A stretch of DNA of 64,000 nt from Pseudomonas phage PhiPA3. This document shows positions 1 to 64,000 of the stretch, piece by piece. Below the pieces are notes generated by a model. The model ran no database searches. It had not been told where the DNA came from and worked only from the letters and a program-made list of their open reading frames with translations. The DNA lies in the sequence record HQ630627.1; one strand, 5' to 3'. Made by a program: the position numbers and the translations under genes. Position 1 is the stretch's first letter; every line of letters starts with the position of its first letter.

Positions 1-49
1 TGCTTCTCCCTATGTGAATGTAATTTGATGTGTAACCAATTGAGCCTTT

Positions 50-75
50 GGACACCTTAGGGTGTCCTTATTTTT
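50..75 (+). terminator. hairpin ggacacc-ttag-ggtgtcc followed by TTATTTTT
   Basis: perfect 7-bp stem, tetraloop and U-tract just upstream of the first gene. Confidence 0.5.
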
Positions 76-129
76 CCAGTCGCTCAGAACACATTACATT
101 CTAAGAATTAGAAATTCATTGAGGGGCAA

Positions 130-2283
130 GTGATGGGCACGCAATTCCAACCGAATCCTTTTATTCGTCCGGTCGACGAGTATTGTCGTGATCTGGAGAT
201 CATCGATGCGTATCTAAACGACCAAGCATTGTATCTGTCTGCCATGACAGGGGATCCGGTAGAACAATGCCTTGAGTTTGTAAAGGCTCAATCTCGTCCT
301 GAGGGAGCAATGGCACTTCAGAATCCGAAGGCCTTGATCCTAGATAAGAATCCCGCAGGTGACCGTGAACTGAAAGAAACTACGTTCATGGGTTTCCTGA
401 ATCGAGTGAAGAAGCAAGAACTCTTGTTATCGCCGAGCATGACTGTGTACATGCCGGAATCGCAACGTCAGTCTACACACTCGCAATACATTGCCGAAGG
501 CGTGGCTAACCGCAAACGCGTAAAGAAAGAACAAATGCGTTTGGAAGGTGAAGGTACCACTGAAGCACTCGAATTAGCCCAGGTTCGTAAAGGCGAACAA
601 GAGAACTTCAAAATTAACAATAACTCTTACAGTGGGGCAACTGTAAGTGCGGCAACTATTCTGTACTACAAGTCGACTCACTCGTCTCTGACGTCCACTT
701 GCCGTACCGCAACCTCGTATGCGAACGCCAACAACGAGAAGTTCATCATGGGGAACCGGCACTACTACACGCCGGAGATCACCAAAGCCAACCTGCTGTC
801 GATTGCCAACATCACCGACCTTAAGAAGCTGCAAGAGTGCATGGATCACTTCCAGATGCATTATCCGACCGCTGACGAAGTCGTTGAGATGGTACTGCGT
901 TCGACTGCACACTACTGGCAGAACCAAGATTACACTGCCCAGATCCACACCATGGTTAGTGGCTTCACTCCACTGCAACGAGCTGCTGTTGTTTATGTCG
1001 GTGATCTGTACCACACCTACAAACACAACAAAGATCTGATCCGAAACTTCCTGATGGAACTGTCTCAAATCGGACGGCCTGATCAAGTTATTTCCAAGGA
1101 AGAATACAATACTTACGATGGCGACATGGATCTGCTGGCTAACTTCATTTGCTATGATCTGGTTAAAGGTCGTAACAAAGAGAAACTGGCAGCCGAGAAC
1201 CCGGAAGTGTTTGACACCATCTACGCTACTGGTAAGAATATTTCGGAAGTCTTGCACAAGTACAAGTTGATCATTGAAGCATTGCTTTTGACCAATAACG
1301 TTCCATCTAGTATTCATGCCTTCCCGACTATTTATCGTCGCGCAGCAGTGATTTCTGACACTGACTCAACCATGTTCACCATGCAGTATTGGGTGGAAGA
1401 GTTCTTTGGTCGTGTCTGCTTTACTTCGGAAGCTAAACGTCTGGTGTTCGCACTGGTGTTCTTGGTATCTGAAGTAGTGATGCACATCCTGGCGATTCAA
1501 TCGGCCAATATGGGTGTATCCAAAGAGAAGCTTCGTCTGCTGGCGATGAAGAACGAATACTACTTTGCTGTACTGTCATTGACCACACGTTCCAAACACT
1601 ATTACGCATCCCAGGATGCGCAGGAGGGCGTAATGTTCGCTAAAGCGCGAATGGAAGTGAAGGGTGTCGGTCTTCGTGACTCTAAGGTACCCCCGAAGAT
1701 CAACAAGGCTGCGAAGAAGATGATGGAGAACATCATCAAATCGGTTAAGGAAGAGATCCCATTGGATCTCCCAGCAATGTTGAAAGAAGTGGCTGATTTC
1801 GAACGTGACATCATCAACTCGATCTTCTCGGGTAAATCTGAATACCTGACCACCGGTAAGTGTAAGAAGCTTAACGCGTATAAGTCAGAAGACAACGCTA
1901 CGTACGCTAAACACCGATTCTGGGCTGAGGTATTTGGTCCGTCTTATGGTGGCACTGAAGAACCACCTTACTCGTTCGTTAAGGTATCGGTTACCGTCGA
2001 TAACCGTACTCGCTTCAACGAATGGGTAGAGTCCATCGAAGATAAAGGTCTGGCGATGCGCCTGAAGAAATGGGCTATGGAAAACGATAAGTCCGGCATC
2101 ACCACGTTCCACGTACCAATGACCGTTGTAGAGAACCATGGTATCCCGAGTGAGATTACTCGTGTGGCGGATGTACGTACTGTAATCTCCAACACCATGG
2201 GTGTGTTCTACCTGATACTCGAATCGCTGGGGATCTTCCTCATCGACAAAGATAACTCCCGTCTGATCTCTGACTTTTATTAA
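130..2283 (+). CDS. family-B DNA polymerase, polymerase (palm/fingers/thumb) fragment
   Basis: 717-aa ORF with GAGGGG RBS. Motif A-like DQALYLSA near the N-terminus, motif B KINNNSYSG (KxxxNSxYG) and motif C VISDTDS (DTDS). No exonuclease motifs, which lie in the separate gene at 42.9-44.7 kb. Confidence 0.5.
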   Translation: MMGTQFQPNPFIRPVDEYCRDLEIIDAYLNDQALYLSAMTGDPVEQCLEFVKAQSRPEGAMALQNPKALILDKNPAGDRELKETTFMGFLNRVKKQELLLSPSMTVYMPESQRQSTHSQYIAEGVANRKRVKKEQMRLEGEGTTEALELAQVRKGEQENFKINNNSYSGATVSAATILYYKSTHSSLTSTCRTATSYANANNEKFIMGNRHYYTPEITKANLLSIANITDLKKLQECMDHFQMHYPTADEVVEMVLRSTAHYWQNQDYTAQIHTMVSGFTPLQRAAVVYVGDLYHTYKHNKDLIRNFLMELSQIGRPDQVISKEEYNTYDGDMDLLANFICYDLVKGRNKEKLAAENPEVFDTIYATGKNISEVLHKYKLIIEALLLTNNVPSSIHAFPTIYRRAAVISDTDSTMFTMQYWVEEFFGRVCFTSEAKRLVFALVFLVSEVVMHILAIQSANMGVSKEKLRLLAMKNEYYFAVLSLTTRSKHYYASQDAQEGVMFAKARMEVKGVGLRDSKVPPKINKAAKKMMENIIKSVKEEIPLDLPAMLKEVADFERDIINSIFSGKSEYLTTGKCKKLNAYKSEDNATYAKHRFWAEVFGPSYGGTEEPPYSFVKVSVTVDNRTRFNEWVESIEDKGLAMRLKKWAMENDKSGITTFHVPMTVVENHGIPSEITRVADVRTVISNTMGVFYLILESLGIFLIDKDNSRLISDFY

Positions 2284-2296
2284 TAGGTACCCTGAA

Positions 2297-2644
2297 GTGA
2301 AAGGTCAAGAATACATTGCCAAAAAGGGTGATGCCGTTAAGGTTATTTTCCATTCGGGTATAGGTTCTATTAATGCAGGACGCATTAAGTTAGACAAAGA
2401 ATACGATGCTACGATTTCTTACTTCTCGGATAAAGCTACGCACATGATGTTTAGCTTTACTAGGGAGGACGGTGAGAAAGGTGAGTTGATGCGCCACGTT
2501 ACTGGTAGCGATACTACATGGACGCTCATTCTGACAGAAGACGAGGCACGGCGCCGTAAACAAAAGGTCATTCAACGTCGTACTAAACAGGCCGAAGATC
2601 AATGCAAACGCAAGATCATTGAAGCCAACATGTTGTTCGATTAA
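2297..2644 (+). CDS. hypothetical protein (115 aa)
   Basis: ORF tightly following the upstream gene, ending at hairpin 2650-2666. Confidence 0.4.
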   Translation: MKGQEYIAKKGDAVKVIFHSGIGSINAGRIKLDKEYDATISYFSDKATHMMFSFTREDGEKGELMRHVTGSDTTWTLILTEDEARRRKQKVIQRRTKQAEDQCKRKIIEANMLFD

Positions 2645-2649
2645 CATAA

Positions 2650-2674
2650 GGGGAGCTTCGGCTCCCACTTATGC
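2650..2674 (+). terminator. UUCG-loop hairpin followed by TTATGC
   Basis: ggggagc-ttcg-gctccc then cttatgcc. Confidence 0.55.
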
Positions 2675-2680
2675 CATTAG

Positions 2681-3814
2681 GTGAATACAATGATTGAACA
2701 AAGAAGCGCTTACGAAGAAGCTGTATTACACGGCTTCAAAGGTTCTCAGGATGATTGGTTCCGTAGCTTAGAGGGACGTAAGCATCCGTACGACACGCTG
2801 GATACAGTGGTCAATGCTTCGCAGGCACACTTCGATTACATCGCTAGTAAAATAGCACCAGGGATGAGTAGCCTGTTTATCGAACAGAAGTTCGACCTCG
2901 CCCTAGATGAAAAGAACTACCTCGACAAAGTCGTTGAACTCTACAACGACGAATGCTCGGATCTGGATAACGCCGACCGTGCTCGTCTTTTCAACATGGT
3001 CAAGGCAGCTCGTTACCTGATCAAAGGCATTATCTACGGACGTCCCTACTCCCAACCCCGTTTACTAGAAGCTTGGGCACAATGTCCGAAGAGTCGTTTT
3101 GACTATTTCAAGGATAAAGTACCCAGGTACGATACCGAATGTACACAGGTACACCCTGATATCGATCTCACATGGCGTCTTAACAAAGGAAAAGACATGC
3201 AAGCTTCTCAGAACACTCTTCGTGGCCAAACCTCAAGCATCACCCACATGGACGACGCTATGTTTATGTCTACCCACAAGATACCTGAACTCCTGACCCC
3301 GGTCGAAGAGATTTCCACCGCTGACGTACCCCCGGCAAATCAGTCTATTCCTCAGGGTAACCGTAAGGAACGTCGTATCGCTGGTAAGAAACAAAAGAAC
3401 AAACGCAAGAAACACATCGCCAACTGTAAGTCTGGTTTCCACAAAGCAGTAATGGGTTCTATGGTCCTCAGTCGCCTTGGTCGTGTCCAACAAGATACCC
3501 AAGACAACCTGAAGAAAGCCCTGCTCAAAGACCATGCCATGGCTGATGTCGTGGAAGCGGCCACCGGTGAGAAGCTCCCAGCTTATCAACGTAATCTGTT
3601 GAACCAAATGCAAGAGCGTGCTCAGCATGGTAAATCGATCGTCGAAGAACACGAAAGACTGGTCAGCGAAGAGGATGCCGAAATGTTCGTCAATAAGGGA
3701 GTCCCTGAGGAAGTCCTCGATGGGCAGTTTAATCTGGTACCAGCTGGAGATAGCAGCGCAGAAGAGTCTGACGAAGGACTGGAAGTAGACGACGGCGTAG
3801 CCGATCGCGATTAA
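2681..3814 (+). CDS. hypothetical protein (377 aa, basic KR-rich segment)
   Basis: ORF with upstream GGTG RBS, acidic C-terminus. Confidence 0.5.
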   Translation: MNTMIEQRSAYEEAVLHGFKGSQDDWFRSLEGRKHPYDTLDTVVNASQAHFDYIASKIAPGMSSLFIEQKFDLALDEKNYLDKVVELYNDECSDLDNADRARLFNMVKAARYLIKGIIYGRPYSQPRLLEAWAQCPKSRFDYFKDKVPRYDTECTQVHPDIDLTWRLNKGKDMQASQNTLRGQTSSITHMDDAMFMSTHKIPELLTPVEEISTADVPPANQSIPQGNRKERRIAGKKQKNKRKKHIANCKSGFHKAVMGSMVLSRLGRVQQDTQDNLKKALLKDHAMADVVEAATGEKLPAYQRNLLNQMQERAQHGKSIVEEHERLVSEEDAEMFVNKGVPEEVLDGQFNLVPAGDSSAEESDEGLEVDDGVADRD

Positions 3815-3820
3815 CATAAC

Positions 3821-3846
3821 GCTCCTGCTTCGGCAGGAGCTTATGC
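3821..3846 (+). terminator. UUCG-loop hairpin followed by TTATGC
   Basis: gctcctgc-ttcg-gcaggagc-ttatgcc. Confidence 0.55.
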
Positions 3847-3864
3847 CAATTTAAGGAAAATACA

Positions 3865-4335
3865 ATGGCCAAAGTAATCATGCCGTCTCAGTTGAAGAAA
3901 TTCAACTCGTTCAACATCATGTACATGCTCCGCTCGGTATTCTGCCTGTACAACATCCAACAGAGCGAGATGTACGCTCTGAACGATACCGCCATGTTGT
4001 TGAATGGCAAACTGGTGGAAATCCCCGAGATCGAGATTGGCGTCCCTGCACCGATCTTTGATCGCGTCCACAAAGCCTTCCCTCAGCTGTTCGATCCCAA
4101 GAAAAAGGTATTGCGTCTTCGTGAACGGTTGATTGCCCGTCGACTGGAAGTGATCAAGAAGAGTGAGTACCAATATCAAGGCCCTTACTACATTCGTAAG
4201 TTGGAAGTATTGATCCGTGATGCTGAGGATGCTCTGCGTTGCCCCTCACTGTCTCAAGCCAAGCAGAAGCGTGTAACTACTAACTTGTTGATCATGAAGG
4301 ATAAAACTATCCAACATCGGGTCTACAACCGCTAA
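3865..4335 (+). CDS. hypothetical protein (156 aa)
   Basis: ORF with AAGGAAAA RBS, ends at the bidirectional hairpin. Confidence 0.5.
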   Translation: MAKVIMPSQLKKFNSFNIMYMLRSVFCLYNIQQSEMYALNDTAMLLNGKLVEIPEIEIGVPAPIFDRVHKAFPQLFDPKKKVLRLRERLIARRLEVIKKSEYQYQGPYYIRKLEVLIRDAEDALRCPSLSQAKQKRVTTNLLIMKDKTIQHRVYNR

Positions 4336-4342
4336 CGACATA

Positions 4343-4374
4343 AACCCCTCTCCTTCGGGAGAGGGGCGTTATGC
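4343..4374. terminator. bidirectional hairpin cccctctcc-ttcg-ggagagggg followed by TTATGC
   Basis: Lies between convergent genes. The whole ~52-bp element is repeated identically at 29384-29433. Confidence 0.6.
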
Positions 4375-4376
4375 AT

Positions 4377-5477
4377 TTATTTTTTCAGATCAGCGATTGT
4401 CTCAGCAATCTGTTTGTTGAATTGTTTCACGAATTCAGAACTACCCATGTTGCGGTAGACTTGGTCGTTAGAGCTATCGATCAGATCAATCATAACTTCA
4501 TTCAACTGCGAACGATCATAGCCATGGTTCTGTTGCATCATGCGAATCAGGTAACGAATGTAGGGTAAGCGGGCCATGGTAATAGCCCATTCGTTCTGAT
4601 ACGTCACTGGTTCACGTGGTAGCTTGATGACATCAAACAGATCGTTCTTAACGATCATCGGGGTAATAGCAGCCAACCCTTCGAGTTCAATCCCTTTCAG
4701 AATAGCTTCTTTGTTAATGTATTCAGCAAGCGTATCCAGACGGGGAGACATGTCGGTTAAGTAGAAGGGATGCGATACCGGGAACTTCGGGTTATCGATA
4801 TGCTGGGAAGCGCGATCCAGTCTATTAAAGAAGGCGATATCCAGATAACTCTCGATCATGTTGGGTAGTACAATACTCCCTACAAACCTGTAAGCGTTCT
4901 CTTTTTGATCTACGCCGTTTTGTATTTGCCATCTGAGCCAATAACGATACTGCACCAACAGCATGGGAATATTAACTGAGATCACGCCGTAGGCTCGCCC
5001 TTGGGTGGTGTTGTTCATGATCGGGAGGTTAACGTCTGTCCGTGTGTGGTACAGATACTTAACTGGCTGGAGATCCCGCCATGTTTTCCCCAGTCCTTTG
5101 GTCTCGAATCGTTCTAGGCTCGCCATTGCGACTTCTTCAGACTTGGGTCCTAGGGTGATTCCCCCTTCGTGGATTTTCCCTTTGTGAATGGAAGATGTCA
5201 TACCAAAGACACGGTACACGCCCTTAGCGTAATCTTCAACTTTCTTTGCCCAAGCGGCGTCATCAATCTTCCAATCGATCACAAACTGCTGACACAGTAA
5301 AGCAAACATATTGGAAGAGTCCACGTATTTCGGAGCTTTCCGATAATACGTTTGCACATCTTTAATAAGAGTTTTGTAGGTCCGACGAATATAGACAATT
5401 CGAGGATCCAAAGCTTGGCCTAAGCGACGCGTGGGTGCGTCTCTGAAGAGCATGTACATGTTAGTCGCCCATTGCAA
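4377..5477 (-). CDS. hypothetical protein (366 aa)
   Basis: long minus-strand ORF, divergent promoter region upstream. Confidence 0.55.
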   Translation of the reverse strand: MQWATNMYMLFRDAPTRRLGQALDPRIVYIRRTYKTLIKDVQTYYRKAPKYVDSSNMFALLCQQFVIDWKIDDAAWAKKVEDYAKGVYRVFGMTSSIHKGKIHEGGITLGPKSEEVAMASLERFETKGLGKTWRDLQPVKYLYHTRTDVNLPIMNNTTQGRAYGVISVNIPMLLVQYRYWLRWQIQNGVDQKENAYRFVGSIVLPNMIESYLDIAFFNRLDRASQHIDNPKFPVSHPFYLTDMSPRLDTLAEYINKEAILKGIELEGLAAITPMIVKNDLFDVIKLPREPVTYQNEWAITMARLPYIRYLIRMMQQNHGYDRSQLNEVMIDLIDSSNDQVYRNMGSSEFVKQFNKQIAETIADLKK

Positions 5478-5485
5478 AAGATTTC

Positions 5486-5505
5486 AAATCTATATCATGG
5501 TTTTG
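5486..5505 (+). promoter_or_regulatory. candidate early-type promoter motif AAATCTATATCATGGTTTTG
   Basis: near-identical copy at 21695-21714, related copies at 7486 and 16665; 36 nt upstream of the 5541 start. Confidence 0.4.
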
Positions 5506-5540
5506 ATAAGTCACCCCTTACATCTAAATAGGAAACTATA

Positions 5541-7274
5541 ATGCATTCCAATTATACCCCCACCCGTAAAAGCGTTACAGGTATTACCATCGGTAATATG
5601 CAAAACATCGCCTTACTCCATATGCCGAACATGTATAACCAGGTTTCTGAGCTGTTCCTTTATAGTACCTATTTCCATGGGATGGACCTCACCCGCTGTA
5701 ACCGCGATGCAGTCGAGTGGTTCATGACTCACCTCGCTGATGCTGTCCAACACGATTTCGATAATCTTGATGGCGAACAACTGGACGATCGAATCAAGGC
5801 ACGCATCGCCGGTTTGCAGGACGTAATCCAGCAAGCCTTAACTGGTGAAGGCGTGCTGTGTGAACAGCCAGGCGCCATCAAAGTGGAAGTTAATGGTATT
5901 CATCGCTTTATCCAGATGAACCATGATTTCAACCGGGTGAAGATGGCTGTACAAAAACTGATTACAGGTGCCATTGGCGTAATCCGCCCAGGCGTCACCA
6001 CCCATCAAGTCCGTGATCTCGAAAAGGTCCTTAGCAAAGAGTGGACTGTAATGACCAACAGTGCCCGTAAGGAGGCTTTGGTTAATTACATTGCTTTGCT
6101 GGCGAATTGCCATAACAACTCGCAGACTAACCAACTTCTACCGGAAGCTAAAGTCCCCCAACGTATTTTCCTCAACCCCCGTAACAGGAGTACTATCATG
6201 CAACACGATGATGAAAACATTCGTTCTGGTACTAGCGATAGCTTCGAAGATACCAACAACGAAAGAACAGGCCTTCCCCGTCTTAACGAGCGTCTACGGA
6301 GCAATCGAGCCACCAAAGTCGATATCACGGATGCTCCGGATCTGACTGATGCTCGTTACAGCGACAACGGTGATATTCATCTGAAGAAGATCTTCCTGAA
6401 CATCTCCGCTACCGCTATTGCTAAGGCAGGCCTACTCATCGAGAATTTCACTGACGACAACTTCGATCGCATCGTTAATCACGCTGCCTCCTTGTTTGGT
6501 CCTTGTTTGGATACCAACAGCGAAGAACTCATTAACAATCAGCTGTCTATCCTGGCCACCTTCGTCAGAGACGTTTACGATGAGCAGACTAAAAGCACTG
6601 GAGAACCCCGTGAGCTGTCTCTGATCGAGCGCAAATTCAGTGGGAACATTCCGCTGGATATCGACAAAGGTTACCTGTCCATCCAACGTAATGACACTGA
6701 AAGCTCCGATCAAATCGGTTTCGTCTACAATGACGAAAACCGTGAGTTCACGAAGGCATCTTCGGAAGAAGAACAGCGCATGCGTGACGAGATCGTAGCT
6801 ATTTGTTCTGGTCCGAGTATCGACGCTTTGCACCACAAAGCTGCTCTGGATTACCAGCGTGCTATTCAAGAAGCCAATGACGTCCGTGCGGAGGGTTCTA
6901 ATACCTCGCATATGAAGTACAAGCAGTTGATGCAGAAAGCTCGTGCACATTACCTGCAAACGGTTGAGATGATCGACAAAGGCGTCATGGTGGAGAACGA
7001 TGGTCTACTGGCCACCAACGTCATTAATGCCCGTACTCGCCTGGCAGCTTATCGCTGCAATGGTAATGAACTGGTTAAACTGCATCGTGAGGTGGTGGAA
7101 CGTCGAGATGCGCTTCAAGCGGCTGAAGAATGCCGACTGACCCAGGAACGTGGAGAGCTGATCCGCGACATCATGGAAAAGGTCATCAGCCGAATCATGG
7201 ATGCACAGCGCCAGGGCGAACTCACCGAAATTGTTCGCAACCTGATCGATGAGTTGAACGTCCACGCGAAATAA
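5541..7274 (+). CDS. hypothetical protein (577 aa)
   Basis: long ORF with AGGAAA RBS. Confidence 0.55.
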   Translation: MHSNYTPTRKSVTGITIGNMQNIALLHMPNMYNQVSELFLYSTYFHGMDLTRCNRDAVEWFMTHLADAVQHDFDNLDGEQLDDRIKARIAGLQDVIQQALTGEGVLCEQPGAIKVEVNGIHRFIQMNHDFNRVKMAVQKLITGAIGVIRPGVTTHQVRDLEKVLSKEWTVMTNSARKEALVNYIALLANCHNNSQTNQLLPEAKVPQRIFLNPRNRSTIMQHDDENIRSGTSDSFEDTNNERTGLPRLNERLRSNRATKVDITDAPDLTDARYSDNGDIHLKKIFLNISATAIAKAGLLIENFTDDNFDRIVNHAASLFGPCLDTNSEELINNQLSILATFVRDVYDEQTKSTGEPRELSLIERKFSGNIPLDIDKGYLSIQRNDTESSDQIGFVYNDENREFTKASSEEEQRMRDEIVAICSGPSIDALHHKAALDYQRAIQEANDVRAEGSNTSHMKYKQLMQKARAHYLQTVEMIDKGVMVENDGLLATNVINARTRLAAYRCNGNELVKLHREVVERRDALQAAEECRLTQERGELIRDIMEKVISRIMDAQRQGELTEIVRNLIDELNVHAK

Positions 7275-7485
7275 GAAAAGATACTGGGGTTTATCATTTA
7301 ATACAGGAGTTGGCCGTAAGGTACGATCCTGCACTAAAAGCTATGCCCCAGTGTCCACTGTTTGCAAATCGTTTTCAACTTAAGGAAGCGATTATGTAAT
7401 ACAGTATGTGGAAGTTCTGCTACCACAATGACCTAGCTTTTATAGCGGGTTTCGTGGTTTATAGCCCATTGAAAAAAATCTCACA

Positions 7486-7499
7486 TCTATATCACAGGT
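7486..7499 (+). promoter_or_regulatory. candidate promoter motif ATCTATATCACAGG
   Basis: variant of the TCTATATCA motif, ~70 nt upstream of the 7571 start. Confidence 0.35.
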
Positions 7500-7570
7500 G
7501 TGCACTCGTTCCCGAAAGGTTCTGAGTCTACTTGATCAAGTATTGAAATACCATCGTAAAGGAAAAAGAC

Positions 7571-9454
7571 ATGTCTATTCGTGATAGCGAAAACAACAAC
7601 GGCCAACAGCAGCAGACCGCGCAAACTGCCGCCCCCGCCCCGCAAATGCAACAGACCCAACAAGGACCCAAAGTGCAAACTCAAACTCTCCAAGGCGGTG
7701 CTGGTAACCTGAACAGCATCTTCCAGCGTTCCGGCCGTACCGACGGTGGTGACGCTCGTGCCAGCGAAGCGCTGGCTGTGTTCAACAAACTGAAAGAAGA
7801 GGCAATCGCTCAGCAAGATCTGCATGACGATTTCCTGGTCTTCCGTTTCGACCGCGATCAGAACCGCGTAGGTTACTCCGCTCTGCTGGTTGTTAAGCGT
7901 GCCGCTATCAACGGTCAACAAGTCATCGTTACCCGCCCGCTGGTAATGCCGAACGATCAGATCACTCTGCCGACCAAGAAACTGACCATCCAAAACGGGA
8001 TGCATCAGGAAACCATCGAAGCGGAAGCTGACGTACAAGACGTGTTCACCACCCAGTACTGGAACCGCATCTGCGACTCCATTCGTCAGCAAACTGGCAA
8101 GCACGACGCCATGGTCATCAACGCTGGTCCGACCGTCATCCCCGCAGATTTCGATCTGAAAGATGAACTGGTTCTGAAGCAGCTGCTGATCAAATCCGTC
8201 AACCTGTGCGATGACATGCTGGCCAAGCGTTCCGGCGAACAGCCCTTCTCCGTTGCCATGCTCAAAGGCACCGACGAGACCCTGGCTGCCCGTCTGAACT
8301 TCACTGGTAAGCCGATGCATGACAGTCTGGGCTATCCGATCCGTTCGGACATCCTGGTATCCCTGAACCGCGTCAAGAAGCCGGGCCAGCAGGAGAACGA
8401 ATTCTACGAAGCCGAAGATAAGCTGAACCAAGTCAGCTGCTTCGTCAACCTGGAATACACTCCTCAGCCGCAACAAGCCATCTACGGTGCTCCGCAGCAA
8501 ACCCAACAGCTGCCTCCGCTCACTCCGGCCATCGTCATCACCGACGTACGTCAGGCTGAGTGGCTGAAAGCAAACACCATGGAACTGTACCTGTTCGCTC
8601 TGAGCAACGCATTCCGTGTAACTGCTAACCAGTCCTGGGCACGTAGCCTGCTGCCGCAACTGGGTAAGGTCAAGGACATGCGCGATATCGGTGCAATCGG
8701 CTACCTGAGCCGTCTTGCAGCGCGCGTTGAAACCAAGACCGAAACCTTCACCGACCAGAACTTCGCCGAACTTCTGTACAACATGGTTCGTCCGTCTCCG
8801 GTGTTCATGTCCGACCTGAACCGCTTCGGCGACAACGCTGCGATCGAGAACGTCTTCATCGACGCCCTCGGTGGTGTAAACCAGCAGCGCGCTGTAGCGG
8901 CTATCATTGCCGGTGTGAACAACCTGATTGGTGGTGGCTTCGAGAAGTTCTTCGATCACAACACCATGCCGATCATCCAGCCGTACGGCACCGACATCCA
9001 GCTGGGCTACTACCTGGATGGCGAGGGTGAGAAGCAAGACCGTCGTGACCTGGACGTCCTGGGCGCTCTGAACGCCAGCGACGGCAACATCCAGGAATGG
9101 ATGAGCTGGTACGGCACTCAGTGCAACGTCGCAGTACATCCGGAACTGCGTGCTCGCCAGTCGAAGAACTTCGACCGTCAGTACCTGGGTAACTCCGTCA
9201 CCTACACCACCCGTGCACATCGTGGTATCTGGAACCCGAAATTCATCGAGGCTCTGGACAAAGCGATCGCGTCGGTTGGCCTGACCGTAGCCATGGACAA
9301 CGTGGCTCAGGTGTTCGGTGCTCAGCGCTTCAGCGGCAACCTGGCTATCGCCGACTACGCCGTTACTGGTACCGCTCAGGTATCCAGCGGCCTGGTTTCC
9401 AACGGTGGCTACAACCCGCAGTTCGGTGTAGGTCAAGGCTCGGGCTTCTATTAA
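7571..9454 (+). CDS. very highly expressed 627-aa protein, proposed chimallin-like nuclear shell protein
   Basis: Strongly biased codon usage (GGT/CGT/CTG/AAC-rich) and AAAGGAAAAAGACATG RBS. Q-rich disordered N-terminus. Sits immediately upstream of the RNAP beta' N-terminal gene, as phiKZ gp54 sits upstream of gp55. The antisense 660-aa ORF is an artefact. Confidence 0.4.
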   Translation: MSIRDSENNNGQQQQTAQTAAPAPQMQQTQQGPKVQTQTLQGGAGNLNSIFQRSGRTDGGDARASEALAVFNKLKEEAIAQQDLHDDFLVFRFDRDQNRVGYSALLVVKRAAINGQQVIVTRPLVMPNDQITLPTKKLTIQNGMHQETIEAEADVQDVFTTQYWNRICDSIRQQTGKHDAMVINAGPTVIPADFDLKDELVLKQLLIKSVNLCDDMLAKRSGEQPFSVAMLKGTDETLAARLNFTGKPMHDSLGYPIRSDILVSLNRVKKPGQQENEFYEAEDKLNQVSCFVNLEYTPQPQQAIYGAPQQTQQLPPLTPAIVITDVRQAEWLKANTMELYLFALSNAFRVTANQSWARSLLPQLGKVKDMRDIGAIGYLSRLAARVETKTETFTDQNFAELLYNMVRPSPVFMSDLNRFGDNAAIENVFIDALGGVNQQRAVAAIIAGVNNLIGGGFEKFFDHNTMPIIQPYGTDIQLGYYLDGEGEKQDRRDLDVLGALNASDGNIQEWMSWYGTQCNVAVHPELRARQSKNFDRQYLGNSVTYTTRAHRGIWNPKFIEALDKAIASVGLTVAMDNVAQVFGAQRFSGNLAIADYAVTGTAQVSSGLVSNGGYNPQFGVGQGSGFY

Positions 9455-9906
9455 TAGAAGCCTAACCAAATAACTCCCTCGGTAGATAGGGGTGTACGAA
9501 GGCGTACATCCCGATTCTAATGCGTATACTTAGGCCAACTCGAAAGAGATCGCCTAGAGATAGGTAGGTTCCGTGGTAGCCCCAGCTTTATCGGAAACTG
9601 ATTTATTGCAGACCTTGGTCATTGCCAGAGCGCTTATCTACGTTGTGGGGTAGGTTGATAAGACGACAATGACTCGGAGTGAGGCCCACTCTCCTTAACA
9701 GTGCAATTGGATCAAGTCTGGTCAGGCAGCGCTATCACTACACGAGTTGTGAGTTAGAACCACTTAACCCAAAAGGCGTCACTCTAGGGAGACGTTGTGG
9801 TTCACATGGGGCATGGAATCACCTAGCAGGCTTGATGGTAAAACATTAAGGTAACCAGCCGTGGAGGATACCCAACCCAAAATAGGGGTAACCCCCTGGG
9901 ATAAAG

Positions 9907-9940
9907 GCGGCTCCTTCGGGAGCCGCTTATATCTCCTTTT
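9907..9940 (+). terminator. hairpin gcggctcc-ttcg-ggagccgc followed by a T-run
   Basis: intrinsic terminator at the end of the ~480-nt non-coding region downstream of 7571..9454. Confidence 0.55.
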
Positions 9941-9969
9941 TTTGTCGTCGTAGTGGAGGGAATAACGAC

Positions 9970-11436
9970 ATGGGTCTGTATGCGGCAATCGTCAATCACG
10001 ACGAGATGCTTGCCAATGCAACTGGCAAGATCGTATTCGCAAATGACTTCAATACCAGTAACGCAGAACAGAAGGAGGAATTCACGCGACATCTGTATTC
10101 GCATTATCAGGATGCAGACGCCATTGAGAACTCGGCCTCGTGTGAATGTGAACACATCACAGATGCACACAAGCTCGGCGTAATCTGTGAAGTTTGTGGT
10201 ACACCTGTTGTTAGTACATCTAATCGTCCCATTGTTCCATCGATGTGGGTACGTGCACCGGAAGGGGTGGTGAGTCTGGTTAGTCCGGAACTCTGGATCA
10301 TGCTCAGTGGGTATATGACCATGAAGGAGTTCGACTTCCTGGAATATCTCACAAACACGGGCTATAGTTACGACTACGACACCATCAGCTCCAAAGAAAC
10401 CAAAAAGAAACTTGACAAGCTGTTACAACGTGGGTTTACTCGCGGCTTGAACCATTTCATCGAGAACTTTGATGAGATTTTTCAGTTCTTGCTTGATGCA
10501 AACATTATTAACAATAACAAAGGCGAGATGTATGCCTTTGTACAACAGAACAAACATAAGCTGTTCCCGAAGAATCTTCCAATCCCCTCCAAACTGTGTT
10601 TTGTGGTAGAATCAACCACATCGGGTACGTACATCGATAAACCAATTGCTGCTGCAATTGATGCGGTGTTGACCATCAGTTCGATTGGTTCATCTCCGAT
10701 TGAACTTAAGTCGATCGTTGTCCAAAATCGGGTAGCGCGATTCCTCAAATTGAATGCTACCTTCCACGAGAACTATGACAAACAACGGATAGCTCAGAAA
10801 CAGGGCCTGATTCGTCGACACGTCTTGGGTGGCCGTCTTAACCTGACCGCTCGGGCAGTAATCACCTCGATCAGTTCTCCGCATGATTACGATGAACTGC
10901 ATATCCCGTGGGGTGTTGGCTGTCAGCTATTGAAGTATCACCTGGTCAACAAGCTGAAACGTAAGTTCCGTATGACCACCCGAGATGCGATGTCCTACAT
11001 CTATTCGAAGGTACTAGCGTACGATCCGATGCTCGATAGCCTCTTCAAGGAAATCATTGCAGAATCCAAGTACAAAGGCCTGGCTGCGGTATTCCACCGT
11101 AACCCGACTCTACAACGTGGTTCGACTCAGCAGTTCTTCATCACCAAAGTGAAGAGCGACATCAGGGATAATTCCATCAGCATGTCTGTGCTATGTCTGA
11201 AGGCACCTAACGCGGATTTTGACGGCGATCAACTGAACTTGACGCTGATGCCTGATAACTATCTGGCTGATGCAACTGACCGAATCGCTCCTTGGAGCTG
11301 GGTACTGAGTACGGATGATCCCCATGAAATTTCGGGGAACTTGGAATTACAAGGCCCGGTTGTCGAGACGATCATTAACTTTGCTCACGAGGACTATCTC
11401 CCGCCGCTCGAAGAGTGGTTGAAGATGGCTGCCTAA
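9970..11436 (+). CDS. multisubunit RNA polymerase beta' subunit, N-terminal part (phiKZ gp55-like)
   Basis: Zn-finger CECEH...CEVCG aligns with the E. coli beta' CLCG...CEKCG, plus the catalytic NADFDGDQLNL motif. Confidence 0.85.
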   Translation: MGLYAAIVNHDEMLANATGKIVFANDFNTSNAEQKEEFTRHLYSHYQDADAIENSASCECEHITDAHKLGVICEVCGTPVVSTSNRPIVPSMWVRAPEGVVSLVSPELWIMLSGYMTMKEFDFLEYLTNTGYSYDYDTISSKETKKKLDKLLQRGFTRGLNHFIENFDEIFQFLLDANIINNNKGEMYAFVQQNKHKLFPKNLPIPSKLCFVVESTTSGTYIDKPIAAAIDAVLTISSIGSSPIELKSIVVQNRVARFLKLNATFHENYDKQRIAQKQGLIRRHVLGGRLNLTARAVITSISSPHDYDELHIPWGVGCQLLKYHLVNKLKRKFRMTTRDAMSYIYSKVLAYDPMLDSLFKEIIAESKYKGLAAVFHRNPTLQRGSTQQFFITKVKSDIRDNSISMSVLCLKAPNADFDGDQLNLTLMPDNYLADATDRIAPWSWVLSTDDPHEISGNLELQGPVVETIINFAHEDYLPPLEEWLKMAA

Positions 11437-11456
11437 ATCAACAGGAGACAATCGTA

Positions 11457-12068
11457 ATGAATTCGGCCTACGGCGTGGATTTGATGGACATCGCCGCTGG
11501 TGGACACCTGGATCAGCAAACAACCAACTGGCTAGGCTCGCGCATTGAAACCATGCGCAATACATTGTCTAGCGCGGCAATGGGGTTCTTTGACCAAGCG
11601 CGCAACATGTACCAGATGATCAGCGCCAACGATGCGGTTCAGGCTCTACGGAATCTGAATGCAAAAGTGGATAACGTCTGGAATGCCAACAACGTACACT
11701 ACTGCAACAGTCTGGAGCAGATTCAAACTGCGAACCCGATCATGCAGCGGTGGATTATGGCCATGCCCACAGTTCGTTCAATGTATCTGAACAACTCGCT
11801 GGAAGGATACGCTGATTCGTATGTGAATCACCACGGTGACGCCATTGGCGCAGCTCATTATGACTATCGTCGTGTAATGGACGGCATTGTTGAGGTCGCT
11901 GATGACCACTTCAAGGTTACTCATTATTACGAAGAGACGCCTGCTGAGGAGCGCCCGTTCACTCTCCACGAACAAGTGGATATCATTCGGACTTGGAACC
12001 TGGTTCAACAGGAACTGGATAAGAATGAGATGGATCCGACCAGTCCGGTCGGAAACATGATGGGTTAA
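11457..12068 (+). CDS. hypothetical protein (203 aa)
   Basis: ATG with AGGAGA RBS. Confidence 0.5.
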   Translation: MNSAYGVDLMDIAAGGHLDQQTTNWLGSRIETMRNTLSSAAMGFFDQARNMYQMISANDAVQALRNLNAKVDNVWNANNVHYCNSLEQIQTANPIMQRWIMAMPTVRSMYLNNSLEGYADSYVNHHGDAIGAAHYDYRRVMDGIVEVADDHFKVTHYYEETPAEERPFTLHEQVDIIRTWNLVQQELDKNEMDPTSPVGNMMG

Positions 12069-12075
12069 CGCCATA

Positions 12076-12115
12076 AGAGAGAGCCCTTCGGGGCTCTCTC
12101 GCTTTATTTTATTTT
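12076..12115 (+). terminator. hairpin agagagccc-ttcg-gggctctct followed by TTTATTTTATTTT
   Basis: classic intrinsic terminator. Confidence 0.6.
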
Positions 12116-12205
12116 GTTTGGAGTAGTCATGGACCTTTACCATTCCTGCTTAATCATGTGAGCCCTGCGGAGTCTTCGGACTCCGCTTCAATTCCCTAAT
12201 TTTTT

Positions 12206-12619
12206 TTGGGTGTTCACATGCCTGCTATCCCAACTTTAGACAGCCAAGGCTGGCTTTCGGACGTAGCCTCGAAGGCAGACTACGTTTTGTCATGCTTCCT
12301 AGCCACTAACCGTTCGCAATCCACACTGCACCGTGAACAAAATACCTCGATGCAATATCTGTTGAAGAAGAATGCCAATCGCACCCAATCCCTAGAGACA
12401 GATCTTCAGAATGCCTTACTGGAGAAACTGCAAACCACATTCGATGAAACGGCACAAGCTATCGTCACTGTGGAAGTATCTGATCCAAATGTACCGGACC
12501 AATACTCCATTCGGTTTACTGGGATTGTTTACGATGGCACTAAACAGTATACAGTCGGAAAACTGGTTCAGTTCCAGAATTCTCGTATCATCAACATCGC
12601 AGCTATCAACAACGGTTAA
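12206..12619 (+). CDS. hypothetical protein (137 aa)
   Basis: ORF after the terminator/promoter region. Confidence 0.45.
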   Translation: MGVHMPAIPTLDSQGWLSDVASKADYVLSCFLATNRSQSTLHREQNTSMQYLLKKNANRTQSLETDLQNALLEKLQTTFDETAQAIVTVEVSDPNVPDQYSIRFTGIVYDGTKQYTVGKLVQFQNSRIINIAAINNG

Positions 12620-12623
12620 TACA

Positions 12624-13163
12624 ATGTCCGAACAAGTTCATAATCCGAATGACCCCATCGATCAACTGTCTATTGAAGTCAACCGTTTGCGTCAAGAGAA
12701 TGATGCACTGAGTAAGCGGTTGGTTATGACTGAGAAAGCGGTACAAGAGCTCCTTACTCATACTCGTACCTCCATTGAACTGCAGGAACTAGTGATTACA
12801 CGTGTTCTGCATAAGTTCTTTGATGGTCTGACCCATTCGCTGGAACATTCCATCACGGCTGCTCAAACCGAATACATGAACCGCAAGCGTGGTTTCGAGA
12901 TTCGGGTAGTTGATGGCATTGAAGAGAAAGAGACTCCACACTCGATCATTGTTACCAAGAATGAAGACGGCACGTACGACTTCGCTGCTTCGTCAACTCC
13001 AGACAAGATCGATAATTCCAACACCGAACGTTTCGTTGATTTTCTGAACCACGAACCACAACTGTTCGAATCGAGTAACCAGATCCTGATTAACATCTAT
13101 GCCCATACAGAGCATGTGAAGGCAGTCGAGGAGCAACTCAATGAGCAGCAAACAGCCAACTAA
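12624..13163 (+). CDS. hypothetical protein (coiled-coil, 179 aa)
   Basis: ATG directly after the upstream stop; the longer 12411 start overlaps the previous gene. Confidence 0.45.
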   Translation: MSEQVHNPNDPIDQLSIEVNRLRQENDALSKRLVMTEKAVQELLTHTRTSIELQELVITRVLHKFFDGLTHSLEHSITAAQTEYMNRKRGFEIRVVDGIEEKETPHSIIVTKNEDGTYDFAASSTPDKIDNSNTERFVDFLNHEPQLFESSNQILINIYAHTEHVKAVEEQLNEQQTAN

Positions 13164-13779
13164 GGGTAGCCTTGAATACTACGAGGCGATACGTAACCAA
13201 CAGGCTACTATTGAAATTGAAGACGTGATGAATGTGATTATTGGGAACGATGAGCGACAACAACCCATCGTTACTGAAGACGTATTCGTCTCACGTATTC
13301 TCCCATTGTTGGTTCATCCGTGGAATATAGATAACCTTCGTATCTATCAGAGTTACGTAATCGAGCTTACTAATCCTCTGCGTGTAGCGGGACTGGTTGA
13401 CGGTAAAACGGAAGTTCTCTTTACTGTTCCCCCATTGTATCCGCGTCCAGATCTAACGCGTGCAGATGGACCAGGTACTGCCACTCTGGCTCACGTGTTT
13501 GATCACATTGCAATCCTTCGGTCCCGTACCTCAGACCAAGAGCAATTTGAACCGCAGATTGCGGCCTATCTGCATGACGTCTCTGTTCGCACTCCGATCG
13601 AGAAGTCGACTCTTGGTCCGCTTGCTCTAATTTTGGCCCGCTATGGTCGTGTGTTCGAAGATGCTGAAGGCAACCCACTGTATACGCTCGACGGTACAGT
13701 TGTTACTCAGGGTGGTCAAAGTACACACGCAACAGCGGAGCCGATGAGTTCCATTGTTGAAGGCGAATATGAAGACTGA
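13141..13779 (+). CDS. hypothetical protein (212 aa)
   Basis: translationally coupled overlap with flanking genes. Confidence 0.45.
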   Translation: MSSKQPTKGSLEYYEAIRNQQATIEIEDVMNVIIGNDERQQPIVTEDVFVSRILPLLVHPWNIDNLRIYQSYVIELTNPLRVAGLVDGKTEVLFTVPPLYPRPDLTRADGPGTATLAHVFDHIAILRSRTSDQEQFEPQIAAYLHDVSVRTPIEKSTLGPLALILARYGRVFEDAEGNPLYTLDGTVVTQGGQSTHATAEPMSSIVEGEYED

Positions 13780-14914
13780 TAAGACTAAAAAGCCTGGTCA
13801 GTTCCGTTACATTAGTTTTGGCGATGTCCATCTGGGGCATCGCCAGACTCCTACGGACAAGATTATCCAGAACCTTGATCTGGTGATCACGGACGACTTG
13901 CTTAAAGAATTGGATATGGTCATCATTACCGGCGATCTGTTTGATAGACAGCTGAATAATGGTGATGAAGTAGTACACCAGATCAACCGCTGGATGACGA
14001 TGTTTATGTTCCGTTGTGCGGCGTACAACGTCATGCTCCGTGTAGTTGAAGGCACACCAAGTCATGACCGGGAACAGTCTCAGTTCTTCGTAGAGCAGAA
14101 AGTAAACGCCAATATTCCGGTAGACCTCTATTACACCAAAGAACTAAGCATCGAGTACAATCAACGACTCGATGCACATTTCCTTTATGTCCCTGATAAG
14201 TGGCGACCGACCACACAGGAGACATTAGCCGAAGTTCGCGGTTTAATGGCGGAACGCAGCCTAGAGCAGGTCGACTTTGCAATAATGCATGGCGCATTTA
14301 GTTACCAGCTTCCCAGCATTGTTCCCGAACCTACTCACGATGAAAACGTGTATCTGGAGTTAGTTAAACACCAAATCCTGATTGGACATGTGCACAACAT
14401 GACCGTACACGAACGCATCTACGCAGCTGGATCGTTCGATCGGATTTGCCATGGGGATGAAATCCCTAAAGGCATGTTTGACTTTACAGTGTACGACAAC
14501 GGTAGTTACACAGCCACGTTCGTGGAGAACAAACGAGCTAAGCAGTTTGTTACTCTGGACGTCCACGGGTTCGATACCAAGCAATTGGCATTAACCGTCC
14601 GTGAGAAAGTCTCGGAACTTCCCAAGTATTCTGCCATTCGACTGCGTTGTGATCCAAACGACGTGGCTAACGGCGATATTGAAACCTTCCGTCGAGAATA
14701 TCCCAACATTGAGTGGTCGACGAAGGTAGAAAAACCTACCGCTAAGAAGAATACTGTGTTGGAAAGCATGAAGAACTTCGACATGTCTGAATTTGTCCCC
14801 ATCACTAAGGATAACATATCCCTTTTAATCGCAGAAGAAATGCGGCGACAAGGTGTCGATGAGGTACGAATTCAACGTAGTCAAGCACGCTTCGATAAAC
14901 TCAACCAGGTATAA
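13754..14914 (+). CDS. Mre11/SbcD-like calcineurin-type metallophosphoesterase nuclease
   Basis: motifs GDVHLG, GDLFD, GTPSHD, HGAF and GHVH in canonical order. Confidence 0.65.
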   Translation: MLKANMKTDKTKKPGQFRYISFGDVHLGHRQTPTDKIIQNLDLVITDDLLKELDMVIITGDLFDRQLNNGDEVVHQINRWMTMFMFRCAAYNVMLRVVEGTPSHDREQSQFFVEQKVNANIPVDLYYTKELSIEYNQRLDAHFLYVPDKWRPTTQETLAEVRGLMAERSLEQVDFAIMHGAFSYQLPSIVPEPTHDENVYLELVKHQILIGHVHNMTVHERIYAAGSFDRICHGDEIPKGMFDFTVYDNGSYTATFVENKRAKQFVTLDVHGFDTKQLALTVREKVSELPKYSAIRLRCDPNDVANGDIETFRREYPNIEWSTKVEKPTAKKNTVLESMKNFDMSEFVPITKDNISLLIAEEMRRQGVDEVRIQRSQARFDKLNQV

Positions 14915-14917
14915 AAC

Positions 14918-15748
14918 ATGGATCTCATTGAAAGAGAGGTTGGACAGATTCCTGTCAGCATCGGGACTTCTCTTGCCTTTGAGGGAATCTTGGGGATTCA
15001 TCCTGCGGAACCCAAGCAACCTATTGACGTTAAGTCGGTTAAGGAGATTTGGGTCAACCTTCGTACGTTGGCTCGAAATCTCTGGTCTGCTGTATCTACA
15101 TCAGATGTCCACTCTGTTAACCCTCGGGACGCAGTGGAGATACTGCTAAATGAGGTGCAGACAATTCCGGTGGCTCTGCTGCAAGCGAACTCCAAAATCA
15201 AGGTACGCTATTACATCGCGTCTACTGATGAGGTGAAATGGCTGTTCCCTAAGGCAGCTTTCAAAGAAGCCAAAACGCCAAAACAAATGGCATACGAAGT
15301 TTACGAACGATACGCCGCAATCGAATTACTCCAGCGCATGAAGGAGGAAAACATTGAGGTCATGGAGATTGCTCGTAAACCACCAAGAGCAGACGGAACG
15401 GTTGCGTTGCTCACCCACTTTCCACATGAACTACTATGGAAAGAACATTTCAACCGTCTTTTATTGTTAGAATCTCACACAGGGAAAATCAAGCCATACC
15501 AAATGTGGTATACAAAGCTACATGGTATCAAGGCGGACGATCAGCAACTCCCATTTACCAAGTTTACACTACAGGTGTTTGGTGATGGCGTTTTGCTAGA
15601 ACCGCAGTCCAAGGCTATAAAAGGTCAGCTTAAACAGTTGGCTAAGACCCGGAAATGGACTCCGGTCACCACCCAAGATAAGCTCTACCATGATATCCAA
15701 ACCCATGGTAGCAAAGAACTCAAAGAAGCTTACGCGCTATTGAGATGA
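14918..15748 (+). CDS. hypothetical protein (276 aa)
   Basis: ORF immediately after the nuclease gene. Confidence 0.45.
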   Translation: MDLIEREVGQIPVSIGTSLAFEGILGIHPAEPKQPIDVKSVKEIWVNLRTLARNLWSAVSTSDVHSVNPRDAVEILLNEVQTIPVALLQANSKIKVRYYIASTDEVKWLFPKAAFKEAKTPKQMAYEVYERYAAIELLQRMKEENIEVMEIARKPPRADGTVALLTHFPHELLWKEHFNRLLLLESHTGKIKPYQMWYTKLHGIKADDQQLPFTKFTLQVFGDGVLLEPQSKAIKGQLKQLAKTRKWTPVTTQDKLYHDIQTHGSKELKEAYALLR

Positions 15749-15833
15749 GTAGCTGGGGAAAAATACCTGCTTCCTCAATAGTACGTAGAACACTTTGCGC
15801 AAAGTGAATAATATTTCCAATTGGAGTTACACC

Positions 15834-16592
15834 ATGTCTCAACAACCTAATGCACCGGCTCTAAACGCTTTCTCGGTAATGTCCACCTGGCTCAGTGCCG
15901 ATCCAGTGGAGGGGGCACAGAAGCGACCGAGTCTGCGTTTCGGTGTATTCGGCAACGTACCGCGGATCTCTGTGAAGACCAACGTACCCAACGACCTCAA
16001 TAACGGTAAGATCGACTTCCGTTGCGATCTGGCTACCTTTGCTGCGGCGATGACTTACGCCGATGATCTGGTCAATGATAAACCAGGCGTACCTCAGGAA
16101 CGCAAGTTCATCTTCCAAGATGATTTCGTTGCTGGTAAGAAAATGGACAAAGTGATTCCGATCACTTCGTTGGTAATTGGTCGAGAGGCCAGTACTGGCC
16201 GCATCTACATCGCTGTGCTGTCTACCCAGCAACAGCGCCCCAAAATCAAGTTCTACTTTGGTCCGTCGAAGTTCCACAACATCCTCAATGGCGATGGTTC
16301 TCAGATCTCACCGAAGGAAATGTCGGAAGCTTACGCGGCTGGTTTCCTGAAACCAGCAACCGCAATCGTTTACCACATGATGGTTTCCGCATTTGATCCT
16401 AACGCCAAGAACGTAGCCAACCCGGCTAATTTTAACGGTGGCGGCAACGGTGGTGGAAATAACTACAACCGCGGCAATGGCGGCGGCAATTACAACCGTG
16501 GTAACAACGGCGGTGGTAATGGTGGTTATCAGAAGCCTTCTAGTGGTGGGTTCAGCGATTCTGGTTTCGACGACGAAATCCCGAACTTCTAA
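15834..16592 (+). CDS. SSB-like protein with G/N-rich linker and acidic C-terminal tip DDEIPNF
   Basis: C-terminal GGGNGGGNNYNRGNGGGN... followed by FDDEIPNF resembles the SSB interaction tail (DDDIPF); GGAG RBS. Confidence 0.4.
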   Translation: MSQQPNAPALNAFSVMSTWLSADPVEGAQKRPSLRFGVFGNVPRISVKTNVPNDLNNGKIDFRCDLATFAAAMTYADDLVNDKPGVPQERKFIFQDDFVAGKKMDKVIPITSLVIGREASTGRIYIAVLSTQQQRPKIKFYFGPSKFHNILNGDGSQISPKEMSEAYAAGFLKPATAIVYHMMVSAFDPNAKNVANPANFNGGGNGGGNNYNRGNGGGNYNRGNNGGGNGGYQKPSSGGFSDSGFDDEIPNF

Positions 16593-16664
16593 TCTTAACG
16601 TACAGCATCTCTTGGGACAAAAACCCGGAGATGCTGTATGCCCTCTCGGTCTCCAGCCAATAGA

Positions 16665-16680
16665 AAAAATCTTAGATCTA
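16665..16680 (+). promoter_or_regulatory. candidate early-type promoter AGATCTATATTACAGC
   Basis: contains TATATTAC, ~42 nt upstream of the 16722 start. Confidence 0.4.
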
Positions 16681-16721
16681 TATTACAGCTGTGTACCACC
16701 GGCAGTAACAAGGAGATAACA

Positions 16722-18299
16722 ATGCAGATCACCGTCACGGGTGTACAAGGCTCTGGATTCGTTGAGTGTACCATTAGCCATAAAGGCCAGTCCATCACAT
16801 GGAGCACCCGTGCTTATAGCAAGGTGAAACTTCAAGATCCAACACGAGTATTCAAGGAGATTAACGACTACCTGGAATATGCTGGAGAAGATGTACAGGA
16901 CAAGATTTGGAACGAATACAAACGTATTCGCGATCTGTTCAACATGGACTTTGATCCAAGCCACATCACTGCAACGCTGATTCATTATATCCAACAAATC
17001 TACAGCGTGTTGCCGATGAACAACATGCGTCGTTGGTTGTTGACCGTAGGTAACCTACACATCCCAGCAGATATTCAGAAAACCATCACAGAAGACTCCC
17101 GTTACAACAAACGCGAACAAACTTATCTACAGCACGACTACATCAACCTGGCAACGGTAGCATTGGCTCTGCGCGTCATGATTCCGATCTGGGGCGAGTA
17201 CATGGATCAAGGTACTGACCAAGATCTGTATCGTGAAAACGATGTCGTTGGTTTGATCTCTCGTTGTGAAGTGGCCAACTGGCCGGCGATGGAAACAGAT
17301 ACCGTGGGAGAGCCCGTAGATACAGCGTTCGACAAGCTGGAAGGGTACGTGCGCTTCTGCGTTGAAGATGAACCCACCACGTTGGGTCGTCTATGGTCTG
17401 GTATGTCGTCGGTAGAAATCCCAGTGCATCTACAGTCCAAGGTATTGGTTCGTCGTCTGACTATCGTTCCACTGAATGATCCGAGTTCCCACTCGATCGT
17501 TGCGAACGTATTCCGTTACGTACGTTCCAACCTGAACCCCACTGAACGCAGTACGGCTGATCGTGTAAACGAAAAGCGTCCTGAAGGAGGTAGCGGTGAT
17601 GAGGATGATAAAACTTCATTCATTGAAGCTCACAAGACTAAGGGTCGAGTGAGTCCAGGTGATATCGAAGCATTTAACATAGATGCAATGGACTATGAGC
17701 TTCTGGCTGAAACCGTAGACCCCACCATTAACAAAGCCATGCTCAAGGCATGCATCAACTGCATTGATTACATTGCTAACAAGGAAATTCGCCCACACCA
17801 AGTGCTCTTAGCACAATGGGTAATGGCTAAAGCATTTCCAGCACGGGCGTTCTATCACATCGATAAGATGCCGGTGAACCATCTGCTGGCAACCACCCAA
17901 GCACTACTGTGGCATTGGGGTTTCCTCGATGTAGCGATCTTCATGCAGGTTGAGCCACTGTATCATGGCGATCATCAATCATCCAACCAACTTAGCCAAA
18001 CCCGCAGCGGTGCCCGCATTGCTAACCGGTATAAGCCGATGTTGGATGAGCTGTATCCACACATGAAACTTGCGAAGGTCCCCCAAAGCGGTGAAATACC
18101 CAAACCAGACAACATGGCCGGTATTGCGATCAATAGCGCAAATGCTTCCATCCGTTCGTCTAACTGGGTTTTCCGCGGCCCGCCTGAGCTCTTCAATGCC
18201 GCCAATCAGGTAGCGCAGAATGATGTTCTAATGGTTCCACCTAACATCAAGCATGCCCTCACTGAGATGGTAATGCATTTGGCCAAGATCAACCAGTAA
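16722..18299 (+). CDS. hypothetical protein (525 aa)
   Basis: AAGGAG RBS. Confidence 0.5.
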   Translation: MQITVTGVQGSGFVECTISHKGQSITWSTRAYSKVKLQDPTRVFKEINDYLEYAGEDVQDKIWNEYKRIRDLFNMDFDPSHITATLIHYIQQIYSVLPMNNMRRWLLTVGNLHIPADIQKTITEDSRYNKREQTYLQHDYINLATVALALRVMIPIWGEYMDQGTDQDLYRENDVVGLISRCEVANWPAMETDTVGEPVDTAFDKLEGYVRFCVEDEPTTLGRLWSGMSSVEIPVHLQSKVLVRRLTIVPLNDPSSHSIVANVFRYVRSNLNPTERSTADRVNEKRPEGGSGDEDDKTSFIEAHKTKGRVSPGDIEAFNIDAMDYELLAETVDPTINKAMLKACINCIDYIANKEIRPHQVLLAQWVMAKAFPARAFYHIDKMPVNHLLATTQALLWHWGFLDVAIFMQVEPLYHGDHQSSNQLSQTRSGARIANRYKPMLDELYPHMKLAKVPQSGEIPKPDNMAGIAINSANASIRSSNWVFRGPPELFNAANQVAQNDVLMVPPNIKHALTEMVMHLAKINQ

Positions 18300-18320
18300 T
18301 TAAACAAGAGGTAGCTTACA

Positions 18321-19967
18321 ATGAACGGCTTCATCATGGGCGCCACTCCCGGTAATGGAAAGCTCCGGATCACGAAAATGATTGCAGTGCAGACGGGCAC
18401 CTATCAGGAACAACACGTCCGTCCGTTCAATATTAACGCCAACAAGGAGGCGGTACAACGCCTGGATATCGCTACTCGTGGTGGTAACAACTTGGGCGTT
18501 CAAGCTGTACAAGAAGTTGCCTCGGACATCATCGTTCCGCAAGCGATGGTAGAAGGCGTAGTTGGCATCAAAGAAGGCTGGCGTTCTCGCCGATTCCGTT
18601 TCATGATGAATGTGAATGAAACCCATCCATTCATTCAGGGTACTGTTACTCAGCGTATCTTCTTTGGTTATTCCGACCACTGCGATGCGTCTGCTCAGTA
18701 CCTGCCTGACGACATGCGTGTCTACTTCAACTCCGAAACGATCGTGGTGTCTGCTATTCAAAACACTGTGAATGGCCCTCAACGGGTCGTTAACATCGTC
18801 GGTACCAACCAGATCGTGTCTCCAGTCGATATGATGGGTGGTAGTAACGGCATGTTTGCCCGAGCTACTTCACATCTGTGCCGTCCTGAAGACATGTTCA
18901 ACATTCAACAAACCCAGACTGTTGCACAGCGCCTTCAGGACTCGGGTATGTTCGATGGAGTGATTGCTCGTTCGATCGATCACCGTACTATGGTTGGTGA
19001 AGGCGGCGCATTCAAATACAGTACGCGTCGTGATACCTCTCCTGTTCGTTATCTTTCCAACAGCTTGAATGCCTACCAGCATTCGGTCAAGGAACTGGCA
19101 ATGGCGGAGCATGGTGATGACATGTTCGGTCAGCCATCGCAGGAAGTTCTGTTCGGTGAAGCTGCATCTCACTGCCGTAATGCCAGTATTCACAGCAACA
19201 CTTTCCTGGCAATGCTGAAAGATCATGCAGGTTACATGGAACGTGGTTACGTTACTTGGGGTGAGTTGCGTGCGATCTTCCCGGAGCTGAACCAATATGG
19301 CCAGGGTGGTGTTACCAACTTCGCAATGGACAACGGCCGTTCGATTCAGAAAGTTTCGATGGCTGAAGACTCCGCTGGTTGGGCAGGTGCGGACTATACC
19401 TCCATTGGGGCAAGCCTGCTTGCACAAGCGATTCCATCGATCATGATGGACACCTATCTGCGCCGCATCAGCTTTGCTGTTACCAACGGCATGGGTCCGA
19501 ACAACTACGCTGTCGAAATTCATCCAACTGGTACCAAATCCATCATCGATGACCTGGACACAGCCACCATTACCAAACACATCATGGAATTCGAACGTCG
19601 TTTGGGTACTGACATTCTGAATAACATCAGTCGCGGTAACCAGATTCCGTTTAAGATTTCCATGGCCTCCGATCTGGCTGGTGATTCCGTAATCGATATC
19701 AGTGTTGGCGGTGAACCGGTTGCTCGATTCGTAGCACCGACTTTCTCCGACAGCCTGTTCTCGCCGGTAATCACTCGTAATGATCAACTACCGACTAACA
19801 TGTCTGGTGACCTGACTTGGTTGGTCCAACAAGTCATCCCGAATCAAATGCAAAATCAAGCAATCAACATGGTTGGCTATAACCACCCAGTTGCACCTGC
19901 CGCTACCATGTCTGCCAATACCAATCAAGGAGTAATGAATAATGTCGCTGACCTTGGACTGCTATAA
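18321..19967 (+). CDS. hypothetical protein (548 aa)
   Basis: AAGAGG RBS, long ORF. Confidence 0.5.
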   Translation: MNGFIMGATPGNGKLRITKMIAVQTGTYQEQHVRPFNINANKEAVQRLDIATRGGNNLGVQAVQEVASDIIVPQAMVEGVVGIKEGWRSRRFRFMMNVNETHPFIQGTVTQRIFFGYSDHCDASAQYLPDDMRVYFNSETIVVSAIQNTVNGPQRVVNIVGTNQIVSPVDMMGGSNGMFARATSHLCRPEDMFNIQQTQTVAQRLQDSGMFDGVIARSIDHRTMVGEGGAFKYSTRRDTSPVRYLSNSLNAYQHSVKELAMAEHGDDMFGQPSQEVLFGEAASHCRNASIHSNTFLAMLKDHAGYMERGYVTWGELRAIFPELNQYGQGGVTNFAMDNGRSIQKVSMAEDSAGWAGADYTSIGASLLAQAIPSIMMDTYLRRISFAVTNGMGPNNYAVEIHPTGTKSIIDDLDTATITKHIMEFERRLGTDILNNISRGNQIPFKISMASDLAGDSVIDISVGGEPVARFVAPTFSDSLFSPVITRNDQLPTNMSGDLTWLVQQVIPNQMQNQAINMVGYNHPVAPAATMSANTNQGVMNNVADLGLL

Positions 19968-21267
19968 GGAAGTCCTGACCTCGCTTTCGTGTGTCTTCGA
20001 TGACGATGGTCTGATCTCCGTAGAAGCCCCAACCGGCTCTGCCAAGCCTGTTAAAGTCGAGGGGCGACGTCTGGTGCTCCCGACTAAAGAATGGCTGCGT
20101 AAAGGCTTCGGTGAAGACTACCAACCGTTCCACCCGCTGTGTGAGTCTCTGTCCCGTCGTGGTACCTCTCCGGTTATGCAGTTTATTCAGCGTTCCGTGA
20201 AGGCCAACCTGTCACACATCGTGGTATTCATGGCCACTAACCTGCTGCGAATTGCAGTAGATCAATCCACTCACAAGGATCTCCCGCCAGATACAACCGA
20301 CTTCCTCAAGAAGTTGGCTGACGCTGACAAGTCCTGCCTGACAGCTTTCGAGAAACTGATCGGCTCTGCCGTTAAGAAGAATCGTCTGATGACAGTCTAT
20401 CTGAAGAACGGCGGTACTTTTGACGGTAAGAAAGTGGACCGTATGGCAATCGTACGTTTCCCGATCCTCGAAGATCTGGCTAGCGAAAGCAAAGAAGTTC
20501 TGGGTATCGCATTGACCAAGAAACAACGCAAGGTAATTACTGCCCTGCTGCGCCTGGTCGTGCCTTTCGGCGACAATCCGGAAGAATACGCTTACGGTAC
20601 TCGTAGCCGTGTTGCTCCTTACTTCGAATCGATCCTGCATGCGTATCACAAGATCGCCACTGTACTGAACCAACTGATTCACCATTACGCGGTTCCGCTA
20701 CATATGCCCATCAAACCCATCGAGTTGTACGATCTTAAGATGCTGGAAAGCTTCGGTAAGATCTACAACGAGATTCCGGTTTTGGCTGGCAACGAAGGTG
20801 GTCACTCCGACACCCCGGAAGAAGCAGCAGGTACCACCGAACAGGCGCGAGCAGCTACCCAACCAACCGCCACCCAAACTGTTCAACCATCGCGTACCCC
20901 GGCTGTTACTCAGCAACCTGTCGCTACCACTGTGGCCCAACCTGCACATGGTAAAACCGTGAGCATGTCGGACTTCATGGCTGCGCAGAATCCGGCACCG
21001 ATGATGGCAGTCAATACCATGGTCAACCCCATGACCATGGGTGGAATGAACTCGGGTATGATGGGTATGGGTCAACCGATGATGTCTCCCATGGCTCCGG
21101 CCATGATGCCCATGGGTCAACCTACCGGCGGCATGTACGCGCCAACCAACACCTTGCTCCCATGGCAAGCGCAGCAGCAACAGATGATGCAGGCTCAACA
21201 GCCAGCTAATCCATTTGCGGCAGCAATTGCCCCGATGACCACCGGTGGTGGACTGGGTCTCCTGTAA
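19942..21267 (+). CDS. hypothetical protein with Met/Pro/Gly-rich low-complexity C-terminus
   Basis: AGGAG RBS; C-terminal ~110 aa enriched in MGQP/MMxM repeats. Confidence 0.5.
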   Translation: MSLTLDCYKEVLTSLSCVFDDDGLISVEAPTGSAKPVKVEGRRLVLPTKEWLRKGFGEDYQPFHPLCESLSRRGTSPVMQFIQRSVKANLSHIVVFMATNLLRIAVDQSTHKDLPPDTTDFLKKLADADKSCLTAFEKLIGSAVKKNRLMTVYLKNGGTFDGKKVDRMAIVRFPILEDLASESKEVLGIALTKKQRKVITALLRLVVPFGDNPEEYAYGTRSRVAPYFESILHAYHKIATVLNQLIHHYAVPLHMPIKPIELYDLKMLESFGKIYNEIPVLAGNEGGHSDTPEEAAGTTEQARAATQPTATQTVQPSRTPAVTQQPVATTVAQPAHGKTVSMSDFMAAQNPAPMMAVNTMVNPMTMGGMNSGMMGMGQPMMSPMAPAMMPMGQPTGGMYAPTNTLLPWQAQQQQMMQAQQPANPFAAAIAPMTTGGGLGLL

Positions 21268-21278
21268 GACGGCATAGA

Positions 21279-21301
21279 GCTGGGAGCCTTCGGGCTCCCA
21301 G
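21279..21301. terminator. bidirectional hairpin ctgggagcc-ttcg-ggctcccag
   Basis: between convergent genes. Confidence 0.55.
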
Positions 21302-21309
21302 CTTAGCCA

Positions 21310-21672
21310 TTAAAATTTTCGACTCTGGTAGAATTGTTGAATGTCGGAAACCATGCTATCTGATGGTCGAATCAACACCGGTCGGTATTCCTTACCTAAG
21401 GGATCTCGTACCTCAGCTGCAAATTCATTGGGATTCATCATCCCGTTAACACGGGTGTATAACCAATGAAGATGGGCAGGAACTCCAATCTCAACAAGGT
21501 AACCATAGAAGTTCCCTTCGTACTGATAAAATAGTTCCAAAGGGATCTCTTCTCTAACCGAGTTCACGTTACGCAGACGGTTCATGTGCGTTTCAAGGAT
21601 CAAACGAAACGCTGGATCATAGAACATATCCGGACCGGGTTGTGCCATCTGGTCAAGAATTGTAAAGGCCAT
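21310..21672 (-). CDS. hypothetical protein (120 aa)
   Basis: minus-strand ORF, divergent from the RNAP beta gene. Confidence 0.45.
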   Translation of the reverse strand: MAFTILDQMAQPGPDMFYDPAFRLILETHMNRLRNVNSVREEIPLELFYQYEGNFYGYLVEIGVPAHLHWLYTRVNGMMNPNEFAAEVRDPLGKEYRPVLIRPSDSMVSDIQQFYQSRKF

Positions 21673-21694
21673 ATTTCACCATAAAAATAATTTA

Positions 21695-21714
21695 AGATCT
21701 ATATCATGGTTTTG
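21695..21714 (+). promoter_or_regulatory. candidate early-type promoter AGATCTATATCATGGTTTTG
   Basis: near-identical to 5486-5505, upstream of the RNAP beta gene. Confidence 0.4.
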
Positions 21715-21810
21715 TAGAATCAACAAGGAGTGAGGCCATGAAGCGTTAAGAGTGTAAAATACTCAACATGACATAAGCGGTAGATACCGGCAATAAAAGG
21801 ACAGTTTAAG

Positions 21811-23013
21811 ATGTACGAAGAACACAACCTCCGGCGTGCAGTACGAGAGATCCATGCAAAACTTCTCGGTCATGCTGCACTGGATCCGTATTATGGAACT
21901 ACCTCCGCTGCTCGTGGAGCTATGTTCTTGTCTCACATTGGTCAGGCGCCCGTTGTGGAAGGGAACGAGCCCCGCCGTGTGATGACCGGTATGGAAATGC
22001 GTTATGCCGAATACACGTTCGACGTTCGTCTACCTACGGACTGCACGATTCTGCACAAAGTCCGTAAGTACCCCACTGGGCAAGGGTATGGGGCAATCCA
22101 ACATAACCCTGTAACAACTCTGATCTACGAGAACTATTACGACGAATACAAGACCATCGGCGTACTGCATGTTCCTGAGTACATGAGTTTTCACCAGGAC
22201 TTTGGTTATGAGCTAGTCAAGAACAAAGAAGTATGGGAATCTCTGCAACCTGACCAGATGTTCGCCAAAGATACCGTTATCGCTCAGTCCTCGACTGTAA
22301 AGTCTAACGGATTGTACGGCATGGGTGTAAACGCCAACGTTGCGTTCATGTCTGTGCCTGGTACCATTGAGGACGGTTTTGTCGTCTCCGATGAGTTCTT
22401 GGAACGTATGTCCCCACGTACTTACACCACCGCAGTTTGTGGTGCGGGTAAGAAGGCATTCTTCCTGAACATGTATGGCGATGACAAGATCTACAAACCG
22501 TTCCCGGATATTGGAGAAAAGATTCGGGAAGATGGCGTGATCTTTGCGGTACGCGATTTGGATGATGACTTGGCTCCGGCCGAAATGACTCCGCGCGCCC
22601 TGCGTACGCTGGACCGTACTTTCGATCGCGCTGTTATTGGTGATCCGGGTGCGACTGTAAAAGACATCAAAGTATATTGGGACGAACGTCAGAATCCCAG
22701 TTTCACGCCAAGCGGTATGGATGGTCAACTGCGCAAGTATTACGACGCGTTGTGCACCTATTACCGGGAGATCATCAAGATCTACCGTGGGTTGCTGGCA
22801 CGGCGTAAAGACAAGCTGCGGATCAGCGAAGAGTTCAACCAGCTCCTCGTTGAAGCCATGATCTACCTACCGCAAGCTGAGGGCCAGCGTAAGCTGACTC
22901 GGATGTATCGTCTGGAACAACTGGATGAATGGCGTGTGGAACTCACCTACGAATCCATTAAAGTTCCTGGTGGTGCATATAAGCTCACAGATTTTCACGG
23001 TGGTTCGCTATGA
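21811..23013 (+). CDS. RNA polymerase beta subunit C-terminal part, exon 1
   Basis: ORF ends ...GGAYKLTDFHGG, corresponding to the beta GDKxxxRHGNKG motif truncated at HG; the stop codon lies inside the intron. Confidence 0.75.
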   Translation: MYEEHNLRRAVREIHAKLLGHAALDPYYGTTSAARGAMFLSHIGQAPVVEGNEPRRVMTGMEMRYAEYTFDVRLPTDCTILHKVRKYPTGQGYGAIQHNPVTTLIYENYYDEYKTIGVLHVPEYMSFHQDFGYELVKNKEVWESLQPDQMFAKDTVIAQSSTVKSNGLYGMGVNANVAFMSVPGTIEDGFVVSDEFLERMSPRTYTTAVCGAGKKAFFLNMYGDDKIYKPFPDIGEKIREDGVIFAVRDLDDDLAPAEMTPRALRTLDRTFDRAVIGDPGATVKDIKVYWDERQNPSFTPSGMDGQLRKYYDALCTYYREIIKIYRGLLARRKDKLRISEEFNQLLVEAMIYLPQAEGQRKLTRMYRLEQLDEWRVELTYESIKVPGGAYKLTDFHGGSL

Positions 23014-23445
23014 ATGTCAATAAACATTGATTAAAGTATACTTATTTGTCCGTGGTATGTTGAACAAGTTGCCGTAGGATAAATAAGTGAAGATTTTAAT
23101 GGATGGATATTCAAAGAAATGTAAGAGCCTGCTTAATCAGCGATGGTTAAGTAATCGTCATCTAATTGCGGGAAACCCCTGAGAGCCTTATCTACTAACT
23201 CAACCCAGCGATGGAGTTGAGGGCCAGTCTAATCCACTGGGTACAGTAAAAATGATAAGGATTGGGCAATCCGCAGCGAAGCTTCTCTTTGAGAAGAACG
23301 TTCAACGACTAACCCCTAACCAGGGTGTAGAACTTAAGCGAGTTCGAAATGGTGACCCTCTCACGCAGAGGAAGATATAGTCTGTTCCCATGTGAAAGCA
23401 TGGGCGGGTGTCATAGCACACCGGGATAGCGTAGCGAACTATCTG
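23002..23445 (+). ncRNA. group I self-splicing intron (ORF-less, IA-like) in the RNAP beta gene
   Basis: P AATTGCGGGAAA (23163-74), Q AATCCGCAGC (23267-76), R GTTCAACGACTA (23299-310), S AAGATATAGTCT (23372-83), P9 hairpin cccatg/catggg. Boundaries approximate. Confidence 0.75.
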
Positions 23446-24447
23446 GACAAAAAGAAAGGAGTAGTCTGTGAGGTGAGACCGAAAGCTGATATGCCAGTGG
23501 ACGAATTTGGTAACGTCGTAGACGCTATCATCTTCGGTGGTTCCACCATGCGTCGTTCTAACTATGGTCGGATCTACGAACACGGTTTCGGAGCAGCATC
23601 CCGAGACCTGGCGCAACGTCTACGTGTTGAAGCTGGCCTTCCCCGTCATGGCGTAGTACCGGAGCAAGATCTGAATCGGGTTTGCAGCAATCGAGAGTGG
23701 GTTACTTACGCTTTCGCTGAACTGCAAGAGTTCTATTACATCATCGCGCCAACCATGCACGAGATATTGAGAGAACACCCAAGTCCAGCTGAGTACGTAA
23801 AAACCGTTCTTCGTGATGGTTTCTCGTACATCTACAGCCCGGTAGACGATCCGGTAGACCTGATGAGTTCACTGAACTGCATCATGAACAGTCGTTTCTG
23901 CCCGAACCATACGCGAGTTACCTATCGCGGTCAAGATGGGAAGATGGTCACCACCAAGGACAAAGTTCTGGTTGGTCCGCTGTACATGATGTTGCTGGAG
24001 AAGATCGGTGAAGACTGGTCTGCCGTAGCGTCGGTAAAAGTTCAGCAATTCGGCCTGCCGTCTAAACTGAACAACTCTGACCGTTCCAGCACTCCGGGTC
24101 GGGAATCCGCCATCCGTTCGTTCGGTGAATCGGAAACTCGTTCGTATAACTGCACTGTTGGCCCAGAAGCTACGGTGGAGCTGTTGGACCAGACTAACAA
24201 CCCGAGAGCGCACCTTGCTGTGATCAACTCTATTCTGACTGCTGACAAGCCCAGTAACATTGAGCGTGCAGTGGACAGGACCAAGGTACCGTTCGGTAGT
24301 AGTCGACCGGTGGATCTGCTGGAGCACCTGCTGGAATGTCGCGGTCTTAAGTTTGAATACGCAACCACTGACGGCGTACAGCCTGTTCACACAGCTGTAC
24401 CAATCCGTGCCCAACAAAAGGTTAAGAGTGAGGCAATCGAGGAGTGA
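23446..24447 (+). CDS. RNA polymerase beta subunit C-terminal part, exon 2
   Basis: DKKKGVVCEVRPKADMPVDEFGNVVD aligns with [24 protein letters not shown]; downstream GPLYMMLLEK and RSFGESETRSY match conserved beta regions. Confidence 0.75.
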   Translation, partial: DKKKGVVCEVRPKADMPVDEFGNVVDAIIFGGSTMRRSNYGRIYEHGFGAASRDLAQRLRVEAGLPRHGVVPEQDLNRVCSNREWVTYAFAELQEFYYIIAPTMHEILREHPSPAEYVKTVLRDGFSYIYSPVDDPVDLMSSLNCIMNSRFCPNHTRVTYRGQDGKMVTTKDKVLVGPLYMMLLEKIGEDWSAVASVKVQQFGLPSKLNNSDRSSTPGRESAIRSFGESETRSYNCTVGPEATVELLDQTNNPRAHLAVINSILTADKPSNIERAVDRTKVPFGSSRPVDLLEHLLECRGLKFEYATTDGVQPVHTAVPIRAQQKVKSEAIEE

Positions 24448-26420
24448 AGATGAACCAGTACAATGCTCGTGATCTCCTCAACATGTCGTATGATGACTTG
24501 TTCGCCATTCCGAATGAGTGGCACAAGATCATCTTCGACGATGGAGAGATTCTCACCAAAGATCGCGCCACTAAACTGTCGATTCTGCTTTGGCATCCGC
24601 TGAAGCAGTTTCCGAATGCTACGCTGTCCGTGAAGTACCACCTGGGAGACACTCGGGTTACCTCGAAGTCCCTAGTGAAACTCCTGAACAGCGTGATCTG
24701 GGGAATTCATGCGTGGAGTAATGAGCAGGTCGATCCGGAGGTTCTGGCCCGTCTCGCAATCGAAGCGAAGAACGTTCTGTATAACGAAGCTACTTCCCGC
24801 CTTGGTGCCTACGTAGCAACGCTGTCCATGTTCGAAATCGCGGAGGTTTACAATCATCCAAAAGTCCGTGAGGCCAACCAAAACATTGAGCCTACCACCC
24901 ACGGCATCGAAACTATTGCTTACGGCAAAATAAAGGAAGCTTTCAACGACCCAACACAGTTCCGCGGTAACAGCATCATCGAGGGTCTGCGCTCCGGGAC
25001 GCAAAAGATGGAACAGTTGCTCCAAGCTTTCGGTCCTCGTGGATTCCCGACCGACATCAACTCCGATATCTTCGCTGAACCTTGTCTGACTGGGTACATT
25101 GATGGTATCTGGGGTCTGTATGAGAACATGATCGAATCGCGTTCTGGTACCAAGGCTCTGTTGTATAACAAAGAGTTGTTGCGGGTAACCGAGTACTTCA
25201 ACCGGAAGTCTCAGCTGATCGCACAATATGTGCAGCGTCTCCATAAGGGTGACTGTGGTGCAGGGTACATTGAGTTCCCGGTCATCAAAGCTTACCTGAA
25301 ATCGCTACGCGGTAAGTTCTACCTGAACGAGGAAACAGGCAAGCGAGAGATCCTGCAAGGAAACGAGACTCATCTGATCGGTAAGAAGATCAAGATGCGT
25401 TCCGTGCTGGGTTGCGTACATCCTGATCCGCAAGGTATTTGTGCAACGTGTTACGGTACGCTAGCCGATAACATTCCGAGAGGCACGAACATCGGCCAAG
25501 TGTCTGCTGTATCCATGGGTGACAAAATCACCTCATCGGTACTGTCGACTAAACACACCGATGCGACTTCCGCTGTAGAGCAATACAAAATCACTGGCGT
25601 TGAAGCTAAGTACCTAAGAGAAGGTCAGGCGCCTGAAACGTTGTACCTGAAGAAGGAGCTTGCTAATAAGGGCTATCGCTTGATGATCGGCCGCAACGAA
25701 GCGCAGAACTTGGCTGACGTGCTGATGATCGATAACTTGAGTGCATATCCACCCACATCTGCATCCGAACTGACTCGTATCGGTTTGGTTCGCACGGTGG
25801 ATGGGATTGATGAGGGGGATGTCCTGACGGTATCGTTGTATAACCGTAAGGCTAGCCTGTCAATCGAATTGCTGCAACATGTGAAGCGTGTTCGCTGGGA
25901 ACTGGACAACCGGGATAACATCGTCATCGACCTGAATGGTTTCGATTTCTCCCTGCCATTCCTGACCCTACCGTACAAGCACGTTAACATGTACGAAGTG
26001 ATGAAGCGGATTCAAAGCTTCTTGCACTCCGGTAGCGACACCGAAGGTTCTAAACTGAGTTCTGATAAGGTAGGATTTACTAGCAAGACTTATCTTAAGA
26101 ACTACAATGACCCCATCGATGCCGTTGCAGCATTTGCTTCTCTGGTCAACGAGAAGATTCAATTGCCAATGCCGCACTGTGAAGTACTGGTTTATGCTAT
26201 GATGGTTCGGTCCACGCAACAGCGTGACTACCGTCTGCCTAAACCGGGTATTTCGGGTCAGTTTGAGAAGTATAACAAGCTGATGCAATCCCGCTCGCTC
26301 GCCGGCGCAATGGCGTTTGAGAAGCAGCATGAGCCGTTGAATAACCCCGGCAGCTTCCTCTATACGCTGAGGAATGACCACCCGTACGACCTTGCGGTCA
26401 AGGGAGGTAAGCTGTACTAA
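24444..26420 (+). CDS. RNA polymerase beta' subunit C-terminal part (phiKZ gp74-like)
   Basis: CATCYGTLADNIPRGTNIGQVSAVSMGDKITSSVLSTKHT matches the beta' [42 protein letters not shown] region; start overlaps the beta stop (ATGA). Confidence 0.7.
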   Translation: MKMNQYNARDLLNMSYDDLFAIPNEWHKIIFDDGEILTKDRATKLSILLWHPLKQFPNATLSVKYHLGDTRVTSKSLVKLLNSVIWGIHAWSNEQVDPEVLARLAIEAKNVLYNEATSRLGAYVATLSMFEIAEVYNHPKVREANQNIEPTTHGIETIAYGKIKEAFNDPTQFRGNSIIEGLRSGTQKMEQLLQAFGPRGFPTDINSDIFAEPCLTGYIDGIWGLYENMIESRSGTKALLYNKELLRVTEYFNRKSQLIAQYVQRLHKGDCGAGYIEFPVIKAYLKSLRGKFYLNEETGKREILQGNETHLIGKKIKMRSVLGCVHPDPQGICATCYGTLADNIPRGTNIGQVSAVSMGDKITSSVLSTKHTDATSAVEQYKITGVEAKYLREGQAPETLYLKKELANKGYRLMIGRNEAQNLADVLMIDNLSAYPPTSASELTRIGLVRTVDGIDEGDVLTVSLYNRKASLSIELLQHVKRVRWELDNRDNIVIDLNGFDFSLPFLTLPYKHVNMYEVMKRIQSFLHSGSDTEGSKLSSDKVGFTSKTYLKNYNDPIDAVAAFASLVNEKIQLPMPHCEVLVYAMMVRSTQQRDYRLPKPGISGQFEKYNKLMQSRSLAGAMAFEKQHEPLNNPGSFLYTLRNDHPYDLAVKGGKLY

Positions 26421-26439
26421 GCTGGAGGACGAAAAGGTT

Positions 26440-26457
26440 GGGGAGCTTCGGCTCCCC
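26440..26457 (+). terminator. hairpin ggggagc-ttcg-gctcccc
   Basis: UUCG-loop hairpin after the beta' gene; T-run a few nt downstream. Confidence 0.45.
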
Positions 26458-26477
26458 TGCCCGCTCGTTGATTTTTT

Positions 26478-28010
26478 ATGGAACCGATACTCAAAGCTGA
26501 ACGCTACACGCATGGTGTCCGACTATCTGGGTATACGCGGGAAACGTTTCACAAGATGCAGGGATTCCTCGAAGGCCTGATGTTAAAAGAGCCCAAGAAG
26601 ATCCCAGGTAATCGAGTGATCATGGAACTTAAGAAAAAGTACTATGGTTGCTTCGAAGATACATCCGAAACTTATATCCATCGCAATTGCTTGGAAGACC
26701 TGATCGGTTATCTGGCAAACAAAAATGTTCCACGCGATCGGATTGAAGTAGTCGATATCCCCGTGCCGGAGTCAGCGAAAGCTGTCTACGACATGTACGA
26801 GAAATACGTACTGCGGGAATATCAGGAAATCATTAAGGCGGATATTCTTCGACCGCATCTCCATTCAGCTCGTGTAGACCTGCAAACAGGAAAAGGGAAA
26901 ACGCTTACGAGCTTGGCGGCGCTAGCCGACCTGGGGGTTCGGTGCGTTGTGATGGTTCCACCCAAGTACTTCGGTATTTGGATTGAGGCATTACAGAACA
27001 CTTTCAAAGATATGGCACAGCGTTGGATCACCATCTCTGGCTCGGCTGAACTACAAAAGTTGATTGACCGAGGCATTGAAAATGATCTGGATGGTATTGA
27101 TGTCATTATCGTCTCGTCAACGACCTACAGGGCCTACCTAGATAACTTTGAGAAGTACGGTAATGAGTTGCATACCCTAGGGTATAACGCTCCACCACCG
27201 CGCTTCCACGAGGCTATCAAGGCAGGGTTCCAGATCAACGATGAGATTCAAGAAGACCCAGGCTTAGTATTCAGAACCGACATCTATTCGAACATCGCAT
27301 TGCAGGTTTATCTGTCTGCTACCCCCTACACAGGAAATGCGTACGTTACGAAGATGATTGATAAGATGCTCCCGGAAGAGACCATGTGTCGCCTGCCGGA
27401 TCTAGACGTCTACATCAATTGCATCGGTCTACTGTACAACGAAGCCAAGATCAAACCCAAAGACTACCTAACCCCGTTTAAGAACACCTATAACCATGCC
27501 CGTTACGAAACGGTCATGATGAAGGATCCTAAACGGATGGATCAATACTTCAAGATGGTGGCGAGAGTAGCAGAAGGGGTGTTCATCAAAGATCGGTTAC
27601 CCGGTCAGAAAATGCTGTTCCTTTGTGCAACTGTAGCTTTCATTGAGAAGCTGACCAAGTACCTGAAGTCGCGGTTCCCTGATCTCGTGATCAATGGGCA
27701 CGTCTCTGGGTGCGCCTACGAGCAACTCCTGAAGAATGACATTACTGTCTCGACGATTAAGTCGTCGGGTACCGGCGTGGACATTCCTAACCTACGGGAA
27801 GTGGGGCTGCTCCAAGCAACTGACTCGAAGAAGGATAACATCCAGATTCTGGGTCGACTCCGTAAACTCAGGGACTTCCCTGATGTGACCCCTCGGCTGA
27901 CGTTCATGGTGTGTGAGACTATACCGCATCATGTTCGCTATGCAAAATCGAAGCGGGATCATTTCAACGGAAGAACTCTTAGTTTCAAGTTCATGCGTAT
28001 AGCAATGTAA
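26478..28010 (+). CDS. superfamily-2 helicase
   Basis: Q-motif REYQ, motif I TGKGKT, motif II DEIQE, motif III SAT, motif V TGVDIP, motif VI QILGRLRKLR. Confidence 0.65.
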   Translation: MEPILKAERYTHGVRLSGYTRETFHKMQGFLEGLMLKEPKKIPGNRVIMELKKKYYGCFEDTSETYIHRNCLEDLIGYLANKNVPRDRIEVVDIPVPESAKAVYDMYEKYVLREYQEIIKADILRPHLHSARVDLQTGKGKTLTSLAALADLGVRCVVMVPPKYFGIWIEALQNTFKDMAQRWITISGSAELQKLIDRGIENDLDGIDVIIVSSTTYRAYLDNFEKYGNELHTLGYNAPPPRFHEAIKAGFQINDEIQEDPGLVFRTDIYSNIALQVYLSATPYTGNAYVTKMIDKMLPEETMCRLPDLDVYINCIGLLYNEAKIKPKDYLTPFKNTYNHARYETVMMKDPKRMDQYFKMVARVAEGVFIKDRLPGQKMLFLCATVAFIEKLTKYLKSRFPDLVINGHVSGCAYEQLLKNDITVSTIKSSGTGVDIPNLREVGLLQATDSKKDNIQILGRLRKLRDFPDVTPRLTFMVCETIPHHVRYAKSKRDHFNGRTLSFKFMRIAM

Positions 28011-28018
28011 GAAACAAA

Positions 28019-28045
28019 AGCCCTCCCTTCGGGGAGGGTTTATGT
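28019..28045 (+). terminator. hairpin gccctccc-ttcg-gggagggt followed by TTATGTC
   Basis: UUCG-loop hairpin plus TATG motif. Confidence 0.55.
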
Positions 28046-28069
28046 CATCATTAACAAAAGGAAAATGCT

Positions 28070-28321
28070 TTGAACTGGGGATCTCTAGTAGATTTTATGT
28101 TTGCCATTGGTGGACCACTGTTGACGGTAGCTACCTACGCCCGACTGATCCACTACTTCCTACTGAAGACTTATTACAAGAAGAGTAGACTCCATCCATT
28201 CGATAAGCGGGTAGCAGGTTGGTTTAAGCGAATGTCCAATATCGCTTTCGTTCTGTATATCCCAGTGCTCTGCTTTTATATCTTCGGCCTTGGGTTAGTC
28301 GCATTCAAACGTCTGCAATGA
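28070..28321 (+). CDS. small 2-TM membrane protein (83 aa)
   Basis: two hydrophobic helices; first of five tandem small TM ORFs. Confidence 0.45.
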   Translation: MNWGSLVDFMFAIGGPLLTVATYARLIHYFLLKTYYKKSRLHPFDKRVAGWFKRMSNIAFVLYIPVLCFYIFGLGLVAFKRLQ

Positions 28322-28391
28322 TGACTTTGAATGCAGCTATATTTAATCCAGTTTAATGCCTATATTACAAGCTTGATATAAGGAAAGCCCA

Positions 28392-28682
28392 ATGTACGTT
28401 TTTGTTCAGGTTATGTCCATCGTTACTTTGATTGGTTTGGTCTCAATGTTCTTTGTTGCACAAAACTTTCAAGTAAAGCATCTGCGTGCTCAAACGACCT
28501 TCCTTAAGATAGCTACGCTCAGTGGCAACATCAAGAAGGAAGATTATGAGATCTACCATAAGTGGAAGAAGCTCCAACGTTCCTATCGTATCTTCCGGAA
28601 GATCTATCAGGTCTTTGCATACGCTTTCCTGCTCTTCGTTTCTAATTACTTCATTCTAGAATCCGTCCTCAAAGGAGGCTGA
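28392..28682 (+). CDS. small 2-TM membrane protein (96 aa)
   Basis: two hydrophobic helices separated by a basic loop; AAGGAAAG RBS. Confidence 0.45.
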   Translation: MYVFVQVMSIVTLIGLVSMFFVAQNFQVKHLRAQTTFLKIATLSGNIKKEDYEIYHKWKKLQRSYRIFRKIYQVFAYAFLLFVSNYFILESVLKGG

Positions 28683-28683
28683 T

Positions 28684-28869
28684 ATGGGTTGGACAATCCT
28701 CGTCGTTGTCCATATGGCTGTGTTCGTTGTTGGTCTGATCTTCTTGGGTACAGGCCTGTTCGTGGCTCGTGACTGTGGTACACGTGTTAACTGTTTGGTG
28801 CTCGGTGTTGCTCTAGTGAGTAGCTCGGGCTGGTCTGCAATCGAGTTGTTTCACTTACTCCCCCACTAG
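28684..28869 (+). CDS. small 2-TM membrane protein (61 aa)
   Basis: AAAGGAGG RBS, two hydrophobic segments. Confidence 0.45.
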   Translation: MGWTILVVVHMAVFVVGLIFLGTGLFVARDCGTRVNCLVLGVALVSSSGWSAIELFHLLPH

Positions 28870-28878
28870 GAAACTCCA

Positions 28879-29139
28879 ATGGAACTATTCCACAATCCGC
28901 TCGCTGTTGTGTACTTCCTGATCTCCCCCATCGGTATTTTCTTGTTCGTACTGATCTTGCTGTGGGGTCTGATCGCCCAACGCTGGATAGTCTATGGCTA
29001 TCCCAAGCATTCGTTCCTGCGCCGTCTGAACTGGTTGGTTTGGCTCGGCATCACACTCCTGTACCTGATGGTGTTCCTGTCGTCTTTGGGATGCGTCTTC
29101 GCTTTCCCGACATCATCGGTGTGCAACGTCTGGGGGTAA
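28879..29139 (+). CDS. small 2-3-TM membrane protein (86 aa)
   Basis: hydrophobic segments; GGAAACTCCAATGG start context. Confidence 0.45.
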   Translation: MELFHNPLAVVYFLISPIGIFLFVLILLWGLIAQRWIVYGYPKHSFLRRLNWLVWLGITLLYLMVFLSSLGCVFAFPTSSVCNVWG

Positions 29140-29145
29140 CTCCAA

Positions 29146-29382
29146 ATGAACAACTGGGAACTCATTGAAGTTGGTATTAGCCTGATCGCAGCTGCGGTTA
29201 CTTGCCTCATCGTAATGCGCCGTCGTGATCACACCTACCTTAATCAACCGGTTAAGGTAGAGAAGGTAGATGCAGAATCCAAGAGTGCCTGGGTAACACT
29301 TGGCTTCATCTGCATCTTCTTTCTGATCTTCTTGTTTATTTCTGGATACGGTATCATGAAACTAGTACAGATCCAGTCATAA
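29146..29382 (+). CDS. small 2-TM membrane protein (78 aa)
   Basis: N- and C-terminal hydrophobic helices. Confidence 0.45.
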   Translation: MNNWELIEVGISLIAAAVTCLIVMRRRDHTYLNQPVKVEKVDAESKSAWVTLGFICIFFLIFLFISGYGIMKLVQIQS

Positions 29383-29387
29383 CGACA

Positions 29388-29423
29388 TAAACCCCTCTCC
29401 TTCGGGAGAGGGGCGTTATGCAT
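29388..29423. terminator. bidirectional hairpin, identical copy of 4343-4374
   Basis: 52-bp exact repeat including hairpin, TTATGC and T-run. Confidence 0.6.
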
Positions 29424-29867
29424 TTATTTTTTTGTCATTCCCTGGATTTCTTTCTCCAGTTCTTTGATCTTACTGTCCCCAATAGTTGATTTATATTCAG
29501 CCAACTTCGTTAGGAACAGAGCACGTGGGTACGGTAGTTCGAAGAACTCGTCTATATTCAATCGGCTAATTTCGCCAATATTTAAATTGACGTATTTACG
29601 CATCCACGTGAATTCTGGCCCACCCTCCCAGATGTCCTCCTTTGGATGAAGTTTAACCAAATCCAAAGGAGTTGCATGTGGAGCGCTATGGTCAAATATA
29701 CCGTAGTCATGGTGGTAGGCTTTTCGAGTAAGCATTTCTGCTACCGTTGGCCTTACCGCATCCAAGTTGTTTATCAGCTCAGTTAACTGGACAACCTTGG
29801 TGGAAGGTTCTAACCCGAAAGTGTGCATGCAGATATGTCCGTTAGGGTCGTTCAAATCTACGTTCAA
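29424..29867 (-). CDS. hypothetical protein (147 aa)
   Basis: minus-strand ORF ending at the bidirectional terminator. Confidence 0.45.
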   Translation of the reverse strand: MNVDLNDPNGHICMHTFGLEPSTKVVQLTELINNLDAVRPTVAEMLTRKAYHHDYGIFDHSAPHATPLDLVKLHPKEDIWEGGPEFTWMRKYVNLNIGEISRLNIDEFFELPYPRALFLTKLAEYKSTIGDSKIKELEKEIQGMTKK

Positions 29868-29890
29868 ACGACTCTGACGGATATCTTCAC

Positions 29891-31525
29891 TTACAAGTCC
29901 AGGTGCGAAACTTTCTGGCGCGCCAGGGTAAAAAACACACCTACCATGTCGATCGGTACCAGATGCGGGAAACGTTCACTATGGGTTTTACCTTGCTCAC
30001 CTTTACAAGCTGGGCAATCGTAAGATGGCAACGCCACAATGCCGATGACACTAGAATTCACGTATTCGTGAACTGCCTTGAAGAACGAATCAGCAACCTC
30101 AGCGCTGGTGGCCAGGTTGTCTCGCAGATAAGGAACGATTACTTCGGGATCGTCCGTAACGAACTGATCTTCGAAATCTTCATATTCGTCTTCACGTTCA
30201 TAAATGCCATCAACCCAGTGAGCATACTGAAGTGCAGTAGTGGCTTGAGCAAGGTTATCGATGTAGCGTTGACGCTGTTGACCATGGGGCTGTTCGTTGA
30301 ACGCACCTTGGGTCATGTCGATCAGAGCTTGCATCCACTGACCACCGGAAGCACGGCGTTTCTCAATAGTTGGTACAGCCAAACGAAGACCAATATCGCC
30401 AAACCAGAATACTTTCTTCTGAGTAACGGTGAAGTCTTTGCGATAAGCTTCGAACTCTTCGTCAGTACTCGGTTGGAAACGCTTAGCCAGATGTTTGCGT
30501 TGTTCCTGAGTGAACACAAGGTTATCAAACCAAACGATCGATGACATGTTGAGTTTGAAACGTTCAACGTGGCTACACGTATTCGGATTGGCTACACAAG
30601 GCACAGCGTATTGGAAACCATCCGGGTACATAGCCGCTGCCAACCCGTGATGCAGCAGTACTTCATCATAGATCGATAGTACGGCCTCTAAATCGCTCGG
30701 AGAGACGTACTTGTGGTTAGACGATACTACACAGCTCAGTGCTAGGGTAGTGATCGCATCGAGCATGATAGCGCTGGCATTGGAGAATGCCATACCCTTG
30801 GACTCTGCACCCAACCGCAGCTTGACACTGGCCATCTCTGTGAGCAGTGAAACGATCTCAGCCAGAGTCGGTGCACGCAGACGCAGCCAGATACCGGAAT
30901 GCGGTAGGAAGGTATCGTAGAAACCACCGTTACCAGACTTACGTGCCAGATAAGCCAACATCTCTTCTTTGCTGGCGCGGCGATCTTTGTTCAGCTTCTG
31001 CGACGGGCGACCAGAACGAAGTTCCTGACCTTGTTCACCACCTACCGGCAATACACCCTGACGCCATTCCGAACCAGTACGTTCAGTAGCACGAACTGGT
31101 ACATCACCTAGTTGCAGGTTGGCCATACCACCGATAAGAGTTTCCATCCATGTAGCGTCTTTAATGCTAGCTACAGTATTACCGGTAGAAATGCTTTCGA
31201 TCAGTTCGTTATAGTGGTTCAGGATCTTCATCAAGCTGTTCGGGTTCTCACGAATGAAAGCCAGAACCGCCTCGTCAGCACCTTCAACAGCACTCGAATC
31301 TTTACGAGTCTGAATGAAGTTAATCAGTTGTTGATCAAGAGTCAGTGGTGGGCGCGTATCAACGATTGGACCTTCAGGTATCGTATCATCGACATTAGCT
31401 GGTTCGTCAGGAAGGGTCGGGCCAACCGGTCCGTTCTCCGGCTCAGTACCCGGAGGAACTTGGTCAGCATCCCACTGACCCTCAGCAGGGTAATGATCAT
31501 CTTGATCGAAATCTACTTCACTCAT
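29891..31525 (-). CDS. hypothetical protein (544 aa, acidic N-terminus)
   Basis: long minus ORF with GGAAACC RBS. Confidence 0.5.
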   Translation of the reverse strand: MSEVDFDQDDHYPAEGQWDADQVPPGTEPENGPVGPTLPDEPANVDDTIPEGPIVDTRPPLTLDQQLINFIQTRKDSSAVEGADEAVLAFIRENPNSLMKILNHYNELIESISTGNTVASIKDATWMETLIGGMANLQLGDVPVRATERTGSEWRQGVLPVGGEQGQELRSGRPSQKLNKDRRASKEEMLAYLARKSGNGGFYDTFLPHSGIWLRLRAPTLAEIVSLLTEMASVKLRLGAESKGMAFSNASAIMLDAITTLALSCVVSSNHKYVSPSDLEAVLSIYDEVLLHHGLAAAMYPDGFQYAVPCVANPNTCSHVERFKLNMSSIVWFDNLVFTQEQRKHLAKRFQPSTDEEFEAYRKDFTVTQKKVFWFGDIGLRLAVPTIEKRRASGGQWMQALIDMTQGAFNEQPHGQQRQRYIDNLAQATTALQYAHWVDGIYEREDEYEDFEDQFVTDDPEVIVPYLRDNLATSAEVADSFFKAVHEYVNSSVIGIVALPSYDCPACKGEQGKTHSERFPHLVPIDMVGVFFTLARQKVSHLDL

Positions 31526-32145
31526 TACTTGGTTTCCTCAGTAACCGGATCAGCGAAACTCCAGTTAAGGGTATCGATACCGGCGTCTTGCATGGTTTGA
31601 ATCATACCCAGGAGCAACGGTTGAATGCCCGTCTCCATAGCGGTTTGTAGTTTGGAATAGCCCAGGGACAGAGTAGAGATCAGAGCGATATCATCCAGGG
31701 ACGGCTCGCCTGATTTGTCTTTATGCTGAGTAGCCAGCAGACCCAACGCAGTAATCAGGTTATCCAGATCGACTTGCACGGATTTGAGTTGTGCATCAAA
31801 GCTGGTCGGATCAGGCAGGCGTGCCAGGATGTCATTCAGGTTAGCTAGCACCGGAACCATTACCGGTTGCGTTGCACCAATGAGCCCGGCAACAGACAGA
31901 TACAGTTGACGCAGAATGGCCCAACCATCCGCTTTGAGTAGTTCTTGTGCGACTTCCGCGGATTGTTCCACGGCTTGGTCGAGTTGTTCTTTGGCACAGG
32001 CGGTAGCGGTCATTACGTGTTGTTCCTTATTGGAATTACGATTGAAAATTTCATCAAGCGCTGCGTTCATACGCGCTTTGTCTTCAGGGGTGGGTGGAGG
32101 CAGATGTGCGACATCCATCTCGTTCGCTAAGTGTACTGGAAACAT
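31525..32145 (-). CDS. hypothetical protein (206 aa)
   Basis: stop/start overlap with the downstream gene; divergent promoter region upstream. Confidence 0.5.
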   Translation of the reverse strand: MFPVHLANEMDVAHLPPPTPEDKARMNAALDEIFNRNSNKEQHVMTATACAKEQLDQAVEQSAEVAQELLKADGWAILRQLYLSVAGLIGATQPVMVPVLANLNDILARLPDPTSFDAQLKSVQVDLDNLITALGLLATQHKDKSGEPSLDDIALISTLSLGYSKLQTAMETGIQPLLLGMIQTMQDAGIDTLNWSFADPVTEETK

Positions 32146-32264
32146 GTCTGCCTCAAGTAAAAGGTATATGCTAACATAGATGTAACAGAACAGGTAGAGT
32201 TTCCTTATTCTAAAGCGACTTGCTATACGTAACCCTATGTTAACAATATTCCCTTTTAAGGTAT

Positions 32265-33119
32265 TTGATCATGCAAGAAATCCTAGACAGTGTCCTCACG
32301 CCACTGATTGCAGATGAGCGTAAAGAGGCCATTCTGGACTGTGTTGCATCGTTTGAAGAACTCGACTTTTCTCCAGCTCTAGACGAACTGCACACCGTCT
32401 GCATGATTGCTGACGACATGGCTGATACATCTATTCTACTAAGCCGGATCGATGACGTAATCCGAGTGGCACACGACCAGATCCTAAGTGGTTTTGAAAT
32501 ACGTGTATCAGACGAAGCTACTCAAGTCGAGCGTCAAGCTATTCTGAAAACGGTCACTGGTATTGCGTACTACATATTACCAGACGATATTCAAGGTATC
32601 TTGCAAAGCGAATACGATCACGAAGAAACATTAGCACATCTCGTGCCTTTGTTTGAGAATGTATCCGTCGACGATATCCTTCCTTTGATCACCTATGTTG
32701 CTCCCTCGTTTATCGAAGCATTGACTAAACATGTCAATGAGGTCATGCAAGTGCGGGGCGTTGCTCAAGAATACGACCCCCCAGTAGAACGTATCAAATT
32801 GATTAACCAACTGTTGCGTACCTTCGGTCATGACAAGTTCCAATTGATGTTAGAACTTTCCAGTTCGGGAATGCGTGTGGGTGGGGCAATCGATCAGTTA
32901 ATGTCAGACAGCATGAATGCATTGGATTCACGCAATGCCAAAGAAGCCCTGTATGAAATTGTAGGGCTGGTATTCTTCTCAAACGTAACCCCTGAGATGA
33001 TCTGGAAGACAGCTAACATGTTGACAGATGAATATACCGAGAATCCCATGGAGCGGGCAATTATGCTCGATGAACTCCGCGTTATCCAACGTAGGATGCC
33101 TATCAATGAAACTGCGTGA
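32265..33119 (+). CDS. hypothetical protein (284 aa)
   Basis: ORF following the divergent intergenic region. Confidence 0.45.
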   Translation: MIMQEILDSVLTPLIADERKEAILDCVASFEELDFSPALDELHTVCMIADDMADTSILLSRIDDVIRVAHDQILSGFEIRVSDEATQVERQAILKTVTGIAYYILPDDIQGILQSEYDHEETLAHLVPLFENVSVDDILPLITYVAPSFIEALTKHVNEVMQVRGVAQEYDPPVERIKLINQLLRTFGHDKFQLMLELSSSGMRVGGAIDQLMSDSMNALDSRNAKEALYEIVGLVFFSNVTPEMIWKTANMLTDEYTENPMERAIMLDELRVIQRRMPINETA

Positions 33120-34446
33120 TTACTTCTTACTGGGTTTGAATAAGGGACTTGGCAAGAAACGCGTATGGATGAACGTCTTATTCAACATCGTCTATAATGC
33201 TAACGAAGGTCCTGAATACACGCTCAAGCCTTATTTCAAAGATGATCAGATGTACTTCTACAAGGAAGGCGATTCGAATGACGTTATCGAGTACATCGAA
33301 GATTATATCCCAAACCGAGCCCCATTGCATTTTCGGGATGAATTCATTTTACAACCAGGGGAGATCGCCAATTACAAAGGCACCGAACCCCTACGCACCA
33401 CCTACGGCAATGTCTTTGCCAACCACCTAATCCTGGTTGAAGCCTTCGGTGATCTGTTCCCCTTCCAAGCGGGTAAGTTCGATCCGGCTAAACTGGAAGA
33501 CCAAATCCTCGAACGCATGATTGATGACCGTGAAGATGGTGATGTCACTACCATGGCTGGTGACGGAAAACTGTATGTTTGGCAGTACCTGAAATTCGCT
33601 GATGCGTGCCTAGCTATCCCCGGCTACGCCGATAGCCTCGTCACATCCGTTACCAAGAAGTCTCTGACCAGCTCTCCAGAGCGTGACGCTGTGCGTGAGA
33701 AATGGGTAAAGGATAACGCACACCGACTACATGATCCTGCGGCTATTGCAGAGCTGGGCGTCCTGATGGGTAAAGTCGATGATGAATACCTAGAAGGCGA
33801 TGAAGCCAACGAGTTCTACAAATCGAAGAAGAAACTGGCCGGCGCTCGCCGTAAAGTACACTACTTCTTTGGTGGTGAATCCCCGTTCTCCGATGGCACT
33901 ACTGTTACGTTCATCAAGAAGTCATTGGAAGAAGGTATTGATACCGACTTCATGCCGGTGATGAACAACTCGCTGCGCTTCGGTTCTTACAACCGAGGTG
34001 CACAGACAGCGATGGGTGGTGAATCCACGAAGACTATTTACCGGATGGTAGGTACTGTTCGAATCATCGAACCCGACTGCAAAACCTGGATCGGTATTCC
34101 CACAATGGTGGATGACTTCAACGCCAAAACGTTGATTGGTTATTCCTACGTTGATAAGGGACGATCTATCCTTATCGAGAAAGATGACCTGGAATCTCTC
34201 AAAGGTCGCATCATTGACATCCGTGGTCCGATGACTTGTAAGTCTGGACGGGGTGAAGGGGATGCATTGGGTAAAGGTAAGAACATCTGTGCCGTGTGTG
34301 CAGGTAAAGCACTTGCCGAAAACCCGAACGGTATCCCCGCAGCCGCAGCAGGAGTCGGTGGTAGGTTCTTGATGATCTTTATGTCAAAGATGCACAGCTC
34401 TGTTCTAAGAACCGTGCACTGGGACATGAGACGCCGTATTACCTAG
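33106..34446 (+). CDS. hypothetical protein (446 aa)
   Basis: ATG with AGGA RBS overlapping the upstream stop. Confidence 0.45.
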   Translation: MKLRDYFLLGLNKGLGKKRVWMNVLFNIVYNANEGPEYTLKPYFKDDQMYFYKEGDSNDVIEYIEDYIPNRAPLHFRDEFILQPGEIANYKGTEPLRTTYGNVFANHLILVEAFGDLFPFQAGKFDPAKLEDQILERMIDDREDGDVTTMAGDGKLYVWQYLKFADACLAIPGYADSLVTSVTKKSLTSSPERDAVREKWVKDNAHRLHDPAAIAELGVLMGKVDDEYLEGDEANEFYKSKKKLAGARRKVHYFFGGESPFSDGTTVTFIKKSLEEGIDTDFMPVMNNSLRFGSYNRGAQTAMGGESTKTIYRMVGTVRIIEPDCKTWIGIPTMVDDFNAKTLIGYSYVDKGRSILIEKDDLESLKGRIIDIRGPMTCKSGRGEGDALGKGKNICAVCAGKALAENPNGIPAAAAGVGGRFLMIFMSKMHSSVLRTVHWDMRRRIT

Positions 34447-34548
34447 CTTTCAGCTTGTATTGTTTACCGAGTTAAATATTTAGTGTAGATGTATGTGTAA
34501 TATTATACAGGGTATTTCCCCCATCTACACTAATTCGGAAACATAACA

Positions 34549-35742
34549 ATGCATTATCTAGATATCCCCGCAGTTAACGGTGTCCTTACGATTAGCCACG
34601 TAGCAACAGGTTCGTTTTATATGGTGTGCGCGACGAATATACGCGACGCCGCTATAAATGCTAATGGCCAACTACGCTTGGGTACTTATCAAAGTCCAAA
34701 ACTCCAAGAACTTTATCTACAATCTGACGAACTCGATTTTACGTTTATCGAAACGGCAGATAAGGAAGAGTCACGGAGTATCCGTCAAAAAGTAATGGCG
34801 GAAAACTATGGCAATGATAAGCTACTAAATCAGCAGGACTGGCCTAAGCTTACCGGAGTGTTTAAACTTGAACACTCAGCTACTGGTAAATTGATTATTG
34901 GTACCACTCAGGATATTATAAAACAGCACAGCTATCAAGCCACACTACTTCGAACTGGAAAGCATAAGTGTCCTGAGTTCCAATCTCTCTATGACCCGGA
35001 AGTTGGTACAAGTGCGTTTAAGTTCTCTTTCTCCATTTGCACTGATAAAGAAGAAGCTAAATCGGTTGCACAGGAATGGATCAAAGATGCTGTTAAACGG
35101 GGCGTTTATCTAACTGGTTCTACCGTTAAACCAGCCAAGGTTGAAGAAGTCGGTAAATTGTGCGGGGTTTATCGGATAACCTTCCCGGCTACTGGACATT
35201 TCTATATCGGTAGTAGCGGTCATGTCCGTCAGCGACTAGCTCACCACAAGAGTCGACTTAAGGCTGGGCTACACGCCAGCAGTCAAGTGCAGGAGTGCTA
35301 CAATAACAATGGTGGCGAGTATACTACCGACACCATCTATACGGATACCCGTGATGAGGCTTACGCACTGGAACAGAAGTTAATCGACTTACATCAAGTC
35401 GATCCATTGTTTTTGAACTTTGGTAGTGACGTGAAGTCGGTCGTCAAGGATCTTTGGGCTAATCCGGAATATCGTGATCGCATTATCAATGGTTCAGTTA
35501 AATCGGTTAGAGATCCAGAACGGCGAAAAGCTTACGGCGAAAAGATGAAAGCTTACTGGGCTACGCCAGAGGCTAAAGCTAAGCGCATGGGTGGGGGAAA
35601 TCCATTTGCCCGGAAAGTGAGTGTCTTTGGAATCGTATACGGCTCTATTATGGATGCGGTTCGTGCTAAAGCTTTGCCAGATGCTAAACTTCGCCAACGT
35701 TTAAAAGACCCTGAAGACAAAGAAGTCTTCTATGTTAGCTGA
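34549..35742 (+). CDS. free-standing GIY-YIG homing endonuclease with three tandem GIY-YIG modules
   Basis: The third module is canonical (GVYRITF...HFYIGSS...R...H...YNNNGGE). Two degenerate upstream modules (GVLTIS...SFYMV; GVFKLE...KLIIGTT) sit with a repeated basic C-terminal region. GC is lower and codon usage atypical. Confidence 0.6.
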   Translation: MHYLDIPAVNGVLTISHVATGSFYMVCATNIRDAAINANGQLRLGTYQSPKLQELYLQSDELDFTFIETADKEESRSIRQKVMAENYGNDKLLNQQDWPKLTGVFKLEHSATGKLIIGTTQDIIKQHSYQATLLRTGKHKCPEFQSLYDPEVGTSAFKFSFSICTDKEEAKSVAQEWIKDAVKRGVYLTGSTVKPAKVEEVGKLCGVYRITFPATGHFYIGSSGHVRQRLAHHKSRLKAGLHASSQVQECYNNNGGEYTTDTIYTDTRDEAYALEQKLIDLHQVDPLFLNFGSDVKSVVKDLWANPEYRDRIINGSVKSVRDPERRKAYGEKMKAYWATPEAKAKRMGGGNPFARKVSVFGIVYGSIMDAVRAKALPDAKLRQRLKDPEDKEVFYVS

Positions 35743-35797
35743 CGGGAGAACTTACGCGTTCTCCCAACTTTCTGAACATTTCCCGATAACGGATAAA

Positions 35798-37096
35798 ATG
35801 ATGAGCAACAAAAATCGCAACAGAACTTTCAACCTGGCTGACGTCCAAAAGGGTGCAGTTACTATACCGGAATCCAAAGTGGGTACTGAAGCCGCTGTAG
35901 AGATCCCGGAAACCACTACCGCTGCGGTTGATCTGGAAGACCCTAGCTCTGAGAGCTACAATGATGACAAAGCGGTCACTCACGAACTGCCCGACGACGA
36001 CAAAAGCGAATCTGACGCTGGCGATCCTGTCGACAGTGATCAAGATGTTTCCGAAGGCACTGAAGAACCGGCATCTGTGGATGTAAGTGATCTCCCGGTA
36101 GAAACTGTCACTGAAGAGTCGCCTCAGGTACGTGATATCAACCAACTGGCTGTTGGCGAATGGACGCTTGAAGAACTCGAATCGTACATTGATGGTTCTT
36201 TCGGTAACATCTATCGTTCGAAGCTGGAAGATGTTCTGGAAGAGCATCGCCGGCGCGTTGAGAAACTCGACCATGCTTGGTCGCTGCAAGAGTGCCGAGA
36301 GTTCCTTACCCAAAATATCATCCCGGAGAAGACCTCCACTGGGGCTTGGAAGAACGACGTTACTCGTGCCCTGCGTCGGCCGGGTAGTTGGACTACTCAA
36401 GAACTCGAAGCGTGGGCGCTGGGTGAGATCAAAGCTGTAGGCCTGTCCACCAATGCCGAACTGGCGATTGAACTGAAAGATCGTTTGGGCCTGCAAGTAA
36501 ACACCGTTGATCCGGATAACGTGATCAAGGCTTACAAGGTCCGTACCGGTAACGGTCTGTCCACTGTAGTTCAAGAACACACTGGATCTGTTCCGACCAT
36601 TGCTACCCAAGCCCTGTCCACCGAAGCGAAAGCTGAAGCGGTCGCTGCCATTACTTACCAAGGACTCACTCCCGTGAACCAGAGCTACATTGAAAACACC
36701 CTGAAAGAATACGCAGCTGCGGTAGCGGTCAACAAGCCGGTTACGCCGGAGAATGGCCTACGTGCTCAGAAAGCACTGGACAACCTGCTGCGTTACGTAA
36801 TCAACCTGCAAGATCCGGCCGGCTTCAAATCTGGTATGGATATCATCCTGAATTTCGTTCGTGCAAACCGTGGTCCGCAAGGCGTGTTCAACGACACTTA
36901 CGCCTTCCGTTTCACTGAGAACCTGACCATGCAAAATGGGATTCAGGAATCTCACATTAACCTGATCACTCTGTTTAACGTCTACGCCAGTGAGAATCGC
37001 GAAGCTCGTGCGCAGGCCGATATCCCGACTCTGATCGCGCTGTTCCCCTCGAACAAGCACTCTCTGCTGCTGCAATATTTCAGCAAAGTCGCCTAA
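35798..37096 (+). CDS. hypothetical protein with acidic N-terminal region (433 aa)
   Basis: long ORF; the antisense 308-aa ORF is rejected. Confidence 0.5.
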   Translation: MMSNKNRNRTFNLADVQKGAVTIPESKVGTEAAVEIPETTTAAVDLEDPSSESYNDDKAVTHELPDDDKSESDAGDPVDSDQDVSEGTEEPASVDVSDLPVETVTEESPQVRDINQLAVGEWTLEELESYIDGSFGNIYRSKLEDVLEEHRRRVEKLDHAWSLQECREFLTQNIIPEKTSTGAWKNDVTRALRRPGSWTTQELEAWALGEIKAVGLSTNAELAIELKDRLGLQVNTVDPDNVIKAYKVRTGNGLSTVVQEHTGSVPTIATQALSTEAKAEAVAAITYQGLTPVNQSYIENTLKEYAAAVAVNKPVTPENGLRAQKALDNLLRYVINLQDPAGFKSGMDIILNFVRANRGPQGVFNDTYAFRFTENLTMQNGIQESHINLITLFNVYASENREARAQADIPTLIALFPSNKHSLLLQYFSKVA

Positions 37097-37102
37097 CATA
37101 CT

Positions 37103-37129
37103 GCCCCTCCTTCGGGAGGGGCCTTATGC
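37103..37129 (+). terminator. hairpin gcccctcc-ttcg-ggaggggc followed by CTTATGC...CAATCCTATGTTA
   Basis: same downstream CAATCCTATGTT box recurs at 59639. Confidence 0.55.
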
Positions 37130-37164
37130 TGCAATCCTATGTTACGTAATTGATGGTGAATACC

Positions 37165-38700
37165 ATGTTTGAATTATTGCTAGGTGCTAGATTAGCTAGA
37201 CCTCCATTGGTTGATAACCGCTTTATCGGAGAAGTAAGTCCTTCTTCGTTTATTACCGCAAGCGCTTTGGCTAGTGCAGTCGGCCTATTAGCTGGAGCAA
37301 ACGTTAATGATGCTATCCCATGGTTACAATTTCGTTTTAATGGCAAGGACTATTACACCCCCAAAAAAGCCATTCGACACACAATTAGCTGGGAAGCATT
37401 AAATTCGGCGAGTCTGATCACTGGGAATAAACTAACCAAAATTGCCTCTAAGTTTTATTCGGTTAGGTTGTTTAAAGGAGCTAGCGTTAATCCGGTAACG
37501 GTTACGAGTGGTTATGACCTGGTACAGTTCCAAGGTTCAGAATGGAACAAATTCATGTACCATATCCACGGCCCTAGCTTCGCTAACCCAAGCAACACAA
37601 TGGCATCTGAACCCCTTGCTGGTGAGTGGGCTCAATACAGTGATGCTGACTTGGGTTTAGGGTATCCCGCTGATGGTGGCGCCGCTACATGGACACAAGA
37701 ACTCTACACCAAATCTGGTGATGCTACTAAGTATGCCGTGTGGCGCGGATACAATGGTGTGTCTTACTGTGGTTATGACGTATCTAACCTGGCGAGTCAG
37801 AGTTATGCTGGATGGCGCCCATTGTTGGAGCAAGTGGCCGATACATTCAAACCGACTGTCAAGACCATCGCTAGTGAAGCGATGGGTAATGGTTGCTGGT
37901 TTGTTTGGAACAACGACATTTATTTCGCTGGCGGTAACGGGTCTCAACAAACCGCAAGGATTATAAAAGTAGATAAGACAACCGGTGCCAGGACGGCTGT
38001 TCCTGTTGGCACGGGGTCTACACCGGCAGCGACATGGTACTGGTCATGTGCAGTTATTGGAGATAAGGTATATTTCTTTGGCGGTCAATCAGCTGCTGGT
38101 TCTGCAAACGCAGCTCAAAATGCCTGTGTGTTCGATATGGTGACACAGGTATGGACCACCCTTGCAAATCTTCCTGAAAAATTATACAGGCCCCGTGTAG
38201 CGGCGATTGGTACTAAACTCTACATCTACGGTGGTGGACTGGTTACTCCTCGCGACACACTGTACGAATATGATCCACAAGGTAACACCTACGTCAAGAA
38301 AGCTCATGGCGGTGAAAACGCATCGGATACAGCTGGACTAGCTGTGACCTCAGACGGTACTTACCTGTATGCCTGTGGTGGTTACTATAATGCCATGTCT
38401 AACAAGCTGAAGCGTTATAACCCAACATCTAATACCTGGGATGTCCTCCAAGCAGCACCTGTAGCCAACTACGAGAATGGTATTGGAATAGCTGGTGACA
38501 TTCTGTTGTCGGTAGGTGGTACTGGGACCAATATGGGACAAAAGGTATACATGTACCTGTTCTCTAAAAATGCGTGGGTGGATACAGGTATAACCCTACC
38601 ACTTTCTTATGCGACGGCGTATTCAACTGTTCTGAATATAGACGGAAAATGGTACGCATTCTCCCAGCAGAATGCATCCCTTGGAGAAATTGGTGGCTGA
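37165..38700 (+). CDS. tail fibre / receptor-binding paralog A: conserved N-domain plus Kelch-like beta-propeller
   Basis: N-terminus MFELLLGA.. shared with 40375; the conserved ~200-aa N-domain ends in GWRPLLEQV; C-terminal repeats with GG motifs (IYFAGG, VYFFGG, LYIYGG, LYACGG). Confidence 0.55.
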   Translation: MFELLLGARLARPPLVDNRFIGEVSPSSFITASALASAVGLLAGANVNDAIPWLQFRFNGKDYYTPKKAIRHTISWEALNSASLITGNKLTKIASKFYSVRLFKGASVNPVTVTSGYDLVQFQGSEWNKFMYHIHGPSFANPSNTMASEPLAGEWAQYSDADLGLGYPADGGAATWTQELYTKSGDATKYAVWRGYNGVSYCGYDVSNLASQSYAGWRPLLEQVADTFKPTVKTIASEAMGNGCWFVWNNDIYFAGGNGSQQTARIIKVDKTTGARTAVPVGTGSTPAATWYWSCAVIGDKVYFFGGQSAAGSANAAQNACVFDMVTQVWTTLANLPEKLYRPRVAAIGTKLYIYGGGLVTPRDTLYEYDPQGNTYVKKAHGGENASDTAGLAVTSDGTYLYACGGYYNAMSNKLKRYNPTSNTWDVLQAAPVANYENGIGIAGDILLSVGGTGTNMGQKVYMYLFSKNAWVDTGITLPLSYATAYSTVLNIDGKWYAFSQQNASLGEIGG

Positions 38701-38701
38701 T

Positions 38702-39337
38702 ATGATGGAATCAATATTGGGGACCATTGCGTCACCAGGTGACAACTTAGTACCAGGTCCCCAAGCTGTCGTAGCTGGCGACACCACCTATGGATATTAC
38801 GGGGAATTCTCTGGTGGCCTTCCGCAACCACAAGCATTGTGTGATCTAGTGAATGCCACTGAAGGCGGCTTACTGGTTACGTCAACGACATGGTTGAAGT
38901 TCTGCGATGGCGGTAAGATCTACTTCATGACCAAGGTTCCGATTAGGAATAACATGCGGTGGTCTGAGCTGGACGCCAAAGGCCTCGTTACCGGTAAACA
39001 AATTACAATCGGCAAGCATACGTACATCTGTCGTATCATGACCGGCATTGCAGATAAGGCCGCTGGCACAGCGGGTGGAGAATGGAACCGCTGGATGTAT
39101 CCATTGTGTACTACCCGACCCAGTGGCCCAGTTTGGGCTAACTTCACAGTAACGCAATTGGGCGTCACATCGACCACTAATGGTGGTGGTGCTAACTGGG
39201 TACAAGAAGAACAAACCTCTGCTCCTGCTTATCACTACTACCGGGGATTTACGGGTATTGCAGTGGTGGGTAAAGAGGTAAGCAATTCGAACATCGGCAA
39301 CTACGGCTGGCGTCCAATATTGGAACTTGTAAACTGA
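38702..39337 (+). CDS. tail fibre paralog B (N-domain only, 211 aa)
   Basis: shares PGP..AG, WLKF and GWRPILELV with A, C and D. Confidence 0.5.
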   Translation: MMESILGTIASPGDNLVPGPQAVVAGDTTYGYYGEFSGGLPQPQALCDLVNATEGGLLVTSTTWLKFCDGGKIYFMTKVPIRNNMRWSELDAKGLVTGKQITIGKHTYICRIMTGIADKAAGTAGGEWNRWMYPLCTTRPSGPVWANFTVTQLGVTSTTNGGGANWVQEEQTSAPAYHYYRGFTGIAVVGKEVSNSNIGNYGWRPILELVN

Positions 39338-39347
39338 GGAGAGAGAA

Positions 39348-40019
39348 ATGTTGGAACTAATGCTCTCTTTGGGCAAACCTATATCTATCGTTGAAGGCGA
39401 CAACGGCCCAGGTCCCACTACTTTAGTCGCTGGTACTTCCCTTGCGGGGTATTTTGGTCTGGTACCCTCCGCCAGTTTAATTGGTGGTGATGCGCTTGCT
39501 ACACTGACTGGCATGACTGCTGGTACTTTACAGAACGACACTACCCCGTGGATGAAATTTGCATACAACAACAAAGCATTGTTCATTGCACAGAAGTCTA
39601 TTCGGTATGGCATGTCGTGGGACAGCTTAAACGCAGCAGCGGTGGCTACACCAGGTAAGACGATCACCATTGGTAACTATCGCTATAAGTGTCGTCTGCT
39701 GTTGATTGCCCCGGCTGACTCAGGTAACTCTAACTCCACGTTACCTGGACGGGAATGGTCTAACCTTATTTACAACGTCTGTACGGCTGGACCCTCTACC
39801 AAGGGTTGGGCCGCATTTACTACTGCCGACCTCGGTATTGGCGGTAGCTTCAATGGTCGATATAACTGGGGTCAAGAATCCGGTACAGCAACGTCAGGTG
39901 CTGGTCGAGCAGGCGTGGGTTACACCACAATTAACAAACTCGACTTCAATGCGTCTGGTAATACCGGTACGCACATGGGATGGAGACCATGCTTGGAACT
40001 GGTTGGTAAAATAGCATAA
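39348..40019 (+). CDS. tail fibre paralog C (N-domain only, 223 aa)
   Basis: GPGPTTLVAG, WMKF and GWRPCLELV; GAGAGA RBS. Confidence 0.5.
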   Translation: MLELMLSLGKPISIVEGDNGPGPTTLVAGTSLAGYFGLVPSASLIGGDALATLTGMTAGTLQNDTTPWMKFAYNNKALFIAQKSIRYGMSWDSLNAAAVATPGKTITIGNYRYKCRLLLIAPADSGNSNSTLPGREWSNLIYNVCTAGPSTKGWAAFTTADLGIGGSFNGRYNWGQESGTATSGAGRAGVGYTTINKLDFNASGNTGTHMGWRPCLELVGKIA

Positions 40020-40273
40020 CGACATAAAGCCCTCCCCAAAGGGAGGGCCATTATGCTGTCTAGAAGTAACGATCGGTCGTCATGAGTAAATTCAATATTC
40101 ATATTAAGAATCTTAGAGACATCATCACTTAATGATCTAAAATTATTAATATCTATTTTTTGATTATCTAGTTTATCCCGAATTTTTATTAGATGTTCTT
40201 CTATCAATGGACCTAAGTCCCGCTTGACATTAACATCCAATACCTCATTAGAGATTTTTATCGTATGTGGCAT
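39920..40273 (-). CDS. hypothetical small protein in the AT-rich island
   Basis: ORF survives in AT-rich DNA; the 3' portion overlaps fibre C and the hairpin, so the true extent is uncertain. Confidence 0.25.
   Translation of the reverse strand: MPHTIKISNEVLDVNVKRDLGPLIEEHLIKIRDKLDNQKIDINNFRSLSDDVSKILNMNIEFTHDDRSLLLDSIMALPLGRALCRYAILPTSSKHGLHPMCVPVLPDALKSSLLIVV
40029..40056. terminator. hairpin gccctccc-caaa-gggagggc followed by CATTATGC
   Basis: lies at the boundary of the AT-rich island. Confidence 0.5.
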
Positions 40274-40374
40274 TTTATATCTCTACTAGTATTAATTTGC
40301 AATCATAAAGATATGGCTGTGTTGTATAGAATTCAATCTTACGCATGACGTATTATAAAAGAGAGGCACACAAA

Positions 40375-41889
40375 ATGTTTGAATTATTGTTGTCTTCTGG
40401 ACTAACAAATACCCCTATATATGCTGATCCTTATCCAGGTCCTAAAACACTAATAGCCGGAACAAGGGAATTGGGTTTATATGGTGAAACGTCGTCATCT
40501 GAATTATTTGGATATGACGATGCTGCTAAATTAGTTAATATGACATTTGGTACAGTTATTAATGAAGGGCAACCATGGTTAAAATTTTCCAATAACCATA
40601 TTACCTGCTACATTCCAAAAATGCCTGTACGTAAATCTATACAGAAATCACGTCTAAATAGTGCTGGTTTACGTAATGGTGATTATGAAGTTAGATTTAT
40701 GGGTAATATCTATAAATTTGGTTTATTAACAATGGTTGGTGCCGCATCTGAATGGCAAAGGTTATTATACAATGTCCATGTGTCTAATCTTAACGGAGCA
40801 AACTGGCCATATAAATTTACTGATAATGAATTAGGTATAAACCAAGCTGTTGCTGGTGGTATAAGTACTGATGGTACAACTAACTGGGGAAGAGATGCGG
40901 GTGCTAACCCATCTATTGACCAAATATATCGCGGCTATTATGCAATTGATGTAACTAGTGCATCTAGTAGTGAAACTGGTGCTGTTACGCAAGGATGGCG
41001 TCCAGTTATTTATGCAAGTGGCACGTATCCATTTGTTAAGAACAATGTTATTAAAATTGCTAATTTTGAAACAGATACCGAAATGGTAGCAGGTGCACAG
41101 ATTGGTAATTTGGTTTATTACTATGGCGGCAAAAATACAGCTAACTCTAACTTACGTATTTTAAATTTAGATACAGGTAAGTTAACAGTATTACAACCTA
41201 ATGGAACCCCTATAGCTGTTAAGCAATGTTCGGCAACAGCATTTAATGGGAAAGTATATTTTTATGGTGGCGAAAGTTCTACCGCTAATGTACTTACTAA
41301 AGACATGCAGTGTTATGACCCAGCTACTAATACATGGGAAATAAAATCACCAGGTACTATCACATGTCGTTATGCACGCTCCACTAGTCTTAACGGTTTA
41401 ATTTATATAATGGGTGCTGCCGATAATAATGCTACTAGTAATCGTGGATTCACATTGATTTATAATCCAGTTACTGATGCATATACCAGTGGAACACCAT
41501 TTAATGATACCGGTACTTATACACAAGACTATTCAGTAGGTGTGTATAATAATAGTGTATGTGTTATAGGTGGTATGGTTGGGACTGGTGTCAACACTGG
41601 CATTATCTCTTATAATCAGACTAACAATAATTGGTCTAAACCAATAACCACGGGTATACCTCTTGGTTCAGCAATTAATATACGACCAACTGGTGAACTG
41701 TATGTGATTGCAGGTGAGAACCAAAATAATGCACCAATTAAGTATTATGAGCCACGTTTATCACGTTGGATAAATTTAGGTAGTTTAGAAAATGGTCTGA
41801 TAGATTCTGGTTTTGCTAATACGTTTAATAACGCTGGTAAGTTATATGTTCTAAATGGTAATCAAGATTCAAAATACCAAGTTAGTTAA
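40375..41889 (+). CDS. tail fibre / receptor-binding paralog D (N-domain plus 6-blade Kelch-like propeller), AT-rich
   Basis: MFELLLSS N-terminus, GWRPVIYAS, and blades YYYGG/YFYGG/IYIMGA/VCVIGG/LYVIAG/LYVLNG. GC is far lower than its paralogs; AGAGAGG RBS. Confidence 0.55.
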   Translation: MFELLLSSGLTNTPIYADPYPGPKTLIAGTRELGLYGETSSSELFGYDDAAKLVNMTFGTVINEGQPWLKFSNNHITCYIPKMPVRKSIQKSRLNSAGLRNGDYEVRFMGNIYKFGLLTMVGAASEWQRLLYNVHVSNLNGANWPYKFTDNELGINQAVAGGISTDGTTNWGRDAGANPSIDQIYRGYYAIDVTSASSSETGAVTQGWRPVIYASGTYPFVKNNVIKIANFETDTEMVAGAQIGNLVYYYGGKNTANSNLRILNLDTGKLTVLQPNGTPIAVKQCSATAFNGKVYFYGGESSTANVLTKDMQCYDPATNTWEIKSPGTITCRYARSTSLNGLIYIMGAADNNATSNRGFTLIYNPVTDAYTSGTPFNDTGTYTQDYSVGVYNNSVCVIGGMVGTGVNTGIISYNQTNNNWSKPITTGIPLGSAINIRPTGELYVIAGENQNNAPIKYYEPRLSRWINLGSLENGLIDSGFANTFNNAGKLYVLNGNQDSKYQVS

Positions 41890-41898
41890 CGAAATAAA

Positions 41899-41926
41899 CC
41901 CTCCCATTATGGGAGGGTTTTATGTC
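41899..41926. terminator. hairpin ccctccc-atta-tgggaggg followed by TTTTATGTC
   Basis: between convergent genes. Confidence 0.5.
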
Positions 41927-41936
41927 AATGATTATT

Positions 41937-42305
41937 TTAGTAACCCTCATTCAACAGATCGGATAATGCTCTAGCTTGAGAAATATCAGTGGAAGCAAAT
42001 ACGTCAGAAAGATAATAATCATGATCTTTTGCATTCTGACGTAATTCATTCATTAGTTGTTTATTGGATACAGCCCAAATTCTCCATAAGTCTTTATAGT
42101 CCTCATACTTAGGATTATACCCATCTAATGGAGGTTTACCTTTCCCTGCTTTCCAATTATTGGAATGTATTCTGTATCCTTTACAGTCTAATTGCCAAGC
42201 TTCCTCAATCGTTCGTCCATCCGGTAGCCGAGCAAACAGGGCAGAGAATCGTTTGTCGCCAACGGAGGAACATTCGTATCCTCCGCGACGCTTCCACCGA
42301 TACAT
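41937..42305 (-). CDS. hypothetical protein (122 aa)
   Basis: start overlaps the stop of DNA polymerase exon 2 (TAATG); the 3' half is AT-rich. Confidence 0.4.
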   Translation of the reverse strand: MYRWKRRGGYECSSVGDKRFSALFARLPDGRTIEEAWQLDCKGYRIHSNNWKAGKGKPPLDGYNPKYEDYKDLWRIWAVSNKQLMNELRQNAKDHDYYLSDVFASTDISQARALSDLLNEGY

Positions 42306-42545
42306 TACTTTGGGGGTTGAGTTTCCTTGTGTTTTAGGTAAGCTGCCAGCATGTTATCCAGTTTGGCACCTTTCATGATCTTCTGTGCAATTTCGATACC
42401 GTTGACTCGACCCCCTGTCAGGTTCACACCCACTTCACGACGATCATGTTCAGAGATGTCTTTCATTGCCGAGAACTCCATGACGGTAGTCTCACGAGCA
42501 ATGTTCAGAATCTGACTCACGTTCGGATACGTACTTACAATCCAT
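42305..42545 (-). CDS. DNA polymerase (exonuclease part), exon 2
   Basis: short open frame continuing after the intron's 3' end; the upstream boundary is approximate. Confidence 0.4.
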
Positions 42546-42885
42546 ACCTTCGATAGAGTTCGTTATGCTCTACCCGCGTTTACACGCTGCTCCAGGCTTT
42601 CCCTGGATGTGGAGACTATATCACCATCCTTCTCTTTCGAGGATCGGATGCTTCCTATTTCCACCCACTTGGATGTACTCCCTTACGGGATAGTCGTTGA
42701 ACGTTCTTCTCAGAGAGAAGCTTCGCTGCGGATTGCCCAATACATGTGTCTTTTACCATACCCAGTGAGTTAGACTGGCCATCTAGTATATCGCTATCTA
42801 GACTTGGTGCACATGTCTCTAAGGATTTCCCCGTCAATTAAAGAAGTTTGCATCAAGTGTTCCAACTTGATGGGACTAATATTTA
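42546..42885 (-). ncRNA. group I self-splicing intron (ORF-less) in the DNA polymerase gene, paralogous to the intron at 23002-23445
   Basis: On the minus strand: P TTAATTGACGGGGAAA (42829-40), Q AATCCGCAGC (42725-34), R GTTCAACGACTA (42691-702), S GATATAGTCTCC (42611-24). Shares a ~60-nt near-identical Q-R core with the first intron. Confidence 0.7.
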
Positions 42886-44709
42886 ATCCAGATCAGCCAC
42901 GTGCGTAAACAAAAGTGTGTTGTAGTCGGGTAAGTCTTTGACACACTTCAGTCCGTTGGGTCCAGCCATGTACGAAGGCAGGGTAACGATCCAGGAATCG
43001 TGGCCAACAACATAGCTATCAAGATCATGAACCATCTGATCAGAGCTTGAACCAATTACACAGGGTTCAGGCCGCTTGAGATACCAGAAGTGCATGTCGT
43101 CGCACAGACGTTTCGGGTTAGAACTAAAGTTCTTGTAGTCCGAAGATTTCGAGAACAGAGTAATAGACGAAGCCAGGTCATTAATCTTTTCATCGAGTTG
43201 TTCCAGTCGAATGGAGTCGATGATGTTGTAAAGACCGTACCGGACTTTGTGGTTCTTCTGCATCTCAATGTGCCATTCGATACCTCCCAAGTAGTCAGTT
43301 TCAGCGAACTTCAGTTTACCAAAGTTCAGGCGCATCCCCACACCAAACCCAGGATGTACGTTGACACCCCAGACCAGCGAATCAACTTCTTCCCAGTGTT
43401 CTTCTCGTTCGACCTTTTCCTCACGGCGGTACTCGACTTGAACCCTCGGATCTTCCGGATCAATACCTTCTTGTAGCAGCTTCTCCTGAGCTGCGGTATA
43501 AACAGGGACATCGTTGTACGTGACGTCTACCTTATCCTTGCTCGGATCGTTGACCGACCAATATGGGTGGGCACCACTACGTTCAGCGATGGCTTTACCC
43601 ATCTTCTTCATCCAGCTGTTGAATTCCTCTTCAGTCTGAACAGTTTCCTGTTCATCCATGGAGAGTTCTTTCTTCAGGATGGCATCGAGGGCATAACTGG
43701 ATTCTTTACCTTTGGCCAATCGAGTTACACGATACGTGGCCATGGAGTCAATGCACTGGAACGACGCAGGTGCAGTAATCCAATGCCATTGGTCTTCTGG
43801 ACCTTTGGACTTGGTTACACCCGATGCCGTAGTGGTCATCGCTTGGTCTTGACGGTAATGGAAATACCGATAGTTCGGAGGAACTTGAGGATCACTGAAT
43901 ACGTTCTTCGGGTCAATGCCGTAGTTTTCCAGTGTGGTCAAGATTCGACTCATGTCGAAGTCGATATTCCAGAACGCGAAGAAGTCAGGCTTCCACTTGT
44001 GCAAACGACGCATGCAGTTGATGATGATATCAGCAGGCGAATTTACTACCTCAATTTCAATATTGAGATTACGTGCTTTTTTCAGAGTCACCAATTCTGG
44101 AATGCGTTCTAATTCGGCGAAGGTTTCGGCAACTGGGTCATCCAGATCTTTCACCCAATGCTTCAGATATGCCAGATACACGTTTTCCTTGTGTGTAACC
44201 GACATGCAGATAATCTGTCCCTCGTTCTCTTCTTCGTACACGTTGGTCTCGATGTCGCCACCGGCTACCGTGTTACGGGAAATAAGTTCCGGGTATTGCT
44301 CCCGGTAGTCGTTTTTGAGACAGCAGACTGAGCTTACGTCCGAACCGTACAGATAAGGGCTACGGCTCAATTGGCGCATACGTGGGTTAGGACCCATTGA
44401 GTAATCGCCTAACAACTTAGCGATCATACGTGGCATCTCCAGTTGAGTACAGGTGTACTTCTGGAGGTTACGTTCAAATTCGTAATCTTTCTTTTCTTTA
44501 TGATTTTGTCTTCCCTTCTGTGTAATCCAGAAGGGACGTTTGTAGTCTTCAACGACCCGAATACGTGGGATACGACGTTTGTCTTTAAGGTGAATGATTT
44601 CTTTGACTACGTGTGCATCATGCCTACGGCCAGTTTGGTCAGTCACATAAGTGATGTGTTTGGCTTCAATACCAACAACATCTTCTTTTGTAAATTGTAG
44701 GTCGGACAT
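42883..44709 (-). CDS. family-B DNA polymerase N-terminal part with 3'-5' exonuclease domain, exon 1
   Basis: Exo I GDIETNV, Exo II FWNIDFD and Exo III YALDAILKK at T4 gp43-like spacing. Confidence 0.55.
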   Translation of the reverse strand: MSDLQFTKEDVVGIEAKHITYVTDQTGRRHDAHVVKEIIHLKDKRRIPRIRVVEDYKRPFWITQKGRQNHKEKKDYEFERNLQKYTCTQLEMPRMIAKLLGDYSMGPNPRMRQLSRSPYLYGSDVSSVCCLKNDYREQYPELISRNTVAGGDIETNVYEEENEGQIICMSVTHKENVYLAYLKHWVKDLDDPVAETFAELERIPELVTLKKARNLNIEIEVVNSPADIIINCMRRLHKWKPDFFAFWNIDFDMSRILTTLENYGIDPKNVFSDPQVPPNYRYFHYRQDQAMTTTASGVTKSKGPEDQWHWITAPASFQCIDSMATYRVTRLAKGKESSYALDAILKKELSMDEQETVQTEEEFNSWMKKMGKAIAERSGAHPYWSVNDPSKDKVDVTYNDVPVYTAAQEKLLQEGIDPEDPRVQVEYRREEKVEREEHWEEVDSLVWGVNVHPGFGVGMRLNFGKLKFAETDYLGGIEWHIEMQKNHKVRYGLYNIIDSIRLEQLDEKINDLASSITLFSKSSDYKNFSSNPKRLCDDMHFWYLKRPEPCVIGSSSDQMVHDLDSYVVGHDSWIVTLPSYMAGPNGLKCVKDLPDYNTLLFTHVADLD

Positions 44710-44821
44710 CGAAAACAGCCCCTTTGTTTCGATTTAAAAACACGTATTATGGTGAAGCTAAGTATAAGCTCCCAATCCCAATCTTTATGATTACAATACC
44801 CACATGTCAAGGATGTTCTAG

Positions 44822-46066
44822 ATGAACATGAAACCCACTCTTTCCATGGAAATGCTTGCCATGGGAGCGAAGTCCAAGATCGGTGAGATCACTGAGGACT
44901 TCATTATTAAAGTCCGTGAGAAAGAACGCCTCGGTGTCCGTGTCGACGTCGATACGTTGAAGAAATACTGTGAGGACTTGAAGGCTGAAACTGGGATCAC
45001 TTATAGTTTCAAGCTTATCCTTTCGGATATCCCTGATGCAGGCGTGTACCACAAGGTTATCTTCATGGGTCACGCGGGTACTTGGTACTACACTGACCCC
45101 ATCAACAAAGTCACTGCTACTAGCAAGACTGCCATCGACATGGTCACTGAAATCGACCTGAAAAATGTCAAGGTTAAAGGTGGTGCCGCAGATGATTTGA
45201 TCTTCGAGTTCAACGTCTCCATGGGTATCTTGGGTGAGAAGCTAGGTTTCACTGTGCGTGAAGCTGCCGCTGTCATGATTCACGAAATTGGCCACACGTT
45301 TAACACGTTCATGTACATGGGTGACTACGTTTGGTTGAACTATTACCTGACTGATGGGATCGAGATCCTGCAAGGTAAGAAGGTCAACAAATACAAGTTA
45401 CAGATTCTGGATGAAACCTGGCTACTGGAAAATATTCCTGAAGCCATGCGTGAAGAATTCGTGAACGGTCGCAACGACGACGCCACTGTCCGTAAAGCTA
45501 TTCTATCTGCTTGGAAGAAAGCACCCCGTCACCATCTGACCAACAACCCCACCACGGCTATGCGTCGTGAAGAACAAATGGCTGATATGTTTGCCAGTCG
45601 TCTGGGTTATGGCCGTGATCTGGTTACAGGCCTGCACAAGATGGACAGGTTCTTCGGTGTTACTGGTACCAACTTCTGGCTGGGTCAGACCATCTCCCTG
45701 CTGTTTATGATTACATTTGCTCCACTCACTGCTTTGGCAATCTTGTACGCTGATTCTCCCGATGAGTACAACTTCGCTGCCCGTTACGACAACCCGCTCG
45801 AACGGTTTACCAAGATGCGCCGGGATATCATCGCACAAATGAAACGTGGCGCTTATCCGAAAGCGGAAGTTGAGCGTGATGTTAAAGCGATTGACGAATG
45901 TCTTAAAGACTATTCAAAGAACCGTAGTGTTTTCACAGCTCTGTTAGAATTCTTCCGTCCCCAATTGCGTCGTGAAGCTCAGTATACTCGACATGAGGAA
46001 AACTTAGAAGCTCTCGCGAACAATGATCTGTTCCTTCAAGCCTTCCGCCTCCAATCTAAGGTATAA
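44822..46066 (+). CDS. HExxH zinc-metallopeptidase-like protein (414 aa)
   Basis: MIHEIGHTF motif in a hydrophobic context; AAGGA RBS. Confidence 0.35.
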   Translation: MNMKPTLSMEMLAMGAKSKIGEITEDFIIKVREKERLGVRVDVDTLKKYCEDLKAETGITYSFKLILSDIPDAGVYHKVIFMGHAGTWYYTDPINKVTATSKTAIDMVTEIDLKNVKVKGGAADDLIFEFNVSMGILGEKLGFTVREAAAVMIHEIGHTFNTFMYMGDYVWLNYYLTDGIEILQGKKVNKYKLQILDETWLLENIPEAMREEFVNGRNDDATVRKAILSAWKKAPRHHLTNNPTTAMRREEQMADMFASRLGYGRDLVTGLHKMDRFFGVTGTNFWLGQTISLLFMITFAPLTALAILYADSPDEYNFAARYDNPLERFTKMRRDIIAQMKRGAYPKAEVERDVKAIDECLKDYSKNRSVFTALLEFFRPQLRREAQYTRHEENLEALANNDLFLQAFRLQSKV

Positions 46067-46070
46067 TACC

Positions 46071-46514
46071 ATGCGTCTTGGTTACGAAATCTCCCGACAT
46101 ATCAAAGAACTGAAGTCCCCGACCAACAACGAACGTCAATTGCGCGCTATGATGCTGGCTAATGCCATTGCATTTTACGTGCCGTTTGATCCAAGTCTGT
46201 CTGTAGAACAATTGATCGATACTCACCTACCGACTCTTCGTAAGGTGGTAGGTCAAGTTAACGAAAATATTACCGTGGATTCCAAGCTTGCTCAAGAACT
46301 CTTCAAGCAAGCCATCCGTATCCGCTTCGCTCTGCTTCACGGCGCCGCAGATCCAGCTGTCATCCTAATGGCCATGAAATCCGAAACTGCTGACAGTTTC
46401 CAGACTCCCGATGAAACAGCTGCTGCTGCACTACTGACTTCACGCCTGGACTTTGTTCGCGCACAAAATGGAATCGCTGAAGCTCTGCGTAATCTGGAGA
46501 CTGACGCTCAGTAA
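46071..46514 (+). CDS. hypothetical protein (147 aa)
   Basis: ATG immediately after the upstream stop. Confidence 0.4.
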   Translation: MRLGYEISRHIKELKSPTNNERQLRAMMLANAIAFYVPFDPSLSVEQLIDTHLPTLRKVVGQVNENITVDSKLAQELFKQAIRIRFALLHGAADPAVILMAMKSETADSFQTPDETAAAALLTSRLDFVRAQNGIAEALRNLETDAQ

Positions 46515-46529
46515 TACGAGGATGGTTGT

Positions 46530-46841
46530 ATGACCAACCAAACCGAACGGATAGAATTGATCTATCCGCGTATCACAAAGTCTTACGCTAGATCTTTAAT
46601 CATCGAAGAGAAAATTATCTCCGATGAGGATATGTTAGTTACAGTTTGCATCGTTAAACTCAAGAATGGACATCGGATTGTAACCGATGCCATTGTGGCT
46701 AATAAAGCAGCGTTTGATTCGAAGCGTGGTGTGATTGTAGCTAGACGCAAAGCGATCGAGGAGATTATTCGTCTTGAACTATATTTACTACGCCAGAAAA
46801 AATATGAGCGTTCATTAGAAGGTGATACTGATGCAAACTGA
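46530..46841 (+). CDS. hypothetical protein (103 aa)
   Basis: AGGATGG RBS. Confidence 0.4.
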   Translation: MTNQTERIELIYPRITKSYARSLIIEEKIISDEDMLVTVCIVKLKNGHRIVTDAIVANKAAFDSKRGVIVARRKAIEEIIRLELYLLRQKKYERSLEGDTDAN

Positions 46842-48072
46842 AGAAGAAATCCTTGAGTCTAAGTCGCATGTATTGGACGAAGCTTTGGATGAAGCGGTAA
46901 TCCCGCCGCAAGATATTAAAGTTGACGAAGAAGTGGCACGTCAACTACAAGTCGCCACAGAGCAGATTGGTGTTCTGACCGATCTGTATCACACCATCAA
47001 TGAAGAGGGTGTTTCTCAAGCTGACATCGATGCTCTTAAAGGTGTACGATCTAGTCTTGAGCAACATAATCTTCCATTACCGGCCATTGGTTTGGAAAAC
47101 TACGATGGTTTGTTTACGCCGATGCGGACTTCGGTTAACCTGAAAGTTTCTAACGAATCTATCCTGAAATCCATCACGGATACAATCAAGGAATGGTTCT
47201 ACAAACTGATTGATTGGGTAGCAAAAGTTCTGCAATGGTTCAAAGCACGGAAGTATTCCGATACGCAGATCATGCAGAAGGTCGATAAAGCACAATCCAA
47301 GCTTGATCTGGCCCGTGGATTGTTTGTGGGGATTGTTGCAGCCAACACACTCTCTACCCGTGATCTCCAACCGCAGTACGATGCACTGGCAGGAGAACTG
47401 CTGACTAATGTGCAACTACCGAAGAACGCCATGACATTGGTAGCTTTCGGTAATGGTGAGTACTCCATGGAACTTCGTCGGAAACTGGACAAAGCACAGG
47501 ATCTGTCAAAGAACCTGCTAACCGAGGTCAGTGAACTGCGAGATTTCGTACTGGGGAAATCGCAAGATCTAAACTTCTCCACAGGAACGGGTGATCAACT
47601 GGTTGCTCTGGCTAAAGACATCGCGGACTTTAATACAGAATCAGATGACCCAAACTTCTTCCTCAAGGACAAGGATCTGGGTAACCGTTTCTATGAAAAC
47701 ATCCGGATGATCAAACAACGGCGCACATTCTCTATTGAATTCATCTATAGTACTTACGCTAAAGTTGCTGATGAACTACGTAAAGTGCGTCGCTTTGAAC
47801 TGAAAGATAGTCAGATTCCAGCAGAATATTTCCAAGCCGCTTTCGAGAGTATTCATAAAGCTCTCATTGCGCTGCGTGAAATCATTGATGCATACTACAG
47901 GCTTTCTATTACACAATGGAAAGCCACAGCAACATTCATCAACTTCTATCTGCGAGCTTACGAAATCACTCGTAAAGACCGGATGGATAACCTGGTAGAT
48001 GATGTTGCCCGTGTAACGATCGAGAAACTGAACAAAGGTGTTGATGAACTCAAAGCCTCGCTCGGTATCTGA
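46822..48072 (+). CDS. hypothetical protein (416 aa)
   Basis: overlapping start; ends at hairpin 48083. Confidence 0.45.
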   Translation: MILMQTEEEILESKSHVLDEALDEAVIPPQDIKVDEEVARQLQVATEQIGVLTDLYHTINEEGVSQADIDALKGVRSSLEQHNLPLPAIGLENYDGLFTPMRTSVNLKVSNESILKSITDTIKEWFYKLIDWVAKVLQWFKARKYSDTQIMQKVDKAQSKLDLARGLFVGIVAANTLSTRDLQPQYDALAGELLTNVQLPKNAMTLVAFGNGEYSMELRRKLDKAQDLSKNLLTEVSELRDFVLGKSQDLNFSTGTGDQLVALAKDIADFNTESDDPNFFLKDKDLGNRFYENIRMIKQRRTFSIEFIYSTYAKVADELRKVRRFELKDSQIPAEYFQAAFESIHKALIALREIIDAYYRLSITQWKATATFINFYLRAYEITRKDRMDNLVDDVARVTIEKLNKGVDELKASLGI

Positions 48073-48082
48073 CGACATATTG

Positions 48083-48111
48083 CCCGCCCCGAAAGGAGCG
48101 GGCTTTATGCT
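48083..48111. terminator. hairpin gcccgcccc-gaaa-ggagcgggc followed by TTTATGC
   Basis: between convergent genes. Confidence 0.5.
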
Positions 48112-48112
48112 G

Positions 48113-51022
48113 TTAACTCAATACCTCATGCTTGAGGAAGTTGAATTGGATGTCATCTTCCACAGTGAGTTCTTGGTTGGGGAGTACCACTAGTTTCTTA
48201 CGGATAGCTAGACGAACTGCATCATCTTCCACTGTAAGAATGCTGTAGTTAGCCGAACCACCAAGACCACTGAACTCGATTGCCATGACTTGATCCCCAG
48301 AGGTTTCTTCAAGCTTAGCCACAATATCCGATACCGATACAGTTTTGCGAACGATTAGGTCGTTAGTAATGATCTTACCGTTGCTGATATAGCTCGGACG
48401 AATTGCAGAGTTCTTGTACTCGGACGGTGTCAGGTACATAGTGATCGCAAAGGCTTGGTCCACTGGAATGGTTGCCTTTTGACCCTCACGTACTGTAACA
48501 ACCGTATCACCGTAAGTCGTAGTCGGATACAAGAACAACTCACACTTCTCCAGCAATTGCCGGTTCAGTAGATCAATGTCTGTTTGCAACCAACCCACGA
48601 ATTCCATAGGGATCTGAGAACGATAGTTGGAGGCAGCTTGTTCCGTTGCAAAGTAGAACAGCCCATCCACCATTAGCAGTGTGATTTCTCGCAACAGTTT
48701 ACGAGGTGCAACCAGAATGGGGTTACCGTCTTTATCAAGCTTGACATCCCCTTTCTGATGCTTCTTCACTTGGTTTCCTTGGGCATCCAGAACCGGGTCA
48801 CCTTTCTTGTGAAGAATCTCGTAATCATAACCACCACCCGGCAAAGGCGTGATGATAACGTTACCATTACTGTCAGTAGCGTACTCGTTTTCTTCGTAGA
48901 ACGCCATGACATCGTATTCCCAATGCTGATAAGACTCATCTCCCAACACCGTACGACTACGACGCCAGATGCTGGTCATGTCGTAACCCAGTACGGTTTG
49001 CAGTCGTTCACGAGTTACCACCATATACTGCTGAGGCAGCAGATGACTTTGTACTAGGTCATCGAGTTCATTTGGTTGATAACCGGGAGTGATGGTATTC
49101 ACCACTAGGATGGAAACATCGAGGTTGCAATTCAAGGGCGTATAGAACCGATTCTGCGTTACGTCGAACATGGAGAGGTTGGTCGTATGCAGATGATGTA
49201 GTGAATCAATATCGTAGTTCGTATTGATGTCGAAGTAATACACCCTTTCGTTATCTTCCTTACCCATGTAGATGCCATTGACCGAAGCCCAGCGTGATTC
49301 ATTTGGCGGTTGATAACCGATCTGCAAAACGACTTGATCATCGTTTAGCTGCTTGAACTGATCACCAGTTTCCAGTTTGACAGTAATGCGATAACCTGCA
49401 TCAGTGCGAACAATATTGAACGAGTCAATCGTTGCTTGTAGGTTAGCTGTATCGTTCTCACCCACGAAGACCTTTTGTGTGATCGTCGGGTTATCCAAGT
49501 AGTAAGGACGCATCTCAAAGTTATTCGAGCTAGCATCCAGTACGTTGTGGAACGGTGAGTACATATACCGCCCAGCATTAACTTCCCGTGCAATGGTTTC
49601 AGCATTGCTGTTAACCAAACGGTCAATCTCAGCATCAGCTACCGTGGTAACCATCCCATTATAGAACCGGAACAGCATCGACGGTTTGATCGTAATACGG
49701 CTGTCATTATCAGCAACGTGTTCGGAACCCGCCAGTGAATCCATATCCAGTTTTAACTGAGACATGGCAACGCCTGCGCCTGAGACGATATCCAAACCAG
49801 CCGGTACACCCAGTCGACGAGAAGCCAAAAATTGTCGATTGGTAATGTTATCGATGTTTGATACCAGATCGTAACCACGACGAGTCAGTGTGGATTCCAG
49901 CTGCACGTTCGTAATAGGGATTTGGTTGTCGCCAAGTGTATTATTGATGACTTGATCACGCAGAGTAATAAAGTCAATCGACGCTGCACCACCATCTACC
50001 TTCTGTCGACTCATCGACTGAATCAAACCGAACGTATTCAATGGAGCAACGTACGTGGGGTCGTCGTCAATTGAATTGAACGTGTGCTTAAACTGATCAA
50101 TTTTGTACGCGGCCAGATCTCGCTCCAATCGACCCTTGGTTGTGTAGATATCCACACGAATGTCGCCAGTGGCCATCGCCATGTTGGTATAGACCGTTGG
50201 AATACTCACAGAGAGTTTTCCTGGCAGAACTTTGAATACTACAGTCAGGTTCAGTGGGTCATACACCAGATCGCTGTGAGTTGTCCGTACCTCTTCCCAA
50301 ACATCATCTTGGTTACGACTGATGTAAGCCCGCGCGTAATAGAAATTATCGGTGTAGGTGTACGAGGTTTGGAACAGCGAACTGGGGTTGAGCGTATCCG
50401 TGAAAGTTGTGACTTTGAAGTTCTGTACCGGAATATACAACGACATGACTTTACGTCCGTCGATGATCACCATTTCCCAATCAACCACGTTGGTACTCAG
50501 CGTAGCCACTGGTGAGATCGAGTCCTGTACATATTCAGCTGCGACACCACCGTGTCGCATTACCCGCAGTTCGATCGGGTACTGCATGGTAAAGGTAAGG
50601 TCAGCTACTGTGAACTCAGTTAAACGAGGAATAACCAGTTTCTTCAGGCCCTGGTCTCCATACGGGATAGCCTTAGCTAGAACTTCATCGTAAGCCAACA
50701 GTAGTTGCCAAGTAGTCGATGATGGTTCTGAGAATCGACCCAGGTAATCGTCATCCGACATGTGTCGATAGAGTTCGTCATTGGTGATGGCTAACCGGGG
50801 ATAGAGCTGACGCATCAACCCTTCCGTTTCGTTGATCGCCATACAGGTCTCTTGTACACTGCATTCAGCTGCGTATACAAATGGCATAGTTGCATCAGGG
50901 ATATCAAACGCCGCAGTCCCATTTGGATTCAATTGTGAATCCATCTCCTGAAGGACCAGTTGCTGCATCAATGCTGGATTACGACGTACATTGTACAGCC
51001 GTTCTCTGAAAGAAGAAGTCAC
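48113..51022 (-). CDS. large hypothetical protein (969 aa), possibly virion structural
   Basis: uninterrupted 2.9-kb minus ORF; no recognisable catalytic motifs. Confidence 0.5.
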   Translation of the reverse strand: MTSSFRERLYNVRRNPALMQQLVLQEMDSQLNPNGTAAFDIPDATMPFVYAAECSVQETCMAINETEGLMRQLYPRLAITNDELYRHMSDDDYLGRFSEPSSTTWQLLLAYDEVLAKAIPYGDQGLKKLVIPRLTEFTVADLTFTMQYPIELRVMRHGGVAAEYVQDSISPVATLSTNVVDWEMVIIDGRKVMSLYIPVQNFKVTTFTDTLNPSSLFQTSYTYTDNFYYARAYISRNQDDVWEEVRTTHSDLVYDPLNLTVVFKVLPGKLSVSIPTVYTNMAMATGDIRVDIYTTKGRLERDLAAYKIDQFKHTFNSIDDDPTYVAPLNTFGLIQSMSRQKVDGGAASIDFITLRDQVINNTLGDNQIPITNVQLESTLTRRGYDLVSNIDNITNRQFLASRRLGVPAGLDIVSGAGVAMSQLKLDMDSLAGSEHVADNDSRITIKPSMLFRFYNGMVTTVADAEIDRLVNSNAETIAREVNAGRYMYSPFHNVLDASSNNFEMRPYYLDNPTITQKVFVGENDTANLQATIDSFNIVRTDAGYRITVKLETGDQFKQLNDDQVVLQIGYQPPNESRWASVNGIYMGKEDNERVYYFDINTNYDIDSLHHLHTTNLSMFDVTQNRFYTPLNCNLDVSILVVNTITPGYQPNELDDLVQSHLLPQQYMVVTRERLQTVLGYDMTSIWRRSRTVLGDESYQHWEYDVMAFYEENEYATDSNGNVIITPLPGGGYDYEILHKKGDPVLDAQGNQVKKHQKGDVKLDKDGNPILVAPRKLLREITLLMVDGLFYFATEQAASNYRSQIPMEFVGWLQTDIDLLNRQLLEKCELFLYPTTTYGDTVVTVREGQKATIPVDQAFAITMYLTPSEYKNSAIRPSYISNGKIITNDLIVRKTVSVSDIVAKLEETSGDQVMAIEFSGLGGSANYSILTVEDDAVRLAIRKKLVVLPNQELTVEDDIQFNFLKHEVLS

Positions 51023-51036
51023 AGGTGTTACCTCAA

Positions 51037-52077
51037 TTAAGATTTGTACGGTCTGGTCAGGTTACCACCAACACGCGCGTTATAGACCTCGACTGGCACA
51101 TGCCATTCTAGTTCCATATTGGCAGCATTGATGTAGGGATAAGCTTGGAAGTTGAACCACTGCTTTTCATGGGCTTGCAATTTAACTGTCAGGCGACCAC
51201 GTTTCCCATCTCGCATCAGACCATTGAAAGTTTCAACTAGGTCATTAAACTCATAGATCAAGATGTGATCGTAAATTGTCATACCCATACAACGGAAGCT
51301 GAAGTTCAGCTGATCATTGGCAACCTGGAACGGTGTCTCAGAACCGTCACCGGTGTAGTTCATGATCTGTCCAGTTGGAGAGTTCATAGGCAGTGCAGCA
51401 CCACATGCAGCAATGCGGGTTACGAAAGTTTTCGTTTGGTCCATAACCAGACGATAGATTCGTGTATTGGCATCGTATTCATTCCGCATCAGCAGGTCAG
51501 GATAGGGTAAAATACGACCTTCTCGATTAAGGCCCATATAGACAAGCCAAATGTAGAACATCCATGATATAGGATCGCCAGAAATATTGCGGAATGTCGC
51601 TTGTAGGTCGAAAGTGTTGTACTGGTATGGTACATCATCGACATACGACATTGCATCGCGGTAAACACCAGCGGTCGTCGTCGCAAGGTTTATAGTGAAG
51701 TCTTCCCAACCCGTTAAACTAATTAGGTTGTTAGACAGCAGTGGGATGAATGGATTCAACGGATCTACCCCACCACACCAAGCATCGCCACCGTTCTTAT
51801 GTGCCCTCGGGTCTAAGTATGCCCTGACCATTCGTTCGATACTGAGCGCATTGGGGTTTAGTATCTGAGACAATCGACGGTCTACCATGCAGTTCTGATC
51901 AGATAAATTCAACAATGGTCTGGTAAAGAACGTATAGCCATGGTTCTCGGTGTTTAGTGCGATCGCGTTATTGCGTCCAGTGATGTTTAGACCCTTGAAA
52001 GAGTCATCAACTGACTGGTCGCGCGGCGACATCCCAATGTTCTGGGAAATTTGCTTTAAATAATCTGTTAGTGCCAT
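51037..52077 (-). CDS. hypothetical protein (346 aa)
   Basis: upstream of the 969-aa gene on the same strand. Confidence 0.5.
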   Translation of the reverse strand: MALTDYLKQISQNIGMSPRDQSVDDSFKGLNITGRNNAIALNTENHGYTFFTRPLLNLSDQNCMVDRRLSQILNPNALSIERMVRAYLDPRAHKNGGDAWCGGVDPLNPFIPLLSNNLISLTGWEDFTINLATTTAGVYRDAMSYVDDVPYQYNTFDLQATFRNISGDPISWMFYIWLVYMGLNREGRILPYPDLLMRNEYDANTRIYRLVMDQTKTFVTRIAACGAALPMNSPTGQIMNYTGDGSETPFQVANDQLNFSFRCMGMTIYDHILIYEFNDLVETFNGLMRDGKRGRLTVKLQAHEKQWFNFQAYPYINAANMELEWHVPVEVYNARVGGNLTRPYKS

Positions 52078-52118
52078 TTTTTTAAAACTCTCTGCGGATC
52101 AACAAAGGAAGAGAACAA

Positions 52119-53279
52119 ATGCTACCTATTGGTGCGGCAATTGGCGGAGCCGCAGGTTCCGCCGCTGGCGGCCTCATGGCCACCGTATTTAACCTTGCTA
52201 AGAACGGCATGGAAGTAGGGTCCCTTGCTGACCTGGCTCGCCCGTGTCGTGTTGAGCCGCTGGCTATCATCGATAGTGCATTGGCTGATCAACCTTACAT
52301 GCAAGACCTGATGAAAATGGGTCTGTCGCAGTTCGCTGGTTATTACCTGCAAGCTGTGAACATGGTTCTCGGTGTTGGTAAGATCGACACCCTGAAAGTG
52401 TTCGATTCGCTGAACCCGTATCGTTCAGTCGGCGGCGGTATTGATGTCCGTCAAGCGGCCTTCTCGAAAGAAACTTACTTGGACGGTCTGCCGTCTCTGG
52501 AAAGCTTCAATGAGCGTATGCGTCCTGATACTATCGCGGAATACTCCATGGAGAAATTCCAAGCGGGTCGTGATGACGCTGATACCTCTAAGGATACCGA
52601 CGCTGGTAAGTCGATGAGTTCCGGTGATGGTGGTAAGATTTACGAGACTGAGAATCTGGCAGTGGGTAAACTGCTGAACGTGGAAATCAAAGACGGTGAC
52701 CAGAAAGCAAAGTTGCCTGTTCTGATTCGTCTAATCCCGGCTGCTGTTCCGTCTCAGACTCTGACTCATATCTTTACCGCAGGCGGTCGTGACTCTTGGG
52801 CTCACCGTTACTTCCTGGTGAAGACTGGTCAGCTGCGCTTCTGGCGTGATTTCATTATGGGTCAAGACATGATCGATGCGCATTTCCAAGCATTGATGAA
52901 AGACCAATCGGGTGTCTATAAGACCATTACCGATCGTCGTCGCAATAACATGTCTAAAGCTTTCCAAAGTGGTCGTGTATCCATGGCGGACGCTTCCAAC
53001 ATTGCTATCATCTCTGCTACAACCATGAAGCAGACCGCGAATGCACTGTATGCGAAGATGGATGATTTCAATGTCCGTCAGAAGATCTTTGACAACAGCT
53101 ATCTGCTGATGCTGATGGTTGTAGATGAGCGCTGGCAGCGTGTTACCGTTTACCATCGCGGTGTAGACCTCTCCTCCAGCTATCGTCTGGATGAAGTCAA
53201 GATGGCTGAGAAGTCGAAGGGTCAGGATATCACTGAGATCTTCAAGCTGTTCAGCAAACAAATGCAAACCAATATCTAA
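52119..53279 (+). CDS. hypothetical protein (386 aa, Gly/Ala-rich N-terminus)
   Basis: AAGGAAGAG RBS. Confidence 0.5.
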   Translation: MLPIGAAIGGAAGSAAGGLMATVFNLAKNGMEVGSLADLARPCRVEPLAIIDSALADQPYMQDLMKMGLSQFAGYYLQAVNMVLGVGKIDTLKVFDSLNPYRSVGGGIDVRQAAFSKETYLDGLPSLESFNERMRPDTIAEYSMEKFQAGRDDADTSKDTDAGKSMSSGDGGKIYETENLAVGKLLNVEIKDGDQKAKLPVLIRLIPAAVPSQTLTHIFTAGGRDSWAHRYFLVKTGQLRFWRDFIMGQDMIDAHFQALMKDQSGVYKTITDRRRNNMSKAFQSGRVSMADASNIAIISATTMKQTANALYAKMDDFNVRQKIFDNSYLLMLMVVDERWQRVTVYHRGVDLSSSYRLDEVKMAEKSKGQDITEIFKLFSKQMQTNI

Positions 53280-53294
53280 GTCAAGGACATCGCG

Positions 53295-54188
53295 ATGAGT
53301 CTTCTTACATATGTCCGCTCTCTCGCTCCTGTCATTGAACGTCGGGATCTGATGAACATCATCGACAATCTGGAACTGGAGTATGAAGATACCCTGGCTC
53401 CGATTCTGGCTGATGTGCGAGAAGCTTTTGGTGGTCGCCCTCTGAAGAGCATGTTGGCTCGACGCATGGATGTTGCCATGCGTCGCAACGTGAACTTCAG
53501 TGGTTCGGTGGTTGATGTCATTATCAACTCCCTGACCAATGTTAAATCAGCTTTTGAATTCCTGCGTCGTGAAACGCGTGCTCTGTTCAGTGTTCAGTTT
53601 ACTAACTCAAACCTGACCTTTGACCGAGCTAACCTACTTAAGTTCGTTGAAGCCCTGGCTTTCTACGTTCGTTACGGTCGTAAGTTCCTGCTCTACGTAG
53701 TGGGTCAAGAAGCTGCTACTGTCGGTAAGGCCACGATCTCTCGTTGGACCTCTGCTGAAAACGAATGGATTGAGTCTAACATGTCTCAATTCACCGCATT
53801 GTTCCCGACCATGAACCTGCCGGGTAGCGAACTCAAGTCTCGTATGTCTCGTGCATCTTCGGCTACCATTGACGACAGTACTTTCCAACTGGCTCAAGGT
53901 TTGGGCGCTGCTAAGACTGATCCGCTGAATCTGTCGGGCTTCTCTCCGCGTCAAAACCCCTTCCTGATCATCGGCAAGCTGATTGCCGAAATGCAGGCAG
54001 AGCGTTACAAGAACGCCAAGGAAGAATACTTCGGTCTGCAACTGCGTCTGCAAGAACTGCGCGAGCTAGCCGCTGGCGGTCAAGCTAATCCGCAACTGCA
54101 ACGTGAAATCGAAGCTTACGAACGCCGTGCTTCCAGCTATGAATTCGAGATCGCACAGATCGAAGAGAAAGCTGGCATTGCTAGTTAA
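53295..54188 (+). CDS. hypothetical protein (297 aa)
   Basis: tandem ORF. Confidence 0.45.
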   Translation: MSLLTYVRSLAPVIERRDLMNIIDNLELEYEDTLAPILADVREAFGGRPLKSMLARRMDVAMRRNVNFSGSVVDVIINSLTNVKSAFEFLRRETRALFSVQFTNSNLTFDRANLLKFVEALAFYVRYGRKFLLYVVGQEAATVGKATISRWTSAENEWIESNMSQFTALFPTMNLPGSELKSRMSRASSATIDDSTFQLAQGLGAAKTDPLNLSGFSPRQNPFLIIGKLIAEMQAERYKNAKEEYFGLQLRLQELRELAAGGQANPQLQREIEAYERRASSYEFEIAQIEEKAGIAS

Positions 54189-54193
54189 GGAGA

Positions 54194-54736
54194 ATGGTCA
54201 TGGGTCAGCCTACTAATTCCGTGAAACCATTCGACGCTAATAAAGAGTACACAGGGGGGCAATACAAAGCCTCCCAGCGTTTCACAATGCGTCAAGGTGA
54301 TCCGCGTGTTCATGACTTGTTCGTGGAATACACCAATTTTCCACAGCGGACTGTTTATTGGGAATTCCGTAAACAAGTAATCGATCTGGCATTGGTTCTG
54401 TTTGGTGGTAACTATAATTGGTTCCTGCGTCAAGACCATAATGCCACTCTGACTGGGGTCAATTACGACTTCCTGCTCGATACTGTACGTTTCATTGCTA
54501 CTGGTAAGCGTCGTGTGAACCTGCATACCTGGCCAGCTCTGCTGACGTATGAACCCACGCAGCCTATCAACGTAGAAGAACGCCGCAATATTGCTGGTCT
54601 CTTCCATGAACTGAATCTCAGTCTGGACACCAAAGCGATTATCCAGAAATGGTGTACGCATAAAGGTGGTTTCGATGACCTCATGTACACCATGAATATG
54701 CTCTTTGGCACAGTACCTGAGAAAGTCAACAAGTAA
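54194..54736 (+). CDS. hypothetical protein (180 aa)
   Basis: TAAGGAG RBS; the antisense 223-aa ORF is rejected. Confidence 0.45.
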   Translation: MVMGQPTNSVKPFDANKEYTGGQYKASQRFTMRQGDPRVHDLFVEYTNFPQRTVYWEFRKQVIDLALVLFGGNYNWFLRQDHNATLTGVNYDFLLDTVRFIATGKRRVNLHTWPALLTYEPTQPINVEERRNIAGLFHELNLSLDTKAIIQKWCTHKGGFDDLMYTMNMLFGTVPEKVNK

Positions 54737-54746
54737 AGGAGGGTCC

Positions 54747-56063
54747 ATGGTTGACTCTATTGTTAACCAAACCCAACCTGAGCATCTCGACGGGGTAGAA
54801 CCCGTCGATTTGCCCGTCTCGCCCGAAGACCAAACTAAGTTGGAGTCAATTGACATTAGCTTAGAGGCATTTCATGCAGAATTGGATAGACTGGAGAAAC
54901 TAGATCACTTTATCCACAGTGATACGGGTAAACAGTCTCCAGAGATGCTGCGTTATGCCGTGGAGAAGTTCGGATTTGCGGACGCGATCTCGACGGAAGA
55001 CATTACCGATTCCGCCAAGCAGGTATGGGACCGCACTAAGTACAATTTAAAGCGATTCCAGAGCGATTTGTACGGTTACGCTAAGGTTCTCCAGAGTGGG
55101 AACGATCGCATCGTAGAGCGCATTTCTATGCTTTATGACACGGCCTCCAATATCAAGGATAAGCCGTATCAAGAAGAGATTGAAATTCGTAAGAACGCTA
55201 AGTTCGGTATTGACGGTAAGTTTGAACCGCATGACATTCGTCCAGTGATGATTCAAACGCAGAACCTTCTGGACTTCTATGATAAAGTCCTATTGCCGTA
55301 CATGGCCATGATCGATAAGATGATCAACAATTTATCGTTCGATGAAAAATGGACTGAAGACGCTACGATCGACTTTAGTATCTTCTACGCTAAGCGTTGG
55401 CTCAAGGGGGCACTCCCGGTTGAGAATGATCAACGCTTTCGTGTGAATGCTTCAGTGTTTCGGTCAGACTTGACTCAAGGCAATCGTTCTATTTACTTCT
55501 CGGGCCCTACTGAGGCGGAAACGGACAAGATCCAAGACTGGGCTTTTATGGTGAATACAATTCGGGATTTCCGATTTAAGTATTACACTGTACCGGAACA
55601 AAAGCCGGTTAACCCGGAAGACAACAAGATCGAAGTCCCTGCATCAAATCAGATCCGTCAACGTTTAGGTGTATTGATGGGCCTGGCCAAACGTCTACAA
55701 GCTCGGAAGGGTTATGACCAGAAGCTTTCTGCCGCATTACGTAAGCTGGAACAATCAGCTGATCGGGTACGCAGTAAAGCCGGTCAAATAAGGACCATGG
55801 ATAATAATGACCCTAACAGCCCAACTAATCGGCCAACCGAGGCAAAGAACGAAGCTCGCCCTGCCGTATCGAATGTAATCCATGATTTGACGATGATCCT
55901 GAACAACGTGACACGTATGATCACCGATTACAATAATGCCCTGGCTGGGATGATTCGCTTAATTAGTGGATTGGCATTCATTGCTGACCTGGAACTCAAG
56001 GCCTTCCAAGCACCTTTGCGAAAGCCTACTGAGGAAGAACAAAAGCGTCTCGCTCCAAGATGA
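54747..56063 (+). CDS. internal-head/inner-body-like paralog 1
   Basis: AAGGAGGG RBS; SLEAFHAELDRLEKL module start resembles LExYxxLLK of its paralogs. Confidence 0.45.
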   Translation: MVDSIVNQTQPEHLDGVEPVDLPVSPEDQTKLESIDISLEAFHAELDRLEKLDHFIHSDTGKQSPEMLRYAVEKFGFADAISTEDITDSAKQVWDRTKYNLKRFQSDLYGYAKVLQSGNDRIVERISMLYDTASNIKDKPYQEEIEIRKNAKFGIDGKFEPHDIRPVMIQTQNLLDFYDKVLLPYMAMIDKMINNLSFDEKWTEDATIDFSIFYAKRWLKGALPVENDQRFRVNASVFRSDLTQGNRSIYFSGPTEAETDKIQDWAFMVNTIRDFRFKYYTVPEQKPVNPEDNKIEVPASNQIRQRLGVLMGLAKRLQARKGYDQKLSAALRKLEQSADRVRSKAGQIRTMDNNDPNSPTNRPTEAKNEARPAVSNVIHDLTMILNNVTRMITDYNNALAGMIRLISGLAFIADLELKAFQAPLRKPTEEEQKRLAPR

Positions 56064-56069
56064 CATAAA

Positions 56070-56094
56070 CGGGAACCGTATGGTTCCCTTTATG
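56070..56094 (+). terminator. hairpin gggaacc-gtat-ggttccc followed by TTTATGCTATGTTA
   Basis: near-identical to the element at 58268. Confidence 0.55.
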
Positions 56095-56126
56095 CTATGT
56101 TATTCAGATACTCATGAGTACTAGAC

Positions 56127-57092
56127 ATGATTCATAACCTCGCATTCCACTTGGGCAACGAAGATTTCGCCGATGCTCATGAACCCCTGTTTGATGGCAC
56201 TGGCGAACCGCCAAGCATCGAAACTCAAAAGAACGACCAAGACTCAGTAGGTACAGGGGAAACTGCCCCAGCTGCCGAAAGTCCGGATACCCCGGAACAG
56301 AAACCCCAGCCGGAAGAAACTGCTGAAGCTGAAACCCCAGAAGACTCGGGTGAAGCTGAATCGGTTAAAGCCTCGGAACTGGAGCACGAGAAAGTAGAAG
56401 ACGTTGAGGCCGAAGAGAAACCTCTGGACGAATCTACTACAGCTCTGGAAAACTATATGCCAAAAGCAGTGCAGTCGGCTATCCTTGGTTTCTCCAAGCG
56501 TGAACGCACTGTACTGGGTAGCCATGTCAAGCGTATCCATCGCCTGGCTGGTACAAAACGCTCTGCTGACGAATCCATCTCTCTGGAATCTCTGGCTGAA
56601 GCTGTAGTCATCGGTAAAGCTCGTCTGATCGACCTGCGGGTACAGAAGGCCCATCATCGCTTTGCTGTATCCAACGAAGCTGTTGCTTCGGTACAAGCTC
56701 TGACCACGACTAAAGATCTCCCCAAACACCCTAAGGAGAATCAAGTATTCCATGTGAATGGTGTTGACTGGGTATTCTCTAAAGGCCAATGGGTAACTCG
56801 CCAAGGCATCTACGGTTTTGAAGACATTGATCCGACCTACTCGGTTCCGAAGACTGAGGCAGATTGCGACAATGCTCCTTTGGCACATGACATGATCCAG
56901 GGCGGTGAATTCGCTGAACCCGTTGATCAAGTTGAAGTGATCCCGGCTCTGGAAGCCTACGACCGTCTGCTAACTAAATACAAGCCTGCCCTGACTGAGC
57001 GTGCTTGTGGCGTAGTGGTAGCAGGTATTGAGCGCGCTGCAAAACTCAGCGGTATGAAAAGCGGCACTGTGTCCGTTGAGGCGTACCGTTAA
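56127..57092 (+). CDS. inner-body-like paralog 2 (acidic N-terminus, module at the C-terminus)
   Basis: very acidic E/D-rich N-terminal half; ALENY and C-terminal ALEAYDRLLTKYKP motifs. Confidence 0.45.
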   Translation: MIHNLAFHLGNEDFADAHEPLFDGTGEPPSIETQKNDQDSVGTGETAPAAESPDTPEQKPQPEETAEAETPEDSGEAESVKASELEHEKVEDVEAEEKPLDESTTALENYMPKAVQSAILGFSKRERTVLGSHVKRIHRLAGTKRSADESISLESLAEAVVIGKARLIDLRVQKAHHRFAVSNEAVASVQALTTTKDLPKHPKENQVFHVNGVDWVFSKGQWVTRQGIYGFEDIDPTYSVPKTEADCDNAPLAHDMIQGGEFAEPVDQVEVIPALEAYDRLLTKYKPALTERACGVVVAGIERAAKLSGMKSGTVSVEAYR

Positions 57093-57098
57093 AATGAA

Positions 57099-57121
57099 GG
57101 GGGCTTCGGCTCCCTTTATGC
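57099..57121 (+). terminator. hairpin gggggc-ttcg-gctccc followed by TTTATGC
   Basis: UUCG-loop hairpin plus TATGC. Confidence 0.55.
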
Positions 57122-57143
57122 TAACACTAATCGAGAAACACCC

Positions 57144-58259
57144 ATGAGCAACTCAGCTTTCGTAGATAAAGCTTTTAAAGAAATTGATCGCTTGGAGCGC
57201 GCCCAAGCTGCCCTAGAGGGTTATTTGGATCTGATTAAGGAAGCAGGGCCCAGAGGTTTGTCGAAACAAGCAGCGGCGATTATGCACACCGGCCTTGAGC
57301 ACATCGACGTTACTTGCGGCTTGACAGTGCGGGCCACTGGTATGGAGTCGTATGACGCTACTCCTCGCTCGGCGATGGAGGCCGTAAACGTTGATACCAA
57401 AGCGATCGCTAACCGCGCTCGTGAAATTGGTGCCAAGATCCTGGAATGGATTAAGAAGATCTTCACTGCGGTACAGCATAAGTTTAACAAGCTGTCAAGT
57501 GGTGTAGCTGCAATGGAGAGTGAGTCCGGTAAAGTTACCGAAGCTCTCAAGGCTATTAAAGGTGACTTGCCTGATAAGATCAACCTGGCTAATAATCCGT
57601 GGATGTACCTGGACAAAGAGTTCGTTGGTTTTGAACTAACCGACGCTGAGGCCAACGTACTCAAAGAACTCAAGCAAGGTTTGGAAATCAGCTACAAGAA
57701 AATTGTAGAGCCGATCATTGCTGGGTTACGGGATCATGGCATTAGTCCCTTTGTAACCGATGTTATCAGAGACACCATGACACGTATTCAAATCCATAAT
57801 CCGCCTGCGGTCGAATTACCAGGTAACTTTAAATTCAGGCGCAATGGCTTCCGTTTCAAGATCAAGATGGATAACGATTTTGCGGACAGGGCAGCAGTCA
57901 GTGCATTGGTTGGCTCCACCGGGACGCATGATGTGGATGTTCCGTCGTTATCTGAACTTCGTAATCAGTGGGAACGTAAGATCGTTCCTCACATTCATGC
58001 CCTTGGTAATCCGCAAAGCTTTGGTCTGATTGAGAAGATCCGTGATGATCTGACTAAGGCATTGGTTGACGTTCGTAAACATAAGAACTTCGATGAAGAT
58101 CAGTTCAAGAAAATTCAGGCAGCCATATCTGAGTTTGTCAAGGAACTGAATCCCGATGATTACTTCACAGTAACTCGACAACTAGTTTTGTGCTTGCGAG
58201 CCAAATTCAAGGCATATCACGCCGTACTCAATGCAGTCAACAAAAGTGGCGAAGAGTAA
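57144..58259 (+). CDS. inner-body-like paralog 3
   Basis: ALEGYLDLIKEAGPRGLSKQAAAIMHTGLEHID...ESYDATPRSA. Confidence 0.5.
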   Translation: MSNSAFVDKAFKEIDRLERAQAALEGYLDLIKEAGPRGLSKQAAAIMHTGLEHIDVTCGLTVRATGMESYDATPRSAMEAVNVDTKAIANRAREIGAKILEWIKKIFTAVQHKFNKLSSGVAAMESESGKVTEALKAIKGDLPDKINLANNPWMYLDKEFVGFELTDAEANVLKELKQGLEISYKKIVEPIIAGLRDHGISPFVTDVIRDTMTRIQIHNPPAVELPGNFKFRRNGFRFKIKMDNDFADRAAVSALVGSTGTHDVDVPSLSELRNQWERKIVPHIHALGNPQSFGLIEKIRDDLTKALVDVRKHKNFDEDQFKKIQAAISEFVKELNPDDYFTVTRQLVLCLRAKFKAYHAVLNAVNKSGEE

Positions 58260-58267
58260 TCATAAAC

Positions 58268-58292
58268 GGGAACCTTCGGGTTCCCTTTATGC
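58268..58292 (+). terminator. hairpin gggaacc-ttcg-ggttccc followed by TTTATGCTATGTTA
   Basis: UUCG-loop hairpin plus TATGC. Confidence 0.55.
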
Positions 58293-58326
58293 TATGTTAA
58301 CATACACCTTGCAAGGGTTTAAACAA

Positions 58327-59607
58327 ATGGCACTTGAACAACAACCGCCGTGCAACGTCAATGACGAGCTGGCCGATACTATCATTGAACCCAATGATGA
58401 AATCATCGAAGACTCCAGCGATTTCGTGAATGTGGATCCTGAAGTAGAAGTACTGAACGATGAGGCTGAAGAACTTGCTTCGGTTAATGAAGCTCTGGAA
58501 GCTTATTCGGTACTTCTGAAGCAAGCCGGTGAGAAAGGCATTAACCGACAGACTGCTGCCATCATGGCAGTAGGTATGCGGAACATTGACCGTAAACTGG
58601 GTTTTGATAATCCTGGTTTTGGTTTGGAAGAATTTAACTCAGCTACGCCGCGTGATGGTCGTCAACAGGTAGTTATCTCCATTGAAGACATCAAAGAACG
58701 TGGTAAAGTGCTGTTTGAAAAACTTAAAGAGTTTTTCAACAAGCTCATGGCGGTGGCTAAACAGGTTTGGGAACGGGTTGCAGGTGCACGTGTTAAAACA
58801 GAACGTAAAGCACAATATCTGTTGACTGCTATTCCAAAATTCCCTGGATATCCTGGTGGTAAATTCCGTGGGGAAGTTCCACCTGTACCGGCTGGCGTCC
58901 GTTCTAATCTGCCGAATCTTGCCGATAACAGAAAAGAAGCTACAGACAAAGACAGTTTTGAAGTTGTGATCAATACCCCTGCGCCCGTGTTTGCAGATGG
59001 TAAAAATACCTACGATAACATCGATCGTGAAAAGCGATATATCAAACTGCTGTCTAATGGTCTTCCGCGGTTCTATCGTGATATCTTTGTAAAGGTTCGT
59101 GAAGTTATTCGTAGCGGTAATGACGATTCTGATCTGATGGTCTCCATTCTAGATTACGTTCATCGGGCTGCTGAACTCGTATTGAAGACTGGTCTGGCTG
59201 GCGAATCACTGCCGGGTAATCGGCAGTTAGTCTGGGATAAAGAAGCCCTGAGTTTTGCACTGGTAGAATCTGACGGGACTGTTCCAGAAAGCATTACTCT
59301 TGACCTGCGTCCGAATACCCGCCTTAAAGCACTGGCGAAAGATATTCACAGTTTCAGCGGTGAGCCATGGACAGCAGATCGTGAGAAAGCCATGAAAGAA
59401 GTTTCTGGTGATTATCAAGCCGTGGTTTCTGATCTCAACCGTGTCTTTGCAGATGATGTTGAACGTGCACAGAGACTGGCTGGGGCGATCATGACACTGA
59501 TGCAGAAAGTTTATAAGCCTGGGCTGTTTGCTAATGTTGAGGTCGCTGTCGTTCGCGCACTTTCCGCCAAGTTGGAAATTGTTGAAGCAGAACTTGCGAG
59601 CTACTAA
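58327..59607 (+). CDS. inner-body-like paralog 4
   Basis: acidic N-terminal propeptide then ALEAYSVLLKQAGEKGINRQTAAIMAVGMRNIDRKLG. Confidence 0.5.
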   Translation: MALEQQPPCNVNDELADTIIEPNDEIIEDSSDFVNVDPEVEVLNDEAEELASVNEALEAYSVLLKQAGEKGINRQTAAIMAVGMRNIDRKLGFDNPGFGLEEFNSATPRDGRQQVVISIEDIKERGKVLFEKLKEFFNKLMAVAKQVWERVAGARVKTERKAQYLLTAIPKFPGYPGGKFRGEVPPVPAGVRSNLPNLADNRKEATDKDSFEVVINTPAPVFADGKNTYDNIDREKRYIKLLSNGLPRFYRDIFVKVREVIRSGNDDSDLMVSILDYVHRAAELVLKTGLAGESLPGNRQLVWDKEALSFALVESDGTVPESITLDLRPNTRLKALAKDIHSFSGEPWTADREKAMKEVSGDYQAVVSDLNRVFADDVERAQRLAGAIMTLMQKVYKPGLFANVEVAVVRALSAKLEIVEAELASY

Positions 59608-59613
59608 ACATAT

Positions 59614-59638
59614 TGCCTCCCTTCGGGGAGGCTTTATG
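59614..59638 (+). terminator. hairpin gcctccc-ttcg-gggaggc followed by TTTATGCCGTCAATCCTATGTTTA
   Basis: UUCG-loop hairpin plus TATGC plus the CAATCCTATGTT box. Confidence 0.55.
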
Positions 59639-59675
59639 CCGTCAATCCTATGTTTAACACAATAGAGTCTTACTC

Positions 59676-60830
59676 ATGGATACTCGCCAAGACCCTCATA
59701 ACCGGCCAGATCTCAAGGATGCGCCGGACGAATTTGAACAACCAGATACGATCACTGATGACCATCTTGAACAGATCGACGAACTGGTTGCTATGCATCA
59801 TTCACTGGAGAACTATCTTAGCCACCTGGAAGCAGCTGGTCCTGATGGGTTATCTCGTCATGCAAAACGTGCCATGCAAATGGGGTTGAATCACATCGAC
59901 TCCAAACTTAATCGAATGACGTGTTCTCTGGAAGACAGTGAATCCACTGAAACCGATAACAGCAGTCTTGGTAACCGTATTAAAGAAATTGCTAAGCGGA
60001 TTTATCAGTTCATTCTAAAACTGATCGATCAAGCTAAGCAATATGCCAAGAAAGTTATTGGTGGTTCTGAACGCGTTAAGTCGAAAGCTGAAGAACTCCT
60101 GAAACAGATCCGTGATCGGACCAAACCAAAACCAGCTAATGAACTTCATAATGAAGCTTCTCATGTAACGGTCAATAGCCCAGGTATTTTGTTTGCAGAT
60201 GGTCATTTCTGTTTGGCTGAATGCCGTACTGAACAGGAAATTATTAAGTTCTTCCTACAAACGTATCCTCAATACACCAAAGACCAAATCAACAAACTCA
60301 CTAAGGCTGTCAAGTCTTACGATGTTGAATCAGGGGATGTTCGCGAATATGAGTCTATCAGTGAATTTGTAGGCAAGCATGTCAGTCTGGTAGCGAGTAT
60401 TGCAGACAAAATTCTACCCGGTAATAAGAAGGTCGAATTCAGGTATACCGCGTTAGGTCCATATTTGGGTGATGCAGATGCCAAAGATGCTCCAAGTGAA
60501 TATTCATTTGAAGCACGTCATCGGGCAGCTATCGAAGACACTTTGAAGCAAAACATTGCTACAATGAATGCCGTCGCTAAACTGTTAAAAGCTGAAGCTA
60601 GTATTCTGGATGAGATGCGTGAGCTTAGTCAACAGCTCATGGGTCTGCAAAATCGTCGTGGTGAAACAGTGTGGCGATCTGCACGGGAAGCACTGGATAA
60701 AGTCTGTACGGATAGCATGGAGCTGTTCCAGCGTATTCGTCCTGATTACGGCCCTATCTCCGCTCATCTAACTCGGATTGGGAAAGCGCGTAACGACGTC
60801 TGCGAGCTCGAACTGAAAGCACACCAGTAA
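59676..60830 (+). CDS. inner-body-like paralog 5
   Basis: acidic N-terminus then SLENYLSHLEAAGPDGLSRHAKRAMQMGLNHID. Confidence 0.5.
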   Translation: MDTRQDPHNRPDLKDAPDEFEQPDTITDDHLEQIDELVAMHHSLENYLSHLEAAGPDGLSRHAKRAMQMGLNHIDSKLNRMTCSLEDSESTETDNSSLGNRIKEIAKRIYQFILKLIDQAKQYAKKVIGGSERVKSKAEELLKQIRDRTKPKPANELHNEASHVTVNSPGILFADGHFCLAECRTEQEIIKFFLQTYPQYTKDQINKLTKAVKSYDVESGDVREYESISEFVGKHVSLVASIADKILPGNKKVEFRYTALGPYLGDADAKDAPSEYSFEARHRAAIEDTLKQNIATMNAVAKLLKAEASILDEMRELSQQLMGLQNRRGETVWRSAREALDKVCTDSMELFQRIRPDYGPISAHLTRIGKARNDVCELELKAHQ

Positions 60831-60894
60831 CCAATTCTATGGTTATTTACGAAGTCATCATCGCGCGATGATCTAACCTCTAGAGGAATTAATA

Positions 60895-62403
60895 ATGTCC
60901 AGTGCATTGCAACGCTACCTGAGTCAGGAAGAGTACGACGAAGCTCCCGTACCGACTGATGTGGTAGTTGAAGGCGGCGATTCTGCTATCGACGCCCAAG
61001 AAGTAGAAGTAATTGCCGGTCCGACGCCGGCAGTTGTAGAGGGAGCTATCGAGCCGACGCCGATCACTGAAGTTCTCCCCGAACCGACTCCGGCTCCACT
61101 ACCTGAAACACCTGCTGTTGTGACTAACACCGAAATGACCCCTGTTGCTGAAGTTACCACTGACATCCCTGCTGGGGCCGAACAAGAAGTCGATATCGCT
61201 GTCGATCAAGGTCTACCGCCGACTGGCGAAGAGATCCTCGACGTTGAAGCTGCTGTTGATAATGACAGTACTTTGCCGATGATGGACCACAGTCAGATTG
61301 AACAAACCATCATCGCCAACCAAGTTGACGATATGATCGAAGTTCAGCAATCGATGGAAGCTTATGCTGCTCTGCTGAAACAAACCGGTCTGGAAGGTAT
61401 CTCTCAGCAAACCGCAGCATTCCTGCGGGTGGGTCTGAAAGATGCTGAACGCAAATTGGGTGTTACGGGCCTGGTTGCCGGTCTGGAATCTTACGACGCT
61501 ACACCGCGCTCAGCTATTCAGAAAGCTACTGTATCCACAGAAGACCTGAAGGCATATGCCAAGCAGGCATTCGAGAAAGTGATGGAGCTTATCCGTAAAC
61601 TACTCGCTGCTATCGCCTCTGGTTTTGAAAGCCTTATGTCAGGTATTGTTGAAACTGAACACAAGCTTAATCTGCTGGAACAAGCAGCTGAGCAACTGCG
61701 TGGTAAAGAAGCACCGAATGCTGTTGTTCCACTGAATGATCCACTGTTGTTCGCCGGCACTAAGCTGAAATTCAAAGATACCAAATCTCTTTCGGGTCTG
61801 GCACATTTCAGTTCGTACGCCTATCCTGCCGCTGTGAAGAAATATTACGAAGGCCTGGGTACTCTGGTTAAGGGCTGGGATCCGATCAAGGGTAATGCCG
61901 ATGATCTGGTCGAGAAGCTGACTAGCGCCACCGCACCTCTGGACGATCTGTACAGCGATAATGAAATCCTGCCAGGTAATATGGTAATCGATATCGCTGC
62001 CGATGGCATTGTCTATGGCCTACGTAAAGATGAAACACAAGACGATCAGGTCAGTGGTAAGCTTACGGTTCGATCTGTTCCTGAGATCAAACAACACCTG
62101 AAGAAACTCTCGGACATCATCAAGATTAACAAAGCTGCTAAAGCGGAGCATGAGAAGATTGCTGAAGGTGCTAAGACCCTGACCGATGCAGGCAAAGCAC
62201 TGGAAGCAAAACTGGGTAGCGCTGAACTGGATCCGAGTTCCAAGGCTGAGATTCAGAAAGTACTTAACACTATCGCTGATCTGGTTCGTACTTCTAACCC
62301 GCGTAGCAAACAGATCACCCACTACGTCATCCGTGTAGTGAGTGCACATCTGAAAGTGATCAAAGCTGAACTGTCCAGCTACACCAAGAAAACTGGTGAA
62401 TAA
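60895..62403 (+). CDS. inner-body-like paralog 6 (long acidic, proline-rich N-terminal propeptide)
   Basis: SMEAYAALLKQTGLEGISQQTAAFLRVGLKDAERKLG...ESYDATPRSA; AGAGG RBS. Confidence 0.5.
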   Translation: MSSALQRYLSQEEYDEAPVPTDVVVEGGDSAIDAQEVEVIAGPTPAVVEGAIEPTPITEVLPEPTPAPLPETPAVVTNTEMTPVAEVTTDIPAGAEQEVDIAVDQGLPPTGEEILDVEAAVDNDSTLPMMDHSQIEQTIIANQVDDMIEVQQSMEAYAALLKQTGLEGISQQTAAFLRVGLKDAERKLGVTGLVAGLESYDATPRSAIQKATVSTEDLKAYAKQAFEKVMELIRKLLAAIASGFESLMSGIVETEHKLNLLEQAAEQLRGKEAPNAVVPLNDPLLFAGTKLKFKDTKSLSGLAHFSSYAYPAAVKKYYEGLGTLVKGWDPIKGNADDLVEKLTSATAPLDDLYSDNEILPGNMVIDIAADGIVYGLRKDETQDDQVSGKLTVRSVPEIKQHLKKLSDIIKINKAAKAEHEKIAEGAKTLTDAGKALEAKLGSAELDPSSKAEIQKVLNTIADLVRTSNPRSKQITHYVIRVVSAHLKVIKAELSSYTKKTGE

Positions 62404-62409
62404 TCATAA

Positions 62410-62439
62410 CGACGGGGCTCTTCGGAGTCCCGTCTTATG
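62410..62439 (+). terminator. hairpin gacggggctc-ttcg-gagtcccgtc followed by TTATGC
   Basis: UUCG-loop hairpin plus TATGC. Confidence 0.55.
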
Positions 62440-62451
62440 CTAGGAGTTGTT

Positions 62452-63582
62452 ATGTCGATTGAACTCGATCTGGATACACCGATTATTAAACAACCGATCG
62501 CTGAACCAGACTACAATAATGTTACTGCTGAAAAGCTGTCTGAACTCATGGAGACCTCTCCGGAGATTGCCGCTAAGATCATCGAACTGATGGGCAGTAA
62601 TGAGGCGTATGCTGAATACAAACACGCACTAAGACAAACTTTAAGCCTCGATGTGAGTACTGAGGATTTCAAAGAAGAGTTCGCCAAACTACTCGACCGA
62701 ATTCTGGCCTTCTTAAAAGCGATGGCTAAGGATCTGTTCGACGGTACCGCCGGGATGGCGTTGACCATGGAACGTATTATGTTGCGTGCTGATCGGCTGC
62801 AAACAGATGCGCGTTCGGTAGCACGTCGTGATAAAGCAACTACGTTCAAGATCAATACTCGAATACAGAACCTGTGTGTGCGTTATCGTCCTATCACTGA
62901 AGTGCAGGGATTGTTCTCCGCACTGCGTAATCTGGACATTGTGGCTCGTACCTACTACGAATTCCAGAACAGTCAAATGCTTTCGGCTAGCCTCCGTATT
63001 CCCAACGTTATTAACAACGAAGGAGAACTAGCAAATGTCATTGAAACAATTATGTCCGTTAATCCTGTCGGGATGGCTGCCAATAATCAGTTGTTCCGTC
63101 ATAGCGGATACCGTCATGAAAGTATCCACCTCCTTGGTAACCGCCAATTGGTCGTGGTTGACAAACGCCCTGACGGCGGTCAAGTCGATCGTCTCTTAGG
63201 GATTGAAGTAAAGCTGGATGATTCTGAACGAGATCCCCTACCATTACCAGAAGAGATCACGTTCCAACGATTCTCCACTTCCATTGAAGTATCTTTGCTG
63301 CGTCAGGTAGTAAAGACTGCTGAGATGCTTAACCGAGCTAATAACCTTTCCACTCGTCATCGCCGCCGCGATCGTATTAATCAATTGACTGCGATTGTGA
63401 ACAAAGTGCGCGATAATCTCCAGACTGATCAACTAAGGGATGTGAGTGAGGATAGCTATAGGCTCTTCGTTCGGGTAATTGAAGCTTATATTGACTGGCT
63501 AGCGAATCCATACCTGGGGTTCATGGCGTTGTGTGCACGCGATCTCACGGCCATTTTGAATGTCTGTGAAGCCAATATTTAG
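62452..63582 (+). CDS. inner-body-like paralog 7
   Basis: AGGAG RBS; SNEAYAEYKHALRQTLS module start. Confidence 0.45.
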   Translation: MSIELDLDTPIIKQPIAEPDYNNVTAEKLSELMETSPEIAAKIIELMGSNEAYAEYKHALRQTLSLDVSTEDFKEEFAKLLDRILAFLKAMAKDLFDGTAGMALTMERIMLRADRLQTDARSVARRDKATTFKINTRIQNLCVRYRPITEVQGLFSALRNLDIVARTYYEFQNSQMLSASLRIPNVINNEGELANVIETIMSVNPVGMAANNQLFRHSGYRHESIHLLGNRQLVVVDKRPDGGQVDRLLGIEVKLDDSERDPLPLPEEITFQRFSTSIEVSLLRQVVKTAEMLNRANNLSTRHRRRDRINQLTAIVNKVRDNLQTDQLRDVSEDSYRLFVRVIEAYIDWLANPYLGFMALCARDLTAILNVCEANI

Positions 63583-63629
63583 ACCAATTATCTGAAACAC
63601 CGATTTAACCTGTACAGAAGGTATTCAAC

Positions 63630-64000
63630 ATGTTGAAAAGTCTGCACAAATACCTCGCCTCTGTCGAAGAATTCGACGAGACTGAAGGTACTCCGGCAGA
63701 GCCGCCCATGGCGGAAGAAGTGGATGCGACTGCGGTCACTACGTCTGCTGAACCGGAGGTTGATGTACAAGAGGCTGGGGACGATGTAGGTCAAGCTACC
63801 CCCACCGAAGAGATCGCTCCCGATGGCGATCTGGAAGTCGTAGAAGAGAAGCCTGTGGTTCCGGAGCCCATGGCTACTACAAACGAATCCACCGCCGTAG
63901 CAGAAGCTACTGCAATCGGAGAACAAAAACAGGCTGACGTCCAGAGTCTGGTAGACCAAGCTGAACAACTACAAGCCACATCCGCTGATATTGTCAGTGA
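63630..64000 (+). CDS. acidic N-terminus protein, 5' partial (runs off the window), probably another paralog
   Basis: GAAGG RBS; acidic EE/D-rich N-terminus like its paralogs; truncated by the window end. Confidence 0.4.
   Translation, partial: MLKSLHKYLASVEEFDETEGTPAEPPMAEEVDATAVTTSAEPEVDVQEAGDDVGQATPTEEIAPDGDLEVVEEKPVVPEPMATTNESTAVAEATAIGEQKQADVQSLVDQAEQLQATSADIVS

Follow-up and report, generated by a model that had tools for sequence, protein, structure and literature searches.

In the giant phage phiKZ, 61 terminators have a motif in common, BCCYCCCCHWWDGGGRRGGBYTTATKYYGT, in which a stem-loop is followed by TTAT (Putzeys et al. 2024, PMC10914365). Motif A of the 201phi2-1 terminators (n=59) is similar to this motif, and a second motif (B) lengthens the stem (PMC11512511). 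The phiKZ terminators of this type are also located upstream of AT-rich sequences, which are read here as early promoters. All eight reporter-validated terminators of 201phi2-1 are of the hairpin-TTTATG type, in which TTATKYYGT follows the stem-loop. These eight elements lower downstream expression in vivo, six of them equally to or better than lambda T0, in a reporter assay that runs on the host polymerase, not on the phage enzymes. Their reported termination sites lie 1-2 nt beyond the G of TATG and 8-9 nt past the stem, the Nanopore-mapped ends being accurate to ~2 nt and perhaps due in part to exonucleases that trim the RNA as far as a stable hairpin. Because the RNA 3' ends of 201phi2-1 lie beyond its G, TTATG forms the tail of the terminated transcript. 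Published experiments in relatives of PhiPA3 thus show both RNA 3' ends at the motif and termination in a reporter. TATG is also the necessary core of the late promoters of phiKZ, T(-3)ATG(+1), which are recognized by the non-virion RNA polymerase and bound sequence-specifically by its beta-like subunit (Ceyssens 2014; Yakunina 2015, PMC4666361; PMC12809450). An earlier note on the PhiPA3 DNA gave this promoter motif correctly (PMC4666361).

The window analysed here is a stretch of 64,000 nucleotides of the Pseudomonas phage PhiPA3 genome (HQ630627.1). It encodes chimallin and RNA polymerase fragments, and one of its proteins is an exact match to PhiPA3. Fourteen intergenic copies of an element are present in the window, in which a stop codon is followed by 6-10 nt (often CATAA), a GC-rich stem-loop-stem, 0-3 nt and TTATG(C/T). 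The features are listed in Table 1. The GC-rich stem and (T)TTATG described in the earlier note are present at all 14 sites that it listed. Its count of at least 17 copies holds for these 14 and reaches 17 only when the variants are added, two of which end with TTATT and two of which are looser. The stems of the 14 copies are 6-10 bp long, with core energies of -10 to -25 kcal/mol. Ten copies have a TTCG loop, and the rest have CAAA, TTA/ATTA, GAAA or GTAT. The G of (T)TTATG is located 5-7 nt past the stem and is followed by C in 12 copies and by T in two. The inverse CATAA or CATAT, which was noted before as often following the stop codon, is present upstream of the stem at 11 of the 14 sites, in the full complementary form at ~8 of them. 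This arm begins 0-3 nt past the stop codon, and therefore the distance from the stop codon to the stem is 6-10 nt, as is the case in 14 of 14 copies; the next start codon lies 8-290 nt beyond the G. The position of the element is tied to the stop codon upstream. The upstream flank of the copy at 28014-28045 is ACAAAAG, and therefore this copy has TATG only on the sense side. The variant at 21268-21304 lacks TTAT on the plus strand. A long U-tract is absent 3' of most sites, as stated before, and a real T run is present only in a few window copies (50-73, 12072-12109 and 9905-9945). TTAT is followed by G in 14 of 16 copies in the window and at 72% of the sites across phages, and the consensus from 74 sense-strand sites of nine phages is TTAT-K-Y-Y-R-T.

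Table 1. Probable terminator copies, variants and late-promoter-like boxes in the PhiPA3 window
Position	Strand	Feature	Sequence	Context
50-73	+	variant terminator, TTATT type	GGACACC-TTAG-GGTGTCC + TTATTTTT	upstream of DNA polymerase gene; outside range of earlier note
2645-2674	+	terminator element	CATAAG-GGGAGC-TTCG-GCTCCC-AC-TTATGC	stem 6 nt past stop of ORF 2297-2644
3815-3846	+	terminator element	CATAAC-GCTCCTGC-TTCG-GCAGGAGC-TTATGC	3' of ORF 2681-3814
4339-4374	.	two-sided terminator	CATAAA-CCCCTCTCC-TTCG-GGAGAGGGG-CG-TTATGC; minus strand TTTATGTCGT	convergent genes 3865-4335 (+) / 4377-5477 (-)
9905-9945		looser variant	TTATAT + T run	
12072-12109	+	variant terminator, TTATT type, U-rich tail	CATAA-GAGAGAGCCC-TTCG-GGGCTCTCTC-GC-TTTATTTTATTTT	3' of ORF 11415-12068
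21268-21304	-	looser variant	GCTGGGAGCC-CGAA-GGCTCCCAGC + TCTATGCCGT; CTATG, not TTATG	between convergent genes
28014-28045	+	terminator element	CCCTCCC-TTCG-GGGAGGG-TTTATGT	3' of helicase gene 26478-28010
29386-29421	.	two-sided terminator		convergent genes 29146-29382 (+) / 29424-29867 (-)
32172-32242	.	hairpin-free CTATGTTA boxes, both strands	ATCTATGTTA minus 32172-32181; CCCTATGTTA plus 32233-32242	divergent intergenic region
37103-37129	+	terminator element	GCCCCTCC-TTCG-GGAGGGGC-C-TTATGC	3' of virion structural gene 35732-37096
37132-37143	+	late-promoter-like box	CAATCCTATGTT	3 nt past terminator TTATGC, ~20 nt before gene 37150-38700
40023-40056	.	terminator element	CATAAA-GCCCTCCC-CAAA-GGGAGGGC-CA-TTATGC	minus strand fits published phiKZ motif, 1 mismatch
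41893-41925	.	two-sided terminator	CCCTCCCA-TTA-TGGGAGGG-TTTTATGT; minus strand TTTATTTCGT	convergent genes
48076-48110	.	two-sided terminator	CATATTG-CCCGCCCC-GAAA-GGAGCGGG-C-TTTATGC; one internal mismatch	convergent structural genes
56064-56095	+	terminator element	CATAAAC-GGGAACC-GTAT-GGTTCCC-TTTATGC	3' of internal head protein gene 54705-56063
56094-56102	+	late-promoter-like box	GCTATGTTA	overlaps terminator
57094-57121	+	terminator element	ATGAAGGGGGC-TTCG-GCTCCCTTTAT-GC	G·U pairs in sense strand only; antisense side without TATG
58261-58292	+	terminator element	CATAAAC-GGGAACC-TTCG-GGTTCCC-TTTATGC	
58291-58299	+	late-promoter-like box	GCTATGTTA	overlaps terminator
59609-59639	+	terminator element	CATATT-GCCTCCC-TTCG-GGGAGGC-TTTATGC	
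59643-59654	+	late-promoter-like box	CAATCCTATGTT	separate from terminator
60831-60844	+	hairpin-free late-promoter-like box	CCAATTCTATGGTT	immediately 3' of stop codon
62405-62440	+	terminator element	CATAAC-GACGGGGCTC-TTCG-GAGTCCCGTC-TTATGC	upstream of gp96-homolog

TTATGC by itself is not enriched in the window (32 versus 30). TTCG-N(3-12)-TTATGC is found ten times, versus 1.3 expected, the match at 42549 having no hairpin. The hairpin with TTATG is found 21 times when both strands are counted, whereas 30 dinucleotide shuffles gave 1.07 on average and 5 at most. The published phiKZ motif, for which 0 matches are expected, is found on both strands of the window at 40019-40059 and 41889-41928; the copy at 41893-41925 is located within a phiKZ-like segment with 84% identity. 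At the gp96-homolog, nine phages of at least seven genera have the orthologous upstream hairpin, with compensatory changes in 7 of 15 pairs. Internal G·U pairs are found ten times in the sense strand, versus no A·C pairs (p=0.002), in a test that is somewhat ascertainment-biased, because the sites were first found by a G·U-tolerant search. The stems covary, and the G·U pairs are confined to the sense strand.

The element is very probably an intrinsic (hairpin-dependent) transcription terminator of phiKZ-like nucleus-forming jumbo phages. It represents the terminator type already described for phiKZ-like giant phages, to which PhiPA3 adds copies. Like the terminators of phiKZ and 201phi2-1 (PMC10914365, PMC11512511), it consists of a GC-rich stem-loop with TTAT-K-Y-Y-G-T immediately 3' of it, is located 3' of genes, is two-sided at convergent genes and has a CATAA-type upstream arm that lengthens the stem. 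Orthologous positions are occupied, sometimes with the same stem sequence (GACGGGGCTC/GAGTCCCGTC and CCCCTCTCC/GGAGAGGGG); the latter stem, at 29386-29421, is that of the phiKZ orthologous site, where the loop is ACAT. UUCG predominates strongly among the PhiPA3 loops, in contrast to the AT-rich consensus (HWWD) of the phiKZ loop. The G after TTAT is near-fixed in PhiPA3 and mostly followed by C. A canonical bacterial Rho-independent terminator likewise has a GC-rich hairpin, release ~7-9 nt past the stem and an optional upstream A-rich arm for two-sidedness, and the host polymerase works in the 201phi2-1 reporter assay; however, the PhiPA3 element has a short interrupted UUAUGYY for the U-tract. 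Bidirectional intrinsic terminators of bacteria, in which one symmetric hairpin with A-rich and U-rich arms ends the transcripts of both strands between convergent genes, differ in that the PhiPA3 flanks are CAUAA and UUAUG, not A and U runs, and that the symmetry is also seen at many co-directional junctions.

The sense transcript would fold into the GC-rich stem, capped mostly by a C(UUCG)G tetraloop, and (U)UUAUGYY would act in place of the usual U-tract. A short weak UUAU hybrid would adjoin the stem, followed by a pyrimidine-then-purine step, and the RNA would end ~7-9 nt past the stem, inside or just beyond UUAUG-Y-Y. The upstream CAUAA, right 3' of the stop codon, would pair with UUAUG. 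This arm makes the element the same on the other strand, so that it would terminate transcription coming from either side, a property of importance where genes converge. The PhiPA3 polymerases presumably terminate at the window copies. The earlier note was right to take the hairpin with TTATG as a single conserved unit marking RNA ends, and to describe this unit as two-sided where genes converge.

The element might instead affect RNA stability or processing without stopping the polymerase, if the stable UUCG hairpin protects the RNA from 3'-to-5' exonucleases or serves as the signal for endonuclease cleavage close to UUAUG; the 3' ends that are seen, and perhaps 5' ends as well, would then arise post-transcriptionally. 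The high stability of the hairpins, their mostly UUCG tetraloops and the absence of a long U-tract are consistent with this explanation, the sequencing methods used in relatives alone cannot separate termination from trimming, and a processing origin of the phiKZ 'middle' transcripts has been raised as a possibility (PMC10612078). It is nevertheless improbable, given the reduced reporter expression in vivo. In addition, the mapped ends lie at the distance of hairpin-driven release, whereas trimmed ends are normally nearer the stem base, and an exonuclease block needs no conserved post-stem sequence such as TTATKYYGT. A dispersed DNA-level palindrome without a role in transcription (REP- or MITE-like, or a protein-binding or cruciform site) would also be palindromic, intergenic and multi-copy, and the 41-nt spacers at 4336-4376 and 29383-29423 are identical. 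However, the stem sequences vary among copies, only the architecture and flanks being common, the G·U pairs are confined to the sense strand, the element is linked to stop codons, it is conserved at orthologous sites, where compensatory changes are seen, and RNA ends map to it in relatives. This explanation is already disfavoured and hardly credible.

Each element may also be a fused terminator-promoter, in which the upstream transcript stops at the hairpin and the non-virion polymerase starts at the same TATG, with the G as +1. Like the phiKZ late promoters, the element has TATG, and many copies are located upstream of virion genes: of the 10 window copies with a co-directional gene downstream, 7 have a virion or internal-head gene there. 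The sequence TTATGTTAGGAG upstream of the gp96-homolog is kept in phiKZ, Phabio, Psa21 and RVTF4, and TTATGTTCAGGAG in PS119XW and HPP-Temi; this site leaves a short leader with a ribosome-binding site and has no other TATG, but in 201phi2-1 it reads TTTTTATTCAGG. G is commoner than T after TTAT. This strong preference is exactly the late-promoter core, and a simple weak-hybrid model leaves it unexplained. No other TATG precedes the next gene at 20 of 40 co-directional TTATG junctions, and therefore the downstream genes there must be transcribed by read-through or from a start at the TATG of the terminator itself. However, TATG is necessary but not sufficient, and G is preferred over T to the same degree with or without a following gene, at 40:11 where the next gene is co-directional versus 13:5 at convergent sites (p=0.75). 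Five window copies have no obvious gene for a promoter, because no co-directional gene is directly downstream: in four cases the 3' end of a convergent gene lies opposite, and the copy at 40023-40056 faces a reverse-strand ORF, with the next forward gene 290 nt away. The element is also located 3' of non-structural genes such as that of the helicase, and of genes without a known function close to that of the DNA polymerase. Other phages have TTATT at orthologous sites, and TATG is wholly absent from 9 of 11 such junctions, so that read-through evidently suffices. The terminator-linked TATG is located 3' of a GC-rich stem, whereas AT-rich DNA without a hairpin lies upstream of P119L, a known late promoter, and of its 201phi2-1 counterpart. 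Together with the 201phi2-1 RNA ends past the G, the convergent copies, the TTATT orthologues and the hairpin-free P119L leave the late promoter that the earlier note fused to the hairpin unsupported, and such dual use is unlikely, though it may occur at some sites.

The late promoter is more likely a separate CAAT-N-CTATGTT box, sometimes located 3' of the terminator. At half of the TTATG junctions, a separate TATG box that is better conserved is present downstream. C usually follows the G in the terminator copies of the window, whereas the stand-alone boxes have T, G or A there, and the stand-alone or second boxes (CAAT-N-YTATG-K-T) fit the P119L context (TTGCTATGTAGA) better than the terminator-linked TATG. 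The promoter of the non-virion RNA polymerase would be a separate module, roughly CAAT-N-(C/T)TATG-(T/G)T, that stands alone, a few bases 3' of the terminator or overlapping it (TTATGCTATGTTA). The second box CAATCCTATGTT, found in two copies as claimed before, is conserved across genera both with and without a hairpin, and is probably a better late-promoter candidate than the hairpin-linked TTATG. Psa21 and RVTF4 have the hairpin with TTTATTTCG and then a separate CCAATGCTATGTTAA. TTATGCTATGT(T/A)A of the box at 56094-56102 is kept at the orthologous sites of phiKZ, PS119XW, HPP-Temi, 201phi2-1 and Phabio. CCAATTCTATGGTT is present alone, without a hairpin, in four phages; the core AATTCTATGGTT of the box at 60831-60844 is kept in phiKZ, and the entire CCAATTCTATGGTTAT in PS119XW and HPP-Temi.

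The fourteen intergenic sites at which the earlier note placed a hairpin followed by TTATG are all real. The stem starts 6-10 nt after the upstream stop codon in every copy, is GC-rich and 6-10 bp long, and closes on a loop of four bases, which is TTCG in ten of the 14 copies. It is followed by (T)TTATG, with the G 5-7 nt past the stem, and then by C in 12 copies and by T in two. The inverse element said to precede the stem is present as CATAA or CATAT in 11 of the 14 copies, but is fully complementary to TTATG in only about eight of them. Besides the 14 copies with TTATG, two copies end in TTATT, and looser variants are listed with them in the table. Counting both strands, a hairpin followed by TTATG is found 21 times, whereas dinucleotide-shuffled sequences contain 1.07 on average; TTCG-N(3-12)-TTATGC is found ten times against 1.3 expected. 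TTATGC by itself is not enriched in the window, and the UUCG hairpins at 12167 and 26440 are not followed by the tail.

Positions of variant hairpin copies and of the G of candidate late-promoter boxes in the window
Feature	Position	Strand	Form
TTATT-ending copies	50-73, 12072-12109		hairpin + TTATT
Looser variant	21268-21304	minus
Looser variant	9905-9945
G of box CAATCCTATG	37141, 59652
G of box CCAATTCTATG	60841
G of GCTATG box	56099, 58296

The distance between the G and the next start codon varies from 8 to 290 nt, whereas the distance from the upstream stop codon is fixed. Virion or head genes lie 3' of seven copies and genes with no family match 3' of three, and four copies lead into convergent genes. 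Copies are also located 3' of the helicase gene and of genes near the DNA polymerase gene, and not of late genes alone. At the four convergent copies (4339, 29386, 41893 and 48076), TTATG on the plus strand reads into a gene from its 3' end, and a separate TTATGTCGT-type tail is present on the minus strand, so that the motif is present on both strands, in agreement with the two-sidedness proposed for convergent genes. This placement at gene ends and between genes, including the two-sided convergent copies, is that of phiKZ-type terminators. The spacers 4336-4376 and 29383-29423, each of 41 nt and each with a two-sided predicted terminator, are identical, and their identity extends about 10 nt into the ends of two unrelated minus-strand genes (ATTTATTTTTT).

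Most copies lack a long U-tract, as had been noted from the sequence, and have only (T)TTATGY in its place; the U run of a canonical Rho-independent terminator is thus missing. When the rule of a U run directly after the stem (at least about 5 of 8) is applied to 1-20000, 50-67 and 12077-12100 are picked on the forward strand, and 2651, 3821 and 4345 are picked on the reverse strand only.

A terminator motif of this kind is known from phiKZ, in which 61 sites have the motif BCCYCCCCHWWDGGGRRGGBYTTATKYYGT (Putzeys et al., PMC10914365). In 201phi2-1, 132 termination sites are reported; their commonest motif (n=59) 'strongly resembles' that of phiKZ, a second motif lengthens the hairpin, and bidirectional terminators number 15 (PMC11512511). 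The published IUPAC motif of phiKZ has four matches in the window (40019-40059 and 41889-41928, on both strands each), against 0 expected. Because only one phiKZ-like contig was found when a viral contig collection was searched by protein and by the conserved hairpin pattern, the comparison is based on eight other annotated phages of different genera. In the window and about 230 kb of these phages (two phiKZ stretches and one head-gene locus from each of the seven others), 74 sense-strand sites give the consensus TTAT-K(G 72%, T 22%)-Y-Y-R-T, located 0-3 nt from the stem. A stem-loop followed by TTAT within 0-3 nt, in the extended form TTATKYYGT, is therefore found in the window as in the phiKZ-type terminators.

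Eight terminators of 201phi2-1 have been validated in a two-reporter assay, with their coordinates printed in the text (PMC11512511). The sequences at these coordinates consist in all eight cases of a hairpin and a TTTATG-type tail (one TATAC, one AATATG), as in GCCCAGCC-TCAAC-GGCTGGGC-TTTATGC[T]G and GGCCTCCC-TTCG-GGGAGGC-TTTATGA[C]G. The reported ends lie 1-2 nt past the G of TATG and 8-9 nt past the stem, at a resolution of only about 2 nt, and consist of a pyrimidine followed by G in seven of the eight. The terminated transcript therefore carries TTATG within its 3' tail, in the role of the U-tract. This position, which comes from a relative, is the strongest single argument on function. 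By analogy, the PhiPA3 element is a predicted terminator and a member of the class known from phiKZ and 201phi2-1.

The spacer upstream of the gp96-homolog, the gene 3' of the element at 62405-62440, contains a hairpin and TTAT(G/T) in nine phages, in which the flanking proteins are only 26-48% identical. For this spacer, RNAalifold predicts 15 pairs across the nine phages, seven of them with compensatory changes, and an outer helix in which CAUA is paired with UAUG. At single non-Watson-Crick positions in the stems of co-directional sites, the sense strand has G·U ten times and A·C not at all (p=0.002), with some ascertainment bias remaining in this test. The compensatory changes and the sense-strand G·U pairs indicate conservation of the hairpin at the level of RNA structure, and favour an RNA hairpin in the sense transcript rather than a DNA cruciform. 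A cruciform or a mobile repeat is rejected, because G·U is confined to the sense strand and the stems differ between copies; the copies also differ from REP/MITE-like palindromic repeats in that their positions are orthologous across genera. Extension of the palindrome's stem is rejected as the whole story of TTATG, because TTATG is present in 14 of 14 copies and the complete CATAA in only about eight.

The best-supported mechanism, which is held to be quite probable, combines the sense-RNA stem, a weak UUAU hybrid, a pyrimidine-purine step and the CAUAA arm. The sense RNA would fold into the stem, stabilised by C(UUCG)G, and the weak UUAU hybrid beside it would permit release of the RNA 7-9 nt downstream. 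The pyrimidine-then-purine step past the G may add a pause, and the CAUAA arm would lengthen the stem and, as a mirror image of the tail, allow antisense or convergent transcription to be terminated as well. The universal pause consensus has G at -10, Y at -1 and G at +1, and is suggested to lie behind the YYG that follows TTATG. The Y-then-G step is present at seven of the eight validated 201phi2-1 sites, the G at -10 hinges on the end of each stem, and in the window copies the purine of the step is A as often as G. The near-fixed G after TTAT is left unexplained by the proposed mechanism.

The beta-like subunit of the polymerase binds TATG on the non-template strand (PMC12809450). If the pocket of this subunit that grips TATG at late start sites also gripped it during elongation, the polymerase would be slowed directly past the hairpin, could terminate without a U-tract and, being left on a TATG competent for starts, could re-initiate. 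Termination, insulation and restart would then all depend on a single four-base word, and the specificity of a four-base promoter would be partly explained. This reading is improbable, however, because the mapped ends lie 2 nt past the register that it predicts. The proposal made in the earlier note is that an RNA-end hairpin is fused with a late promoter, the hairpin-linked TATG being a late start. Its premise is correct: the phiKZ late promoter is T(-3)ATG(+1), every base of which is needed, although TATG is necessary and not sufficient (PMC4666361). These four bases are found at every one of the 14 copies, and dual use has its best case in the leader upstream of the gp96-homolog, with its conserved TTATGTTAGGAG. 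Several tests argue against the fusion itself. TTAT is followed by G or T in a ratio of 40:11 where the next gene is co-directional and of 13:5 where genes converge (Fisher p=0.75), so that the preference for G is independent of context. Orthologous sites elsewhere end in TTATT, as does TTTTTATTCAGG in 201phi2-1 upstream of the gp96-homolog, and nine of the 11 co-directional TTATT junctions contain no TATG before the next gene, so that read-through evidently suffices there. An extra TATG box is present in 20 of the 40 TTATG junctions, and AT-rich sequences that look like early promoters are also located 3' of phiKZ terminators of this type. In the known phiKZ late promoter P119L (TTGCTATGTAGA) and in that of 201phi2-1 which corresponds to it (CAATATGTAGA), the DNA upstream is AT-rich and contains no hairpin, whereas the terminator-linked TATG comes after a GC-rich stem. 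The reader's interpretation is partly supported, but not in the fusion of the promoter with the hairpin, although the terminator TATG may, with low probability, also act as a start at some sites.

A better candidate for the late promoter than the terminator-tail TTATG is the second box. The earlier note had seen it as CAATCCTATGTT at two copies, and it is indeed present at 37132 and 59643; it is more than an occasional addition and is conserved in other phages. At 60831, CCAATTCTATGGTT stands alone, without a hairpin and directly 3' of a stop codon; the same sequence is found in PS119XW and HPP-Temi, and AATTCTATGGTT is retained in phiKZ. At this same junction, Psa21 and RVTF4 have a hairpin with TTTATTTCG, a spacer of about 10 nt and then CCAATGCTATGTTAA. 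The form in which terminator and box overlap, TTATGCTATGT(T/A)A, is conserved in six phages, and a further conserved pair, TTTATGCCGGATCTTATGATCTTAAA, is located upstream of the gp98-homolog. AATNCTATGKT is found three times in the window against 0.3 expected, and the divergent region 32172-32242 has CTATGTT boxes in both directions. From these sequences we infer that the extended CAAT-N-YTATG-K-T box is a candidate late promoter, with terminator and promoter as probably separable modules that often lie back to back.

The modest but useful residue is that two look-alikes, the terminator-tail TTATG and the CAAT-N-YTATG-K-T box, are told apart, which bears on how the non-virion polymerase finds its promoters, TATG being the sole known signal. 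No mention of the overlap between the four-base words of terminator and promoter was found in the literature examined, and the literature search found no paper on transcript-end mapping in PhiPA3. The sites represent a first map, drawn from sequence, of where transcripts are likely to end in this 64-kb stretch of a widely used phage-nucleus model. The map is of use in operon definition, in predicting which insertions would be polar, and as a source of compact terminator parts that work from both sides.

The window contains the chimallin gene (7571-9454; Pfam 2e-286), which groups with the PhiPA3 chimallin cluster, and also codes for fragments of multisubunit RNA polymerases with Rpb1/Rpb2 domains, a helicase and several paralogous internal head proteins in succession. 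Its gene order is syntenic with phiKZ gp54 to gp97. Chimallin, the polymerase fragments and synteny mark a phage of the phiKZ type that encodes multisubunit RNA polymerases of its own. Opposite the chimallin gene, the minus strand has an ORF of 660 codons (7487-9469), which exceeds the real gene in length and matches no family; it is most likely spurious and can mislead strand assignment. The longest-ORF starts of three genes are located in or upstream of the terminator (62437 versus 62452, 58231 versus 58328 and 2681 versus 2692), the one at 62437 being the ATG of the terminator TTATGC. The true starts are likely the downstream ATGs, which have a ribosome-binding site, and that at 62452 is confirmed by the exact match of the internal head protein 62452-63579 to a PhiPA3 protein.

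Rfam has no family for the hairpins and finds only two group I introns, both above the gathering threshold. That at 23111-23404 (plus strand, 79 bits) is flanked by ORF 21811-23013, for which there is no family match, and by 23392-24447, which matches the RNA polymerase Rpb2 domain; that at 42590-42895 (minus strand, 72 bits) adjoins the 5' end of the minus-strand gene 42883-44709. The 1.8-kb region 40084-41925 is 84% identical in DNA to phiKZ gp83/gp84, against 72-78% for the rest of the window to any relative in the phage collection, and lies in a low-GC patch (0.41 versus about 0.48). A virion-protein paralog (phrog_16120) has its third copy here, next to a terminator of phiKZ style in which the loop is AT-rich, and the region appears to have been exchanged recently with a phiKZ-like phage. 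The 515 nt at 9455-9969, between the chimallin gene and an RNA polymerase beta-prime-like gene, are free of ORFs and have no Rfam match, and are predicted to fold more strongly than shuffled sequences (z = -3.1). Conservation in PS119XW-like phages is seen at both ends, and phiKZ-like phages are 93-98% identical over the last 45 nt or so, which include a T run and the hairpin at 9905; the region may represent a non-coding RNA or a long 3' UTR. An identical 18-mer, ATCTATATCATGGTTTTG, is present in two divergent intergenic regions (5488-5505 and 21697-21714) and resembles the AT-rich early (virion polymerase) promoter boxes 3' of phiKZ and 201phi2-1 terminators. The leader of the gp97-homolog (63583-63640) contains conserved AATTATCTGA ... 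CTGTACAGAAGGTA ... ATG, with counterparts at L002 11042-11135 and L004 38783-38881; an extra hairpin, TTCGTCC ... GGACGAA, absent in PhiPA3, is inserted into this leader in most other phages.

Follow-up and report, generated by a model that had tools for sequence, protein, structure and literature searches.

A probable self-splicing group I intron lacking an endonuclease gene in the active-site motif of the non-virion RNA polymerase beta gene of Pseudomonas phage PhiPA3

Introduction

Self-splicing group I introns within conserved motifs of nucleic-acid-metabolism genes are exemplified by those of T4 td, nrdB and sunY and of the SPO1 DNA polymerase gene, which differ from the intron described here in host gene and in host. 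The functionally best-studied relative is the gp210 intron of PhiPA3 itself, whose product is an active HNH nicking endonuclease that works in phage competition (Birkholz et al., 2024, PMC11620839). That intron is likewise of group I, and the chimallivirus gene in which it lies is also RNA polymerase beta-like and is also entered at a catalytic-site motif (PMC11620839), but it interrupts the virion polymerase at another site, after two conserved Asp residues, whereas the present intron interrupts the non-virion RNA polymerase (nvRNAP) and is without an endonuclease.

In the account given in PMC10914365, the prediction of a gp71/gp73 intron in phiKZ is credited to Mesyanzhinov et al. (2002). 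In native phiKZ nvRNAP, gp71-73 is present as a single polypeptide of 74 kDa (PMC4666361), and the long-read transcriptome of phiKZ holds no spliced reads at gp56, gp72 or gp179 (PMC10914365). In the same study merely 0.03-0.9% of reads were spliced at the validated intron of phage LUZ24 (PMC10914365), and the long-read method may therefore have low sensitivity for splicing. Jumbo-phage RNA polymerase genes are in addition known to be split into separate polypeptides (PMC7598289). No paper naming gp71-73 together with an intron was found in the literature searched; the name gp71-73 itself implies the intron, and ORF-less copies are already deposited in dozens of Phikzvirus genomes. What is new here is thus the phage lineage and the larger intron architecture, the arrangement itself being already known.

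Results

The window analysed is the whole 64,000-nucleotide stretch of PhiPA3 DNA (HQ630627.1), from which a sequence-only reading had reported an RNA polymerase beta gene split by an ORF-less group I intron. The gene was correctly named: it is homologous to phiKZ gp71-73, which makes up the C-terminal half of the nvRNAP beta subunit, with a Pfam match to RNA_pol_Rpb2_6 in exon 2 (E=3.5e-6). When the joined exons were used as the tblastn query, 311 jumbo-phage records were matched, the top matches being the PA1C/PS119XW group (77% amino acid identity, in one uninterrupted piece), followed by phiKZ (70.6%, in two pieces over PHIKZ071, 072 and 073). Exon 2 aligned with PDB 7OGP chain C (E=1.5e-162) and with residues 1064-1129 of E. 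coli beta. The locus order (gp69 homolog, gp70 homolog, small reverse ORF, beta gene, gp74 homolog, helicase) is the same in phiKZ, SL2, PA1C and KEN49. Chimallin is encoded in the window (Pfam PF25677, E=2e-286), which identifies a nucleus-forming phiKZ-like phage, and the 70% identity of the host protein to Phikzvirus places the phage outside that genus. In megablast against phage genomes, 21800-24450 gave only short matches of 77-82% identity; the gp74 homolog had no exact counterpart among protein records, nor did an exact 29-nt string from the P1 extension in IMG/VR, so that the collections searched contained no close relative.

Rfam was scanned against the whole window at gathering threshold, which for Intron_gpI (RF00028) is a score of 50. 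The interruption gave a match at 23111-23404 on the plus strand (79.2 bits, E=1.8e-18) covering the full model, 1-253, which bears out the group I assignment. The only families reaching the gathering score in the window were two Intron_gpI matches, which speaks against group II introns, small insertion elements and other kinds of insert; an intein does not fit because the frame is closed by stops, and the interruption contains no ORF of at least 43 aa. We regard the chance of any such other element as negligible. The other match is on the minus strand, where the DNA polymerase gene is interrupted by a further group I intron (42542-42885). Recent copying between the two introns of the window was considered and rejected, as their overall identity of 65% is not above that to other phages' introns.

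The upstream ORF (21811-23013, plus strand) ends in YKLTDFHGGSL, with TGA at 23011-23013, and not directly after HGG as had been read. The downstream ORF (23392-24447), which opens with a GTG still inside the intron, contains LDKKKGVVCEVRPKADMPVDEFG and lies in the same frame as the upstream ORF (starts both ≡ 1 mod 3). The boundaries were set at 23004^23455 (the caret marks a junction) because the intronless homologs and 7OGP chain C read TDFHGGKGV. The uninterrupted PA1C and KEN49 genes read TDFHGGKGV(V/I)CK, and HGGKGV is found without insertion in 5 of 6 IMG/VR homologs lacking an Intron_gpI match (L005, L007, L008, L010, L011; identity 64-70% for such homologs). PDB 7OGP chain C (phiKZ gp71-73, 700 aa) is unbroken across TDFHGGKGVICK. 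Among the in-frame U...G combinations, only 23004^23455 gives the intronless-homolog sequence. The intron begins UCGCUAUGA, which supplies the in-frame stop, and ends in GGACAAAAAG with the terminal G at 23454, a column invariant in an alignment of six related introns. Both the residues SL with the following stop and the DKK codons are accordingly intron sequence, since uninterrupted homologs read TDFHGG^KGV; the DKK codons, earlier taken as exon, are absent from all intronless homologs.

The sequence-only reading was right about the interruption itself and wrong about its limits, 23002-23445, which lie 3 nt off at the 5' end and 9 nt off at the 3' end. Were those limits true, the spliced protein would read FHG-DKKKGV and so have three more residues at this point than its homologs. 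U23001 and G23445 do fit the rule of a U before and a G at the end of the intron, and 444 nt would keep the frame. However, splicing after 23001 would leave P1 with 3 pairs instead of 5, five aligned relatives end at the G23454 column, and an uninterrupted HGGKGV is found in the PDB chain and in seven intronless homologs of 64-77% identity (PA1C, KEN49 and the five IMG/VR loci named above), so that we give this placement hardly any credence.

With the limits 23005-23454, exon joining restores the conserved motif TDFHGG^KGVV as it stands in PA1C, KEN49 and 7OGP chain C. As had been proposed, the joined exons rebuild a universally conserved block; it aligns with E. coli beta (which reads RHGNKGV), where the residues matching those on either side of the exon junction are N1072 and K1073. 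This block, HG(N/G)^KGV, lies in the active-centre region of RNA polymerase beta. Please refer to Table 1 for the coordinates of all features.

Table 1. Features of the interrupted gene and its intron. Positions are those of the window; for helices the two paired strands are given.
Feature	Position	Strand	Remarks
Exon 1	21811..23004	+	398 codons, ends TDFHGG (CAC GGT GGT); from ORF and intronless-homolog junction
Group I intron, no ORF	23005..23454	+	450 nt; RF00028 and homolog-derived boundaries
Exon 2	23455..24447	+	330 codons and stop, begins KGVVCEVRPKADMPVDEFG
P1 5' strand, GGU^UC	23002..23006	+	pairs 5/5 with GAGCC 23125-23129; predicted splice site after U23004
P1 extension	23008..23116	+	about 110 nt; folds into two hairpins, with a 12-bp stem formed by ACUUAUUUGUCC and GGAUAAAUAAGU
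Possible endonuclease C-terminus remnant	23083..23124	+	reads ISEDFNGWIFKEM then stop; compare ENLDGWIF in phiKZ gp72
Internal guide sequence GAGCC (P1 3' strand)	23125..23129	+	complementarity and fold
P2 hairpin, GCGA tetraloop	23132..23151	+	8/8 pairs; compensatory change in 6/8 among relatives
Catalytic core P3-P8	23157..23382	+	all pairs complementary; Rfam alignment
P3	23157-60, 23353-56	+	100% paired, 4/4 pairs compensatory
Core element P	23164-23175		AATTGCGGGAAA
P4	23167-72, 23270-75	+	complementary
P5	23176-78, 23264-66	+	complementary
P5 extension, three-way junction	23186..23260	+	P5a/b/c
P5a	23186-92, 23254-60	+	7/7 pairs compensatory
P5b, GCGA loop	23199-204, 23216-21	+	5/6 pairs compensatory
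P5c	23224-28, 23236-40	+	4/5 pairs compensatory
Core element Q	23268-23277		AATCCGCAGC
P6	23276-77, 23300-01	+	complementary
P6a	23282-87, 23291-96	+	complementary
Core element R	23300-23311		GTTCAACGACTA
P7	23307-11, 23378-82	+	invariant in six relatives
P7.1	23314-17, 23322-25	+	complementary
P7.2	23330-34, 23341-45	+	complementary
P8	23357-61, 23367-71	+	100% paired across alignment
Core element S	23372-23383		AAGATATAGTCT
3' peripheral hairpins	23387..23444	+	P9, P9.1, P9.2; fold and complementarity
P9, GAAA loop	23387-93, 23398-404	+	complementary
P9.1	23407-11, 23418-22	+	complementary
P9.2	23424-29, 23439-44	+	5/6 pairs compensatory

The core elements P, Q, R and S and the P9 hairpin named from the letters are all present, the four core strings exactly so. 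All 17 helices are fully complementary and the structure can be drawn from P1 through P9.2, with GNRA tetraloops capping P2, P5b and P9. A U23004-G23125 wobble lies at the predicted 5' splice site inside P1, and the P1 pairing was recovered independently by an unconstrained minimum-energy fold of 22996-23131. The helix is short, at 5 bp. In 12 of 12 homologous introns inspected the guide sequence places GCC opposite exon GGU, whereas the pairs on the intron side vary in compensatory fashion (AAUU with AAUU in SL2, UC with GA in the window intron). GGU occupies positions -3 to -1 in all intron-carrying alleles; the longer string GGTGGT was rejected as a mark of such alleles, as it is also present in the intronless L011. 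Inspection by eye of the guide region and exon 2 revealed no P10 pairing with exon 2.

A twelve-sequence MAFFT alignment (A1) was discarded because it misaligned the short-class introns, and the covariation counts were therefore restricted to six sequences of the long class (A2), comprising the window intron, four IMG/VR beta-gene introns and the DNA polymerase intron of the window. Standard pairs occupy 89.0% of cells in A2, compared with 38-43% when the 3' partners were slid by 1-3 columns, and both sides have changed in 47 of the 84 pairs among these six introns. On four of five measures the observed values were matched by none of 500 column shuffles (0/500 each), while the fifth, the count of further standard pair types, was reached by 1 of 500. 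Such compensatory changes indicate selection on RNA structure. The P7.1 and P7.2 hairpins are the weakest, with 61-82% of cells paired across the six relatives.

Subgroup IA is characterised by extra hairpins in the stretch that separates P7 from the 3' strand of P3, and P7.1 and P7.2 occupy this place in the window intron. On the strength of these two hairpins the window intron may belong to IA2, the subgroup of the classical phage introns.

The intron is thus structurally intact and has canonical splice-site features, its precise removal restores a conserved motif, and the interruption is not a chance pattern. From these features we infer that splicing takes place. Along the standard group I pathway, the guide sequence would pair with exon GGU and intron UC to form P1, an external guanosine would attack after U23004, and the freed exon 1 would attack after the terminal G23454. 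The ligated message would read CAC GGT GGT^AAA GGA GTA (predicted junction CACGGTGGT^AAAGGAGTA) and would encode a single subunit of 728 aa that includes TDFHGGKGVVCEV; without splicing, translation would stop after 400 aa, at HGGSL.

Alternatively, the intron could be a dead relic in a truly split gene, with exons 1 and 2 translated separately and their products assembling as two subunits, in the manner of the other beta and beta' pieces of these phages. Separate polypeptides encoded by split RNA polymerase genes have precedent in jumbo phages (PMC7598289), and a Shine-Dalgarno-like AAGGAG at 23456-23461 is followed by an in-frame GTG at 23473. However, this AAGGAG/GTG pair looks fortuitous; AAGGAG merely spells the K-G-V codons, and a product starting at 23473 would be without KGVVCE. 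The lack of spliced phiKZ reads (PMC10914365) would agree with separate translation, but the phiKZ homolog is one 74-kDa polypeptide (PMC4666361). Moreover, every core helix is intact, as are both the U-G wobble and the terminal G, the model score is high, and the compensatory changes reflect selection on RNA structure. We therefore consider separate translation very unlikely, and the active-site motif of the nvRNAP beta gene is very probably interrupted by a group I intron that splices itself and has no endonuclease gene.

The reported lack of a homing endonuclease ORF was upheld. No internal ORF exceeds 42 aa, the longest (42 aa) overlapping the core, and tblastn with four endonucleases from homologous introns gave no match inside the window intron. 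The P1-extension loop is where the endonuclease gene is located in phiKZ, L015, L020 and L022 (L-numbers denote IMG/VR beta loci). Immediately 5' of the guide sequence, at the position corresponding to the end of gp72 in phiKZ, 13 consecutive nucleotides of the window intron agree exactly with phiKZ, and the peptide EDFNGWIF gives an 8-residue match to phiKZ ENLDGWIF (E=0.009 in a very small search). The stretch at 23083-23124 may be an endonuclease remnant left by gene deletion; this evidence is weak because the same bases form the P1-extension stem in phiKZ and SL2. The intron probably descends from an endonuclease-carrying mobile intron that has since lost the gene. An endonuclease acting in trans received no support: a single ORF with a nuclease domain was found in the window, of the GIY-YIG type (34549-35742), and it is 11 kb away and adjoins neither intron.

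Discussion

The earlier statement that the phiKZ gene is also intron-split proved accurate: Intron_gpI matches were obtained in phiKZ (87.6 bits) and SL2 (84.2 bits) at the identical junction, CAT GGT GGT^AAG GGC. The gp71/72/73 intron of phiKZ thus shares with the window intron both the gene and the codon junction GGT^AAR (HGG^KGV). The two are 65% identical over 247 aligned nt and have the core strings in common, and the phiKZ and SL2 introns share with the window intron the P9.2 loop CGUAGCGAA and the guide-sequence context GCCUGCUU. These sequence likenesses at the same junction identify the window intron as homologous to the phiKZ/SL2 intron. However, the phiKZ intron is 1218 nt long and carries in its P1 loop the 316-aa HNH_3/NUMOD endonuclease gp72, whereas the window intron has no ORF; the P5 extension of the window intron is absent from the phiKZ/SL2 intron, and the P1 extension and P9.1 differ from those of phiKZ. 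An ORF-less intron occupies the same gene and junction in SL2, PA7, KTN4 and many Phikzvirus isolates, but this SL2-type intron measures 307 nt, compared with 450 nt in the window, and has neither the P5 extension nor the 110-nt P1 extension. The intron is absent from KEN49, which likewise belongs to Phikzvirus, and among cultured phages outside Phikzvirus the sampled homologs are uninterrupted across the junction.

Among uncultured jumbo phages, Intron_gpI was found in this motif at 11 of 20 IMG/VR beta loci, in genes whose proteins are 33-36% identical to that of the window. L015/L016, L022 and L023 use the same junction as the window intron; in L014, L018-L021 and L024 the intron lies 3 nt (one codon) upstream, at HG^GK, the first Gly codon there being GGU and the second GGA. 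Endonuclease ORFs in the P1 loop of L015, L020 and L022 represent three different genes: that of L022 is homologous to gp72, that of L020 is a different HNH_3 protein, and that of L015 has no Pfam match. The P5a/b/c extension and the P9.1 sequence GGGUGUC...GCACACC are common to the window intron, L014, L015, L022 and L023. The architecture is therefore mixed, with P5 and P9.1 like those of distant phages and P9.2 like that of phiKZ. SPO1-like Bacillus phage introns are 73-75% identical to positions 159-308 of the window intron.

Presence at this one site is patchy, the PA1C group (closest, at 77%) and KEN49 lacking the intron and phiKZ-type phages having it. Because the nearest host genes are intronless and the intron architecture is nearest to that of distant phages, the distribution, as distinct from a phylogeny, suggests that the intron entered this conserved site by horizontal spread and was not simply inherited vertically. 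A co-conversion tract in the exon flanks was sought by sliding identity against SL2, PA1C, KEN49, L015, L023, L005 and L011 and was rejected, as there was no local rise in identity near the junction.

For annotation, the ORFs at 21811-23013 and 23392-24447 would be merged into one 728-aa beta-like subunit, join(21811..23004, 23455..24447); the halves are still listed as separate proteins in many deposited phiKZ-like genomes.

It is conceivable, although we think it doubtful, that the ORF-less intron is kept as a shield, beyond being difficult to lose, the split HGG^KGV motif making this essential polymerase gene immune to the gp72-type nicking endonucleases of co-infecting phages, in a manner resembling the interference competition shown for PhiPA3 gp210. 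If so, the ribozyme would be under positive selection, and repeated invasions of the site would account for the mixed architecture and for the existence of two insertion points separated by 3 nt.

The site is a hot spot for intron invasion, because related introns occupy it in phages that share only some 35% identity in their beta proteins. Introns at this motif carry at least three different endonuclease genes or none, which makes the site useful for studying the turnover of introns and endonucleases and phage-phage competition. With a self-splicing intron in the active-site motif of its nvRNAP gene, an essential enzyme of a nucleus-forming phage would depend on RNA self-splicing.

Introns in polymerase genes

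A second group I intron was identified in the DNA polymerase gene, which is interrupted at ...THVADLD/IVSTYPNVSQ (slash, intron), a site that looks like polymerase motif A; the Rfam scan returned Intron_gpI at 42590-42895 (-) with 71.7 bits (E=3.2e-16). This intron and the ORF-less group I intron of the nvRNAP beta gene (the RNAP intron) have a P5 extension in common and an almost identical P4'-P6-P7 block, with an overall identity of 65%. In PA1C, whose nvRNAP beta gene is also uninterrupted, the DNA polymerase gene is continuous, whereas HPP-Temi carries an insertion containing HNH at the equivalent position, where the window intron has no ORF.

The core of the RNAP intron also matches 201phi2-1 (EU197055.1, 197652-197769), inside another gene annotated as 'RNA polymerase beta subunit', the nvRNAP beta homolog of that phage being uninterrupted, and E. 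coli phage Goslar (MK327938.1, 169423-169509), where Intron_gpI is annotated. Related introns are therefore present in other chimallivirus polymerase genes.

Coordinates of introns and nuclease ORFs in the window, phiKZ and uncultured jumbo phage (IMG/VR) beta-gene loci (L-numbers)
Feature	Source	Coordinates	Strand	Description
Free-standing ORF	Window	34549-35742	(+)	397 aa, GIY-YIG nuclease domain
Second group I intron	Window	42542-42885	(-)	344 nt, no ORF; DNA polymerase gene
Homologous intron	L014	3671-4041		Site 3 nt upstream of the window's
Homologous introns	L018-L021, L024	about 3665-3970		Site 3 nt upstream of the window's
Endonuclease ORF	L015	3765-4562		P1 loop; 265 aa, without Pfam match
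Endonuclease ORF	L020	3723-4919		P1 loop; 398-aa HNH_3 protein
Endonuclease ORF	L022	3652-4587		P1 loop; gp72-type HNH/NUMOD protein
Endonuclease ORF	phiKZ (L001)	4194-5144		P1 loop; gp72-type HNH/NUMOD protein

Other features of the window

The GIY-YIG ORF adjoins neither of the two introns. Its domain (PF01541, E=3e-8) occupies residues 205-283, in the C-terminal half, and no homolog of the first 200 residues was found in the phage genomes searched; the real start may be internal, or the ORF may be a fusion.

A perfect AAGGAG lies within 23456-23475 (+), formed by the opening exon 2 codons of the nvRNAP beta gene (AAA GGA GTA), with an in-frame GTG 11 nt downstream (23473). The hexamer is probably incidental to the coding of K-G-V, but could permit translation to start internally on unspliced RNA. 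The gp70 homolog (19942-21267, (+)) ends in a long low-complexity tail rich in Met, Gln, Pro and Ala (...MMAVNTMVNPMTMGGMNSGMMGMGQPMMSPMAPAMMPMGQ...QQQQMMQAQQ...), and the helicase gene is followed by a stretch of approximately 1.4 kb (28010-29424) in which neither strand has an ORF of at least 110 aa.

Intron position and P1 loop

The beta-gene introns of six uncultured jumbo phage loci lie at HG/GK, in contrast to HGG/K in the window. The guide sequence (P1 3' strand) presents the same GCC in both positions, facing whichever Gly codon is GGU, and the 3-nt offset arose either by sliding of the intron or through an independent invasion. Within the nvRNAP beta intron family, the same P1 loop holds three types of endonuclease ORF that look unrelated.

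Follow-up and report, generated by a model that had tools for sequence, protein, structure and literature searches.

A probable self-splicing group I intron in the family B DNA polymerase gene gp85 of Pseudomonas phage PhiPA3, with endonuclease-bearing relatives at the same insertion site

The stretch analysed here, hereafter the window, comprises 64,000 nt of Pseudomonas phage PhiPA3 and corresponds to nt 32001-96000 of NC_028999.1. A sequence-only reading had placed a group I intron at 42546-42885 on the minus strand, between a 608-aa ORF and a short downstream open frame on the same strand, and both frames are indeed present, the second ending at 42305 (Table 1, in which a caret marks the splice site). 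The product of the upstream frame, exon 1 of gp85, is 100% identical to AEH03509.1/YP_009217165.1, and the public databases (protein collection and papers) list gp85 as this truncated 608-aa product only; the same product had no exact match in the contig index. The downstream frame, exon 2, has no start codon at the junction, its first in-frame start being a GTG seven codons further on, and a separate exon 2 protein, whether begun at this GTG or at the next ATG, was absent from the public protein collection.

Table 1. Coordinates of the gp85 exons, the intron with its RNA elements, and related features in the window
Feature	Position	Strand	Remarks
Exon 1, gp85	42886..44709	-	608 codons ending ...THVADLD; ORF with stop 42883-44709
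Group I intron in gp85	42542..42885	-	344 nt; RF00028 and uninterrupted PA1C orthologue
Exon 2, gp85	42305..42541	-	78 codons and stop; begins IVSTYPNVSQ
P1	42873..42889	-	GGAU^UAA (42889-42883) with guide UUAGUCC (42879-42873); 3-nt loop
P2 hairpin, CAUCAAGU / ACUUGAUG	42851..42872	-	MFE fold; compensatory changes in 6/6 counted pairs
P3 5' strand	42846-42841	-	Rfam alignment, RNAalifold, pair counts
P4-P5-P6 domain	within 42701..42846	-	Rfam alignment, RNAalifold, pair counts (helices 2-7)
P5 extension, two hairpins (P5a/b/c)	42816-42742	-	
P6	42726-42701	-	
Catalytic core	42613..42697	-	P7, P7.1, P7.2, P3 3' strand, P8
P7 5' strand, ACGACUA	42697-42691	-	
P7.1, UCCC-GUAA-GGGA	42690-42679	-	covaries across relatives
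P7.2, CAUCC-AAG-UGGGUG	42675-42662	-	covaries across relatives
P3 3' strand	42656-42651	-	
P8	42650-42625	-	covaries across relatives
P7 3' strand, UAGUCU	42618-42613	-	
3' domain	42542..42607	-	P9, P9.1, P9.2, tail to omega G; MFE fold
P9, GAAA-type loop	42607-42591	-	
P9.1	42587-42576	-	
P9.2, conserved UAACGAA loop	42572-42554	-	
gp47, C-terminal PolB part	130..2283	+	phrog_2927 DNA polymerase, 1014 bits
RNA polymerase intron, gp65-66 (non-virion RNA polymerase beta)	23005..23454	+	450 nt; PA1C boundaries

The ribozyme signature was observed as a match to Rfam RF00028 at 42590-42895 (minus strand), which scored 71.7 bits (gathering score, 50 bits) with an E value of 3.2e-16 and covered model positions 1-253 of 253. 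The same family gave a second match in the window, the RNA polymerase intron (23111-23404, plus strand, 79.2 bits), and the scan of the 64-kb window at E<=0.05 revealed no RNA family beyond these two group I introns. The boundaries, 42885..42542, were set by alignment to the uninterrupted orthologue of phage PA1C: in tblastn, the match to PA1C aa 1-570 ended at 42886 and that to aa 571-646 resumed in frame at 42541, with exon 2 being 81.6% identical to the latter segment and free of frameshifts. Exon 1 accordingly ends with codon GAT (42886; 74,886 in NC_028999.1) and exon 2 begins with ATT (42541; 74,541 in NC_028999.1), the 5' splice site follows a U (42886), the intron terminates with the omega G (42542), and its removal restores the reading frame ...HVADLD^IVSTYPN... 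exactly. The first three intron nucleotides, UAA, are the stop codon of the annotated 608-aa product. The earlier span thus had the 5' splice site right and left out the last 4 nt of the intron.

As read from the sequence, P1 consists of 7 bp and includes the U·G pair formed by the splice-site U42886 with G42876; the same GGAU/GUCC pairing occurs in P1 of A1- and A2-site introns of other phages. RNAalifold, applied to ten related introns, recovered P2-P6, P7.1, P7.2, P8, P9.1, and P9.2, and, with P7 added, 92.5% of cells across the ten introns were paired, versus 36-45% when the partners were slid. Compensatory changes were found in 46 of the 63 pairs, a count reached by none of 500 shuffles. 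In P7 pairing was complete (100%), two relatives having a compensatory change from U-A to C-G; the P9 hairpins differed in sequence in all relatives, and helices 13-14 covaried. The MFE z-score of the intron was -2.6, and P10 was weak (about 3 bp). All core helices are intact in the gp85 intron, and the invariant core nucleotides are retained. Together, the Rfam match, the U·G pair, the terminal G, the restored frame, and the covariation bear out the assignment to group I. The presence of both P7.1 and P7.2 makes subgroup IA2 plausible, a subgroup that a recent survey describes as heterogeneous within an outdated classification scheme (PMC11878797).

The host had been taken for a DNA polymerase exonuclease gene, and profile and structure comparisons agreed with this: gp85 matched phrog_3011 (DNA polymerase) with 794 bits, and all 49 PDB matches with E<=0.001 that Foldseek returned for its AlphaFold model were PolBs, including Pol epsilon (E 5.5e-7), RB69, and T4. 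Exon 1 encodes Exo I (GGDIETN), Exo II (FWNIDFD), and Exo III (YGLYNIIDS), in which D152/E154, N248/F251/D252, and Y494/D498, respectively, are invariant in 17 homologues; in hhalign, Exo II was paired as FWNID-FD with GWNIEGFD of T4, albeit weakly (E 0.044). Also invariant in these homologues are H603, A605-P614, and V616-Q618 around the junction, where I609-P614 form the start of exon 2. In local alignment with T4 gp43, D608-IVSTYPN is best paired with D408-LTSLYPS (score, 50; shuffles, 28.2±4.9; equalled by 1 of 300), and D608 therefore appears to correspond to the catalytic motif A aspartate, D408 of T4 gp43. The AlphaFold model, with a pLDDT of 65.7 overall and below 50 for residues 555-636, is unreliable around the junction and hence was not used for placing motif A; moreover, sequence and profile searches of Pfam, NCBIfam, and PDB with either exon 1 or the spliced protein yielded no polymerase. 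The placement of motif A consequently rests on the short local alignment and the fold match of the N-terminal part.

As the N-terminal fragment of the split PolB, gp85 comprises the N-domain, the 3'-5' exonuclease, and, as placed above, motif A. It stops 78 residues past this motif and lacks motifs B and C and the thumb; this fits the 'split subunit DNA polymerase' published for phiKZ-like phages (PMC5105663). The missing elements are expected on a separate protein, gp47, named as a putative DNAP (PMC11077065) and encoded 40 kb away on the opposite strand; beyond its phrog_2927 match, gp47 covers positions 575-709 of 856 in the phrog_262 profile.

Splicing itself and its place in the cell are what we infer for this intron. 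Folding of the pre-mRNA would produce the P1-P9.2 ribozyme, in which P7 would bind an exogenous guanosine for the attack after U42886, which is U·G-paired with the internal guide, and the freed exon 1 would then attack after the terminal G42542. Ligation of ...GCU GAU CUG GAU to AUU GUA AGU... would generate a 686-aa protein of about 79 kDa reading ...HVADLD-IVSTYPN..., for which the junction-spanning tryptic peptide is predicted to be DLPDYNTLLFTHVADLDIVSTYPNVSQILNIAR, while translation of unspliced RNA would end at the UAA with which the intron starts and yield the 608-aa product of the databases. Since PhiPA3 is viable and the gene belongs to the conserved chimallivirus replication module, the exons would have to be joined. 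On the other hand, ONT-cappable-seq of phiKZ gave no spliced reads for predicted introns, including the related gp72 intron (PMC10914365), so splicing of chimallivirus introns is not to be presumed.

The pol site is polymorphic both for the intron and for an endonuclease within it. Intron-minus alleles comprise PA1C and 26 IMG/VR loci, all uninterrupted at the pol gene, the 26 loci serving solely as intron-minus controls; the site carries an intron with an HNH ORF in HPP-Temi and the metagenomic chimalliviruses L008 and L009, and an intron without an ORF in PhiPA3, L007, and L040. The HNH protein is encoded in the P1 loop of these orthologues and has about 445 aa (about 450 aa in L008 and L009). 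The closest relative of the PhiPA3 pol intron is that of HPP-Temi (PP968062.1), which is 80% identical overall and 82.6% in the core, shares its P1 guide and P6, and interrupts HVADLD^IVSTYP at the same D^I position; it measures 1722 nt and carries a 444-aa HNH/NUMOD1 ORF in its P1 loop, compared with 344 nt and a 3-nt loop in PhiPA3. The HPP-Temi record annotates only DNA polymerase, HNH endonuclease, and DNA polymerase, and the accompanying paper mentions neither intron nor HNH. An intein or a free-standing endonuclease was considered for this split gene and rejected, as the ribozyme is complete and its two P1 strands enclose the HNH ORF.

As had been claimed, the gp85 intron is without an endonuclease ORF: its sole internal ORF has 60 aa and a TTG start, and showed no match in NCBIfam. 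When the HPP-Temi HNH protein was searched against the 64-kb window (tblastn), no significant homologue was found (best E at least 0.77), and one such match spanned the 11 codons 42888-42856, in which P1'/P2 coincide with part of the HNH ORF. Full-length identity among the three A1-site HNH proteins is 54-57%, indicating that the endonuclease is old at this site and that the ORF-less forms are probably derived. Given the HNH-bearing orthologues at the same site, the PhiPA3 copy most likely descends from a mobile intron with an HNH ORF of about 445 aa in its P1 loop and has since lost the endonuclease, in line with the suggestion of homing followed by endonuclease loss; the direction of gain or loss follows from parsimony across few genomes. 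Left to itself, the PhiPA3 intron would spread only passively, by recombination or with an endonuclease supplied by a co-infecting relative. The intron-plus alleles of PhiPA3 and HPP-Temi have the synonymous states TGGAT^ATTGT.AGTAC in common, compared with CTTGAC^ATCGTTTCGAC in the intron-less PA1C, and HPP-Temi and PA1C are 87% identical in the flanking windows versus 90-97% in most other windows. The synonymous states fit co-conversion or, equally, selection for P1/P10 pairing. Taken together, we consider it very probable that 42885..42542 is a self-splicing IA-type group I intron in gp85 that derives from an HNH-bearing mobile intron.

The window contains one further intron of this kind. 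The RNA polymerase intron, published as NC_028999.1 nt 55005-55454 (PMC10643120; also PMC11077065), splits FHGG^KG at the phiKZ gp71/gp72/gp73 site and is ORF-less with a P1 loop of about 115 nt, whereas its phiKZ counterpart carries the HNH gp72. These introns and the pol intron have P2, the P5 extension, P7.1/P7.2, P9.1/P9.2, and the UAACGAA loop in common; they differ in host gene and in guide (GAGCC with GGU^UC in the RNA polymerase intron). The near-identical stretch reported for the two PhiPA3 introns is real, although it spans 51 nt rather than about 60: the pattern occurs exactly twice in the window, at 23261-23311 (plus strand) and 42691-42741 (minus strand), with 50/51 identity, and had no match in 100 shuffles. 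The two introns are 97% identical across P6-P7 and 61% overall; outside the central core, identity is 45-60% and looks mosaic. The two are related, as proposed, with the close similarity limited to the central core. In its 3' domain, the RNA polymerase intron is 70-75% identical to A2-site pol introns of other phages and 47% identical to the gp85 intron.

This mosaic allows a broader, speculative reading. A single intron family occupies at least three insertion sites, W-I^V, A-D^L, and L-D^I, in a stretch of about 110 nt within the motif A block; all three follow GGAU, and the two adjacent ones use the same GUCC guide. The motif A block of chimallivirus PolB may conceivably be a multi-site hotspot in which introns move by guide-directed reverse splicing and also by intron-intron recombination, a possibility to which we give limited credence. 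As part of it, the RNA polymerase intron would have arisen by module exchange, combining the P5-P7 core of a pol intron with an A2-site 3' domain. If true, members of this intron family would pass from site to site, and even from one gene to another, inside nucleus-forming phages by routes beyond endonuclease homing.

It appears unlikely that the intron reached gp85 without an ORF, by reverse splicing from a related intron such as that in the RNA polymerase gene, so that the PhiPA3 lineage never had the endonuclease. The 51-nt stretch and the 97% identity across P6-P7 would suit such an origin, as would the 3-nt P1 loop, which holds no endonuclease remnant; further, the GGAU/GUCC P1 common to A1 and A2, with a 5' exon that ends in GGAU at site B as well, is what guide-directed insertion predicts. 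Yet the nearest relative is the HNH-bearing HPP-Temi intron at the same site (80%, versus 61% for the RNA polymerase intron), HNH-bearing orthologues occur in three divergent phages, the guide of the RNA polymerase intron is different, and the co-conversion-like exon flanks are typical of homing at the DNA level.

Considerably less probable is that the intron has decayed and lost the ability to splice, leaving the 608-aa protein and a small exon 2 peptide (or none) as separate subunits. PolB and RNA polymerase genes of chimalliviruses are naturally fragmented (PMC7598289; PMC5105663), the databases list only the 608-aa product, and the phiKZ introns lacked spliced reads in one transcriptome study (PMC10914365), all as such decay would have it. 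Against this, the core has kept all its helices and invariant nucleotides, the proteins would be divided within motif A, one residue past the presumed catalytic aspartate, and exon 2 lacks not only a start codon but also a ribosome-binding context at the junction; its codons 1-7 (IVSTYPN) are invariant in all homologues, and it aligns to PA1C without a frameshift.

The sequence-only reading had also named a triple GIY-YIG endonuclease ORF (34549-35742) as a possible trans-acting source, which would make the ORF-less intron mobile by collaborative homing. This ORF is a homing-endonuclease homologue (phrog_314, 368 bits) with a Pfam GIY-YIG domain at residues 205-283 and two degenerate GIY-YIG-like modules at its N terminus, and free-standing GIY-YIG genes lie near pol in some relatives (L037 and, faintly, L007). 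In known collaborative homing the endonuclease is adjacent, but here it lies 6.8 kb from the pol intron and 11 kb from the RNA polymerase intron and abuts a different gene, RNA polymerase beta (33028-34446); the endonucleases found within this intron family are all HNH, and nothing connects GIY-YIG specificity to the pol site. The suggestion therefore found no backing, and we regard this route as highly improbable. A non-coding repeat lying between two independent genes would account for the sequence that is present twice in the window, but the chance of this is negligible in view of the full-length Rfam match, the exact frame restoration, the U·G pair, the omega G, the uninterrupted orthologues, and the covariation.

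The preferred reading, an ORF-less derivative of an HNH-bearing group I intron, matters for the gene as well as for the element. PhiPA3 is a main laboratory model for nucleus-forming jumbo phages and for the idea of intron endonucleases as weapons between co-infecting phages, and the database entry of gp85, a 'hypothetical protein' in proteomic work, stops at the first intron codon, whereas the correct product would be 686 aa long and include motif A. The correction affects mass-spectrometry searches, structure prediction, knock-down and CRISPR design, and core-gene alignments. The same site with and without HNH, two neighbouring sites occupied in other phages, and mosaic cores together offer a small natural set in which to study the homing cycle, in phages that keep transcription physically separate from translation.

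The gp85 intron is a previously unrecognised, otherwise conventional phage group I intron; no report of it was found in the literature searched, a search that did not extend to the original genome paper (PMID 21163841). PhiPA3 has a further essential polymerase gene that contains a group I intron, the gp210 intron, which interrupts the virion RNA polymerase gene beside the catalytic aspartates (Birkholz et al. 2024, Science; PMC11620839) and, unlike the pol intron, has an HNH partner: gp210 is an active nicking HNH endonuclease that damages phiKZ during co-infection (PMC11620839). That intron lies outside the 64-kb window. The pol intron is without an endonuclease and hence cannot alone act as gp210 does.

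The T4 introns td, nrdB, and sunY belong to the phage group I introns with IA architecture and have P7.1/P7.2 and P9.1/P9.2. With these IA2 introns the gp85 intron has in common P7.1/P7.2 between P7 and P3' as well as P9.1/P9.2, whereas their P5 extension is unlike its own. Using the intron as query, blastn gave no T4-type record among the best 60 of 274 records; within these 60, core similarity was to introns of Bacillus, Staphylococcus, and Brochothrix phages. Conserved polymerase motifs are also interrupted by self-splicing introns, which usually come with an HNH nicking endonuclease, in SPO1/SP82 (I-HmuI), Bastille (I-BasI), LUZ24, and Pf-WMP3, whose polymerases are mostly of family A or unrelated PolBs. 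Unlike these, the gp85 intron is hosted by a divergent, split PhiKZ-type PolB, in which it probably sits at the motif A aspartate.

A scan of the window with Rfam returned two matches to the group I intron model RF00028, each covering the full model, at 42590-42895 on the minus strand (71.7 bits, E 3.2e-16) and at 23111-23404 on the plus strand (79.2 bits), and no further RNA matches were obtained even at E<=0.05. The first lies in gp85, the N-terminal fragment of the split family B DNA polymerase, and the second in the non-virion RNA polymerase beta gene gp65-66. Boundaries of the polymerase (pol) intron were set by comparison with phage PA1C, in which the gp85 orthologue is uninterrupted (647 aa) and contains ...FSHVADLDIVSTYPNVSQ...; in tblastn against the window, residues 1-570 of this protein reached 42886, and the match resumed in the same frame at 42541 with residues 571-646. 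The junctions on the minus strand read ...GCT GAT CTG GAT | TAAATATTAGTCCC ... GAAGGTATGG | ATT GTA AGT ACG TAT CCG, with a U before the 5′ splice site, a G as the final intron base, and the UAA stop of the annotated 608-aa ORF as intron bases 1 to 3. As read from the sequence, P1 pairs GGAU|UAA with UUAGUCC (42879-42873), placing the splice-site U opposite a G, while P10 is weak (~3 bp). The RF00028 match, the splice-site U, the terminal G and the frame continuity with PA1C bear out the sequence-only reading, which had proposed a group I intron in this gene at 42546-42885; its 5′ end was exact, and its 3′ end fell 4 nt short of the true end at 42542. The two open frames between which it had placed the intron, the 608-aa ORF and a downstream frame on the same strand running to 42305, are both present.

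Coordinates of the introns and associated features in PhiPA3 (window positions) and in metagenomic chimallivirus loci (L numbers)
Feature	Sequence	Position	Strand	Remarks
pol intron (site A1, LD|IV)	PhiPA3	42885..42542	-	344 nt; complement(74542..74885) in NC_028999.1
Annotated gp85 ORF	PhiPA3	42883-44709	-	608 aa
RNA polymerase intron	PhiPA3	23005-23454	+	450 nt
gp47, rest of polymerase	PhiPA3	130-2283	+	717-aa ORF; phrog_2927 'DNA polymerase'; phrog_262 (general PolB) positions 575-709, in the C-terminal part of the profile
Nuclear shell protein family ORF	PhiPA3	7571-9454	+	627 aa; chimallin, phrog_4795, 754 bits
Free-standing homing-endonuclease homologue	PhiPA3	34549-35742	+	397 aa; three GIY-YIG-like modules
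Site A2	other phages	HVAD|LDIV, 6 nt upstream of A1		same intron family
A2 intron	L037	4651-6062		336-aa HNH
A2 intron	L039	4810-5200		ORF-less
A2 intron	L038	~4783-5409		third A2 example
Site B		DDW-I|VTLP, ~100 nt upstream of A1		same intron family
Site B intron	L043	~4564-5961		366-aa HNH_3 ORF
Free-standing GIY-YIG gene	L037	6481-7284		shortly downstream of pol gene
Free-standing GIY-YIG gene	L007	8276-8665		shortly downstream of pol gene

Sequence and profile searches of Pfam, NCBIfam and PDB with gp85 found no polymerase. Spliced gp85 scored 794 bits against phrog_3011 "DNA polymerase", with a further, weak match to the N-terminal third of phrog_262, the general PolB family. An AlphaFold model of the product (pLDDT 65.7) gave 49 Foldseek matches in PDB at E<=0.001, all of them family B polymerases, including Pol epsilon (E 5.5e-7), RB69, T4 and Deep Vent. 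Residues of Exo I (D152/E154), Exo II (N248/F251/D252) and Exo III (Y494/D498) did not vary across 17 homologues, and hhalign aligned Exo II with that of T4, weakly (E 0.044). The earlier description of the host as a DNA polymerase exonuclease gene was fair. When the C-terminal 146 residues were aligned locally with T4 gp43, the top alignment set HVADLDIVSTYPNVSQILNIARETT opposite T4 motif A (D408), with a score of 50 against 28.2±4.9 in shuffles. The intron is thereby placed directly 3′ of the codon of the catalytic aspartate in motif A. No part of the protein is more conserved among the 17 homologues than the block that holds this site. The spliced frame stops 78 residues past the intron site, and the remainder of the polymerase, gp47, is encoded 40 kb from the N-terminal half on the opposite strand. 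This arrangement agrees with the "split subunit DNA polymerase" described in phiKZ-like phages (PMC5105663), and PhiPA3 gp47 has been listed as a putative DNAP (PMC11077065). The window also carries a chimallin-family ORF, which fits a nucleus-forming phage.

The single-sequence fold of the pol intron had an energy of -98.9 kcal/mol (z = -2.6), and this fold together with the Rfam alignment gave helices P2, P3, P4, P5, P6, P7, P7.1, P7.2, P8, P9, P9.1 and P9.2, with a two-hairpin extension on P5. Since P7.1 and P7.2 are present, the intron is of the IA type; the IA2 subgrouping has been questioned by a recent survey (PMC11878797). Covariation was evaluated on an alignment of ten related introns, comprising pol introns (PhiPA3, phage HPP-Temi, four metagenomic ones at the same site and three from the neighboring site) and the RNA polymerase introns of PhiPA3 and phiKZ, for which RNAalifold found the same helices. 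With P7 added as a pseudoknot, standard pairs occupied 92.5% of cells, a figure inflated because the consensus came from the same set, versus 36-45% when partners were slid by 1-3 columns; compensatory double changes occurred in 46 of 63 pairs, and none of 500 shuffles reached any of the five covariation measures. The compensatory counts and slid controls are clear despite the inflated paired figure. P7 was invariant apart from a single U-A to C-G exchange, shared by two sequences, and P9 formed a hairpin in every lineage, each with a different sequence.

HPP-Temi carries an intron at the identical pol site (1722 nt; core 82.6% identical to that of PhiPA3), and the sole large difference is a 444-aa HNH/NUMOD1 ORF between the P1 strands, the end of which overlaps P1′/P2. 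Metagenomic introns at A1, traced from homologues whose products end ...ADLD, either contained ~450-aa HNH ORFs (L008 and L009) or were devoid of an ORF (L007, 433 nt; L040, 440 nt). Full-length identity among the three HNH proteins of site A1 is 54-57%, a divergence close to that of the host polymerases, and the endonuclease is therefore old at A1. Judged by these comparisons, the ORF-less introns, including that of PhiPA3, are most simply explained as deletions of the endonuclease. Intron-less alleles were found in PA1C and in 26/26 IMG/VR relatives; the closest relatives in the annotated phage collection were Pawinskivirus-like phages (~80% identity). Intron-plus alleles have synonymous states in common at the junction (TGGAT|ATTGT.AGTAC), while PA1C reads CTTGAC|ATCGTTTCGAC, without a U at -1. 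This exon-flank pattern fits either a co-conversion tract from intron acquisition or a pairing requirement of P1/P10. The HPP-Temi and PA1C pol genes, ~85-97% identical elsewhere, showed, when 60 nt on each side were compared, a cluster of synonymous changes directly at the site (GAT TTG GAT|ATT GTC AGT versus GAC CTT GAC|ATC GTT TCG). Taken together, A1 presents what appears to be a classical homing cycle of invasion, fixation and endonuclease loss.

The free-standing GIY-YIG ORF had been proposed as a possible trans-acting source of the introns, and this proposal found no support: the ORF lies 6.8 kb from the pol intron, adjoins an RNA polymerase beta gene (33028-34446), with a virion protein gene on its other side, and belongs to a nuclease family different from all endonucleases found in these introns, and no link between it and the pol site was found. 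Its third module (residues 205-283) alone is canonical, the other two being degenerate, and an I-TevI-like DNA-binding tail was weakly detected. Free-standing GIY-YIG genes also occur near the pol genes of two metagenomic loci, in L037 besides the intron's own HNH.

In other chimalliviruses, introns of the same family occupy sites A2 and B, upstream in the same pol block. The GGAU/GUCC P1 pairing is common to A1 and A2 introns, and a dozen truncated products stop at site B. The HNH ORF of the site B intron in L043 apparently lies deeper in the ribozyme than the P1 loop. In L038, the intron 5′ region after the exon 1 stop (4783-4875), through which the tblastn match of exon 1 ran on, reads in frame ...MDIVNYGGEFSM..., faintly like the exon 2 start (LDIVSTYP...EFSMM); the likeness may come from a degenerate second copy of an exon fragment left by imprecise homing, or from chance.

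We infer that the pol intron is spliced and the exons joined from three points: the ribozyme is intact, the split falls inside an invariant catalytic motif and exon 2 has no start signal. For the predicted introns of phiKZ, one long-read transcriptome study reported no spliced reads (PMC10914365). The entry AEH03509.1/YP_009217165.1, which goes under the names "DNA polymerase [Pseudomonas phage PhiPA3]" or "Uncharacterized protein 085", matches the 608-aa product at 100% identity, and the public protein collection contains this truncated product only, neither the spliced 686-aa protein nor the exon 2 ORF. Introns of gp65-66 and gp210 in PhiPA3 and of gp72 in phiKZ are already published (PMC10643120; PMC11077065; PMC11620839). 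Our literature search, the reach of which ended short of the original PhiPA3 genome paper, found no mention of a gp85 intron; one paper correcting gp65-66 lists gp85 as a "hypothetical protein" (PMC10643120), and the HPP-Temi paper leaves its own pol intron unmentioned. The pol intron is a real, correctly read and apparently unannotated group I intron. To a specialist it is unsurprising, and its value lies in the annotation of a model phage and in a tidy comparative series.

The boundaries of the RNA polymerase intron, derived independently, extend beyond the ~294 nt under the Rfam match and are the same as those published at NC_028999.1 55005-55454 (PMC10643120), which sets the window at 32001-96000 of that record. 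The RNA polymerase intron shares with the pol intron a stretch identical at 50/51 bases. Copies lie at 23261-23311 (+) and 42691-42741 (-) and nowhere else in the window, and 100 shuffles gave no match; the near-identity noted earlier is thus confirmed, over 51 rather than ~60 nt. Identity between the two introns was 97% in P6-P7, 73% in the P5 extension and 45-60% elsewhere. In the domain from P9 to the 3′ end, the RNA polymerase intron has 70-75% identity with the A2-site pol introns (L037, L039 and L038), versus only 47% with the pol intron of PhiPA3 itself and 48% with the same-site intron of phiKZ. By these segment-wise identities the RNA polymerase intron looks mosaic, and calling the two introns paralogous was right, though their relationship is modular and would also be compatible with recombination between introns or with guide-directed transposition. 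In the P1 loop of the RNA polymerase intron, ~115 nt separate the 5′ splice site (GGT|TCGC) from the guide, GAGCC, and are possibly what is left of an endonuclease gene since lost; phiKZ, which has an intron at this RNA polymerase site too, carries the HNH gene gp72 in the same loop.
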